64,000 nucleotides of DNA from Octopus sinensis (lineage: Eukaryota): assembly GCF_006345805.1 (NCBI RefSeq), contig NW_021832609.1:1-64000 (forward strand). The letters are read 5' to 3'. Position 1 is the stretch's first letter. Each line of letters starts with the position of its first letter. Below are positions 1 through 64,000 of the stretch, one piece after another. The notes below the pieces were generated by a model, which saw only the letters and a program-made list of their open reading frames with translations, was not told the origin of the DNA and made no database searches. A program made the position numbers and the translations under genes.

Positions 1-218
1 GGGAGTGTCATGGGCAAAAAATGTCTAACTTCTTGCCTAGGGCGAACCCACAGCAATATCATATCTTCTCCACTATTTCAGTATTACATGTTAAAAGTGA
101 AACAAAAACATCTCTCTATTATAATGTCAGATACTTTCACTTTAATACTGAAACTATTAAAGTCAAACTATTATATAAGAGGGATGAACCATTAACAGTG
201 GACATCCATTTTGCTAGA
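1..218 (+). mobile_element. Non-autonomous Helitron-like fragment running off the window start
   Basis: 1-170 is the reverse complement of the Helitron-like segment at about 39120-39300; it ends in a GGGATG...CATCC hairpin plus CTAG, as also seen at about 36909-36946. Confidence 0.5.
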
Positions 219-570
219 AGAAGATCTGCTATGGTCTTATATGCAACACCACTGGTTTTCAATTCATATTAATCAGATTAATATTCAATTTCTCACCCTT
301 ATTATTTTTAATTTAATTTAAACCCAGGCCTAGGTGTTTTGGAATGAAGTTTGTTACCACACAGCCACACCTGCACCTATGTATGTGTGTGTATGTGTGT
401 ATAGCTGTATATGTATACATTTATTTCTATATATATGTATACATGTATATGTGTAGATGTATATATATATATATAGATGTACATGTAATATGTACACATA
501 TATATTCACATACATACATGCATACATATATACACTCATACACACATACACACACACACACACACATACA

Positions 571-910
571 TAGGTGCAGGTGTGGCTGTGTGGTAACAAA
601 CTTCGTTCCAAAGCACATGGTCCAGAGTTCAGTCCCACTGTGTGGTGACTTGGCATGTGTCTTCTGCTATAGCCTCAGACCAAACAAAGCTTTGTCAGTG
701 GATTTTGTAGACAGAAACTGAAAGAAATCAATCGTATATATATGTATGTATATATTTAAGTGTATGTGTGTGACTTTGTTTCTGTGTTTTACCCTCATCA
801 CTGCCTCACAACTGGTGTTCGTTTATTTACATCCCCATAACTTATTGGTTTCACAAGAAGAAACTGATAGAATAAGTACCAGGCTTATCAAAATAAAAAA
901 AACCTACTAG
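571..910 (+). mobile_element. tRNA-derived SINE (octopus-type), with internal (TA/TG)n
   Basis: A-box-like GGCTGTGTGGTAA and B-box-like GAGTTCAGTCCC, followed by the body CAAAGCTTTGT..GGATTTTGTAGACAGAAACTG and GATAGAATAAGTACCAGGCTT that recurs at about 3921, 52060 and 55540. Confidence 0.75.
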
Positions 911-992
911 GCAGTATCTCATATTTTGGTTTGCCCACACAATTTATCTTTGTGTGTGTGCGTGTATATATATACATACATACATATATATA

Positions 993-1023
<31 letters not shown>

Positions 1024-1025
<2 letters not shown>

Positions 1026-1395
1026 AAGGGCTTAGTAAAATAAATTACTTTGCCACATACTGAACTCATTAGAAATAGTAGCTAAAAAAACTTTCTTTAA
1101 ACTATTTCTAATACTTAAAGAAAATCTCTCTCATATAGTGTTTGCTCAATTCAACTCACGAAAGTATGGATGAAAATGTCGAGTTTGACTAATCTTGAAA
1201 CGTACGTTCTCAAATAACCTTTGCATTTGATTTTTTAATGTCTTTACCCCCATACTTTCGTGAGTTGAATTGAGCAAACACTATATGAGAGAGATTTTCT
1301 TTAAGTATTAGAAATAGTTTAAAGAAAATTTTTTTAGCTACTATTTCTAATGAGTTCAGTATGTGGCAAAGTAATTTATTTTACTACGCCCTTTT
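1024..1395. mobile_element. Fold-back element with ~146-bp inverted arms in a (TA)n site
   Basis: 1024-1169 is the near-perfect reverse complement of 1250-1395, with an 80-bp spacer and TA flanks. Confidence 0.85.
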
Positions 1396-1723
1396 ATATA
1401 ATGTAATAATTTGAATTTGCCTTAAATGGTCCCTTTACATACTGAACACTTGGTGAAATTGATTAATAATTAATTAATTAATTTTACCCTCAATTGTTGA
1501 AATTATATATATATATATATATATACTCTTTTACTCTTTTACTCTTTTACTTGTTTCAGCCATCCGGCTGAGGCCATGCTGGGGCACCGCCCTTGTTGCT
1601 ACCCTCTCTAAGTCCAGTTTGCCGTGGCTGGCCACTGATCTAAGAGAGAGTTTGTAGCTGCTGCCCTTAGGTTACCTTCGTACCTTGCAGTGGGTTCATC
1701 TGGGATCCCGGAAAGCAGCTTGT

Positions 1724-3451
1724 CTAGATGTTTTTTGAAAATGTCCACATCCGCATCATGTAGATTCGTTCCATGACCTTACTTATGTGTGACGTCAGGG
1801 AGACTGGCCTGTAGTTTTTGGCCTCTGCTCTACTCCCTCCTTTGTGGATAGGGCATATGGTGCCTTCTTTTAGCGCCCTGGGCAGTTTACCGTTAGCCAA
1901 GGAACCACTGAAGAGCTTCTTCAGTGGTCCCGCTAGGGCATGCCTGCATGTTTGTAGGAGGACTGCTGGGAATCCATCTGGTCCAGCAGCTGAGTTTATT
2001 CTCATTTCTTCTATGGCAGATATTACATCCCTCTCTGTTATTTCTATGTGGTCGATGGTTGTTGTTTGGTTTTGGAGTGTTGTGGCATCAAAGAAAACTT
2101 CTGGGTTTGTGATTTGCATGTGCCCCAGAGGGGATGTGAACACACTTTTATACTGTTCCTTTAGTATTTCACTTATCCCTTGGGGGTCCTCAGTTAGAGA
2201 GCCCTTTTTATCAAAGAGTGGGCCAATCTTGCAGTGTACCGAGGTGCTTTCTTTCGCAAATTTAAAGAAGGCTTTAGGGTTTGTTTTAATATTCTCTATG
2301 GCCCTGGCTTCTCTCTCTGCCCTCTCCTTCTCATAGGAAAGTTTGAGTGCAGTTTCCGTTTCAAAAAGTTTCAGGTGGAGACCCTCATTGTTTCTCTGCC
2401 GTGCATTCAGTTGCTTCGAGAGCTTAGCTCTTCGCCTCATAAGTATTTTCCTGTCTCTGGGAATAACGTTCCTATGCCCGCTGGCTTTTTTCTCCGGGAC
2501 AAACTTATGGCATATGTTCTGTATTGTTGTCATGAAATGTTGGAAATGTGTGTTGGTGTCTTGTGTGGTGATGAAGTCACTCCAGTCATGTTTTCGGATC
2601 TCTTCGTTTATCTTCTTCCAGTTTGCCTTATGGAAGTTTAGACTGGATAGACCTGTGGTATTTTCTAATGGCTGCGTCTCAACTAACTCTCTCATACCAT
2701 ATATCATTACCTCTACTAAGTTGTGATCTGAGAGAATTGTTGGTGTTACCATTATGTTGTGGATGAGCATCGGGTTGCTTGTGAAACAGAGGTCCAAGAC
2801 ATTCTCACCTCTTGTTGGCCGAAGCACTGCTTGTTCCATGAAAAACTTGCGTGTGAGAGCCAACAAGGACTCTGTCTGTCTCTGTTCAAGTGATGTCATT
2901 CCAGGGAGAAGATGGCCATCTGGCCATTTGACTTTCGGAAGGTTAAAATCTCCCAGCAGTAGAATGGTGTTACCTTGGTCCAGTTTGTCCAGGACTTCTT
3001 CTATTCTTCTGAGGCTATCTTCAAACACTCCTTCATGACTAGGGGTGTCTGGTGGCCGATATGTGACACATATTACTATTTTCGGTTGTTTCATGTGTAC
3101 TATCAGTGTGTCACAGACTGAGTTTGAGTGTGTCAACAGTACTATGGGTGTGACATCTTCACGGACGTACAGGGCAACCCCACCATGAGTTCTTTCCTTC
3201 CTGTCTGACCGAAAAACAGTATACTTTGGTACGTGTATTTCTGCATCTGCTATACTGCTTGACAGGTGCGTTTCAGTCAGCGCTATGCATATTGCATGGT
3301 TGCTTGTGCTTAAGTCCCTAAGGTAAGGAATTTTACTCATATTAGTGGGTTTCACCAGACCTCTGACATTCAGCAGAAGCACTGGTGAGATATTTGGGGT
3401 GTCAATAAAGGCTGACGGTGTGGCACCTGGGCTGGTGTCAGCGGTGGCCAC
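1724..3451 (-). CDS. LINE ORF2: apurinic-like endonuclease plus start of reverse transcriptase (truncated)
   Basis: 575 aa uninterrupted. Motifs LTETHL, HGGVALYV, YRPP, LLGDFNLP, LDLCFT, SDHNLV (APE), then AAGPDGF, PIHKGG, NYRPVSLTSHISKVMERI, where homology stops. Confidence 0.9.
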   Translation of the reverse strand: MATADTSPGATPSAFIDTPNISPVLLLNVRGLVKPTNMSKIPYLRDLSTSNHAICIALTETHLSSSIADAEIHVPKYTVFRSDRKERTHGGVALYVREDVTPIVLLTHSNSVCDTLIVHMKQPKIVICVTYRPPDTPSHEGVFEDSLRRIEEVLDKLDQGNTILLLGDFNLPKVKWPDGHLLPGMTSLEQRQTESLLALTRKFFMEQAVLRPTRGENVLDLCFTSNPMLIHNIMVTPTILSDHNLVEVMIYGMRELVETQPLENTTGLSSLNFHKANWKKINEEIRKHDWSDFITTQDTNTHFQHFMTTIQNICHKFVPEKKASGHRNVIPRDRKILMRRRAKLSKQLNARQRNNEGLHLKLFETETALKLSYEKERAEREARAIENIKTNPKAFFKFAKESTSVHCKIGPLFDKKGSLTEDPQGISEILKEQYKSVFTSPLGHMQITNPEVFFDATTLQNQTTTIDHIEITERDVISAIEEMRINSAAGPDGFPAVLLQTCRHALAGPLKKLFSGSLANGKLPRALKEGTICPIHKGGSRAEAKNYRPVSLTSHISKVMERIYMMRMWTFSKNI

Positions 3452-3897
3452 CCTGGGTCCCTTGATTGTGGTGGTCTTGAGTGCTGTTGTGAGTGCCCCT
3501 GGCTCTGAAGACGATGTATCCAGGCCAGTTGTCCCTCAATTTTCTCTGCTATTTCCACAAAATTTCTTTGTTCTGCTGCTGCCGTCTGCATTTCCTCTGC
3601 AAATGTGCGCCTTCTCCTTGTTGGGGCATTACGCACTATGTCTGCATATTTCTGGGGCAGCTTGTATTTGTTCTGGTTTTGGTTTCGGTCTTGGTTTTGG
3701 TTAAGGCATTTTGATCGAATGGGTTTGATGCAATTTCCATAGGGCCTGGGATGAGCGAACCTGCATCCTTCTCCTGTTTCTCCATGCCAGCAGGTTCCAT
3801 TCCGGAAGAATTTGCATGTTATCTGGGTTTTCTTGTCCCCAGTTCCTCTCTGTTTTCTCTTCCTCCGTTGGACGGTTGTCCACTGGTTCCTTTCTGC
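3370..3897 (-). CDS. LINE ORF1 C-terminal remnant with CCCH-type zinc finger
   Basis: CKFFRNGTCWHGETGEGCRFAH (C-x7-C-x8-C-x3-H) after a basic stretch; overlaps the ORF2 start by about 80 nt. Confidence 0.65.
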   Translation of the reverse strand, partial: AERNQWTTVQRRKRKQRGTGDKKTQITCKFFRNGTCWHGETGEGCRFAHPRPYGNCIKPIRSKCLNQNQDRNQNQNKYKLPQKYADIVRNAPTRRRRTFAEEMQTAAAEQRNFVEIAEKIEGQLAWIHRLQSQGHSQQHSRPPQSRDPGWPPLTPAQVPHRQPLLTPQISHQCFC

Positions 3898-4499
3898 ATA
3901 TTTATATTTATATATGTATATGGATTTTGTAGACAGAAACTTCAAGAAATCAATCGTATATATATGTATGTATATATTTAAGTGTATGTGTGTGACTTTG
4001 TTTCTGTGTTTTACCCTCATCATTGTTTCACAACTGCTGTTCGTTTATTTACATCCCCATAACTTACTGTTTTCACAAGAAGTAACTAATAGAATAAGTA
4101 CCAGGCTTATCAACATAAAAAAAGCACTACGCTGTGTCTCATATTTTTGTTTGCCCACTCAGTTGTATCTATCATATTTGTGTGTCTGTATATATATATA
4201 TATATATATAATACACACACACACACGTACATATATATATATACATGTATGTATATGTGTACATTCATATTTATTATATCAAAGACTGAAAGGAAATCTG
4301 CAATCAAATAACTTTACTCAACACTTTGCAACTGAATCAGTGGAGGCAAAGATGCCTCTCATTTTCTTGACAATTTATGCAGCACATTGCAGAAATCACA
4401 ATCTAAGTGTATGTCAAAGTAAACTCTTACACTGTTGTACCACTGAATTACAAATAATGCTCATCTATGCTCGGATAATCACACAGCTTCCAAGAGTAC

Positions 4500-4912
4500 A
4501 ACTATTCGTCTTTGCTTAGATAAAATGACAAAATTGTGGGTGTTAAGTCCCCATGAAGGGGTCTTTCTAACTCTGGTGAGGATGTAGTCAATTTGGCTAG
4601 TGTGTCTGCCAGAACGGTAGGTGACTGGCAGTTTTCCTGAAGTTAGTATTGAAAACCATAAGATCATTTGCATCGCAGAACTCCAGCATCCTGGTTCCTT
4701 CCTCATTGTTGGAACCAAAACTGTAGCCTCCATGTAAGTCATGGAGGGTCCCCTGTATGTTGTCCAACATGTCCATTGAAGTCACCTGCCACAAATAGAA
4801 GGTCCCTATCATTTGTCAACGAGGTAATCTGCAAGAGGGAGTCATAGAATCGGTCTTTCTGTCCATCGGGTAGCCTTGGCTGAGCGGCATAGGCCGAGAT
4901 AATGGTTGCTAG

Positions 4913-4915
<3 letters not shown>
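4500..4915 (-). mobile_element. RTE-clade LINE fragment (APE endonuclease)
   Basis: IISAYA, FVAGDFNGHVG, NEEGTRMLEFCDANDL..NTNFRK, TYRSG..SQIDYIL, spread over frameshifted frames. Confidence 0.85.
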
Positions 4916-4965
<50 letters not shown>

Positions 4966-5324
4966 TAATATATATATATATATTATATATATATATACAT
5001 ATATATATATACTTTAATGAAAAGCAGCAGAAATTTAACAAAAGCTGTTACTCAGAGTTTCATGTTCCCATTCGATGGACAGTTTTGTTAAAATAGAACA
5101 GAAATAACGATATGATCAAAAACTACTTAAAGGATGCCCCTTTAAAAATAGACTTGTTTCATTGGTCCTTTCAGTTAACAGTCTTAAGCAAGCAATGAAC
5201 AAAATAAATAAAGTAAATGAATTCAATATAAATTCATCCAATTATAAAAACCGAAGAAAACCTCAAATCAAAGAGTGGATTCAAAAGACATATTATAGAT
5301 GATTATATACAAAATATAATTCAA

Positions 5325-5830
5325 CTAGTTTAACGTGACCCGCTCTACGCATGGGTGAGGGTGTGGTTGTTATTTTCTGTTGCTTCCTTTCTGTTTCTTT
5401 TCGCCCCATTCTCCCGCTTTGTTTCTCTCTCCTTTCTCTCTCACTTTCCCACTCTCTTACTCTTCCTTTCTCTCGGACTCTCCCTCGCTTTCTCTTACTC
5501 TTTATCTTTCTCTATCTTTCTCTCTCCCATTTATAAAAAAATTAAATTTCCACACTTAAATTACAAATCCGCTTCCACTTTATCATGTTGAAAATTTGAT
5601 TGAAATCAGGCAAAAGATGTCCAATCTAGACCCCCAAGTGTCCACAAAAATCATTAAAATCTCCGTTTTCAAACCAAAGCAACTACTGTTGTGCCCCAAA
5701 ACGTCTCCCAATCAATTTCTCACCTCAAGTTATTCTCTCCTGTAAATTTTAATCCCCTTCCAGCCCCATTTAGACCCCATTTTACATAAAAATCAATTTG
5801 TATCAACGTTTGCCTTCTTCATTTTATAGA
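5325..5830 (-). mobile_element. Non-autonomous Helitron
   Basis: On the minus strand it starts A|TC (5830) and ends with the hairpin CCC-ATGCGTAGAGC-GGG then CTAG|T (5325). Confidence 0.7.
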
Positions 5831-6204
5831 TTACGCAGATATACCCAGCCTTGCTCAGGATTAAAATAGTTTATTATTGTTTTACTTGTTTTGGTATTAT
5901 AACCCAATTTCATTTGGGTCTACGTGGGCCACATTTTAAAAGATGAGGAATTTTGCCCTAGAGGCCATGCTTTTCAATTGAGCAAACTCACTAGCACTTT
6001 TAACATAGGTGTGCATATTTTCAGCTCAATCCGACCACATATGTACACATTATATATATATATATTATATATATATATATATACATATGCATTAAATATG
6101 TACATATATATGCATTATATATACATGTCTACACACACACATATATATATATTCACATATATATAAATATATACACTTTATACATGTACACATATATATA
6201 TATA

Positions 6205-6380
6205 TATCATCATCATCATTATCGTTTAATGTCCGCTTTCCATGCTAGCATGGGTTGGACGATTTGACTGAGGTCTGGCGAACCAGATGGCTGCACAGGG
6301 TCCAGTCTGATCTGGCAGAGTTTCTACTGCTGGATGCCCTTCCTAACGCCAACCACTCCGAGAGTGTAGTGGGTGCTTTT
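6205..6380 (-). mobile_element. RTE 3'-end (5'-truncated copy or SINE-like derivative)
   Basis: (CAT)n-CGTTTAATGTCCGCTTTCCATGCTAGCATGGGTTGGACG...GGATGCCCTTCCTAACGCCAACCACTC; the same tail follows RTE coding sequence at 25499-26392. Confidence 0.8.
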
Positions 6381-6639
6381 ATTATTGTCTTACGTGTTTC
6401 AGTATTATAACCCTATTTCATTCGGGTCTACGTGGGCCACATTTTAAAAGATGAGGAATTTTGCCAAATACTTTTCTTATGGCTGTCTCACTTCGAAGAT
6501 GACATCTGTGGAATTCTTTCCAGGTACAAAACCAAACTGCATCTCATCTAGTTTCATTCTATTTCTAATCAATTGAGCCATAACTCTCTCTAACATTCAT
6601 GACTTGGTCTAGCAATTTAATACTTCTGTAATCGTTTCT

Positions 6640-7420
6640 ATCTAAGGCATCACTTTTACCCTTGTAACTATTATACTACTACACTTGTCATTGAGGATGG
6701 TGCTTTCCTGAATAACCTGATTAACTATGCAGGTGACTAAGCTGTATCCTACACCACCGGAAATTCTAATCATCTCGGTAATGACTCTTGATGGCTTAGG
6801 GGCTTTCATGTCCTTAATTGCCTTATCTATTTTACTTCTATCAACTCTGATGGCTAGTTCCTCAATTGGTTCGATATTTGGTAAACTCTCCTCCCATTCA
6901 TATTCCACATTTAATAACATTTCATTGTGACACTGCTATACATCTTACTTCTATGATTTGCTAAGTGCAAGCATACCATTATCCATTTGCACACATTTCT
7001 CACGCACCAAATCTCTATTCTCTCTGATACACTGCTTTGCAATCCTGAACATCTCATACTGTAGAACATTTTCTAATCTCTTACCTTCAGCTACTCCTTT
7101 TGCTATGCATACCTGACGCCTAGCTGCCCTTTTGGCTACCTGATATAATTCTCTGCTTCCTCTGGTTTTCCAGTTTTTCCAGGCCTGTCTTTTTGATTTT
7201 ATAGCACTGTCAACTTCCTTGCTCCACTACCATGTCACCCTTGATCTAGCTGGGACTCTGCACCAACCACAGATTTCATCTGTAGCCCTCAGTAGATTGT
7301 CCCTCAGGAACTTTCAGTTGTCCTCTAAGCTATGTGTCCCCAACTCTTCCTCTCTTTCTTCAGAAGCTTCCATTAGTAAATCTCTAAATTTTTGTCTGTT
7401 TGCTGGGTCTTTGAGCTCCT
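6640..7420 (-). mobile_element. RTE LINE fragment (tether and RT N-terminus)
   Basis: LLNVEYEWEESLPNIEPIEE..AIKDMKAPKPSRVITEMIRISGGVGY, homologous to the RTE segment at 55336-55545. Confidence 0.75.
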
Positions 7421-7779
7421 AATACTGTAGGAAAAGCATATATATGTATATATATATATATGCTCACAAGGGCTGCAATCACCCAAAACAATGGAGAATT
7501 CCTGAGCCTCTGAGAGCACATATGTATACATTTATGTGCTTCTCTTATAGCATTAGGAACATTTTAGCTCTTATTTCTAATAATCCATTTTCCATGCTGG
7601 CATGAGTTTGGCAATTTAACTGCAAATGGTAAGCTGGAGAGCTACATGAGGCTCCAGTATATTTTGGTTTGGTTTTTATGGCTGGATACCCTTCCTAGCA
7701 CCAACTGCTCCAGTGAGTGTACTCGATGCCTTTTATGTGTCACTAGCACAGGTCCATCTTACATGTCACTGGTACAAGT

Positions 7780-8260
7780 GCCATTCACACATCACCAGCA
7801 CTAGGCCAGAATCAGAGTTCCACTTAGCCTGATGCCTCTTCCCATGCACAGCAATTTGCCAGAAGTCCTGGTCACTTGTCACTGCCTCCATGAGACTCAA
7901 CATCCAAAGATCACATTTCACCACCTCAACCCACATCTTCCTGGGTCGACCTCTTCCACAGTTTCCTTCCACAATAAGAATCTTTATGCAGCTGTCCCCA
8001 TCCATATGCATCATTTGACCATACAGCAGTCCTCTCTCTAGCACACTGTATCTGATGCCTCTTATGCCCAATTTTTCTCTTAAGACGCACTTTGTTGTAT
8101 GTGCACATTGACATGCACAACCAGTGGAGCATACCAGCTTCATTTCTTTCAAGTCTTCACATGTCCTCTGCAGTCACAGCCCATGTTTCACTGCCATGTA
8201 ACATGGCTGTTCACACATAGGCATCATACAATCTGCTATTTACACTGAAGGAAAGGTCCT
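7780..8260 (-). mobile_element. RTE LINE ORF C-terminal fragment
   Basis: LREKLGIRGIRYSVLER..GRGRPRKMWVEVVKCDL, matching 25968-26285. Confidence 0.8.
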
Positions 8261-9722
8261 TTGTTACTATATATATCCTCTCTTCCAGAAGTAACAGGAA
8301 TACATTCTTTTCAAAACTTTGGTCTAAATTCATCACCTCATCCTAACTTACATTGCCTTCCTTCCTTCTTGTTCCAGAATTACACACCTAAGCCTTATGT
8401 TTCCTTCTCTCTCCTACTTCTTTCTCCTCTTACTTCCACATGCCATTTCTGCTTGACTACTACACAATCTTCAGTTTGTCAACAGCCACACCCTCAGATG
8501 CTGCTTTTCCTGCTCCTTCTTTTCCCTTGCATCAAATCTTCTCTTTATCAATTCCATTCTGTTATTTCTCTTCTCACCTCTGTTTACCATTTTATTTCTT
8601 TTGTGCATTAGCATCTGGCTTTTCATCATCTTAATGTATATTGTTTCATCTTCTTGAATTGGATGATTTTCCTGGAAACTTTTTACCTTCAATTTCTCTG
8701 GACTTTTTACCAATATCTTTGTTTTTATCAACACTGAATTTAAATATTTCTACCACATTTTAAAATTTTAGTTTAAACTGTCTCTCATTGTTTCACATCT
8801 GCTTTCCTTTGAATGCATTCTCCAACCTCTATATGCTTTTGGTGAAAACTTGCTCACACATCAATAATATCTTCCACCTTGTACTTATTGTCCAATCTGT
8901 TTCATCAATTTTTTCATATGTTCATACACACTCTCATCTCCTCACATACATGCTTTTACACAACCTACCTAAAAATTACACGCATACACTACTATACTTG
9001 CACGTATCTATACACATAGACATCACATTAACACACACACACATACACACTCGGGTAAGACAGTTGGGGGACAGAGAGAATATAGATATATGTACCAAGC
9101 TCCATTGCCTGCTTTGACATGTTTTCTATGGTTGGATGCCCTTCAAAATGCCAACCACTTTACAGAGTGTACTGAGTGCCTTTTAACTGGCACTAGCAGC
9201 AGTGAAGTCACCAAGTAACTAGAAAGACAAGACACTCTCAACTGAGTAGGGAATAGAATTGAGAGAGGTGGCTTTGTGCCAGGTGATGAGAGGTTAGAGT
9301 ATGGATGGAGGTACAGAAATTAGTGTCTTGCAGTAGAGGAGATACATTGGGTAACTGAGTTGGAGTGAGAGGGGAAGAGAGATGTTGAAGATGCAATGGA
9401 AGGTGACACTCAAGATACATGGAGTGACAGGAACCAAAGATTGGATCAGGCAAGTGGCTGAGTAAGTTCATGAGATGGTAGCAGGAGAGTGGGAGATGGA
9501 AGGAAGGACTATTTTACGAGGGTGTGAAGGAAGAGTGGAAGAGGTGTTTGTAAATCTTACAATCTTAACAACATGGAAAATCTGAGATAAATTTGTTTCA
9601 AAATTTACTGCTGTAACTAATGGTAGTCTTATTTGATATAGAAAATTACTTGTACTACTCTCACAAGAAATGTTTAATATTGAATAACATTCCTATATGC
9701 ATCACTTTTTACTTTTTTTTAG

Positions 9723-9741
9723 GTGTTAAACGCAATAAAGA
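9723..9741 (+). CDS. Candidate 19-nt micro-exon of host gene (phase 1 to 2; xVKRNK)
   Basis: Strong acceptor TTTTTACTTTTTTTTAG and donor GA|GTAAGT; phase joins the next candidate exon without a stop. Confidence 0.5.
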
Positions 9742-10329
9742 GTAAGTATATAACATTCTTATTTGTTGTTTATTTGAAAGTAGATAGAAAATTTCTATCA
9801 GTTGAACCCAAGTTGTAGGAAGGTAATACAAAATCATATATAGTTCACATGTTAGTTGGCTCTTCTATCTGCCTTTTCCAATTAGTATAATAGAATCTTT
9901 GTTAAGGTGACAGTAAATCAAAACCTTATACGTGTAAAGTTTTGCAAGTGAATCCTTATGCAAATAAAATACTATTGAAATTGTGAGGAAATGAAGTTTA
10001 AAAGTATAAATTGTTTGATTATTTACTAAATGCAACTGTAGATACTATAGATTTATATATTATAGATTAAATGATTATATTATAACTAACATTCCAAAAG
10101 ACTGGGAGAATATCTAATTAATCTAGCTAATGGCCTTCCTTTTTGTAAGGAAAATATTTTGTTGAGTGTATATATATATATATATTCAGTAATGAATTAA
10201 AAGCAACTCTAATGTTGTAAACATTATTGGTTGCACATATTCCATGTTTGTGTTTTGTTTGTTTGCCAGAGTCACTGCAGCATAGCACTTGGGGATGACT
10301 CCCTCATAGCACTGGTTGCTAAAACACCT

Positions 10330-11260
10330 AAAGGTCATACACTGAGTCTTCTTCCATATTGGTTTTGGCCTGTAGCCTCCGCAGATTAAAGAGTCTGCCA
10401 TCGGTAGTGAATATGATCTTGATGCTGGTTTTATCATCATTGCAGAAGCATCCAACAGCATGGCTGAGTACGTCTTGCTGAATAGCATAGGTGCAAGTAC
10501 ACAGCCCTTCTTGACTTCATGAGTGACTGGGAATGTGTCAGAGGAAGAATCTCCTTGATCCAGTACTTGAGCAAGCATGCTGTTGTGAAACTGACACACC
10601 ATACTGGTGAATTTCTCCAGGCAGCCGAATCACTGTAGGTGAGGAGAGGTATTAGGCTGGTCACCAAGGTAAAGGTGTATGAAGCAGCTTTACTGCCTAT
10701 GCTATTGTATGCCTGTGAGATTTGTATGGTTTAGATATGTCACACCGAAAAGCTAAATTGCTTTGATATCACTGCCCTAGAAAGTTGTTGGAAATCACCT
10801 AGTAAGACAAGTCAGAAGTTGAGACCCATCTTGTTCAAATGCCTGACATGCAACTCCCTCAGATATTGGTTTACAGTGAACTGACGGAAGGCAAGTGCAT
10901 GCAAAGTGAACAGAAAAAGTGCTTCAAGGATACACTCTAAGCCTCACTGAAGAGCTTTCAGATCAACACTGATACCTGGGAAATGCAAGCTCAAGACTGC
11001 CCTGCCTGACTACACCAACAGAAGTACCACCTCCTACAAACAGAACAGGATTGTGAGGGCATGGTGAAAATGCATACAATGCAGAGCCAACTCTTTACTT
11101 TCAGCCCCAGCAGACTACCAGTGCCCGATTTGTGGAAAAGCCTTTTGAGTATGTATCAGACTGAATGGCCACAGCCAAACACTGCAATCCATCTTCTAGT
11201 CTCACAAGATACCCTTGGTCATTGTCAACAATGGTGGATTAGTTGTATATGTATATCATT
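10330..11260. mobile_element. RTE/BovB-like LINE with an inverted 5' segment
   Basis: Minus 10640-10330 encodes MVCQFH..FPVTHEVKKGCVLAPMLFS (RT motif B region); plus 10640-11260 encodes KVKVYEAALLPMLLYACE..HLVQMPD..YSEL..FKDTL (post-RT C-terminus) and the 3' end. Confidence 0.75.
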
Positions 11261-11339
11261 ATCATCATCATCATCATCATTACCATCTCAGTTGTGGTTG
11301 AAGATTGGACATCTGGTCATTGGTGTCTGACATTAAGAA

Positions 11340-11760
11340 AAAGACAATTTCATTCACAATCCTCAGAGGTGCAAATAATCGTATTTTGCAAGTTAGAAGG
11401 CCTGATTTAGTAGTAGTATATAAAGAGAATAGAAAGTGCTAGATAATTGACTTTACAGTTCCAAATGATGAAAAAATCAATATGAGAGGTATAGAAAAAA
11501 CAGCAAAGTATTAGAACCTAGCCATTGAATTACAGAGACTATGGAAAGTGCTGGTAAAATGTCTTCCAGTACTTATAGGTGCATTAGGAAATATCTCTAA
11601 GTATTTGAAAAGATGAATAGAGGAAATAGGTATAAAACCCAGTTTAGTACAGTTGCAGAAAACAGTATTATTAGGGACAGTTAGGATACTTAGAAGGGTT
11701 CTTGGCATCTAAGGTTACGTGTTGTAGCCCAATGTTAGAATTTTTTCTTTTCCAACAGTC
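11340..11760 (+). mobile_element. R4/Dong-like LINE 3' fragment (restriction-like endonuclease)
   Basis: RPDLVVVYKENRKC.IIDFTVPND..EKTAKY.NLAIELQRLWK..PVLIGALG..LQKTVLLGTVRILRRVL. Confidence 0.8.
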
Positions 11761-11789
11761 TAATGTGTTGTGTGTATATGAATAATGAT

Positions 11790-12290
11790 AATAGTGATAA
11801 TGAAGTATTCAAAGTGTGGGGCATGAAGGTAAAAATAATACCAATAATAACTGGAGCATTGGGCATGATAAAAAAACATATGAACAGAAGTGTAGAAGCT
11901 ATACCTGGATCCTCAACACTACACACTTTTTAAAAAATAGCCCTACTAGGAACAGCCCACATTCTATGCAAGACACTATCAATCCAATAATACAACCTAA
12001 ACAAAACAACCTACAAATACAAGACACACTCTATACATCATTTACCCAGTGAAATATACTTCCACCAGCAAGCTAAACAACCAAAGCACTACACACTCAA
12101 CACATAATATAAGCAGTAATGCAACAGAAGACAGCACCACATCTCAAGGGAAAAAAAGGTAATACAGTAGAGTACTGGGAAGATGCACACTCCCAACAGC
12201 AGAAAAGAACATACAATGCTGCAACCCCCAGCAACACAGCAGTGTAGCAGGTGACGCAGTAGAAATTTGTCTCAATCTAACAAATATTGA
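11790..12290 (+). mobile_element. Second R4/Dong-like 3' fragment plus 3'UTR
   Basis: WGMKVKIIPIITGALGMIKK..KIALLGTAHILCKTL*. Confidence 0.7.
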
Positions 12291-12444
12291 ACAATTATAC
12301 AATAATAATGATGATGATGATGATGATGATGATGGTGGTGGCGGTGGTGGTGTGGTGGTTGTGGTGGTGGTTGTTATTTTATTTTATTTTATTTTATTTT
12401 ATTTTATTTTATCTTATTTTATAATTATTTTGTGAATTTAATAG

Positions 12445-12461
12445 GACTTCATCAGCAAAAG
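12445..12461 (+). CDS. Candidate 17-nt micro-exon (phase 2 to 1; ETSSAK)
   Basis: Acceptor TTTAATAG after a T-rich tract, donor AAG|GTAAGT; phase-compatible with both neighbours. Confidence 0.5.
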
Positions 12462-14399
12462 GTAAGTTTTGTTTTTAAGAAATTTGCATGAGGAAAAGAT
12501 GAATTTAGTTAGACAGACAAATTATTAAGAGACCATGTTGCAAAAAAGTAAGATATTAAGTGGTCAACCATCAAGAACAATTCGTTCTACATAAATGCAG
12601 CCATAGGTACTCATAATCAGTTCAGGTAAAGGTTTTGGAGAAAAGTTCCTAACATAAAAGCAGAGCCTAGAATGAAAGGGCCTAAAGGTTACTTTGGCAA
12701 AAATGAAATTTTTAGCTTGCAGAAAATAAAAAAAAACACTATTCCAAACTGGATGTAGCCACACTCATTATGTAGAAAGGGAGCCAGTAAACACTCTATA
12801 CTATATAACCAATGTAAACAATAAGTACACAAAAAGTACAAGACAGGCTTATAGAGAAAGGGATTTCATTCATAAAAGCACTCCCAAGAAATAAGGAAAT
12901 TTCTCAAGTTTGATAATAGTTGGTATCTTCCATAACTTAACTGTCTTAATCAGCATTAGAAATGAGTGTTGGGAAAGCATAATAGGTGGAGTAAGGATAG
13001 GTTATAAAAGTCCAGGGAGCAACTGCCTTTGTTGACAACAGAGAGGTTCTCTCTGTGGATGCTAAATGTCCGGAAAGAAATGCATCAGGTATATTCCAGT
13101 TGTATAGACAACATGCATAACATCATTATCATCGTTGTCGTTTAACATCCACTTTCCATGCTGGCAAGGGTAGGACAGTTTGATAGGAGCTGGCGAGGCA
13201 GAATCCTGCACCAGACTTCTTTTACTGTTTGGGCAGGATTTTTACAGCTGGATGCCCTTCCTAACACCAACCACTCACCAGAGTGGGCTTAGTGATTTTT
13301 ACATGGCACAAGCACAGGCAAGGTCAGTTTTGGAAAGGTTTGGATGCCCTTAGAAATGCTAACCATTTTTCGGTGTAGACTGGATGCTTTTTAAGTGGCC
13401 AAGAGGACAGGATTTGGAAGTGGAAGGTAAGCATAGTGTATGAAGTGGAAATGCAAGGAAGAGACATAAGTTATACATAAGTTATTGTACAATAACTTAT
13501 GTATAACATAAAACTCGCTTTAAAGTGTACCTTCCTTCTGGATTTCATAAACAATATATTGACAGAACTCCATCAATATAACAAAGTTTAATATTAATTC
13601 TATTCAATCTCTTGTAACATAAAGAAAAAGCCTATCAAAACACTAAGATATACTTTGACCTAATTTAATATATATATATAAAACTCCCAATTTCCTCCTG
13701 GAACTGATGTTAATTAGCCGGCAGCCTAAAGATAAACTTTATAGATTTCAACGTATCCCTCATCACTTCCCTTTATATCTTAAACAGGAAAGAATAAGGA
13801 AATAAACTTGCCATGAAAAAATAAATAAACTCAGTTTGCTTCAAACTACACTTGTTGAAAGACCCTGAATGAAGGTGCACAGCAGATTATGCTGGGTTGC
13901 ATGTGCATTTGTACATACTCTGTGGAGCAGAAACCTGTTGGTCATTTTAACCAACTAATTATGGATGACCAACTGTAAAATGAAAAGAAAAATTTGATGA
14001 TGTACCAGTCTCTGTATTTCTTGTAATTGTTTGAAATTTACACTCCTAATAATATTCATGATCCAGAGGAATGAATCCAGAGTCACCCATCAAAAGAATC
14101 AAAGCAAGATTGCTCATACTAAGTGAGCATTGATGCTTATTACTACTTTATTCAATTAGCCATAACCTGAAATATACCTGGGAGCTATTACAGTACCCAC
14201 CTGGATAATTTATCCCTGTATACTCACCTTACGCACTTTCGGTCACACACACACACACACAAATGTCTATAGAAAACAGATGTTAAATGATGGTGATGAT
14301 GATGTTTCTTTATCATCATCATCATCATCATAATCATTTAGCATTTGTTTTCCATATGTACATATGTCATGATTCAGTTTTATTTCAAGATTTCTTGCC

Positions 14400-14860
14400 A
14401 GTAGAGATAGAGTTGATTTCTAACCTAGATCATTATATTAGGTTTGTTGTGCTTACGTTTTATTGAGATTTTCACTGGAACATTCCACCAGTACTCTTTT
14501 TTTTATTATGAGTGACTTTGACTTCTTCCATACAGTGAGTTTTTATTTCTTTGTCCTTGGGGTTATCCTTCTGACAGGTTACATATTAGAGAATATCCTA
14601 GCTACAACATCATATCTTATCGGAAGATAATATTGGGATAATATTTTCGGACAACTGCTTATGATGTGGGTGATGTCTTTGGTGTCAACTCCACAAGGTC
14701 TGCATGGTTTGTCACATTTCACTGCTTTTCCCGCATCTCTATCCATTTTGTGCATCAGGTATTCGTTGATGTTTCCTGTTCCAGGATTGCAAACGCATCC
14801 CCTTCAAAGTGGAAGGTCATAACCCGGCTGTTGGTCAATGATAGACTGCTTTGATGATCA
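14400..14860 (-). mobile_element. R4/Dong-like LINE fragment with CCHC knuckle
   Basis: CRPCGVDTKDITHIISSC..YYLPIRYDVVAR (C-x2-C-x8-H-x4-C). Confidence 0.7.
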
Positions 14861-16204
14861 ATGTTACTATCATCTCAGAGCTTTCTACTAACATATACAT
14901 GCATAGTTTTCTGCTCATATATGCTCATCTTTGCATGTATGCATGTATATGTGTCTGTATACAAGTGATATAGTATATATGTGTCATTATGAAATAGAAT
15001 TGAAAGTATTTTAGAAAGCCAACACTGATCTAGCTTGTTATAAAAGAGTTTAAACAAAAGCAAACTCAAAAGATTTCAGCTTTTGCCTTATATTTCAATA
15101 TTTCAGTCTTAAAAAGCCTTTGTCAAGGTATTTGTAAAGACCAAAGCTAAACTCAATCAATTTCTCTTTATAAAGCTTAACTATTGAAATACAAGATATT
15201 TCTTAGTGGAAATATAAGGAAGATGCTTAATGTTTGAGGATCTATTCCTTATTTTACTACATATACTGTTTTTACATATTTCATTCCATACATAGGCAGC
15301 CTTGGCACTGATTGGTAGGGCTGATTCATAAATTGATAGGTTCCTGCAGGTAGCTTTCCCATGAAAGAAAGAATTAATACACCATTCTTCCTATGACTTC
15401 AAATCAGAAATAGATGGAGCTACACACACACACACACACACATATTTATATAAAGAAAGAAGAGAGAGTGGGGAGAGCTGGTATTATCAGGATGTTTCAT
15501 TTCAAAGTCTGTATTTCTTTATACAGTTGAACAAGATATATGTTTTCCTTTTCATGAGAAGTCAACATGAGTTATCTACAAATCTGGCTAAGAAAGTTCA
15601 AGAGTGACTGGAGCTAAGTGCTCTAACACTTTCTTATATGTAATGGTTAGGATTTTACGTAGTATTTATGATTAACATAATTTTGGTATGGTTTTTAAGG
15701 AGTTCATTCCTTTCAAATCACTAACTACTTTATATCATAGTGTATACTATCATGTCAGTGACACTAGAAAGCTGGCCTTTCTGGTTTCTTCTACACTGTA
15801 ACACTTTTTACTGCTCTCCTAGTAAAGTTGTTGTTGTTCCAGCTTGCAAATTTCTTGCCTCTTACATGTCTAGTCTAGAAATCTTTTCATTAAATGTTAG
15901 GTTTGTTCATGTTTCCCACTTTGTAGATGGATCTCCTTACTGCAGCTGTGAAATCACATCCTTCTATGACTTCCACCATTTACCTAGCATCGTTATCATA
16001 GTATTTATTTATCTAGCTTATGTGCCACACTATGAGACTGAACCCAAGACCATGTAGTTGAGAAGCAATCTTCTCAGCCACACAGCCATCACTGTGTTAT
16101 CATATATGATATATATATATAATTATTTTAAATTAATCATAAATTATTTCCTCTTTTCTATAACATATTTAATTATAGATACCACTTTCTTATTGTTAAT
16201 AACA

Positions 16205-17072
16205 TCGTGGCCGTTCGCCAGCCTCATCTAGCACCTGTGTCGGTGGCACATAAAAACACCATCCGAAGACCCGGCAAGACTAGTCAGGCCATAACCCATG
16301 GCCCCTACCTGGGACGTAGTCAGTCCACCTGTGCATACCTTCCTTCTTGTGACACTTGTGAAGACCTGTTGAGGCAAGTGAAAATCAAAACAAATCAAAT
16401 AGATGAACATCAATGGAATTTGTATCTTTGTGGTACCAGTGCCGGTGGCACGTGGCACATAAGAAAACCATCCGAACGTGGCTGTAGCCAGTACCGCATC
16501 GACTGGCCTCCGTGCTGTGGGCACGTAACAAGCACCATCCGATCGTGGCCGTTTGCCAGCCTCATCTGGCACCTGTGTCGGTGGCACATAAAAACACCAT
16601 CCGAGCGTGGCCGTCTGCCAGCCTCGTCTGGCACCTGTGTCGGTGGCACATAAAAACACCATCCGAGCGTGGCCGTTGCCAGCCTCGTCTGGCACCTATG
16701 TCGGTGGCACATAAAAACACATCCGAGCGTGGCCGTCTGCCAGCCTCGTCTGGCACCTGTGTCGGTGGCACATAAAAACACATCCGAGCGTGGCCGTCTG
16801 CCAGCCTCGTCTGGCACCTGTGTCGGTGGCACATAAAAACACCATCCGAGCGTGGCCGTTTGCCAGCCTCGTCTGGCACCTATGTCGGTGGCACATAAAA
16901 TCACCCACTACACTCTCGGAGTGGTTGGCGTTAGGAAGGGCATCCAGCTGTAGAAACACTGCCAGATCTGACTGGACTGGTGCAGCTTTCGGGCTCCCCA
17001 GACCCCAGTTGAACCGTCCACCCATGCTAGCATGGAAAGCGGACGTTAAATGATGATGATGATGATGATGAT
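16205..17072 (+). mobile_element. RTE 3'UTR copy with an expanded ~60-bp minisatellite
   Basis: About 6 tandem units CGTGGCCGTCTGCCAGCCTCGTCTGGCACCTGTGTCGGTGGCACATAAAAACACCATCCGAG (16545-16900) plus one unit at 16205; ends CCATGCTAGCATGGAAAGCGGACGTTAAA(TGA)n. Confidence 0.8.
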
Positions 17073-17339
17073 TAAAGAATAATCCAAAAACTAAATGTAT
17101 GTGTGGATACTGTTTTCTGTTTTTGGTTGGGGTTGTAGCATTGATAGGTGCATGGCAGTAGTGATCATTCATGTCTATGATGATGTGTTTGATTGACAGT
17201 ATTCAAAGAGGAATCAGATAAAAAATTTAAAGAAAACAAAAAATGATTGTATGAAAATCATATATTCTATTGGTTAAAATAATTACAGTAATTTAGTGTT
17301 ACGGACATGCTCTTCTTGTAACTCTAATCTGTTACCATG

Positions 17340-17434
17340 ACCATTTCTGCAACCGAAACCACCACCATTACTACTACCACTGCTACTCCTCTTCTTACTA
17401 CTACTACTACTACCAGTACCTCCACTACCTCTAT

Positions 17435-17505
<71 letters not shown>
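17340..17505. repeat. (CTA)n microsatellite
   Basis: Degenerate then pure ACT repeat; the poly-Thr ORF is an artefact. Confidence 0.9.
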
Positions 17506-18310
17506 GGCCAGCATTTTTAAGGGGAGGAGAAAAAGTAAATTACATTCACCCCTATAATTGGTACTTAATCAAACTTAAAGCAATGAAAATCAAAGTTGAT
17601 TCAGGCAAGATTTGAACTCAGAACATAAAGTATGAACAGAAGTATCACTGATCGATCATTTTTTCCATGTTCTTATAATCCTGCTCTTAATGATAATAGT
17701 TTCAACTTTTAGTACTTTTAGTGGGCAGGGCAAGTTGATTACATTATCCCACTACTAAATTAGTATTTTATATTATTGACCCCAAAAAGATGAAAGGCAA
17801 AGCTGAGTTCAGTGGTATTTGAATTCAGAATGTAGAGCCAGAAGAAATACCACAAAGCTTCTTGTCCAACACAGCAATGATCCTGACAGCTCATGCCCTT
17901 ATAATAATAAGGTTAAATGTCTCAAATTTAAACATAAGGCCAGCAAAATTTAGTGGGGAGGATAAATCAATTATATCGACCCCAGTGTTCAACTAATACT
18001 TATTTTATCAAGCCTTCTCCCCTCCCTCTAAGGATCAAAGGCAGTCAATCTTCACAGAATTTTAAAAGAACATAAAGACGAACAAAATGCTGCGAAGCAT
18101 TTTGTCTAGCATACTAATGAGTTTTGTCACCTCACTACCTTAATAATAATTATAATTATTATTATTATTGTTGTTGTTATAATGTCTATCAAATTTTGCA
18201 CAAGGGCAACAATTTTTGGATTGAGGGGATGAGTCAAGTTGACTTCAGTGGGATTAGAACTCAGAATATAAAGAATTGGAAGCAATACCAAAAAGAATTT
18301 AGTTGTATAG
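17505..18310 (-). mobile_element. Cluster of about 4 tandem tRNA-derived SINE copies separated by (AAT)n
   Basis: Repeated AGGCCAGCAA..GGGGAG..ATCGACCCCAGT..TACTTATTTTATC..GCAAAGT..ATTTGAACTCAGAA; the same family occurs at 26610-26960 and 28612-28960. Confidence 0.7.
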
Positions 18311-18890
18311 TTTCTTTTTTGTTTATGAAACATGTGTAAGCTGGTACGAATTAAATAGTTTATACACAAACTTTCTTGTTTTGTCATGTGTATATATTCT
18401 GTGACATACCCAACTGTGGATTCCTAACAATGCATGGTTAATAATGTAACTTCTTGTGGTCTCCCATTAGATACACACATGGCACAAAACTACCTCCCTC
18501 AATACTACTCCCTCCTCTGTTGGGGGCTTTTGTCTTGTAAATTACTTTGTGATCTCACCAGTGCTGCTGTCACATAAAAGGCACCTAGTACAGTGTGTAA
18601 AGTGGTGAGCATTAAGAAAAGCATCCAGCTGTAGAAGCCATGCCAAAACAGACAGTTGAACTTGGCACAGTCTTCTAACTTACCAGCTTCTAACAAAGCA
18701 TGTAACCATTGAAAACAGACTTTAAATGATGAAGTGATGACATAACTATATATATATGCATACATACATATATATCTATATATTTAGCGAAAGAGACAGA
18801 GAGAGAGAGAGGGAGTTGAGTGAAGGAGAAAAGGAGTAGATCCAACTTACGGAGTGCAAATGACAGAGAAAATTAAAGGGGAGGATATAA

Positions 18891-19100
18891 GTCTAACAGC
18901 TGTTTCTGGGAGAATGTTGCTAGATGTATTCATCACAGTACGTAGGCCATAATGGAAGGCAATCAGAATTGGATAAATTGAGCTGCCATCAAGTTCAAAG
19001 GTGGACAGATTAAATGTGGAGAGCAAGCACTATTAGAGGAAGGAGGTAGGAAGGAGTTATGGCGAGTGTTAAGACAGAATGGTGAGAGGAAATAAATAAA
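18891..19100 (-). mobile_element. Penelope-like element 3' end with degenerate hammerhead
   Basis: Peptide STFNLSTFELDGSSIY resembles the PLE terminal LIFxLxTxxPxGLN motif; followed by GTGATGA...GAAACAGCTGTTAGAC. Confidence 0.5.
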
Positions 19101-19739
19101 CTAGTTCAGAAAGAGAGTGAGGGGGGGCGCCTTAAGAATGGGAGTATTAAGGAAGTGGTAGTCGATGTGGAGTGTTTAGAGATGAGTGGGAGGGATGCAA
19201 TGGGTAGTAATTGAAGGGTAGTCAATTATTGGGTTTGTGTATAGTGTTGAGATAGTGAGAAAAGGGATGACAATTATTTGAGGGAGGGAAAGACTCTAAT
19301 TAGGCAGTAGAGGGAGATTACTAAAGTATGAACAGAGATATGAGATAAGATAAATGGAGGTGCATAGAGTGGGGAGTTAGTCGGTGATCAGAGTAGCTGT
19401 GGTTAGTACTATAATGAAGGTGGATTGGTGGTGGAGGGGGAGTACTGAGGTTTGAAAAGGTGTATGAAATTGGGTAGAGGGGTGGATGTTGATTGTTTAG
19501 TAGCTAATTGATTGTGGTAGTTGCAAGTGCTCTTGGTTGAAGATGAGAAATGAGATAATGGGGAAAGAATACAATTTGTGAGGGAGGTGGTATGTTGTGG
19601 GTAAGAAGAATTTTCAAAGGTAATCATGAGAAGGATGGTATTACTGGAGAAGATGCGTTGCTTCGCTAACCTTGTTGCACCCCAAGGTTAATTATAATTA
19701 ATGATAATCATTGTTATGAGATTACATAGATTTAATAAA

Positions 19740-20620
19740 ATGAGTAAATGATGAGTAGAACCTGTGTTTACAAGAGAGTATTACATCTGAGAATCTATTA
19801 AGTAATCAGGGATTATGCTTGCAAAGGATGATTAGTGATCCCTTACAAATACCAAGGTTTGAGTTGAACGAGGGAGCCTCCTTATGATGGATCGGGATAG
19901 AGTAGTTTGGGGATTTGAGTTTGTGTATGTAAGTTGCTAAGGTGGTAGAATATTTAGAATTTGGATTGGAGAAAGAGTCCATTTGTCCTCAGTAGCAGTG
20001 CTTGAAATTGACATGCTGTCGTTATAGACCCTTACTTGGTGGGAGCATAGTATTATTACTCTGCACTTGTAGAATATATTTTTGCATAGACAGAAACCTC
20101 CAAGAGGGCTAAATTGAAACACCTAATAATTGCAAGTTTTCCTACCTGCTCTGTGGTTTTCCTACCTACTCTGTGGTCTTCCTACCTGCTCTAGGAAAGA
20201 AGTGTGCAATTTTTGCCTTAAGTTTAGTGTTGGAGATATAAGAGTTCTTTTTACAGAAACCACTTATCTGCTGAGCTTGGTTATAGTGTGGGGCATGATT
20301 ATTAAAAATATCTTTGTTAGTAGATAAGCTGGAGATTCTGATAAAAATGTCTGTGACTATTCTATTAGGAGTAAGTTTAGGGTAATTTGATAGGATGTAG
20401 ATATATTGTAATGATTGATAGGGTTTCTAGAAAGGGTGATATAGATTTAAGATGTTTCCAGTGTGTGTCATTTTCGAATGAGATACCTAGGTTATGATTT
20501 TTTTAAATCCTGTAGAATTGATTCCCTGTAAAGATATCAGAGTCTAGGTTTGGATCATTTGAGCACTACTAAGCGTCTTCTACACTGAAAATCTCTGGAC
20601 CTCATCTTCTGGCTATATAA
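19740..20620 (-). mobile_element. Penelope-like element, GIY-YIG C-terminal remnant
   Basis: NSYISNTKLKAKIAH..NIFYKCRV..SFSNPNSKYSTTLATYIHKLK..LLNRFSDVILSCKH. Confidence 0.65.
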
Positions 20621-20651
20621 CATATATATATATATATATTGTGTAAACATA

Positions 20652-21910
20652 CAGGGGTTGAACAAAATAATGGAAACACCTTAAAATTTCAAACAAATTT
20701 ATTTTAATATGGGGTAGGACTGCCTGTAGCAGTAATTACAGCTTGAATTCTACAAGGTATGAACTTGTACAAAGTTTGAATTGTTTCCAAAAGAATTTTT
20801 GTCCATTATTCAGCTAAAAAAGTCTCCAGTTCTTGCAGTGATGATGGTGGAGGATATTGACTCCTTTTCCTGTTTTCCTAAAATGCACCACAAATGTTCA
20901 ATAATATTGAGATCTGGTGGCTGTGGTGGCAAGATAAGATGTTCAACTTCTCTAGAATGTTTCTCATGCCATTCAGTAACAACTTTAGCTGTTCTATGAA
21001 TTGGTGCATTATCATCCTGAAAGATTGCATTTCCCTTCAGAAACAGTTCTGCAATCATAGGATGAATTTGATCAGATAAAATGCTTAAATAGTCTGCCAT
21101 GAAGGGAAATCATTGGGCTGGCAGATTTCCAAGATATAGCCCCCTCCTCTCAGATCATCATAGATCCTCCTCCATGTTTAACAGTTGGAAGAAGGTAGTC
21201 TGGGTCAAAGGCTTGTTTTGGATGTCTCCACATGTATACTCGGCCAGTGGTCAGAAATATGGTAAAAGATGACTTGTCCAAGAAAATGACATTCTTCCAC
21301 TGCTCTGGGGATCAGTTTTGTAGGTTTTTACCCCACTCTAAACGCTTTGCAAAGTTGGTTTTTGAAAGTAGTGGTTTTCTGATTGCAGCCCTCCCATGAA
21401 ATCCAGCTTTGTGAAACTCCCAGCAATCAGTTTTGTGGAAACTGGGTTCTTGAGATGGTTATTAAGCTCTACAGTTACTTTGGGAGCTGTACTTTTGTGA
21501 TCCTTTCTAACAATTTGCGTAAGAGTCCAACAGTCCTTATCTGAAGGTTTTGGTTTTCTTCCAGAGTTTTGTTTTGACTAGAAGGTTTTTCCCACTTCCT
21601 CAAAGGCTGTCATTACTTTTGAGACAGGACTTCATGATACACCAAACATTTTGGCTGTTTTCATTACGCTAGCGCCTGCTATACGCATACCACAATTTGA
21701 CCTCTTTGAAAGTCCAATAGATCTGTTATTTTAATGAATTTCAATTAACTTTTTCTGTTGATATCTGAAAAGAAACAGCAATTTTAGCAAAACATATTAA
21801 GCAATACTAATAATAAATCAAATAACATAAATATAAACAAGCTTTTGATGGTTTTATAGATATTTCAAAATTATGATGCTACATGTTTCCATTATTTTGT
21901 CCAACCCCTC
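20652..21910 (-). mobile_element. Tc1-like DNA transposon, complete, transposase pseudogene
   Basis: TIR CAGGGGTTG(A/G)ACAAAATAATGGAAACA at both ends, TA flanks, motifs FQDDNAPIH and PDLNIIEHLW. Confidence 0.9.
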
Positions 21911-21959
21911 TAGATCTTCACATAGCTGTTCCTGAACAATGGGTGCCCAGAAAAAGAAC

Positions 21960-22314
21960 TAGTATATAAGACCAAAATCATGGGTTTGAACAGTAACAAA
22001 TACATATATTGGAATGATAGGGAACACCTTCAAATAAAGATATACATTGCACCTGGCTTTGTTCAGAGCCAAAAACAAAAAAACACACAATAATCCTAGC
22101 CAATATAGTATAGAGACTGAAAAAGAGAGGTGTGAGCAACATCCAGATGACCTGGAGTATTATTGCTAAGGCCAACAAGTACAGAGGACAGGGCAGGAAA
22201 TGCATGCTTTACATCACTGAAAAATTATACATTATCACACCAAAAGTGAATATTTTAAATATTAGGGATGAAACCTTCTTCCCTTGCATGCATAAGCAGC
22301 ATTTCACACTCTGA
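21960..22314 (+). mobile_element. Penelope-like GIY-YIG remnant
   Basis: LVYKTK..YIG..FK.RY..H..FR, then TWSIIAKANKY..CMLYITEKLYII..LNIRDETFFPCMHK. Confidence 0.7.
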
Positions 22315-22619
22315 AATTTCCAGCAAATATCCCCACCTACTCTGCCTCCTGTGCAACCTGGATAAATTTTCATTCCAAACATCAGTTATATGCATTATAT
22401 GAACTTCATGCATAAAAAAACACATGACCTCATAAACTTATGCTGAGCTCCCCTCACAGAAATATATGGGTCTCACACATATCCATGACATTACAAGTTA
22501 TATACAAACTTATGAACCCATAACACCATAAGTATCACATGAATTATGTGAAAGATATGTGAAACCTCACAATTATGAGTACACACCCAAACAGACATAA
22601 TACAGATCCAGAGTTCGCA

Positions 22620-22945
22620 CTCGCTGACGGCTGCAGTGAAATTCATTTTTGGACTTTCTTCTATCGAAGGCATTCTAACAAAAATGCTTCCGTATAAATG
22701 GTGAAAATATTGTCAGTTTTTGTTTCACTTTTAACACGTAATACTGAAATAGTGGAGAAGATATGATATTGCTATGGGCTCGCCTTAGACAAGAAGTCGA
22801 ACGTTTTTTTGATCATGAAAGTACATGGACCCTAAGTAAGGCATGTGTGAAATTTGAATGAAATTGGTTGTGTAGTTCTCAAGTTTTAGGGAAACACACA
22901 GACAGACTGACAGACACATTCTCAGTTTTATATATATATAGAAAT
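22620..22945 (-). mobile_element. Helitron 5' fragment
   Basis: Minus strand begins TCTATATATATATAAAACTGAGAATGTGTCTGTC; shares the MPSIEESPKMNF segment with 37290-37385 (+). Confidence 0.6.
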
Positions 22946-23014
22946 TTATATATATATATATATACATATATATATACGAAAGAAGGTTTGAAAATGCAAT
23001 TTAAAAGATGTTTA

Positions 23015-23060
23015 TTTACTTAACCGGTTTCACTCTTTGGAAAAAGTTTGTCAAAAGTAA
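23015..23060 (-). ncRNA. Degenerate type I hammerhead ribozyme motif
   Basis: TTACTT-TTGACAA-ACTTTTT/AAAGAGT-GAA-ACCGGT-T-AAGTAA: 6-bp helix I, palindromic helix III, core decayed from CTGACGA. Confidence 0.5.
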
Positions 23061-23179
23061 CATAGAATAGTATGAATTCAAAAAAATTTACATAATTGCC
23101 ATTAATATAAGACTTCTATCCTCAAGGTATTCCACCTCTAATTATAATGCCCCTAGATGTAACTGCAGAATTAAATCAA

Positions 23180-23583
23180 AATGCCCGGCCCCTGATTTAT
23201 GCGGGTTAATTAACATAACCTATAAGTGATCCGTAACCACAGATAATAATAAGTTCTCTTATGTTGGATGCACTGTAAATTTTAAACAGAGATTGAATAA
23301 CCATCTCTCATCTTTTAAATTACGTCATAAGGCTGATAGCACTTCTCTTTCTAGTAAAATTTGGGAACTAAAAAACAATAATATCAAATATAACCTTATT
23401 TGGGAATTAGTCAGAAGAGCAAAACCCTATAAAAATAGCAGAGTAGGCTGCCAACTTTGCTCCATGGAAGCATTTGAAATACTAATGTATAAAAATAATG
23501 GAGAAATTCAATTAAACAGCAGAATTGAACTTGGAAATTCTTGTATACATGCTCGGTTTAAGACTCTTAAATATTTTAAATGA
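23180..23583 (+). mobile_element. Penelope-like GIY-YIG endonuclease C-terminus
   Basis: YVGCTVNFKQRLNNHLSSF..STSLSSKIWELK..WELVRRAKPY..CQLCSMEAFEIL..LNSRIELGNSCIH. Confidence 0.85.
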
Positions 23584-25091
23584 TATTTTAAATCATATCT
23601 CAATTGATAACTGTATACTGGAATCATTTTACATAAAATTCATTTTGACTTACATATCACTCCTACATAGTATATTATATATTTAACTGGAAAGATAAGT
23701 TCTAACTAGCTATGATTATAATTTTTTCTCTCTCTGATGGTACTATTTAATACTTATTGACTTAAATTATTTGATTTATTTCTATTGGACCATATTATTA
23801 ATAAATTAAATTTTGCTCTATTTTTATCTCCATTTCTTAGTCTATTTTTTATCCCATTATTAATATTAGTTAGTTAATTCTCTTAATTTCTTTTAAACTT
23901 TTAAAAATTAATTCTGCTAATACCAGACCTATCGTAGTGTATTGTGATGTGATATAATATATCTAAATAATATAATATAATATAGTGTAGTGTATTATAG
24001 TTTAGTATAATAATAATATAATTGTTTAATTTCATTTAAAAACATTATGTATGTATTATAGTTTAGTATAATAATAATATAATAGTTTAATTTCATTTAA
24101 AAACAACCCCATTTTTCTTTCCTTTCTAATGACCTCTTTGTAACCTGACAATCTATTAATAGTAACATTTATAAATAAAGAAATAAATTGTTGACCTCAG
24201 TTCGAATTTGTTCCAAACAAACTTAGACTTTTTGTTAGTATCAAATTGTGCCCATCCCCTTAGCTTCCCCTTTCTCTTTGACAGCTTAAATAGCAGTAAC
24301 TGATTAAATTCCTACCCCCTTCCTCCTCTTTCTGTGATTCTTGAAAATTTCATTAACAACCTGAACCACTACAATATAAGACTGTCATTTTTGCTTCTCA
24401 TTCGGACTCCCTGATATTTTCGCATGATTGTACCCTAAATCTCTCCACAAAACTGGATTACGAACTATAAGGACATACACAAATTTTGTAAGTTCAAGAC
24501 TTTTTCATCGGATCTCCAAAAAATCGAACCTATCTGCGATTCTTGTAAATTTCAATAACAATCTGTTCCTCCACACGATATGACAGTCACTATGTTTTTA
24601 CTCAGACTTTCCTCTACATGATGTGGCAGTCACTTTGCCTCTTAATTGGATTTTCAGAAATTTTGCATGACTGTATCCGAAAATTTCTTTATACAACTTG
24701 ATCAAATATTCAATATGAGCTATATGTAGACATGCATAAATTCTATATGTTTAAAACCTTTCATCGGATCTCCATGAATCGAACTTTCTTCAATGCAGTT
24801 AATCTTACAACCTCTTTTGGATCTACCCCTTTTGATGTTTGGGAATTCTCTGATATTTTTTCGGCTGACGAGTACGAGCCATCTGTATTCACTGCATTTT
24901 TTGTAGCTTATTAAAGATGTCCTCGTACGAAACGATCGTACCGAGATTTTAATCCATTCTTGTTGCTTTTTTCCTATTTATAATCACCCCACTTGTCGTA
25001 TGGTTAAACCATATAGATATCCGGTGCATCCTAGTTAAGGACCATATTCATGTGAATTCTTTAGAATTCACTAGAATCTCAATTACTTAAC

Positions 25092-25166
<75 letters not shown>

Positions 25167-25235
25167 GTTAATTTTAGTATGATGCACTACACACTGAAAT
25201 AATAAGTTTTGCATTTTCCATTTCTTTTCTTAAAG

Positions 25236-25277
25236 GTACTGAAGATAATTATGCGACTATTTCAGATGAAGCTCTCA
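25236..25277 (+). CDS. Candidate 42-nt symmetric phase-1 exon (GTEDNYATISDEAL)
   Basis: Acceptor TTTTCCATTTCTTTTCTTAAAG and donor A|GTAAGT; a paralogous copy at 30101 keeps both splice sites and the reading frame. Confidence 0.65.
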
Positions 25278-25425
25278 GTAAGTATAATTAACACCAAATA
25301 ACAAATAATTTTGTATTGGTTTCAATGTTTGGCACAAGGCCAGCAATTTTTTGGGAGGGAGAAATCAATTTCATCAACCCCATTGCTCAATCTGTACTTA
25401 CTTTATGTGTGTGTGCGTGTATATA

Positions 25426-25498
<73 letters not shown>

Positions 25499-25500
<2 letters not shown>

Positions 25501-26392
25501 TCATCATCGTTTAGCGTCCGGTTTCCATGGTGGCATGGGTTGGATGGTGCAACTGTGGTCTGGGAAGCCAGAAGGCTGCACCAGGCCCAGTCTAATCTGG
25601 CAATGTTTCTAAAGCTGGATGCCCTTCCTAACGCCTACCACTCCATGAGTGTAGTGGGTGATTTTTACGTGCCACCAGCACAGGTGCCAGACAAGGCTGG
25701 CAAACGGCCACGAGCGGATGGTGCTTTTTACGTGCCACCAGCATGGAAGCCAGTCGGGGCGGCACTGGGAACGGCCACGTTCGGATGGTTCTCTTATGTG
25801 CCACCGGCACTGGTATCACAGCTACAATTTCCATTGATGTTGATCGATTTTGATTTTTGATTTTTGATTTTTGATTTTCACTTGCCTCAACAGGTCTTCA
25901 CAACTAGAGTTTTGTGTCCCAAGAAGGAAAGGTATGCATAAGTGGACTGAGGCCATGGGTTATGGTCTCACTTGTCCTGCCGGGTCTTCTCATGCACCGC
26001 ATACTTCCAGAGGTCTCGGTCTCTAGCCATTTCCTCAGTGAGACCTAAAGTTCGAAGGTCGTGCTTCACCACCTCATCCCAGGTTTTCCTGGGTCTACCT
26101 CTTCCACAGGTTCCCTCAACAGCTAGGGTGTGGCACTTTTTCACACAACTATCTTCATCCATTCTCGCCACATGACCATACCAGCGCAAACGTCTCTCCT
26201 GCACACCACAACTGATGCTTCTTAGGTCCAACTTTTCTCTCAAGGTACTTACACTCTGTCGAGTATGAACACTGACATTACACATCTATCGGAGCATACT
26301 GGCTTCATTTCTTGTGAGCTTATGCATATCCTCAGCAGTCACGGCCCATGTTTCACTGCCATGTAGCATGGCTGTTCGTACACATGCATCAT
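25499..26392 (-). mobile_element. 5'-truncated RTE LINE (ORF C-terminus plus full 3'UTR); second copy at 27504-28395
   Basis: LREKLDLRSISCGVQERRLRWYGHVARMDED..GRGRPRKTWDEVVKHDL followed by the 3'UTR ending (GAT)n. Confidence 0.9.
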
Positions 26393-27437
26393 ACAATATA
26401 TATATATATATATATATATCATCATCATCATCATCATCGTTTAGCGTTCGCTTTCCATGCTAGCATGGGTTGGACGGTTCAACTGGGGTCTGGGAAGCCA
26501 GAAGGCTGCACCAGGCCCAGTTTGATCTGGCAATATTTCTACGGCTGGATGCCCTTCCTAACGCCAACCACTCATGAGAAGAAATAATCTCTTATACTCT
26601 TATAATAATAATCCTTTCAACTATAGGCATAAGGCCTGAAATCTGAGGGGAGTGGAGAGGAAGTGGGGCTAATTGATTACATCGACCCAGTGTTCAACTG
26701 GTATATATATTACTGACCCTGAAATGATGACAAGCAAAGTTGCCTTGGCAGAATTTGAACTCAATGTAAAGGCAGGAAAAATACTGCTAAGAATTCTGAC
26801 AGCTTGCTGCCTTAATAATAATAATAATAATAATAATCCATTCTAGTATAGGCACAAGGCCTGAAATTTTGGGGGAAGGGATATGTTGAGTACATCGACC
26901 CCCAGTACTCAAGTGGGGCTTATTTTATTGATCTCGGCAGCATCTGAACTCAGAGTGTGAAGACAGACAAAATGTCATTATGGTGGTAGTACTCTGTCAG
27001 TTACAACAACGAGGATTCCAGCTGATTTCATCAATGGAACAGCTGGCTCATGAAATTAACATGCAAGAGGCTGCTGAGCACTCCACAGACATGTGTACCC
27101 GTAACATAGTTCACTTTTTCATTTAATCAATTTGTTAATCCTGCCAAAGCTGCTTTTGAGATTTGTCCTGTGTATTGAGAAGGAGCAATTTCTCAAACTA
27201 CTACCCGCCATTGGTTTTTGAGCTTCAAAAATGGGAATTTCGACCTCAAGGATGAATTACACCGCAGTCAACCAATTCAGTTCAATGAAGAGTGATTGAA
27301 TCATCTTCTTCACAAAAATTCACATAAAATGACCAGAGAATTGGCAGAGCAGAAGGATTGTAATAAAAAAAGCTGTGGTGAAACAACTTCACCCAATGGG
27401 CAAGGTTCATCAAACTCAATTGGTTGACCAGTGTGTG

Positions 27438-27505
<68 letters not shown>

Positions 27506-29440
27506 TCATCATCGTTTAGCGTCCGGTTTCCATGGTGGCATGGGTTGGATGGTGCAACTGTGGTCTGGGAAGCCAGAAGGCTGCACCAGGCCCAGTCTAA
27601 TCTGGCAATGTTTCTAAAGCTGGATGCCCTTCCTAACGCCTACCACTCCATGAGTGTAGTGGGTGATTTTTACGTGCCACCAGCACAGGTGCCAGACAAG
27701 GCTGGCAAACGGCCACGAGCGGATGGTGCTTTTTACGTGCCACCAGCATGGAAGCCAGTCGGGGCGGCACTGGGAACGGCCACGTTCGGATGGTTCTCTT
27801 ATGTGCCACCGGCACTGGTATCACAGCTACAATTTCCATTGATGTTGATCGATTTTGATTTTTGATTTTTGATTTTTGATTTTCACTTGCCTCAACAGGT
27901 CTTCACAACTAGAGTTTTGTGTCCCAAGAAGGAAAGGTATGCATAAGTGGACTGAGGCCATGGGTTATGGTCTCACTTGTCCTGCCGGGTCTTCTCATGC
28001 ACCGCATACTTCCAGAGGTCTCGGTCTCTAGCCATTTCCTCAGTGAGACCTAAAGTTCGAAGGTCGTGCTTCACCACCTCATCCCAGGTTTTCCTGGGTC
28101 TACCTCTTCCACAGGTTCCCTCAACAGCTAGGGTGTGGCACTTTTTCACACAACTATCTTCATCCATTCTCGCCACATGACCATACCAGCGCAAACGTCT
28201 CTCCTGCACACCACAACTGATGCTTCTTAGGTCCAACTTTTCTCTCAAGGTACTTACACTCTGTCGAGTATGAACACTGACATTACACATCTATCGGAGC
28301 ATACTGGCTTCATTTCTTGCGAGCTTATGCATATCCTCAGCAGTCACGGCCCATGTTTCACTGCCATGTAGCATGGCTGTTCGTACACATGCATCATACA
28401 ATATATATATATATATATATATATCATCATCATCATCATCATCGTTTAGCGTTCGCTTTCCATGCTAGCATGGGTTGGACGGTTCAACTGGGGTCTGGGA
28501 AGCCAGAAGGCTGCACCAGGCCCAGTTTGATCTGGCAATATTTCTACGGCTGGATGCCCTTCCTAACGCCAACCACTCCATGAGAAGAAATAATCTCTTA
28601 TACTCTTATAATAATAATCCTTTCAACTATAGGCATAAGGCCTGAAATCTGAGGGGAGTGGAGAGGAAGTGGGGCTAATTGATTACATCGACCCAGTGTT
28701 CAACTGGTATATATATTACTGACCCTGAAATGATGACAAGCAAAGTTGCCTTGGCAGAATTTGAACTCAATGTAAAGGCAGGAAAAATACTGCTAAGAAT
28801 TCTGACAGCTTGCTGCCTTAATAATAATAATAATAATAATCCATTCTAGTATAGGCACAAGGCCTGAAATTTTGGGGGAAGGGATATGTTGAGTACATCG
28901 ACCCCCAGTACTCAAGTGGGGCTTATTTTATTGATCTCGGCAGCATCTGAACTCAGAGTGTGAAGACAGACAAAATGTCATTATGGTGGTAGTACTCTGT
29001 CAGTTACAACAACGAGGATTCCAGCTGATTTCATCAATGGAACAGCTGGCTCATGAAATTAACATGCAAGAGGCTGCTGAGCACTCCACAGACATGTGTA
29101 CCCGTAACATAGTTCACTTTTTCATTTAATCAATTTGTTAATCCTGCCAAAGCTGCTTTTGAGATTTGTCCTGTGTATTGAGAAGGAGCAATTTCTCAAA
29201 CTACTACCCGCCATTGGTTTTTGAGCTTCAAAAATGGGAATTTCGACCTCAAGGATGAATTACACCGCAGTCAACCAATTCAGTTCAATGAAGAGTGATT
29301 GAATCATCTTCTTCACAAAACTTCACATAAAATGACCAGAGAATTGGCAGAGCAGAAGGATTGTAATAAAAAAAGCTGTGGTGAAACAACTTCACCCAAT
29401 GGGCAAGGTTCATCAAACTCAATTGGTTGACCAGTGTGTG

Positions 29441-29443
<3 letters not shown>
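25499..29443 (+). repeat. Near-identical ~2.0-kb tandem duplication (25499-27440 and 27504-29443)
   Basis: Offset of 2003-2005 bp throughout; only a few differences seen (GTGAG/GCGAG, AAAAATT/AAAACTT, repeat counts); both units are bounded by (TA)n. Confidence 0.95.
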
Positions 29444-29489
<46 letters not shown>

Positions 29490-30100
29490 GAGGTGCAATA
29501 GCCCAGTGGTTAGGGCAGCATACTTGCAGTCATGGGATTGCAGTTTCAATTCCCAGATCGGGCTTTATGAATGTTTATTGAATGAAAACACCTAAAGCTC
29601 CATTAGGCTCCAGCAGGGGTGGGGGCAACCCTGCTATACTCTTTCACCACAACTTTCTCTCACTCTTACTTCCTGTTTCTGTCACACTGAATCTCCCCGA
29701 GAACTATGTTACGGGTACACATGTCTGTGGAGTGCTCAGCAGCCTCTTGCATGTTAATTTCATGAGCCAGCTGTTCCATTGATCAGATCAGCTGGAATCC
29801 TCGTTGTTGTAACTGACAGAGTACCACCATCATATATATATACATATATATATATAATATATATACGCACACAATTTGACCAAAAGTCACCCAACAGTAA
29901 ATCAAATTTCCATAAATACTATCTGTAATTCTGTATTGGCTAATGGAAAAATGTGTCTCTCAAGAAGGACTTCATGTGTGTGTGTGCATGTATATGTGTA
30001 TGTATATATATATATATATATATACTTACATTTAATTTTAGATACCATGCACTACACACTGAAATAATAAGTTTTGCATTTTCCATTTCTTTTCTTCAAG

Positions 30101-30142
30101 GTGCTGAAAATAATTATGCAACTATTCCAGATGAAGCTCTCA
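30101..30142 (+). CDS. Duplicated 42-nt phase-1 exon (SAENNYATIPDEAL)
   Basis: Acceptor TTTCTTTTCTTCAAG and donor A|GTAAGT; flanks are homologous to about 25180-25410. Confidence 0.65.
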
Positions 30143-30290
30143 GTAAGTATAATTAACACCAAATGACAAATAATTTTGCATTGGTTTCAATGTTTGGCAC
30201 AAGGCCAGCAATTTTTTAGGAGGGAGAAATCAATTTCATCAACCCCATTGCTCAATCTGTACTTACTTTATGTATATGTGTGTATATATG

Positions 30291-30355
<65 letters not shown>

Positions 30356-30699
30356 TGGAGGCACAATAGCCCAGTTGTTAGGGCAGCATACTTGCAGTCA
30401 CGTCTGTGGAGTGCTCAGCCACTTGCACGTTAATTTCATGAGCCAGCGGTTCCATTAATCAGATCAAATGGAACCCTCGTTGTCGTAACTGACAGAGTAC
30501 TACCAGCATATATATATACAGTTTGATGAAAAGTTACCCAACAGCAAATCAAATTTCCATAAATACTATCTGTAATTCTGTATTGACTCAAATGGAAAAA
30601 TGTGTTACTCAAGAAGGACTTCAGTTGGAACAATTTTCATGATGTTTTACATTTAGTTGCTTTTATTAAACCCATTCAGTTGTTAAACATAAATAAATC

Positions 30700-31500
30700 T
30701 TGGAATTAAGTGGTTTTGATTTGCTGTCCGGTGACTTTTGGCCAGCTCTTAACGCATTGGGCTGAGGAATAATTCATAGGCCTTTTCTTCACATTTAACA
30801 ATGTGCACGGAAATAAAATACATTGGCAAAACGTTTTATGTTATTTGAGAGAAGTTTCTGCTCAACAAGATAATGTATTTTGATTTTTTTAATTTTATTG
30901 ATTTTTGTGCATTTTCAGATCATTAAAATGCACTTTCAAGAGGACAAAACTTAGCATTTTCGACACCATTCACTTTTTCATTTAATCAATTTGTTAATCC
31001 TGCCAAAGCTGCTTTTGAGATTTGTCCTGTGTATTGAGAAGGAGCAATTTCTCAAACTACTACCCGCCATTGGTTTTTGAGCTTCAAAAATGGGAATTTC
31101 GACCTCAAGGATGAATTACACAGCAGTCAACCAATTCAGTTCAATGAAGAGTGATTGAATCATCTTCACAAAACTTCACATAAAATGACCAGAGAATTGG
31201 CAGAGCAGAAGGATTGTAATAAAAAAAGCTGTGGTGAAACAACTTCACCCAATGGGCAAGGTTCATCAAACTCAATTGGTTAACCAGTGTGTGATCTGTC
31301 CTTAAAGTCAAAATGCCCATTTTTGAAGCACGTAAACCAATGGCAAACAGTACTTTGAGAAAGTGCTGCTTCTCCATACACATCACAAATCTCACGAGCA
31401 GCTTTAGTATTAACACCTCAATTAAATGCAAAGAACAAATGGTGTTAAAAATGTTCATTTTGTCCACTTGACATTCCCTTTTAATGATCTGACAATACAC
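30700..31500 (+). mobile_element. Mariner-like transposase pseudogene (N-terminal HTH region)
   Basis: From ATG 30928: HFRHHSLFSFNQ..AKAAFEICPVY*EGAISQTTTRHWFLSFKNGNFDLKDE..TRELAE. Confidence 0.8.
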
Positions 31501-31857
31501 AAAAATCAATAAAATTTAAAAAATCAAAACACTGTTTTGTAGAGCCTTGGCTGCCAAACTGGGGTTTGTGGACTTCCGAGGTCTGCAAAGCAAAATTAGG
31601 GGGTCTTGGTTCGACAATTTTCAGATATTTAATATTCAAAAATCTAGGTTTTCCAGTTTTAGCTAAAACTAAAATCATTGAACATACACGCACTACACAG
31701 AACCCCTAATTTACGATTAAGCAAAAACCTTACAGATAGAATGCATTTGAGTTAATGCACACACATACACATACTTAAATGTAAGTGTCTCTCTGTGGCT
31801 TAATCAATCAGTGCCAGAGTATGGGTGCAACAAGTCTAAACATTGTCTGAAAATTGG

Positions 31858-32502
31858 CAGTGTAAGAGCCCAGAATATACTCCTGCCCAGACTGTACTTG
31901 GGGCTAGTCTGGGCTAGCCCTGACTATACCCCATCCAAACAACCTGGCCAGAATATACCCCTGTCAGGACTATACCCCAGGCTTGCACATAAATAATACA
32001 GATGTACCTCACTTATAAAAGTTACTTCAGAACACATGTAAAATTTGATATCACTGGATGAAGAATTAAAAGTTACATATAAATTTTGATTTAAACAGCA
32101 ATTTAGAATTATCAAATGCAAAATACTTTTAAAATGTACCAATGTAAACCCAGCATGAATGGCCACATTTGTGCGAGTCTATGCTATGACTCATAGTATC
32201 AGCATGCTGCAAAGCATGCATGAGTCATCAGCTTTTCCAGTCTACCTATACATTGGGTTTATATTGGTACATGGAATATTTGCATTTGATAATTTTAAAT
32301 TCCTATGTTTAAATCAAAATCCTTCATCGATTGTCATCAAATTTTATATATGTTCTGAGACAACTTTTATAAGTGAGGTATATCTGTGTCATTTGTCTAC
32401 AAGCATGGGGTATAGTCTGAACAGGGTTATATCCAAGGCTGGCTGTCTGGAGGGGGCCACAGGTATAGTCTGGGCAGGGGTATATTCTGGGCTGTTACAG
32501 TG
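31858..32502. mobile_element. MITE-like element with ~290-bp diverged inverted arms
   Basis: Ends CAGTGTAAGAGCCCAGAATATA and TATATTCTGGGCTGTTACAGTG; internal GACTATACCCC subrepeats. Confidence 0.75.
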
Positions 32503-32776
32503 GCCGTAACACTAGCACATTCATGACATGGTCTGCAAGAGTGGTTTATGAAGAGATTGCAATTTGTTTTCACCATCATACATTTACGAACGCCTATATT
32601 TTCAACATATTTATCATCATAAGTTCATTCTTAATTTTACTTATGTTTTTTATTAAGCGTCAATAATTATGGACCTAATAGGCCAATAAAAAGATAAGCT
32701 ACTAGTGCTGTCAGAATTAAGACATTCATTCCACATAAAGTATTTAGTGACTTTTAGCTGAACTTTTTTCAAGTAG

Positions 32777-32794
32777 CTACAAAACATTACAATG
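32777..32794 (+). CDS. Candidate 18-nt symmetric phase-1 micro-exon (TTKHYN)
   Basis: Acceptor TTTTTTCAAGTAG and donor ATG|GTAAGA; in frame with the chain. Confidence 0.4.
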
Positions 32795-32917
32795 GTAAGA
32801 AACTTGACCTAAGTCAAACTGAATGACTAAAATGAGGATATTGAAGTAAAACAAAATTAACCAATTTCAAAGTAACTTCTGCATGAATAAGAACTTACTG
32901 TGCTTTGAAACACATCT

Positions 32918-32950
<33 letters not shown>

Positions 32951-33335
32951 CTGTGTGCGCGCGCACGCACACACACACACACACACACATTAATAGTTAT
33001 CGCCAAGCTAACATGGCAGTCCAGAAAAATAGGATGAATGCTGCCGTTGATTAGCTCCAAGAGGCCATCGCCTCTAGCAAGCTATGTGCCACACGAACCT
33101 GTGTCCATTATAACCTTCGAAAAGGGAAGGTCAGCCACTTCCCCTTGCTGGTCTGGCATCTATAGACTAGTTTCATCCCATACAATACTTTATTTTCCAT
33201 TAAAATTTTTTATTTACTTTCTTCCCATCTTATTAAGTAATATAATTAACGTTACGAAGTTATTTTCATTGTTTACTATCTTCTGCACTTAAGTATTTCT
33301 GTATACATATACAACCATGCCTAGAAGGAAGGTAT

Positions 33336-34498
33336 CAAATTTGTCGCACAACTACAGATTTCTGCACCCCACCCACCAATTTTGATGATCATAACATTCA
33401 GAAAAATCTATATATTTTATCAAACTTTTCTATGAATATGTGTTATATCATGTAGATTCCGAATATGCAAAATTTTGTAGGGTAATTGTTTTAGGAGGGG
33501 TGGGGTGGGGAATTTTGGAAAATTCACTGGTGTCCACTTCAGTTCATCTTAACTTTCAAGAAAATGGATATTTTTTAATGAAATTCTCTACATATATACC
33601 TTTGACTATGTAGATTCCGAGGACATAGGAATTTGGCAAGGAAAACAATTGGGGGTTATTTTTGAGAACTGTTTTCCCCTCAGAGATATTTCAGAGCAAG
33701 TCATCCATATTTGTTTCACTTTCTCCGTTTGTGCATCCGTAGATTTCTACCGAAGCACCAAACAGGCAATTAAGACAAATGAAGCTCTCATCAGAAAACT
33801 CGTTATGCTAAAAATAACATCTGAAGGTTTGGTACACAGAAACAGTTTACTAAAACGACTTATCTGTTGCATACGATTTTTTTCTCATTTTAAGTAAATT
33901 CCCAGGTAAACATTCCTAATTGAAAGGCGGAAGACACCAGAAGCAAAAATAAGGAATATACATGTGCAGTTAAATATAGAAGTGTAAAGTATAATTTTTA
34001 CATAATCTCTATAATAAACATGGTATTGAATGGAATAAGTTTCCATTTGAACTTTTTTAATTATGTGTGTGTGTGTGGTATATATCTATGGATGCACAAA
34101 TGCACAAAATGGAGAAAATGAAACAAATATGGATGAATTTTTTCGAAACACCTCCGAGTGAGGAGCAGTTCTCAAAAGTAACCCCCAGTTGTTTTTCCCC
34201 CAAATTCCTTTGTCCTCAGAATCTTCATAGTAGGATGTATATTTGTAGAGAATTTCATTAAAAAATATTCATTTTCTTGAAAGTTAAAATGAATTGAAGT
34301 GGACTCTGGTGAATTTTCTGAAATTCCCCACCCCACATTCTCCTAAAACACTTCCCCCAAAGTTTTTGTGTATTCAGAATCTATATCATATAACATATAT
34401 TTGTAGAAAATTTCAATAAAAATATCCATTTTTCAGAAAGTTACAATCATCGAAAGTTGTGTGGTTGGGGTGCAGAAATCTGTAGTTATGCCAATTTG
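33336..34498. mobile_element. Non-autonomous DNA element with ~360-bp diverged TIRs
   Basis: 33336-33700 is the inverted homologue of 34140-34498; no transposase recognised in the core. Confidence 0.75.
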
Positions 34499-34559
34499 TC
34501 TACAAAGTCATGGGTGGCAGGGTGCAGAAATCCCTAGTTATGCCAATTTTGGTCAGCCA

Positions 34560-35728
34560 AAATAATGTCTCTATCCAGGGAAGGTGAGACAGCTGCAGAA
34601 ATGGAAGCATGCCAAGAAATGAACAGACTGCACTACAAAATACAGAGCATCTCAAATGATGAGCTGAGGTATGCACAACTGACAAGGTATAGGATCTCCA
34701 CTGCAGAACGAAGAGTAGTTGCAATAGCTCAGAGAAGCAACTTCTATGAAGTAGCTTTCAATTATGATCCAGCAGTTCATTATGCAGATGACACTAGAGT
34801 TTCCATTCATGCAATGACAACTGGGTGCATACGTTGTAAAGCAAAGAAGCAGTCTGGAGATATGCCTGCACTGTGAAGAAACTGCTGTCATCAACTCACT
34901 AAGATTCCAAGCACTTCCAAATCAAAATTAGACAATACAATGCTGCACTCGAAGACATCATTTGGAGCCACTAGAGATATAACTGAGCCAGGATTCATGC
35001 AAACTTTCAAGATCCAATGTCAGATTTATCATCAGATTGGCTCTCAACTACCTCTATCAAATGAATCACCAAAATTCCTTCAAATATTTTTAATGGATGA
35101 TTCTCAACAAGAAGGGCAAGAGAGGTGCAAGAACATTTCCAGCATCACAATGAACATTGTAGTATCTCTGCAAAAGATGCTGCATAACAACAACAGCAAC
35201 CTGATCAAAAGCTTCAAGACTGCACTTGAAACAATTCCACTTGACTCCATGAATTACAAGATAGTTATCAGATCAAACAAGAAACCATCTTGTCAACATG
35301 TAGGGAGGTTTAATGCGCCAACAGCAAATGAAATAGCTGTACTTCTGGTTGGGCAAGAATATGACAAGCGTGACATTGTTCTCCATCTCAGAGACAGCAC
35401 ACAGACAGACACAGTCCAACTACAAATGGAAGCTCTCCAAAATACCATACTCACAGCAGTCTTCAAGCTCTGTCAAGAGGAGGAAATTGCTACAAGACTG
35501 CTATACAATGAAGTCCACAATTCTATACCTGGTACCAAAACAAATGGAAAAGACATGCACTTGGAGTACCCACACATCCAGGAATCAAGAAATCAGAGTC
35601 TATGTTGTCCATCCCAACTACTTAGAGTGCTACTATCTAAAGCTTCTATTACACCATGTCAAGAGACCCACATCATATACAGCCTTACGTACGGTTGATA
35701 ACATAGTATATCAAACATATTGCCAGGC
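34560..35728 (+). mobile_element. Helitron Rep-region pseudogene (HUH core deleted)
   Basis: SFGA..PGFMQTFKIQCQIYHQIGS..PKFLQIF, GRFNAPTANEIAVLLVG, then a jump to ECYYLKLLLHHVKRPTSYTALRTVD. Confidence 0.85.
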
Positions 35729-36008
35729 TTGTTTCAACTTATATGTATTTTTTCTGATACACATAATAACAATTCCCTTATATATAAAGTCACTTCAGGG
35801 TCATGGTTTAGAAATAGACGAAATTCTGTGTGAAAGGATAGTTGGATTGTAAAAATTTGAATTAATGGACATTGGAATTAATTTTTACAATCCAGCCATC
35901 TTTTCACACAGAATTTCGTCTATTTCTAAATCATGACCCTGAAATGACTTTATATATAAGGGAACTGTTATTATGTATATAAGAAAAATTATATACAAGT
36001 CGAAACAA
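35729..36008. mobile_element. Fold-back element with ~128-bp inverted arms inserted in the Helitron
   Basis: 35729-35856 is the reverse complement of about 35879-36008. Confidence 0.8.
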
Positions 36009-36280
36009 TTTGTTGGCCTTTTATGGTTTTAGTAATTGTTTATGTTATATAATATTATGTTACGTTATATATTATATTCATAATGTTTAATGTAATGTTG
36101 TTATATAAATAAATTATAGGATTGTCAAGAGCATATCTCTGTATTTAATTTATCTTTATAATTGAATTATACCAATATTTATATAGTATCCTACTGATGT
36201 ACGAGTGAATTTGATGTTTAACACAATCCTTTGAAGGATTTCTTTTCCTCGGTTTGATACTTTATATACATACATACATG

Positions 36281-36359
<79 letters not shown>

Positions 36360-37703
36360 TAGATAGATATATCTATAGATATATATATGTATATATATAT
36401 ATGTGTATATATATATGTGTATATATATATGTGTATATATATATGTGTATATATATATGTATATATATATATAGATGTACATGTAATATGTACACATATA
36501 TATATACACATATATACATGCATATATATATGCATGTATATATACATACATATAAATGTGTATATGTACGTATATACCTATGCATCTACACATATGCATG
36601 TATACATCTCTTATGATAAAAGGCAGATTTTCTCTGCCTCCCAAACGGTTCGTTTTTTATACAATTCTGCAATATAGAATTTCTTCAATTGGAATTTACC
36701 TATCATTTTTACAAGTAGATTCCATCGGGTTGTGGCATGTAAAGTTTTTTCAATTTCACCCCCAATTAAGCAAAAATTCGAGAAATGTAAATATTTTACA
36801 ATTTCCCTCTTTCATTTCAAGTGCTTCACTCCTACCATTACTACTACACTTTCTCCTCCTTTCTCTTTGCAAGTGTGCAACAATTAAAGTGAAAGTATTT
36901 ATATAAAAGGGATGAGCAATTAATACTGGTCATCCTTTTTGCTAGAAGAAGATCCGCTGTGGTCTTATATGCTACACCACTGGTTTTCAATTCATATTAA
37001 TCAAATTAATATTCAATTTTTCACCCTTATTATGTGTGTGTGTATTAGCAATTCGTATAAAATTGCATCAATGACTTGAACTTGAATAAGTGGTTTCACA
37101 TAAATGGGGATACATTAAAAAGGTTTGTTGTTATTATTATTACTGTTTGACTATTGTAATCATGTTTGTTGGTTCCTCGTCAGGGAAACGTTGTTGTGTT
37201 GCATTTGTTAAATAATTGTAAATCGTAACCCCCCCCCTTTCGGAGAAGGGGCTTTGGTTATTGTTTTAAAATTGAATTGCGTCCCTGTTTGGGGAATTTG
37301 ACAATATTTTCACCGTCTTTACGGAAGCATTTTTGTTAAAATGCCTTCGATAGAAGAAAGTCCAAAAATGAATTTCGCTGCAGCCGTACACTTCTATACA
37401 AGAGGGAGGACAAGATCCAATTGATCGAAATTGCAAGAGACGGGCCTACAATTCCAGTCTGTTATATATTTTGAGTATTGTTATCACTAGCGATATCAAG
37501 ATATAACTTTCTATTTTGTATTTTATGTGTAGATGTATATATATATATAGATGTACATGTAATATGTACACATATATATATACACATATATACATGCATA
37601 ATATATCTACCCATACGCACACACACACACACACACACACACATACATAGGGGCAGATGTGGCTGTGTGGTAACAAACTACGTTCGAAGATACTGTACTT
37701 GAT

Positions 37704-38986
37704 ATGGGCAGTAGTGCCTTGCCGGTCTATGGCCTACCTTCAACAAACCGGGAAGGCACAAACACTCTGTCTTCCCATTTGCTGCGTGAGACATGTTTTA
37801 ATGTTGACGAGCTTGCCGAGTACATAGCCGACAATGAGCCAAAGCTCCTTCCAGAACAGAAGTTCGCTTACAACTCCGTTGTTAATTCAGTCCGGGCCAA
37901 AGCTGCGGGGATATTTTTCCTGGGGGCACTGGGAAAACTTTTCTCAACAAATTAATATTGGCTGAGATTAGGCGAACACAAGGCATTGCCCTAGCTGTGG
38001 CATCACCTGGAATTGCGGCTACTTTGTTGCCAGGCGGCAGGACAGCTCACTCCACTTTCAAGCTTCCGCTTGACTTAGCGAAGACTGAGACACCAACTTG
38101 CAACATCAGTAACAGCTCCGATCAGGCAGAAGTCTTCAGACGATGCAAGCTTATCGTTTGGGATGAATGCACGATGGCCCACAGAGGTGCTCTTGAGGCA
38201 CTAGATAGATCTCTCAGAGACATCAAACATTCTTCAGCTCCCATGGGAGGCATAACACTTCTTCTTTCAGGGGACTTTCGACAAACACTTCCCGTTTTTC
38301 CCAAAGGGACTACAACTGATGCAGTATGTGCGTGTCTTAAGTCATCCACATTGTGGCCACTGGTGAAGACTCTCAAACTTCACACCAATATGCGTGCTCA
38401 TATGCGACGTAATATCACATCAGCAGCATTTTCTCACACCCTCCTTGCACTTGGCGAAGGCAAAATACCAGGGGATGAAAATGGTAATATTGCCATCGAT
38501 TCCATTTGTACCATTGTTAAAACGCCTTCTGATCTCAGAGATGCAGTGTTCCCAGATCTACAAGCTAATTATCAGAATATGGATTGGATTGGCCAAAGGG
38601 CTATTCTGGGCCCGAGGAATAAAACTGTTCACCATATTAATGATGAAATGCTAAAACTCATTCCTGGGGATGTCTATGTATATAAGTCTATCGATACAAC
38701 TCCTGACCAAGAGGACGTCATCAACTATCCAACAGAGGTACTCAATTCTTTTGAGCCCCCCGAACTAACACCACACATTCTCAAACTTAAAGTTGGTGCC
38801 CCTATAATGCTCATTAGAAATTTGGTTCCCCAAAACAATGCAATGGCACACGTTCGATCGTTAAGTCCTTATCTCCCACCGTAAACTTATATCAATATTT
38901 GCCTGAATAATCATCATAATTCAGTGCAATCATTAACAGTACTTTCAAGCAATTCAGCCCCGAGCATCGCTGGGCAATTCTGCTAG
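37704..38986 (+). mobile_element. Helitron PIF1-type helicase pseudogene and 3' terminus
   Basis: Frameshifted Walker A, then GRTAHSTFKLP, LIVWDECTM, LLSGDFRQTLPV, NMR, LKVGAPIMLIRNL; 3' hairpin CCCGAGCATCGCTGGG and CTAG|T at 38986. Confidence 0.92.
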
Positions 38987-38991
38987 TATAT

Positions 38992-39023
<32 letters not shown>

Positions 39024-39119
39024 CATGCATACATATGAATGTACAAATGTATATATACATGCATATATATATATATATATAATATATATATATATATGTA
39101 TATATGCATGTATGTAAGT

Positions 39120-39434
39120 GAGATAATAGTTTCAGTATTAATAATGAAACTATTAAACCTGAAAGTATTATCTCACATTACAATAATGGAGATGTTATTG
39201 TTTCACTTTTGACACATGATACTGAAATAGCGTACAAGATAAGAGATTGCTCCAGGCTTGCATTAGGCAAGAAGTTGAAAACTTTTTGGGCCTATGACAC
39301 AGCATGGACCCAAAGTAATGCATGTGTAAAATTTGAATGAAATCAGTTGGGTGCTTCTCAAATTTTAGTGATCCACACCTACAGACACGTAGACAGACAG
39401 ACAGACATGCATTCTCCGTTTTATATATATAGAC
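39120..39434 (-). mobile_element. Helitron 5' fragment
   Basis: Minus strand starts TCTATATATATAAAACGGAGAATGCATGTCTGTC; same family as 1-170 and 22620-22945. Confidence 0.6.
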
Positions 39435-41135
39435 AAGGTCTTTTTCTTTTGTTCATCTACCCTAGTTTTCTCATTTTGTAGCAGAGGTGTGGCTCTGCAA
39501 AGCCTCGAAAAAATGCAGGGTGGTCCATAGGACGAAAATTTTGAAAGAGTTTGGGAACCAAGGTTGTAGAGCAAAATGTTCTCTTTCAAATAACATAAAA
39601 CATTTTGCCTATGTGTTTTATTTCTGCTTGTATTTTAAGTTTGGGAAAAATTCTCAGGAATTATTCCTCCACTCAATATATATATCATCATCATCATCAT
39701 TTAACGTGCATTTTCCATGCATGCACAGGTTCGACTGTTTGACTGAGGTCTGGAGAGCCAGCAGCTGCACCAGGCTCCAATCTGATCTGGCGATGTTTCT
39801 GCAACTGGAAGCCCTTTCTAAAGCCAACAACTCCGAGAGTGCAGTGGGTGCTTTTTACATGCCACCGGCAGGGGGGCCAGTCAGCGGGTATTGGCATTAG
39901 CCATGTTTAGTTGGTGCCTTTTACATGCCACCAGCATGGGAGCCAGTCAGGCAGATTTGGCTTCAACTGCATTGAGATGGTGCTTTTTATGTGCCACTGG
40001 CACAGGAGCCAGTCAGGGGGCACTGGCCACAGCTACAATATTGGTTTTACTTGACTCAACAGGTCTTTTCAAGCATATCATATCACACGATACATCAGGG
40101 GTACTCTTAACTGGGCTGGACATGTGTGGCTGCAATCTGACTTTAGTTGCTGGGTCTTCTCAATCACAGCATATCTCCAAAGGTCTCAGAATAGCATGTT
40201 GCCAAATAAATACACAATGTGGAAAGTCAATGAAACAGCTGCAGCTGTGAGGCATTGAGAAAATACATCAGAAGGCTATATTAGAACAAACATCGTAATT
40301 TATTAGGATGGCAATGAGAGTAGGCAATTGTTGTATGTAGGAATCAAGGAAGGCCATTGAACTTACTATTACAGAAATGGGTAGAAGCATACCACAATAA
40401 AGGTAGGAAGAAGTTTAAACAGGCAAGTTCCATCCATAGAGAATAATGGGATTCGCTGTGTGAACTTAATGTATATCCCTAAGATTACAGTGTTATAATG
40501 AGTCCCACCTATACTAGCATGGAAGGCGGACATTAAACAATGATGGTGATGATGATGTTTATGTTGATGTAATGCCATCAGGGGTAGTGTCCTTCCGAAG
40601 TCCCACTGAAAATAGCTGTTTTCTCGTCAAAGTCTTCTGCTAACTGCTGTCTGATTGACTGGAACAGAATTCATTTCTGGATGGATGATGCTGTATTTAT
40701 AACTATGCAACCAGCTGTGATTGGCTGTAATTGCCAAAGCACGACTGTATATAGCACCTCCTTGACTCACTACAAAGGCATGTTGCTTAGTGGTTAGGGT
40801 ATCTGGCTACTGATTGTAAGGTCGTGTGTTTGATTCCTGGTGGCTTGTTGTGTTTTTGAACAAGACACTTTATTTCACATTGCTTCAGTTCACTCAGCTG
40901 ACAAAAATGATTAGTACTTATATTTCAACAGACTGGACGTGTCAGATTGTGTTGCACTGAATCTTCCTGAGAACTACATTGAGGGTGGGTGTGTTTGCGG
41001 AATGCTCAGCTGATTCCATGTTAATTTCACAAGCAGGCTGTTCAATTTATAGGATCAACAGGAACCCTTGTCATTGTAACTGACTGAGTGCCAGTAGTAA
41101 TACATGAATGTATGTGTGTGTATGTGTGTGCATGT

Positions 41136-44100
41136 CAGTGGCGTGTGGTGACTTCCGGCGTTGGGCATGCAATTAATTTCATTGCCCCCCCACCTCCACC
41201 GGCAATTTTTCAGTAAAACATTTCGTATTCCTACGATTTACATATAAGAGATTCTGAATATGCAGAATAAACAGGGAATAAAAAATGGCTGTGCAGAGAT
41301 GATCCTGAAATAAGTGTATTGTTTGTATTATTCTTTGCTCTTCAAACGTCAGTACTTTCCCATCCTCATTCTCCCTTAGAAAAGTCTAAAAATCATAAGT
41401 GAATGTAATAAAGATGAAATGGATTCTGTCAATATTTTTGCATATTCAGAATCTCTGTTAAAGGTAGGAATCCGAAAAAAAATTTTCACATAAATTCGTT
41501 TTTCAAAGGGGTGCGATTCTGCATTAGCCCCTATACCTATCGGTTGAGCTGAATGAAATGATTTAATTAAAAGAACACATTTAGTTACATTATATGGCCA
41601 TGGTTTTAGATCGTTACGCTCTCGAAGACAAGTCAGGTTCTTTATCATGCTACTTGTCAATTCCAGGAAAATTATTGACTGTTCTGAGACTTACTGAACT
41701 CCGTACATTAAAGGACTACGTCTCACGCACAAACATTGAAAATACACGCATATACATGAATACGCACACAATGAAAGACAGCGAAAATTCAACATTGTAA
41801 AAAGCCTCCCAAAACTGTTGTGGCAGAAGTCAACATCTCTGAGATTGAAACAAGACACTTATTGAAAGTGAAACAAAACACTTATTTACGGCCGTAAATA
41901 GACTACACCCAGCAGCACAGAAAGGGAAATCTATGTAGGTAGGTTTCACGAAGAAATCAAAACATTTCTCCTGCGAAACAATACTGATGTAAGAAGGTCG
42001 AACCTTACGTTATAACAACACTAAGCAAAACCTGTAATATATGCTCTTTAATATATATTTTTTTTAATGTTTTAAAATGTTACTTAGCTCATTTATAAAT
42101 TAATTCAATTCTTCGATCTTTCTGGGCAAATATATCTATCACATTTTCATAGAAATCTTCTCTTTTCATCAATTCTTGTAATAAATCTTTTTCAATTGAC
42201 ATTAGTGCTAACCCAGACAGTCTTCTTTCTCCTGTCGCATTTCTTTGGTATGTTTTAATTCTACTTAATGCAGAAAAGGATCGCTCTACAGAAGCAGTGG
42301 TAGACGGAATTGTCAAAATCAACTTGCACAGATTGAAGAGTTCTGGCATAGCTTCAACAAGATCAGTGCTGTTAATGTAACTCATTAAATGACTTACACT
42401 TGGTTTTTTAAAATCTTTCATTGAATACATCACATTGAGCTCACTTTGTAATCGTATTACATCAAAAAATCTGCCATAAGTTGTTCTTAAAGAATCTAAA
42501 GAGTCCACAGGAAATTGTTTGCAATACTCATCAACTTTGTTGAAATTCAAAAGTTCCATGAATTTAAACTCTTCTAAGGATGAATATCGTGCTTTTATTT
42601 GGTCAACTATTGTACTTATAATTTTGTTATAAAGCGTTCTATAATGTCGTTGGGGATCAATAGATATATTCTTGGATCTCTGAATTCCGATTCCTGCATC
42701 GACTCCATATTTTCCCCTAACCTATCATAAAAGACTGAAAAATTATCAAGTTTGTTTTCGAGTACAGTTCTAGTTTTATCTATTTGCTGTTTACAATACA
42801 CTATGTCATGACTTTTACTCTGGAGTATGTTAAATAAGACGTCAGTAAAAGAAAAAATGTCACTGAATACCTCTAACAAAAATAAGAATCAGGAGCTTTT
42901 AAAATATGTAAGAATCCAATTGCTGAATTTATGGTAGTCTCATCCCATGCTTCAGGATTTTCAATGATGTGTTCAAAAAGGCTGATTATGAAATTATAAT
43001 TTTCCTTTATGGTAATAATAAGACGTGAGGAGTAATTCCATCTAGTTGCTGTTGCTTTCGGAAATCTTTTTTTAACAATATTATCTAATGCATTAGTCCT
43101 TTTCGGTGATTTCGTAAAAAATGTACCGAGTCCATTTATTGTAGAAAAAATATCTTGCATTCTTTCATAGCAGAGCATGATTGTGAAAGAACTAAATTTA
43201 GGATTTGGGCACAACAATGAATAAAGATCGCACATTCATATTTCTTTCTTACTTTTGCCTGTAACCCATTTAGTTGTCCTGCCATTGTAGCGGCACCATC
43301 ATATGTCTGCGCAATCAATTTGTTTCCACATTCCCACGTCTCAATGCATTTAAAAACATGTTCAGATAAAGCATTTGCAGATCGATCTGCACTAACATCA
43401 CTAAAACCGATAAATCGTTCTTTCGTCACACAGTCTTCTGTAACATAACGTAAAACTGTTGACAGTTGTGAAGATGCTGAGACATCAGATGTCTCATCAA
43501 CAAGAATAGAAACAAACTTAGCTTGGTCAATTTCCTTCTGCATCTCATTCAACATAACTTTATGAATTGCTTCGATCAAGTCATTTTGAATTCTGTTCGA
43601 CAGACCAGTGAAGATAGAAGCTGTATCTAAATGACTTTCCATTTGTTTGTCATACTTACTGATCAAATAAACGAGTTCTTTATAATTTCCCCGATTATTA
43701 GAGCCTTCAGATTCAAAATGACCCCAAAACGATAATTCCTGGAGGCCTAAAAATATAACAACATCGATCAATCGTTGCAGAATGGATCTGTTTCGTCGAA
43801 CTTTCTCATTATGCTGTTGTATGCTTTGATTTTTACGTGCATCTAATTGTAAGTCTATGCGAACATTCCCGAATATTTTAGGTCTATCAAACATTTTATA
43901 TGCCTTTGAGAACGCTCGTGCTTTAGCATAGCCATATGTAAATTATTTAAATCATCATAGCCTTTATCATTCCAAACATTTTTTTCTAAGCCAAAAAGTA
44001 AACACGGCCAACAGAATAATTTATTAAGAGCAACACTTCCAGTAACCATTCTTCTTTTCATACGAATTAACCTGAAATTGTCTCGTGAATTTCTTGTTGT

Positions 44101-44925
44101 AGCTTCGCAAATTAGGTAAATTCGGTGTTGGTCTCCCGCGATTTATAATTAATTTTTTCCCATCGAAGTCCCTTTTAGAAAAACTAGTTCTCAAAATATC
44201 GTTTATAGCACACATTTCACTCATTTTTAAAAAGGCTGCTCTTATTTAAGGACCCACGTGGAAGCGCCGGCGTAAATTTTAAGTCAATTTCAACAAAACG
44301 GAAAAATACCCTTTGTTAAATTAATTTAAGATTAATTAGCTATTTCTGAAATAAGAAATATAATGTAGATATTTTTGCTTTCAAAACTTTCTAAAAATAT
44401 GATAGTGCAAACGGATGTTTTGGATAAAAAATTTCAAACTTACATGCGAAGGCTATTCCAACATTTCAGCTGGCTAAAACAAGAATTATGGGACGGCTCG
44501 TGTTCCGGTCAAAATAGCCAGAGGCGTGATATGCGATCTAAGCACAGCATGACACGCCAAACTGAATTTGTCGAATCGCTGAGAGAGAAGGGGGTGACCA
44601 TTCCTCGTAGTATATCTTTTAAACAAAGAAAGAGGGAGAAGGGACAAACTATCAAAGACAGAGAGAAGGGACTCATGCTGTCTTCCCAACGCATGACAAG
44701 CGATAAATTTATCGAGTCACTAAGATAGAGAGAGAGAGAGAGAGAGGAAGGAAGGACAAACTAATACAGACAGAGAGGAGTGTGTATCATGCGATCTTCT
44801 AAAAGCATTTATCAAAGCAGATGTACGAAGTGGAGACAATATTTCTAAAACAACTGGACGTATTTTCTTTGAAACAAGGAAGGCATGCAGCACATACCTT
44901 GCATTGCTGAGAGTGCACGCCCCTG
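41136..44925 (-). mobile_element. Full-length hAT transposon (ZMYM1-like transposase), frameshifted
   Basis: TIR CAG(T/G)GGCGTG and a perfect 8-bp TSD GTGCATGT (41128-41135 and 44926-44933). Confidence 0.93.
42089..44224 (-). pseudogene. hAT transposase in 6 ORF pieces
   Basis: ILVDETSDVS, QTYDGA, FIHCCAQILNL, TRWN, PSTTASVERSFSALSRIKT (hATC dimerisation domain). Confidence 0.92.
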
Positions 44926-45680
44926 GTGCATGTATATATGTATATAGGTAAAAGTTCTTGAAATTCTTGCAGATCAAATTCAGAATTGAATTAATAGTGA
45001 ATCAGTTGATTTTATTTTTCCACACATTTCTCAGTTAAGTAAACATATTGATTATTTACACAAACTATTTCAAAAAATGTTGTAACAAAGGTTATTGGTA
45101 ACTTGCCATCTGAAAAGAAGTCAAAATGTGAAAACAAAGAAAGATGGTGCCACTCAGTGGGACTGAACCTCAAACCACATGGTTGCAAAGCAAGCTTCTT
45201 AACCGCACAGCCATGTCTACTCCTCTACACATATAATATAACATCATGCTGTTTCTACTTTCTATGGTGATATGAATTGGATGGATTGACAGGATTCAAT
45301 GGATTGGAGGTCCAGATCTTACTTCAGTGTTTTGATGCAATGAAGGAAATGCATTTGATCATATGTCTGGCTTGGGTGTAAACAACAACAAAAGGACTTG
45401 ATCATCTATCCACTTTTAATGCTGAGTATGAAAAAGTGGAAGAGAAAATGCTCTTTTTCTTGATTTATCACACTTGCAATGATAGTTAAATTTATTATGC
45501 ACTCCTATATATGTCAATTATTTTTATTTGACTTTTCTGTATCATCTATATCCATATATTTTATTATAATATTATATTATTGATATTTTTCAATGCATCT
45601 TAGAAGTAGTTCATTTCAAATATCATGCACCACACTCACACATACAAACAATAAATAATTTTTCATTTTCTCTTTTAAAG

Positions 45681-45719
45681 ATGCGGCACGTGCTAATGCA
45701 ATTTCATCCAAGCCAAACA
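45681..45719 (+). CDS. Candidate 39-nt symmetric phase-1 exon (DAARANAISSKPN)
   Basis: Acceptor TTTTCATTTTCTCTTTTAAAG and donor A|GTAAGTATAATTAA, the same intron start as the 42-nt exons. Confidence 0.6.
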
Positions 45720-46079
45720 GTAAGTATAATTAATGCCATTACTTTCAGAATTATATATATACAGTTAATATATATAATAGTAATATGTACACTACACACA
45801 CCCAAACATATGCATGCATACACACACACGCACAAATACAAATGTCAAAACAGAAGAATGAAAATGTTTGGTATAATTTAATTTTACGTTACGCATGTTT
45901 CATTATAGAATTGGTGTCACAAAAGTATACATGTTGAAAAATGTATAGAACCTCTGTCTATAATTCTTCAAAGAGTTTAAAATATTAAGAGGAGTGAAAA
46001 CAAGATAGAGAAAATACATATATTTATGTATATACATGTACACACATACATATGTACACATATATCTATACTTATATAC

Positions 46080-46123
<44 letters not shown>

Positions 46124-47689
46124 ATGCATATAAATATAAACAAACTAATGGTAATTTTTATTTGGAGCATTGAAATATGTATTCTATGAAAGAAACAAGA
46201 AGCTGATGTTTTTTTATTGCAGTATTGCTGTCAGAACAACAGAGATAATGGGTAAATAGCTTTACAAGGCGAAAAAAGTTGTCAACAAACTTTGTTTAAA
46301 AAAATATCAACATCTTATTTGTATTGTACAATGCACATTTTGACACTTCTAATAAAAGCAACATGCGTGGTTGTTCAATAAGTTATTTAGCATCTAAATC
46401 GGCAGATGAATTTGTCAGCAGGCAGTTTAACTTAATGGCAAATCACTCAGCTGGAGTCTTGGGGGATGTAGATTCAAGTCCCATGGCTGTTTGTCAACAA
46501 CTTTTTCCACCTTTTAAGGGTATTTACCCATTACTTCCGCTGTTCAAATGATAACACTGCATTAAAAAAATATCAACTTTTGTTTGTATCACACAATATA
46601 TGTGTGTGTGTGTGTGTATGTGTATGTATTACTGTAGTATCTGTGCCAAGCAGTTTAGGTATAAGCTAAATTTATGTTTGTGACATATTTCAAATACAAA
46701 AGGCAAATTCAGAGCAGTTACCAGAGAGAAAAATTCTCTCTTACTGTAAAAAAAGGTGTAAAAACACCATATCTATCCAGTGCTGTCACCTGTCAGATTC
46801 TCAGACATGGATGTTTTTAGCTTCTAGCCATTATCAATGTGAAATACCAAGAGAGACAACTCTGGACAGACCTTTAACTAAAACACAGTCAACAACAATT
46901 ACTGATGTGCGCCAGTAGACCACCAAGGTCATGAAAGTTACAGTAATATTAGCACCAAGCAGTATTTAGGTATAAGCCAAAAATATATATTTATACACAC
47001 ATATATATACATTCAGACATCTGCATGAATGCAAGCACCATCATCATCATCAATGTCATCATGTTTTAACATCTATATTCCTGCTAGCATGGGATAGATG
47101 GTTTGACAGGAAATGGCAAGCTGGAGAACTACATCAGGATCCATTGTCTGCTTTGGCAAGATTTCTATGCCTGGATGTCCTTCCTAACTCTAACCACTTT
47201 ACAGCAGGATTGCAAAGTAACTTGCAAGACAAAGACCTCTTGGCTGGGAGTAAGCAAAGAAGCATTGTGCCAGTTGAGAGGTTAAAGTGTAATAGAGAGA
47301 TAGAGAGATGTCTTACTATACTTGGCTACACCGCTAGAAAAAGAAAGGAGAGTTAGAGTCAGAGAGAAAGACAGACAGAAGAAGATGACGTTGGAGGTGC
47401 AGCAGGACATATACACAGGGTGCTGTGTGGAAAATATAAATGGTACACAGGGGATAAGAGGAATGTTTCATAAGTGTGTGCAGGGAGATGTTTAGAAGTG
47501 TGGAAGAGGTGACTGTAGCAGTTGTTGCTGAAAGAAATTGGAGTGGATGTGGGTAGTATGGTAGATATGTGAGGACATGGAGAGTGTGTAAGGAGACATG
47601 TGAAGGGGCCTGCAGTGGATAGTGAGAAGATGGTTTGTGGGGGGGGGGGATTTGGCAGAGCAAACGCTATGCCTGAGTATTAGTGGACA

Positions 47690-48070
47690 TGGTTATAAAG
47701 GACATGTCTCTATGGCCACGATTTTACTTAGCTTAATGTGTCTTCTGAAGCTCATCAAATTGCCAGGATTTTTGGTTGCTTGTCATCTCTTCTGTGAGGC
47801 TAAACATCTGAAGATTATTTCTCACCACTTCATCCTACATCTTCCTGGATTTACCAGTTTCACAGGTTCCTTCCACATTTGGAGATTGGCACTTCTTTAT
47901 GCAGTTGTTCTCATCCATATGCATCGCATGACCATGAAGGCAGTCTTCCCTTTTGCACACTATATCTGATGCCTCTTATACACAGTTTTTTCAGTTTTAC
48001 ACTTGAAATATTTACACTCTCATGTACATATATTTTGTCATTACCCATCCAGTGGAGTACACACTCCCAA
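47690..48070 (-). mobile_element. RTE LINE C-terminal fragment
   Basis: Homologous to 7780-8260 and 25968-26285. Confidence 0.65.
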
Positions 48071-48439
48071 GCACACAGACATGTTTATGAACTTAGACAT
48101 GGTCTATAATTATATATGAAAGTAATTCTATACACAATATATGTAGCACATAAAAATATATGAACTATTTCAAAATTTTGTGTGTGTGTGTACCTGTGTG
48201 TTTGTGTATGTCTTTCAACATAGAGACAATGCAACACATACTTCAAAAAATGACTTCCACTTTAATGATAGGTGGTGGTGGTGGTTGTGTTGTTGTTGTT
48301 GTTATAAGAGAAATTCACTGGGAGAGAAAGTGAGAGAAATTATGTGTGTGTATGAGATAGAATCAAAGTTATTTCTAGTAAAAAAAAGTTGTAGTTGTTG
48401 AAAAAGGAATACGGTTAGAGAGAGAGAGAGAGAGAATGA

Positions 48440-48479
<40 letters not shown>

Positions 48480-48504
48480 TAGAGAGATAGATAGATGATT
48501 GATT

Positions 48505-48541
<37 letters not shown>

Positions 48542-49179
48542 TTGGGTAAATAGGTATGGAAACTGTTGTCACCATAGTGTACTAATGAAACTTTCAACAG
48601 ATAAAAGTTTATTCTAAAAAGAAGGTATATACATGATTAACAAATATTTTTACCAGTAGTATAGCCACAGGTAAAGACTTAGTTGATAATAAAATAATCT
48701 GCCATGTTACTTCTAGACACATACAATAACACATACATACATCAACACACACACACAGATATTACAGATGTCAATAACAGTAACTATATTTGTCTTACTT
48801 CTTGGACTGAAGCTGTCATAATCTTAAATAGGAAATAGACATAGTAAAATTTAATATTTTGTTTTATTGTGTTATCTATTTATTCTTTATCTTATGTCTC
48901 AATGATATAGTAGTCATTTTTCAAATAAGCATCAAGAGTATAAATAGTAATAGTTCTTCCAATTATAGATGCAAGGCCTGGAATTTAGAAGGAGCATTCA
49001 GCCTGTATTTGAGAGAAGCAGGCTTCAATTCTCCATAGCTGTCTACTGGCAACATTATTTTTATCTCCCTAGGGAAAACACCCTATCCTTCTCAGTTGTT
49101 TTAACAGCAATGCTGCATTCAAAGTTTACTTTCATGTCTGTAATATATATATATATATATTATATATATATAATATATA

Positions 49180-49425
49180 TATGTGGCACATAAAAACACC
49201 ATCCGAGCGTGGCCGTCTGCCAGCCTCGTCTGGCACCTGTGTCGGTGGCACATAAAATCACCCACTACACTCTTGGAGTGGTTGGCGTTAGGAAGGGCAT
49301 CCAGCTGTAGAAACACTGCCAGATCTGACTGGCCTGGTGCAGCCTTCGGGCTCCCCAGACCCCAGTTGAACCGTCCAACCCATGCTAGCATGGAAAGCGG
49401 ACATTAAAGGACGATGATGATGATA
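49180..49425 (+). mobile_element. RTE 3'-end copy
   Basis: One 60-bp unit plus GGAGTGGTTGGCGTTAGGAAGGGCATCCAGC...CCATGCTAGCATGGAAAGCGGAC. Confidence 0.8.
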
Positions 49426-49648
49426 TATAAAAATAGAAATATTAAATTTCTAAATATCTCAGGGTGATATAAGCAGTGGTGGAACGATAGAGCAGTTGTA
49501 TACTGTCAACTTAACATGACAGTTTCATAAAGGGAATCACACCATTTAGCCTTAGGAAGCATCAAGGCTTCCTGTGGGCCTTGACATATTTCCTGTGTCC
49601 TTATGTTTACAAGGAGGAGACAAGCACCCCCACCCAGCTAAGCCTGTA

Positions 49649-49688
49649 CCAGAGACATGTTTGTGAGTCTTGCTCGTCATCAGTCCGG
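49649..49688 (-). ncRNA. Type I hammerhead-like motif (G12 mutated)
   Basis: CCGGA-CTGATGA-CGAG-CAAGA-CTCA-CAA-ACATGT-C-TCTGG: 5-bp helix I, GUC triplet, palindromic helix III. Confidence 0.55.
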
Positions 49689-50123
49689 GGTAGAGGGCTT
49701 GCTAGCTGACTGCAGATGCTTGTCTAGAACTTGTAAATATATATAATTTCAGTGGAGTAAATTCACTGATCACAAAGAAAAAAAAATAGAAATATTAAAT
49801 TTCTAAATATCTCAGAGAGATATAAGCAGTGGTGGAACGATAGAGCAGTTGTATACTCTCAACTTAACGTTAACATATGTATACTTATATATACGTGTAT
49901 CAATAACACTGTGTACAAACTCTATACTTGGAGTGACCAATTTTAAATACTACTGGAATTTACTCACAAGGTATTGGAATCTTATATGTATACCATTCTA
50001 CCTAAATAATGGATCTACAAATGCAATATCCCTGCATATCTCACATATATTTTCATTCCTCCACTTCACTCTCTATTTCATATCTTATCTAAATTAACTA
50101 TTTCTTAACCATTTTCTCACACC

Positions 50124-50171
50124 GTTTCCGATGAAGGGATGTATAAAACGTCCCGGAAACAGTTGTAAGAC
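50124..50171 (+). ncRNA. Type I hammerhead-like motif
   Basis: GTTT-CCGATGA-A-GGGATG-TATAAAA-CGTCCC-G-GAA-ACAGTTGT-A-AGAC. Confidence 0.6.
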
Positions 50172-50403
50172 CTTCTATTTATAAATGTTCTAAAATCTTC
50201 ACAGCCTTGGATTTTTTTTATATACACTTGCTGATATATGACCTACTTTGGACTCTTTATTCGCATAATCTCCGAACCTGGAGCTTAACTATGGTCTGTC
50301 CATAGCACTTACTCAGCATTACCTGACACTTTTGGGTCTTATTGGCACCATTACCTCTCATAACTTATATATATATATATATATATATATACACGCATAC
50401 ATG

Positions 50404-50602
50404 CATTATAATATCAAGGGCTATTACTGTGCAAAAAGCCACACTCTTTAATGGGATTCTAAAGTCAAACTACTTCAATAAATATATACATGCATCGACA
50501 TCGATGTGGGCACGTATGTATACTTATTGAAGTAGTTTGACTTTAGAGTCCCATTAAAGCATGTGGCTTTTACACACAGTTATAGCCCTTTATATTATAA
50601 TG
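50404..50602. repeat. Diverged fold-back with ~87-bp arms
   Basis: 50404-50490 is the inverted homologue of 50515-50602. Confidence 0.75.
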
Positions 50603-50716
50603 TATTTTATAAATAGAGGAAGAATTTAGATTTTTTTTCCTTAATTGGTTTACATGCTGGTACTCACTAAAATCTTATATAGATTTCATCATTATACATA
50701 TATATATATATATATA

Positions 50717-51098
50717 GTGGAGGCGCAATGGCCCAGTGGTTAGGGCAGCGGACTCACGGTCGTAGGATCGCAGTTTCGATTCCCAGACCGGGCGTTGTGA
50801 GTGTTTATTGAGCGAAAACACCTAAAGCTCCACGAGGCTCTGGCAGGGGATGGTGGTGATCCCTGCTGTACTCTTTCACCACAACCTTCTCTCACTCTTA
50901 CTTCCTGTTTCTGTTGTACCTGTATTTCAAAGGGCCGGCCTTGTCACTCTCTGTTCACACACTGAATATCCCGAGAACTACGTTAAGGGTACACGTGTCT
51001 GTGGAGTGCTCAGCCACTTACACGTTAATTTCCCGAGCAGGCTGTTCCGCTGATCGGATCAACCGGAACCCTCGTCGTCGTAACTGACGGAGTGCTTC
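50717..51098 (+). mobile_element. Young tRNA-derived SINE; older copies at 29487-29830, 30355-30510 and 40780-41095
   Basis: A box TGGCCCAGTGGTTAGG and B box GTTTCGATTCCC; CpGs retained. Confidence 0.85.
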
Positions 51099-51135
51099 CA
51101 ATTGCAATTTCCATATATATATATATATATATATA

Positions 51136-51530
51136 CTAGCAGTATCGCCCGGCGTTGCTCGGGTTTGTAAGGGAAATAATTATATAAGCATTTTTAGAGA
51201 TGTAAAGTATAATAGCCATCTCAATATGGCTAACCACAAAGGGGGAGGGTGTTTACTGTAGCTTTTACGTTCTGAGATTTAATAATAATTTTAGAGAGTT
51301 ACTTACTTCCCTATATATGTCAAAAATGGATAAAAATGGGAAAAATTGATGGTAAATTTTTTTTTAAATCGTAGACTCATCGTAGACGCGCGCTAATACC
51401 CAGACGGTCTCGATATGAATCACGACTATAAGATACCACCCGCTTTGGTTAAACTGCACCGCAAAATGTGGGAGTTTAGGAATCTAAATCGTAGGAGACA
51501 GACACACAACCTCACTTTTATATATAAAGA
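51136..51530 (-). mobile_element. Complete 395-bp non-autonomous Helitron
   Basis: A|TCTTTATATATAAAAG start; CCCG-AGCAACGC-CGGG hairpin and CTAG|T end. Confidence 0.85.
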
Positions 51531-51614
51531 TTGCCTCTATTTACATAATATTGAGGTCTCTTTCTTTCTTTGTTATCTTACTGTTTTTACCAATATACAT
51601 ATATATATATATAT

Positions 51615-51950
51615 ATAAATATATATATAGTTACAGAGATGTACTTGCATAGCAAGTGACTTGATCTGAGATCGTGTGCTGGAACGAAAACAGTTGCAGC
51701 GTTGAAGGTGTTTATAAGCCATTTAAGAAACAACAAAACCGTTAGATTCACTTCAACATTTAAATTAAATTTGTCAAAATATTTTCGTCGCTTTGAGACC
51801 GCGACCTGTTAGCACGATATTTTTGTCAGTGAACAGGTCGCGGTCTCAAAGCGACGAAAATATTTTGGCAAATTAAATTTAAATGTTGAAGTGAATCTAA
51901 CGGTTTTTGTGTGTTTCTTAAATGGCTTACAAACACCTTCCACGCTGCAA
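51615..51950. mobile_element. Fold-back element (~117-bp arms, 51694-51810 and 51832-51950) carrying a hammerhead
   Basis: Near-perfect inverted arms in (TA)n context. Confidence 0.85.
51822..51872 (+). ncRNA. Type I hammerhead-like motif with G3:C8 swap
   Basis: TTTGTCA-GTGAACA-G-GTCGC-GGTCTCAAA-GCGAC-GAA-AATATT-T-TGGCAAA. Confidence 0.6.
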
Positions 51951-52920
51951 TATATATATACACATATATATATTATGTATGTATGTATGTATGTGTGTAT
52001 ATGTGTATGCATGTATGTGTGTGTGTGTGCGTGTCTGTCCTTGTGATTGTCCTCCACCACTGCTTGACAACGAATGTTGTTTGTTTACATCCCTGTCACC
52101 TAGTGGTTTGACAAAGGAAAAAGATAGAATAAGTACAATGCTTACAAAAATAAAACTGGAGTTGATTCATTAAACTACAATTCTTCAAGGCATTGCCCCA
52201 GCATGGCCACAGAGCAATGGCTGGAAAAAGCAGAAGAATAAAAGAATTGAGGGGGACCTCTACATGGTAGCTAGACCTGGTAGAAATAGCAGCAAAATTT
52301 CCCCCAAATCACACCTTACTGTCTTATCTATGTATATATGTATGTATGAGCCTATGAGGGAGACCCCTACATGGCAGCTAGACATGGTAGAAATAGCAGC
52401 CAAATCTCCCTCAAATCACACCTTACTGTCTTATCTTTCTGCTACTTGGATATAGGTGTTATATTCGTCTAAAAAACTTTCCTGTCACACACTCACGCAC
52501 ACGCACATGCACACACACACGCGCACACACACACACACACACACTCACACACACGCACGTTAGCTTACAATTTTATTTATATATTTGGCGTGTGTATGTG
52601 TGGAAAGAAGAAGTGGGAGGCAGAGTGAAAGAATCACTCACTACAGTAAGTGAATTAGTTTCATTTTATTCGTTGCCCACTGTGTTTGTGCGTTTGCGTG
52701 TGGTGTAAACCAGACTAAGAAAAGCATTTGACACACACACCAGAATGTGAGTTTTCTGTAAATTTTTTGCTTTATTGGAGTTTAAATTTTAAAAACTGGA
52801 CCTGGCATGACGCGATGCTTGTACTCTTAAAAATGGCAGGTAAATTGTAATTGAAGAAATCCTATATTGTAGATTTGTATAACTCCCAAGGGAGGCAGAT
52901 AAAATCTGCCTTTTATAATA

Positions 52921-52981
<61 letters not shown>

Positions 52982-53009
52982 CAGGGAGAGTTTATGACAA
53001 CAAAAAACA

Positions 53010-54820
53010 AAAGACGAAGACAGGTGGTGTACAAAATAAACAGATGTTTTAGTATAACGCTCAGGAATAGAAAAAGTCTTTAACGTTTCGAGCCTACGCT
53101 CTTCTACAGAAAGGGACACAGAAAAAACAAGGAGAAAAAAATGTGTGTAGTGGCTAACGATCTATCATGGCGACTTTTGCCTGAGAGAAGTGTCAAACTC
53201 AAGAAGGAAAGTAGGGGAGATAACAAGGTAAAGATGACCCCCAACACAAAGGTGCATGTTGTGTATAAGAGAGTATGTATGTGTAGGTGTGAAGATGTGG
53301 GGATGGGTGTGTGGGTGGTGTGTCGTGATGTGATGTGTATTGTTGTATGGTGTATTATGGTGTGGTGTGATGTTGTTGGGAGGTGGGGGTAGAGGTGGGG
53401 TATGTGGGGGAGGGGTGTGGGATAGGATGGGGGAATGGGAAGTATAGGGAAGGTGGAGTAGGGATGTGTAGGGGTAGGTGGGTTTATGGGTGGAGGGGAA
53501 GGTGGGTATGTGAGGAGAGAGAGGAGGAGAGAAGAGAGAAAGAGAATAAAAGAGGAGAGAGTAAGAGAGAAAGAGAAAAAAGAGTAAGAGAGAACAGAGA
53601 AAGAGAGTAGGGGTGAAGAGAAGTAGCAGTTAAGAGAAGTAGGAGTTGGGGCAAGAGAGGAGAGTTGGGTGGGAAGAAAGAGGATGGAGGGGGAGAGAAG
53701 AGAGAAGGAGAGTAGGGGTGTAAAGATGTAGGAGTGAAGAGAAGCAGGAGTCAGGGAGGAGGTTAGATGAAGAGGGGAGGAGAGTTGAGCCCAAATGGCA
53801 TAAAAGAGCGAAGAGAGAAGATTAATCCCTGTTCACGGTGCAAATGGGAGTCTGGATGGCCTCTGTGCAAGGACAATCCGAACACAGACAGGTGTTGCAA
53901 GGAGTGACTGGTGGAGTGGAAATGGCATGAGACTGGGGTGTCATTGCCGAGGCAGATGTCTCAGAGGTGTTCCGTGAACCGGTCAGCCAAGCGGCGTCTC
54001 ATTTGTCTGATGTACAGGGAATGGCAGAGAGAGCAGGAGATGCAATAGATGATATTGCTGGAAGTGCAGGTGAAAGAGTTGATGATGCGATAGGGTCGAT
54101 GATGGGTGCCGGTGAGGATGATGGTGTTGGGGAGGTAAGGGCAAGTGCGTCAGCGTGGGTGGGAGCAGGAGAACAAGCCAGGTGGGAGGTAGGGTTGGTG
54201 AAGAAGCTGTGGACCAAGAGGTCTCGTAGGTTGTGGCTCATTTGAAGGAGGGGAGGGGTCAGTTAGGGAAGATGTGTAAAGTGGACGGGTTGGACTGGAG
54301 ATGCCGGAAAGCTCGGAGAATGGTGCGTTGGAGAGTTAGGGTGGTGGGGTGGTAGGTGAGGGGAAAAGGGAAGCGGGAGACTACAGGGCAGGTTCGACGG
54401 GAGAGAGCAGATGCACAGTCCACGAAACGTGCTCTGGCAAGGGCGGTGTGGATAGTGGTGAGGGGATATCCACGTATGATGAAGTAGTGAGCCATGAGTT
54501 GAGACTGAGTCTCAAAGTCATGGTCGTCACTACAGAGCCTGCGTAGACGGAGGAATTGGGAATAGGTGATGAAAAGCTTGGTGTGTTTGGGGTGGGAGGA
54601 GGAGAAGTTTAGGTATGAGTGTGAGTCTGTGTGTTTGTAGTGGATGGTGGTAAGAGTGAAGTGATGAATGCTGACCAAAATATCAAGAAAGGAGACAGAG
54701 GTCTCAGAGATAGTGCAGGAGAAGTGGAGGGCAGGATGGAAAGATTTGACGAAAGAAAGGAAGGAGTCTAGATGTTCGCGGGAGAGTGAGGTGGCACCGA
54801 TACAGTCGTCAATAAATCTT
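53010..54820 (-). mobile_element. 5'-truncated Penelope-like element: RT thumb, GIY-YIG, 3'UTR and hammerhead
   Basis: FIDDC..FHPALHF..VSFLDI..SHSYLNFSSSHP..SQFLRLRRLCS; HNLRDLLVHS; RRRLADRF.EHLRDI..REQ.LIFSLRSFMPFGLNS. Confidence 0.9.
53078..53113 (-). ncRNA. Minimal type I hammerhead-like motif at the PLE 3' end
   Basis: CTTT-CTGTAGA-A-GAGC-GTAG-GCTC-GAA-ACGT-T-AAAG. Confidence 0.6.
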
Positions 54821-55545
54821 GTCTCTAGTTCTGGCAGTGACTCAGCTATTAGAGCAAGGTCATCAGCATAGAGGAGCTCCCAGATGCAGCCCCTCTTGAA
54901 TTTCTCTGCTATTGCTTGGAGGACTATAGTGAATAAGAGGGAGCTGAGGACTGATCCTTGATGAACACATACTTCTATCTGGAATTCTTCACCATACTCG
55001 TTGCCAACCCTCACCTTACTGACAGCATCTATGTACAGGGCTTGTACAGCTCTTACCAACCTCTTCTCTATCCCCAGTTTCTGCATTGATCATCAGATAA
55101 AGAATTGGGGGACACTGTCAAAGGCTTTCTCCAAGTCAATAAAAGCTATGTACAGAGGTTTATGTTTGGCTAGATATTTCTCCTGCAGTTGCCTTACCAG
55201 AGATATAGCATCAGTGATGCTTCTCCCTGGCATAAAACCAAACTGCATCTCATCTAGGCTAACTGTCTCCCTAATTAGTTGAGCTATGACCCTCTCTGTA
55301 ACTGTCATCACCTGATCCGATAATTTGATACCCCTCTAATTATTTCTGTTTAAAGCATCACCTTTACCTTTGTAGTGGTTGACTATGGTGCTGCTACACA
55401 AGTCATTGGATATGAACCTTTCATGAACTACCTGATTTATGATGCAGGTGACAAGACCATAAACCACACCACCTGATATTTTAAGCATCTCAGAAGCGAT
55501 TCCTGATGGGCAAGGTGCTTTCCCTGTCTTCATGTCTATCTGTGT
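54820..55545 (-). mobile_element. RTE LINE RT fragment
   Basis: QFGFMPGRSITDAI, FIDLEKAFDSVP, HQGSVLSSLLF, LLYADDL. Confidence 0.9.
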
Positions 55546-55779
55546 TTGTCCCCCACAAAACATCACTTGACAACTGATGTTGATGTGTTTACATCCCTGA
55601 AACTTAGCAGTTCAGCAAAAGAGACCAATATAAGTACTAGGCTTACAAAGAATAAGTCCTGGAGTTGATTTCTTCAACTAATGCAATGCTCCAGCATGGC
55701 CACAGTCAAATGACTGAAACAAATAAGGAATAAAAGAATAAATAAGAATACATATATTCATAGATGCATACAAACATAA

Positions 55780-56230
55780 AGTCAGTGGATAAAAAAAAGT
55801 TGTTCGTATACTAATTTATTGGTTCCATCCCTTTCTAATGCTTCATTATAGTGGAATAACCCTGTTGAAGATCTCTTCATCTGCTGCTATCAGGTTGAGT
55901 AAAAAGTAAGCTACGTTTCAAACCATGAAGAATTTGTACTGGATTTTTGCGGAGTTTTGATTTTTTTAAACATTTTTTTGCAATTATCTGATAATACAGA
56001 CATAGACTTGCCCAAATGCATCGATAAATTAACATTGCTATTTTTTTCACCATTGTTACAATCATCTGAAATGGAACTATCAAAGCACGATATTCGGGTA
56101 ATTTTGCTATTGAACTTCAAAAAAGGATGTAAAGCAGCTGAAACTGCTCGTAATATCAGCAAAACGTTTTGTGAGGAAATGACCAGTGAGTGATTCACTC
56201 AAAAATAATTTAAACGATTTTGCAGTGTTA
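55780..56230 (+). mobile_element. Mariner (Hsmar1/SETMAR-like) 5' fragment
   Basis: MELSKHDIRVILLLNFKKGCKAAETARNISKTFCE. Confidence 0.75.
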
Positions 56231-57939
56231 ATACTGCACTGAATGATACTGAGCTACTGATCCATGCCAACGTCCTACCTTACCATGGGTGGTGTGCAAT
56301 ACAAGGAACTAGTGTCGCTAAATATGCTATATGACAACCTACCACCAAAGAATAAAGAAAATATCTGGTGTTGCTTCCATAGCATTAACACTAGATGATC
56401 TGAGCTGACCACTAAAGGCCTAACATCAACAAGCCATCTTGAGTTTGTCTGAAATCTTTCACTCTGAATATCTGATGAAATAGATGCATTCTACATGTCC
56501 ACTTTTCCATGGTTGCAAGTATAAGATGAAATTTATTGACACAGATTTTCTAAAACTAGATGACCTTCCTTTCACCAACCCCAGCCTGTTTTCTAGCAAG
56601 GTGATATTTCCTCATGGTCAAACTTCAGTTTGGAAGTGAAAGATGCTGCTTCTTTGATGGTGACACTAATTTTAAAAAATCATGTGATGTCAAGACGAAG
56701 AGACCCAAACATACACTATTATTCATTCACACACACAAGCACACACACACACACAAACAAACAACATGCTTCTTTGTTTCTCTTTTTCACATCCACTCAA
56801 AAGACTTCAACCAGCCTGTGGGCACTAGCCATAAGAGCTACATAGAGGGACATAACTGGAAACCATTTGATTGAGGATACAGACTTCTTAATGACACATC
56901 TGTACTTTCATATATATGTACACTTGAATTTATGGAGATTATCATTTATTGACCATGTTTCATGCTGGCATAAGTTAGCTACTGGATTTCATGCATCTAA
57001 GGACTGCATTGAGCTCCAGTGTTTGCTTTGGCATTGTACTTACAGCTGGACACCCTTCCTATTGCTGACCACTTTACAGTATGGACTAGGTACATTTTCA
57101 TGCTGCTTGCACTGTTGAAGTCGGCATGCAGTTCGCAGGACTGCAAACTCTGAGAAAGTTGGAATGTCAGTGTCATGCTAGGGGATGAGGGGAAGCCTGT
57201 GAGGATGGAGCCAAGCAGATTTCTGTAGAGGGATTTACAAGATGTGGCTATTCACATTTGTTGAATAGCCACATCTAGTGGAGGAAGTGGGGAGTGAAAA
57301 AGAGAGATAGATAATGGACCCATGTGGTCCCACAAGGTACTTGTTGAGTAGAAATGTGTAAGTGGTTTGCAATGTTGTATGAGAAGGAGAATGAGGAGTG
57401 AGGGAGTAGACTGCCAAAATGGGAAGGATTGAAGGGTGGATGAAACAACAAATATGAGCTGGGGTAGATAGAGTGATACAGAAGAATAATGATGAGGATC
57501 AAGCAGCAGAAGTAATAAAGATGATATAGTTGCTAGTGGTGAGGACAAGGTGAGATATGACATGATTGGGTAGTCTGCTGGAGCAGGAAAATAGATGTAT
57601 AATGTATGAGGAGTGGGTAGTCACTGTCACAGTTGAACTCAAAATATAGCATTTCTACAACTCATTTTGCTGAGGAGGGCAAGTCATTTTGAGAACCTCG
57701 TGCACATGCACACAGACGTATAAAATATATCCAGGAATACTCTGTTTTATGGAAGTAATGCATTCATGAAAATATAGTTGCAGTGAGAATCCTTTAGCAA
57801 CATTCATTTTCCCATTTTCATGTTATAAAGTAAGAATGCATTCCAACATGATCCCTTTTATGCAGGAAAATAATTCCTAATCATACACAGAGCAATAAGT
57901 ATACATGAGAACATCTGAAAAGAGACACTTTAGAAAGTG

Positions 57940-59350
57940 AATAAGAATTCTAATATTACCATAAAGATGTTGACTACTGTGTGAGAAGTGGTGGTGGTGG
58001 TGGTGGTATGAAAGCTACCAGGATGATGTATCTTCTGTCTGATAGTTTCAGAACTCATCCAAGATTGTTTAGTGTTTGTGGTACATCATACCTTGGTGTA
58101 GGAAGTGAGCTCATTGTAAATACTTCTCACAATTTTTATGCTACATTCATGATAAGTGTTGTAGTTAATGTTACAATTGCAGGCCTTCCACTATAAGGGT
58201 GAACCTCTTACCAATATCTTTTTTCCAGATAATTTAAAGAGATTTGAAGGAATTCTTATATTCTTATCTATATTTTCAGATTGTTCTTCTTCTGAGGGCA
58301 TCAGTTCTTCATTAAATATACTTTCTCCATGGTACCCTAGCAACTCAGCTCCGTCATCTTCTTTGACATCATAAAATCCTATATTACATGCAAGTGTCAA
58401 AACATCTTTCCAAACTTGATATAGGCCTTCTGCTTGTGGAAATTTTATAAAGTCACAGATGCAGTCTGGTCATATATTTTTTCAATCACCATTCAAATTT
58501 TAGGGTTTCACTTTGTCCCATCACTCGTCTACATTATCCACAGCTCCCATTATGCTTAACTTCTTCCAGATGTCTCTAAATATAAGTTTCTTTCCTGTCA
58601 ATTGTTTTCATAAGCTGTTTGGAAGTTCTCAAATGAAATGACTTAATGTTTGCTGTCACACACTGTTCTATTGACTGGAAGAAGAAAGTTTTTGCTCTAC
58701 TTTTACACTAACAGAAACTTCATTTAAGTTCACTAGGTAGCTTTGTGTATTGTTTGTTGAAAATATTGGGTGACACTACCCTTCTATAGGATGAAAAATA
58801 TTTGTAAAACAATCTTTGAAAGGACTTAATAGCCCTTTTCTTCATATTTGAACAAAAATTCAGTGGTATATGAAACTTTGTGTGTTGCCTTGAAAATCCC
58901 AGGATTTTCAGGGCGATGCTCAAGTAGGAATTTTAATTTCATATCACCATATCACTAGCAGCATTTGTTCCCAGAGTGTCAGATGAATTTTGGAAGCTTT
59001 AAATCCTGGTGTTGATTTTTCTCCTTCAGAAATTATAGTTATAGCAAAAATGTTTAGTTTCATCAACATTGTATACTTACTGTCAGCAATGTTTGTCATC
59101 AACTACTCAGGATAATTAGATGCAGTCTCTCTGTCTGCATTGGCAGCTTCACAATCATTTTTATGTTGTATGAATTCAAGTACTTCTTAAACCCTTCAAA
59201 TCATTCTTTTGTAGATAGGAATAGATATTCATTACAGGTTTCACCTTCCTTTTTCTGCAACTCCTCAATCAAACTATTGCTTTTTTCTGTCTTTTATTTT
59301 TTTATATTTACCATTATGCTTTTCTGTATACTCCAATGAGTCTGATCCCC
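57940..59350 (-). mobile_element. pogo/Tigger-like transposase remnant
   Basis: LACNIGFYDVKEDDGAELLGYHGESIFNEEL resembles the Tigger C-terminus; upstream degenerate GFKASK..LTL segment. Confidence 0.65.
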
Positions 59351-60042
59351 AACCCATACATTCAAGAGCCATTCCATTTTAGGATTCACATCAGATTTAC
59401 AAAAATGATAATGTCCAGATAGTTTTGTTTCGTTCATTTACAAATTCCTTCTATTGTTCAGTTAGACGCTAATGGTTGTTAGTGTTTCTCTGTTTCTTAA
59501 GGTTCTATTCGAATCTTAGAAAGGATGCTTTGATCTTATGTTTGCATGATACAATTACTTCTTAATGCCTATTAATTACATAGTTTCTGAATGTAATGAT
59601 CTTCAGAGTTTCTTCTAGGTGTATGTTACTCACCCACAGTGTTCTATTGTATGGCCTAACGTTTTATTCTAGACCAGTTAGTTGTATGTTCTACTCCAGT
59701 TCGTTATTTCATTGACAATTTTTCATGGTATTTCCAGTTACACCAATGTACACATATTTTAGTGCACTTATCATCACTTCACATTTGTAAATTACGTTCT
59801 TTACCATGCAATTGTTATTAAATTTGCATTCATTTTCCCATCTGCAGTTACATACTACATTACCTTTTCTGGTTTGGCTGTTTTCCTACTCCTCATCTGA
59901 TTTATGTTGTGCACATCAGTGTTTGTGTGTGCCATATTTCCTGAAAAAATGCATGAACAATGACCCACCAGATATACATAGGTATTACAGATTATATGGT
60001 AATCATCACATGAATGCAAACTATAGTCCCAAAACACCTCCC

Positions 60043-60082
<40 letters not shown>

Positions 60083-60084
60083 TA

Positions 60085-61708
60085 CAGTGGGGGGAAATAA
60101 ATATTCGTATATGTCAAAATTCTTTATTTATTTAATTTCTAATGAACATAAATAGGATATACCAATACTCTATTTGCATACACATGCATAAACTAAGAAT
60201 ATGCAAAAGAAACTAATAAATTATAGTAACTAAGGAATTTATATACAATTATAAATATTCAGGGGTGAAAAAAGTATTCGTTCAGAACATAAATAACTGA
60301 TAATTCTGATTTAATACTTCGTAGCATAACCATTATTCAGTTCCACTTCAACCAATCTCTTCTTGTAGTTCTTAATCAATGACTTGCATGTTTCTTTAGG
60401 AATTTTTTCCCATTCTTCTTGACAAATTTTCTTCAAATCTGCAATGCACGTTGGGGCTCTTGAATGAATCTTAATGTTCAAATAACACCACATATTTTCA
60501 ATGAGGTTCAAGTCAGGTGACAGGCTTGGCCATTCTAATAATTTTATATTGTGATCGACTATCCATGTTTTGGTAGACTTCGCTGTGTGCTTAGGGTCGT
60601 TATCCTGTAGTAAAACTCACCCTTCACAAAGCTGGAGTTTTTCTACAGGGTCCCATAAATTATTGTTCAAAATATTTTGGTACATCTCTGCATTCATTCC
60701 ACCATCTATCACATGTAAATTGCCAGTATCATTTGCAGAGAAACACCCCCACACCATGATGTTGCAACCTCCAAACTTTATGGTAGGAATTGTGTTTTTC
60801 GGCGAATAGGCAGTACTATCTTTCCTCCAAACATGGCTACGCGAAATTTCATCCAAACAATTCAATTTTCGACTTGTCTGTCTATAGAACATTTTCCCAG
60901 AATGTATCAGTTTTATCTTTATGTTCAAAAAAACAAATTTTTAATGGGCATCTCTATGCCTTTTAGTCAACAGTGGAGTTATTCTAGGAGAGCGTAACTT
61001 CAGTTCATTCCTATGAAGTTCATTGCTGATTGTTTGTAGTGTAACACTAGTCCCTGAAGCTAACAAATCTTCTTGCAACTCCTTTCTGGTGATCATTGCA
61101 TTTTTTTTTTTTCGATTCTTCGCTTCATTTTTCTTAAAGCTCTAGGGGAAATCTTGCGTGGTGCACCAGATCTTATTCTGTTTTCAACAGTTCCCGATAT
61201 TTTTTATATCTTTGAATAAATGAAGATATGGTAAAAAATGGAATACAAAGGGTCTCTGATATTTTCCTGTAACTTTTACCTGCTTTCCTCTGTTCAATAA
61301 TTAAGTTTTTCACTGAATTTGTGAGTTCTTGACTTTTCGCCATTATTACGATACTACTTTATGTTGTCTCAATGCTGAATGAAGAAGCTAGCGTTTTGAT
61401 ACTTAAAACTGACGACTGATAAGATTATTGGAACAAACGAGAAAGTTCTAGTAAAAAAAAAATATTTTAACAGTATTTTGTGGCATAGAAAATCATAAAT
61501 TTATTCTGTATGAATACTTTTTCCAACCCTAAATATTTATAATTGTATATAAATTCCTTAGTTACTATAATTTATTAGTTTCTTTTGCATATTCTTAGTT
61601 TATGCACATGTGTATGCAAATATAGTATTGGTATATTCCATTTATGTTCATTAGAAATTAAATAGATAAAGAATTTTGACATATACGAATATTTATTTCC
61701 CCCCACTG
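60085..61708 (-). mobile_element. Complete Tc1 element of IR/DR type, transposase pseudogene
   Basis: ~200-bp TIRs starting CAGTGGGGG(G)AAATAAATATTCG, with an inner direct repeat near 60262 and TA flanks; IKFGGCNIMVWGCF, QDNDPKH, DLNLIENMW. Confidence 0.92.
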
Positions 61709-61939
61709 TATATAAATATATATATATATATACATACGTACACTTACACATTAGAGCATTTTAGCTCATATTTCTAGCAATGTATGTGTTTCTAACACAC
61801 TAGTCACATTTAGTGACAATTATAGTTTTCCTTTTTGGTGAAACACTGCAAACTGCTGCCTTCATTAATTATATATACACATACACACATATATACATAT
61901 ATATATGCATATATATATATATATATATACATATATATA

Positions 61940-61981
<42 letters not shown>

Positions 61982-62105
61982 ATATATATCTATATATATA
62001 TTAAATGTGAGGATAAAATTCTTTTCGAAAAATATATTTTCTCGAAGAAAATTTTATCAATGGCCAGCATATTAAAAAGTACCTTTAACGGTTAAATTTA
62101 TAAAC

Positions 62106-62541
62106 AATTCATAAATGAGGGCAAAGGAAAAAATTTCTAATGCCAAATATGCCGAAAAATTGGACATATTGTCCATTAACCATATAATTTTTTCACAATA
62201 TGCACGCTACTTGAAAAAAGGTTGACAGAAATTTCTAAAAAATTCCATTATTACCGTATCGGACCGATTTCAGAGTTAGATCCTTACTCATACCCATGGG
62301 TATGAGTAAGTATCTCATTTATTTCTTTTGCCACATGTATCACTGATGAAGAGAGGGCTCTTAGTAGCTAACTCTGAAATCGGTCCGATACGGTAATAAT
62401 GGAATTTTTTAGAAATTTCTGTCGACCTTTTTTCGAGTAGCGTGCGTATTGTGAAAAAATTATATGGTTAATGGACAATATGTCCAATTTTTCGGCATAT
62501 TTGGCCTTAGAAATTTTTTCCTTTGCCCTCATTTATGAATT
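62106..62541. mobile_element. Fold-back element (174-bp arms, 62106-62279 and 62368-62541) carrying a hammerhead
   Basis: Near-perfect inverted arms; the spacer has a perfect 28-bp palindrome at 62283-62310. Confidence 0.88.
62338..62395 (+). ncRNA. Type I hammerhead ribozyme motif with canonical core
   Basis: TATCA-CTGATGA-AGAG..CTCT-GAA-ATCGGTCCGAT-A-CGGTA; near-palindromic helix III, AUA triplet. Confidence 0.7.
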
Positions 62542-62554
62542 ATATATATATATG

Positions 62555-62586
<32 letters not shown>

Positions 62587-62878
62587 TATATACATATATA
62601 TGTAATATGGTATAATTATAAACAGGGCAAATTTTAGCCATTTCTCTGCAGACTGAAAAAATACAATTAACAACCTTAATCGATTTTCGAACCTTATTGG
62701 GTTCTCATTGGAGACATCTATATCATTCTGACAGTCTCCAGAGAAGCATACATACACACACACACGCACGCACACACACACACACACACGCACATATACA
62801 TATATATATACACATACACACATTCGTGCTGTATACTCGACCTCCACTCTCATATCTTCTTCCATTCTGTATTTATAG

Positions 62879-62910
62879 TGATGATACTTCAGAATCAGGG
62901 ATGCTGGTGT
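62879..62910 (+). CDS. Candidate 32-nt exon (phase 2 to 1; DDTSESGMLV)
   Basis: Pyrimidine-rich acceptor TTCTGTATTTATAG and donor GT|GTAAGG; a linking exon to the chain was not found. Confidence 0.3.
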
Positions 62911-64000
62911 GTAAGGTTGTAAGAGTTTGGGAGAAAAGGAGGTGAATACAAACCATGGAATAAAACAGGTCAAATGAACATAGGAGTTTTAATAAATCAT
63001 GAACAGGAAAGGATTTACGTATAGAAGTGGACACAGTAAGAATAAGAAATAGATGCTGACTGAAATAGTACAAAGGAAAGGAAGTGGCAACTCACAGTAC
63101 AGAGATGGCAATATGTATGGTATAAATGTATGGTGTATTCTGTTTTTGTCTCTTACAGCAGCAGAATAGCACTTTCGACAGGAGAATGATGGAGGGCTCA
63201 TTATAGGGTCATGAGTTGTGGGGCTGGCAGTTGTGATTGGTGGGGAAATTAAGAAAGGGATACCGATTTGAAGGGTGGAGGATCATTTGTGGTATGAACA
63301 TGGAATGGATGTCTGTTGGAAGTGGCAGCAGATGTTAGATGTGGTGAGTAGTGGAAAAAGGGAAAATCAATAACAATAGTGGAGGTTAGCTCATTGATGG
63401 TAAGGATAAAGGACAAATGTCAATAGGAGGTGAACCATACTTAGGAGATGTTTTTAATGGCATGAAGAGGAAATGTGAAGAAGAGAAAGATGCAGTTTAG
63501 AAGAGCTGATTTAGTTCGGTTTCTTGGGGTAGCATGTGTGAAAACATTGTTGCATATAAAATATACACTATATAATAATTTGCTTGTTTGTTCACCTGTT
63601 ATACTTTAGTTTGTTAGAGAGGTGGAAGTGGAATGAGTGAGAGGTTGAGTAAGAATGAGAGAAAGAGGGAGAAATGTGGGTAGAGAAGCAAGAAGAAGAG
63701 AGGAGTATAATAATACACTAAGGTCAAATGCATCACGTAGTTAGTTGAAGGGGGAGGCAAAGAGCAAGACACAACTATGATGAGAGGAAAGTGGGAGAGA
63801 GAGAGAAGTGTTAATGACTTACTGTCGGGTGGAAAGAGAAAGAGGGAAATGTTAAAGACATGAAGAGGGGAATTACATGGTTAAAATGTTTGTTGAAGAG
63901 GTAGAGAGAAAGAGAGAAATATAAGGTGCTTAGCAGAAGGAAATTTCAAAATCATATACTATTTTGCAACTGGAAGTGAAATCACTTAGCAAAATACAAA

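Follow-up and report, generated by a model that had tools for sequence, protein, structure and literature searches.

Candidate duplicated micro-exons on the + strand of a transposon-rich stretch of octopus DNA

Very short exons separated by long introns are easily confused with chance combinations of splice-site sequences, and this locus of Octopus sinensis raises the question of which of the two is present. The window (the whole stretch of DNA that was analysed, 64,000 nucleotides) holds six segments of 17 to 42 nt on its + strand, here called e1 to e6, which a preliminary description had joined into a chain of micro-exons encoding a duplicated tyrosine-motif peptide and had compared with the cytoplasmic tail of a receptor. 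In this analysis, four of them, e1, e3, e4 and e6, were found to be exon-like splice units, arranged in order along the + strand in transposon-rich DNA of a genome of the Octopus vulgaris lineage, and e2 and e5 probably do not belong to the same transcript.

Splice signals of the six segments

The claim that each segment is bounded by a polypyrimidine-AG acceptor and a GTAAG donor was correct for all six as regards length, AG and GTAAG (Table 1), but the acceptor tracts of e2 and e5 contain only about 59% pyrimidine. When pyrimidine content was taken over positions -20 to -4 of the acceptor, the tracts of e1, e3 and e6 reached 88% and that of e4 reached 94%. The donor of e1, e4 and e6 is GTAAGTATA, and e3 has the same donor in the context CAG... 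TCA/GTAAGTATA. Position -3 is A, a suboptimal base, in the acceptors of e3, e4 and e6. The segment e2 has a perfect donor (AAG/GTAAGT) and an acceptor with a matrix score of about 0 bits and 59% pyrimidine, placed where an (ATTTT)n microsatellite ends, whereas e5 combines the donor GTAAGA with an acceptor (caagtAG) of -2.3 bits. The sequence of e1 is single-copy in the window. It had also been stated that none of the segments appears among the listed open reading frames, which is not strictly true, as mechanical read-through ORFs overlap e4 and e6.

Table 1. Positions of the candidate exons, the duplicated segments and the overlapping read-through ORFs in the window
Feature	Positions	Strand	Description
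e1	9723-9741	+	19-nt exon-like unit: tttttacttttttttAG / GTGTTAAACGCAATAAAGA / GTAAGTATA
e2	12445-12461	+	17-nt doubtful candidate
e3	25236-25277	+	42-nt exon-like unit; NYATI frame (G)TEDNYATISDEAL
e4	30101-30142	+	42-nt duplicate of e3; would encode (S)AENNYATIPDEAL
e5	32777-32794	+	18-nt doubtful candidate
e6	45681-45719	+	39-nt exon-like unit; would encode (D/N)AARANAISSKPN
Segment A	25124-25491	+	Duplicated segment carrying e3 (blastn)
Segment B	29988-30354	+	Duplicated segment carrying e4 (blastn)
Read-through ORF covering e4	29953-30156		67 aa
Read-through ORF covering e6	45681-45881		66 aa, other frame

An acceptor tract with a pyrimidine content of 85% or more was found at only 18 of the 3840 AGs of the + strand. 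Four of these 18 acceptors are those of e1, e3, e4 and e6, each followed after 19-42 nt by GTAAGTATA, a donor that occurs only four times on that strand; the - strand of the window contains no pair of a strong acceptor and GTAAGTATA. None of nine background GTAAGTAT sites (six in the loci L001-L005 and three on the - strand of the window) was paired with a top-ranked acceptor. O. vulgaris sequence from outside the window, 296 kb in all, served as the empirical background. A strong acceptor was present upstream of 1.4% of the GTAAG sites in the octopus background, and the strong micro-exon class occurred 0.36-0.43 times per 64-kb strand in real octopus DNA versus 0.025 times in Markov simulations, a difference of about 15-fold.

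The criterion for this enrichment was picked post hoc, with the data already seen, and the p value varied with the test between 1e-5 and 0.03: 1e-5 when three of four independent GTAAGTAT sites were counted, 0.006 by a Poisson calculation with three events, and 0.03 when three of 47 GTAAG sites were counted. With e6 treated as a paralogue of e3 and e4, only two independent events are left and p lies between 6e-4 and 0.14. A generic splice-site matrix, which yielded 14 candidates on the + strand and nine on the - strand, did not tell the strands apart. The units e1, e3, e4 and e6 appear to stand out from chance, but p may be as high as 0.14 should e6 be a paralogue. Candidates with an acceptor of the quality of e2 and e5 (about 59% pyrimidine, against a background of 50%) numbered 10 per strand of the window and 4.5 per 64 kb elsewhere in octopus DNA, and because candidates of equal quality are this common, e2 and e5 fall within chance.

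Duplication of e3 and the encoded peptide

The units e3 and e4 are carried by segments A and B, which were 91.3% identical over 369 bp by blastn. The two units share 38 of 42 nt, with mismatches at exon positions 3, 9, 20 and 27, and they are no more conserved than their flanks. Three of the four differences are non-synonymous in the NYATI frame and one is synonymous, so the pair carries no sign of coding constraint. When the e3 unit by itself was used as an nhmmer query, it matched 45619-45738 (E=0.0012) in an alignment in which both exon boundaries of e6 were in register. The best-conserved stretch common to e3 and e6 is an identical 16-nt donor block, CAGTAAGTATAATTAA, and the difference in length between the two units is an in-frame 3 nt. 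On this alignment, e6 is probably an old paralogue of e3 and e4. Further copies of the e3 unit were detected by nhmmer neither in the window nor in five other octopus loci, and none of the dispersed repeats seen in the window or those loci includes the exon-like units. A transposon-borne origin of the units was rejected because the sequence in which they sit occurs only once in the window.

The peptide that had been derived from the six spliced segments was reproduced exactly and reads open in one frame; the six-exon chain is open in another frame (VLKIIM...) too. In the four-exon chain e1-e3-e4-e6, exactly one frame is open and two NYATI modules are retained, the predicted peptide being VLNAIK-STEDNYATISDEAL-SAENNYATIPDEAL-NAARANAISSKPN. 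The chance that a given frame is open is about 0.04 at 47 codons, or about 0.10 if 33 codons are taken as independent. Joined straight to e3, e1 reads VLNAIK, and VKRNKE is obtained only with e2 next; the basic VKRNK "stop-transfer" stretch therefore requires the doubtful e2. The symmetry that had been described as phase-1 throughout applies to e3, e4 and e6, and to e5 if it is real, all being phase 1-1 and divisible by 3 in length, so that skipping any of them would preserve the frame; it does not apply to e1, which has 19 nt. Inclusion of e5 would be frame-neutral because its 18 nt are divisible by 3. The duplicated 14-residue NYATI module reported from the exon-like units of the + strand is present, and for four of the six segments it appears statistically unusual.

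An ITAM has the form [D/E]xxYxx[L/I]-x6-8-Yxx[L/I], and YxxPhi motifs are sorting signals. The sequence EDNYATI-SDEALSAENN-YATI formed by e3 and e4 departs from the canonical ITAM spacing, with 10 residues between the motifs versus 6-8, and the single YATI motifs satisfy YxxPhi trivially.

Search for a host gene and for protein matches

The window is packed with remnants of LINE, hAT, Helitron, Penelope-like and mariner elements. A Pfam scan of all 591 stop-to-stop ORFs of at least 45 aa on both strands detected transposon domains only, and no phosphatase, EGF, Ig, FN3 or other host-type domain on either strand. A gene on the - strand was rejected because that strand yields transposon domains only. 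No credible transmembrane exon was found on either strand of the window, and such an exon could still lie beyond its 64 kb. Only two hydrophobic stretches with a donor occur upstream of e1, one at 3420-3488, antisense to a LINE, and one at 4147-4246, encoded by a microsatellite; an upstream transmembrane segment in compatible phase is absent from the window. No exon of ordinary size lies beside the units within 64 kb, and no signal peptide was found in the window. Additional exons were sought among the strong acceptors and with the generic matrix, and none outside transposable elements was credible. Rfam and tRNA scans for intronic RNAs of a host transcript detected nothing.

The 58-aa spliced peptide had no match at E<=10 among 5.8 billion proteins, a null result that covers proteins containing at least two of the exons, since a single 14-residue exon falls below the reporting limit. 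The other open frame (VLKIIM...), searched as a profile built from contiguous ORFs of the window, had no match at E<=10 in the same collection, which demonstrably contains the annotated proteins of O. vulgaris, O. sinensis and O. bimaculoides. For the O. vulgaris reference (GCA_951406725.2), the annotation was made with Iso-Seq and RNA-seq data (PRJNA718058, PRJNA791920 and PRJNA547720) and includes 1,849 lncRNAs (PMC10700109), which a protein database cannot show.

The O. vulgaris protein P0006, which matches the window at about 99%, was considered as a route to an annotated locus and was rejected; its locus is a paralogous copy, because only a 3.8-kb hAT element is common to both. None of 25 further members of the P0006 cluster is encoded in the window, and the other octopus loci compared have the hAT element alone in common with it. 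An ENA assembly with ORF-style calls was likewise rejected as orthologous DNA, since it carries only a hAT element of 76% identity. The 575-aa LINE ORF of the window had no database record.

Competing explanations and comparison with known systems

The reading that we prefer, with a probability of roughly 0.4, is that e1, e3, e4 and e6 are tandemly duplicated cassette micro-exons of a transcript absent from current annotations; the splice signals suggest this arrangement, and both expression and coding are predictions. The micro-exons would owe their definition to strong donors complementary to U1 (GTAAGTAT) and to long pyrimidine tracts, with introns of 5-16 kb, filled with transposable elements, between them. 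The 42-nt unit was probably copied at least twice: an older copy probably became e6, now differing by an in-frame 3 nt, and the e3/e4 pair, which has diverged by about 9%, arose by a recent local duplication over a distance of about 4.9 kb. If translated, the exons would contribute a segment that is acidic, probably disordered and equipped with two ExxYATIxDEAL modules, and since e3, e4 and e6 are symmetric, their skipping or mutually exclusive choice would change the number of modules and leave the frame intact. The matching of four strong acceptors to all four GTAAGTATA sites of the + strand, with no such pair on the - strand, supports cassette micro-exons, as do the octopus background frequencies, the e3/e6 alignment with its exon boundaries in register and its in-frame indel, the single open frame of the four-exon chain and the position of the units outside dispersed repeats. 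Counted against them are the missing protein match, the lack of excess conservation in e3 and e4, the A at position -3, the strand-blind matrix and the post hoc criterion, as well as the absence of an ordinary exon, a transmembrane segment or a host domain within 64 kb.

It is quite possible instead that the units are pseudo-exons, that is, splice-site look-alikes in AT-rich, repeat-laden intergenic or deep-intronic DNA that are never or almost never spliced, one of which was copied two or three times by local duplication, so that a repeated-peptide chain with frames open by chance became apparent. Pseudo-exons would fit the lack of any match in either frame in three octopus proteomes or other databases, the conservation of the e3/e4 exon at no more than flank level and a window holding transposon domains only. 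They would also fit the roughly 15-fold excess of such units in real octopus DNA over Markov simulations, the similar numbers of candidates that the generic matrix gives on both strands, and the reduction of the evidence to two independent events (p up to 0.14) when e3, e4 and e6 are counted as one lineage. The pairing of all four GTAAGTATA sites of the strand with top-ranked acceptors, compared with none of nine background GTAAGTAT sites, argues against them. Pseudo-exons also fit poorly with the old e3/e6 pair, in which the splice signals are best kept and the indel is in frame, and with the single open frame through all four units. The same splice-signal evidence would be shared by non-coding exons, such as those of a lncRNA or UTR or rarely included 'poison' cassette exons, with the coding exons outside the window and the frame incidental. 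Absence from all protein sets would then be expected, as for the lncRNAs annotated in O. vulgaris (PMC10700109), which are invisible in a protein database, and e3 and e4 show no synonymous excess in the NYATI frame. We regard non-coding exons as unlikely; the lengths of 42, 42 and 39 nt, all multiples of 3, the in-frame indel between e3 and e6 and the one frame open across four units each speak weakly for coding.

The receptor-tail model, in which each of the six segments is a constitutive or cassette exon and the set encodes a juxtamembrane basic stretch and the phosphotyrosine tail of an RPTP- or MEGF-like receptor, is improbable. The six-exon chain is indeed open in the proposed frame, each YATI fits YxxPhi, and e3 and e4 together give ExxYxxI-x10-YxxI, which fits a relaxed ITAM spacing only. 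Two of the segments, e2 and e5, are however of the chance class, VKRNK hinges on e2, phosphatase, EGF, Ig, FN3 and all other host domains are absent from the window, the upstream hydrophobic candidates are antisense LINE or microsatellite sequence, and there are no homologues among the 5.8 billion proteins; with no sign of constraint in addition, the assignment to an RPTP- or MEGF-like cytoplasmic tail was not borne out and is therefore speculation. Equally improbable is another proposal, an unannotated octopus gene or set of isoforms in which symmetric phase 1-1 micro-exons with a double, ITAM-like ExxYATIxDEAL, produced by recent tandem exon duplication, form a lineage-specific, splice-tunable tail for tyrosine signalling or sorting; if true, no micro-exon-gene-like architecture would have been described in a cephalopod before it. 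The units resemble tyrosine-motif receptor tails in having ExxYATI in each module and two YxxI in e3 and e4, but no transmembrane segment or ectodomain is linked to them, and the motif is short enough for chance and was doubled by duplication, not by independent origin. Less probable still are recursive-splicing sites in a very long intron. As e1, e3 and e4 begin with GT right after AG, this AG/GT juxtaposition could serve as a ratchet point or mark RS-exons removed in a second step, and the long, transposon-filled setting is compatible with such sites. The regenerated donors (GTGTTA, GTACTG and GTGCTG) are poor and the downstream donors near-perfect, so inclusion of the exons would be favoured over their removal; moreover, e6 begins with AT, and no flanking host exon was found in the window.

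Neural and tissue-specific microexons of bilaterians are at most 51 nt long, preserve the frame and have strong flanking signals. Similarly, the units here measure 19-42 nt, three of the four are divisible by 3, their donors are strong and their pyrimidine tracts long, and the segment that they would encode is hydrophilic, at the surface or disordered. Known microexons typically occur singly between ordinary exons and show deep conservation. As in tandem exon duplication (PMC9013439, PMC9741552), e3 and e4 are neighbouring homologues of 42 nt each with equal phase and their own conserved splice sites, and a third, older copy, e6, lies downstream; it is from such arrangements that mutually exclusive or cassette splicing usually develops. 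Known tandem duplicates belong to annotated genes, are mostly ancient and show clear purifying selection, whereas e3 and e4 are young (about 9% diverged), carry no constraint signal and are known here from DNA sequence alone. The micro-exon genes (MEGs) of Schistosoma have short symmetric exons of 3-81 bp with long introns between them (bioRxiv 10.1101/2023.06.21.545858). The likeness to the present units consists in very short symmetric exons whose lengths are multiples of 3, kilobase introns and protein variation through exon skipping. MEGs, however, are a flatworm family of secreted proteins with a signal peptide and flanking conventional exons; for the octopus units, no sequence similarity to them and no signal peptide or flanking exon in the window was found, and e1 (19 nt) is asymmetric.

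Transcript diversity in the cephalopod nervous system is of wide interest. If e1, e3, e4 and e6 are spliced, they mark a gene or a family of isoforms that three octopus annotations lack, and exon birth by local duplication has been caught early, with copies about 9% diverged, which would be useful for tracing the origin of repeated short linear motifs and alternative micro-exons in cephalopods. If they are not spliced, they provide a calibration point: strong-looking micro-exon candidates occur about once per 150-180 kb of octopus strand, and local duplication can make such look-alikes resemble a coherent gene.

Splice signals and reading frames of the six segments

The positions and lengths of the six plus-strand segments, e1 to e6 from 5' to 3', were confirmed; each is preceded by AG and followed by GTAAG, and one frame of the segments joined in order reproduced exactly the proposed peptide, which carries two NYATI modules (in e3 and e4). 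A second frame of this chain was likewise open. When e1, e3, e4 and e6 were spliced, the sole open frame was VLNAIKSTEDNYATISDEALSAENNYATIPDEALNAARANAISSKPN, and thus e3, e4 and e6 are most robustly read in the NYATI frame, where they are symmetric phase 1-1 exons and e1 reads VLNAIK. The basic stretch (VKRNKE) of the preliminary description was not upheld, as it needs the doubtful e2, with which the second frame is open too. Absence from the ORF track, claimed for all six, fails for e4 and e6, both of which are spanned by mechanical read-through ORFs.

Since the window holds 48 GTAAG sites on the plus strand and 66 on the minus strand, donors alone are uninformative. A modest class (pyrimidine tract of at least 65%, AG, 15-45 nt, then GTAAG) comprised 10 candidates on each strand alike, against an expectation of 6.6 from Markov-3 simulations and 4.5 per 64 kb from other octopus DNA. 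The acceptors of e2 and e5 fall below this class and are inseparable from chance (scores of 0 and -2.3 bits), so the polypyrimidine-AG acceptors described for all segments stand for e1, e3, e4 and e6 only. A pyrimidine tract of at least 85% precedes 18 of the 3840 plus-strand AGs, and 4 of these 18 strong acceptors sit 19-42 nt 5' of the strand's only four GTAAGTATA sites (e1, e3, e4 and e6); no such pair was found on the window's minus strand. Markov simulations predict 0.025 strong-class units per strand, but real octopus DNA is richer in them: five unrelated O. vulgaris loci, together 296 kb of strand sequence, contained 2. Of the GTAAG sites in this background, 1.4% had a strong acceptor 5' of them; for GTAAGTAT sites the count was 0/6 there and 0/3 on the window's minus strand. 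The enrichment of splice signals at e1, e3, e4 and e6 appears real but moderate, since a generic splice matrix yields 14 candidates on the plus strand versus 9 on the minus strand, and the criterion behind the p values was picked post hoc, with the data already seen: with e6 independent (three events) or treated as an e3/e4 paralogue (two events), p was 1e-5 (3/4) or 6e-4 (2/3) for independent GTAAGTAT sites, 0.006 or 0.05 for a Poisson class count, and 0.03 (3/47) or 0.14 (2/46) for all plus-strand GTAAG sites.

One background locus (O. vulgaris OX597833.1) carries a 38-nt unit, L004 21502-21539 (+), whose acceptor is 94% pyrimidine and whose donor reads GTAAGT; it could be a genuine exon missing from the annotation, or one more look-alike.

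Features of the window
Feature	Position	Strand	Remarks
e1	9723-9741	+	19 nt
e2	12445-12461	+	17 nt; doubtful
e3	25236-25277	+	42 nt
e4	30101-30142	+	42 nt
e5	32777-32794	+	18 nt; doubtful
e6	45681-45719	+	39 nt
Mechanical ORF	29953-30156	+	67 aa; through e4, NYATI frame
Mechanical ORF	45681-45881	+	66 aa; through e6 in other frame, from ATG opening e6
369-bp duplication	25124-25491, 29988-30354		91.3% identical
2-kb tandem duplicate	25430-27484, 27434-29486		99.5% identical; SINE-like copies inside
LINE remnant	1727-4044	-	575-aa endonuclease/reverse-transcriptase ORF
SINE-like dispersed repeat	16356-17081	both across family	copies 76-91% identical
SINE-like copies near	6142-6380, 25432-25665, 26396-26578, 27438-27670, 28401-28584, 39676-39948, 49183-49457		
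GIY-YIG nuclease domain ORF	about 23230-23580	+	E=8e-5; as in Penelope-like elements
Helitron-like remnant	34877-38881	+	PIF1-like helicase and 2B domain, E=4e-58; several ORFs
hAT-family element	41132-44953	-	DUF4371 and hAT dimerisation domain; ORF in three pieces
Purine-rich block	52000-56000		GC raised (0.435); GC skew strong (+0.29)
AG-rich imperfect 105-nt repeat	53551-53751		within purine-rich block
Reverse-transcriptase fragment	54262-55089	-	within purine-rich block

Duplication of e3 and e4, with e6 as a probable older copy

Segments e3 and e4 lie inside the 369-bp duplication, and between them are SINE-like repeats and the 2-kb unit, whose tandem repetition is either very recent in origin or an error of the assembly. 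They are identical at 38/42 positions (mismatches at exon positions 3, 9, 20 and 27), and are no better conserved than their flanks. Read in the NYATI frame, three of these changes are non-synonymous and one is synonymous; the other open frame gives one and three, respectively, and neither pattern is significant. As sole query, the e3 unit found the e6 region (E=0.0012). The register of both exon boundaries, the identical 16-nt donor block CAGTAAGTATAATTAA and a length difference of 3 nt indicate that e6 is probably an older copy of the e3 unit, with the splice signals as its best-kept part. Neither the window nor the five other octopus loci searched contain any further copy, and the surroundings of e1, e2, e5 and e6 are unique within the window.

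Host gene search and competing interpretations

Judged from sequence, e1, e3, e4 and e6 may be genuine unannotated cassette micro-exons, spread by tandem exon duplication and possibly coding in the NYATI frame; we tentatively give this reading, the likeliest, a probability of about 0.4. Ranked close behind, and nearly as plausible, are unused pseudo-exons multiplied by local duplication. Non-coding or poison exons are less likely, and recursive-splice sites are very unlikely.

The full receptor-tail model is improbable. No further credible exon was found 3' of any strong plus-strand acceptor in the window, and 5' of e1 only antisense LINE sequence and a microsatellite gave hydrophobic stretches that have a donor. 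The proposed RPTP- or MEGF-like identity gained nothing from Pfam, which matched only transposon domains among all 591 stop-to-stop ORFs of at least 45 aa on both strands (LINE endonuclease and reverse transcriptase, hAT DUF4371 and dimerisation, Helitron PIF1, GIY-YIG, mariner/Tc1 HTH and DDE). The fit of the tyrosine motifs to YxxPhi is trivial, and their spacing of 10 residues places the pair outside the canonical ITAM (6-8 residues).

Neither the NYATI-frame chain (E<=10) nor the alternative frame (profile from contiguous window ORFs) matched any of 5.8 billion proteins. This set includes the proteomes of O. vulgaris (CAI97...; annotation built with Iso-Seq and RNA-seq, PMC10700109), O. 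sinensis (XP_036...) and O. bimaculoides, and thus no annotated octopus protein has at least two of these exons; a protein with one 14-residue exon, for example by mutually exclusive use, falls below the E<=10 reporting limit and would escape. The nearest known parallels are tandem exon duplicates that are spliced in mutually exclusively (PMC9013439, PMC9741552), bilaterian microexons and Schistosoma micro-exon genes (bioRxiv 10.1101/2023.06.21.545858), in each of which membership would be that of a candidate only.

Transposons and other surrounding sequence

No Rfam family or tRNA was found in the window, and ARAGORN detected no tRNA-like head in the SINE-like repeat, which at 16520-16905 has a 61-nt core repeated 6.3 times in tandem. 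The GIY-YIG match was placed on its ORF by eye, as the scan does not give the matching ORF. The antisense strand of the LINE yields several spurious plus-strand exon-like candidates, e.g. 2337-2374. The hAT family is young and recently active: at least five O. vulgaris chromosomes carry copies that match the element's DNA at 93-98% identity. For the hAT-like ORF at 43136-43894 (-), identity is 93-98% with proteins of O. vulgaris, 95% with those of O. sinensis and 88% with those of O. bimaculoides. These matches place the window in octopus, within the vulgaris/sinensis lineage. Several of the O. vulgaris copies are annotated as 'zinc finger MYM-type 1-like' genes.
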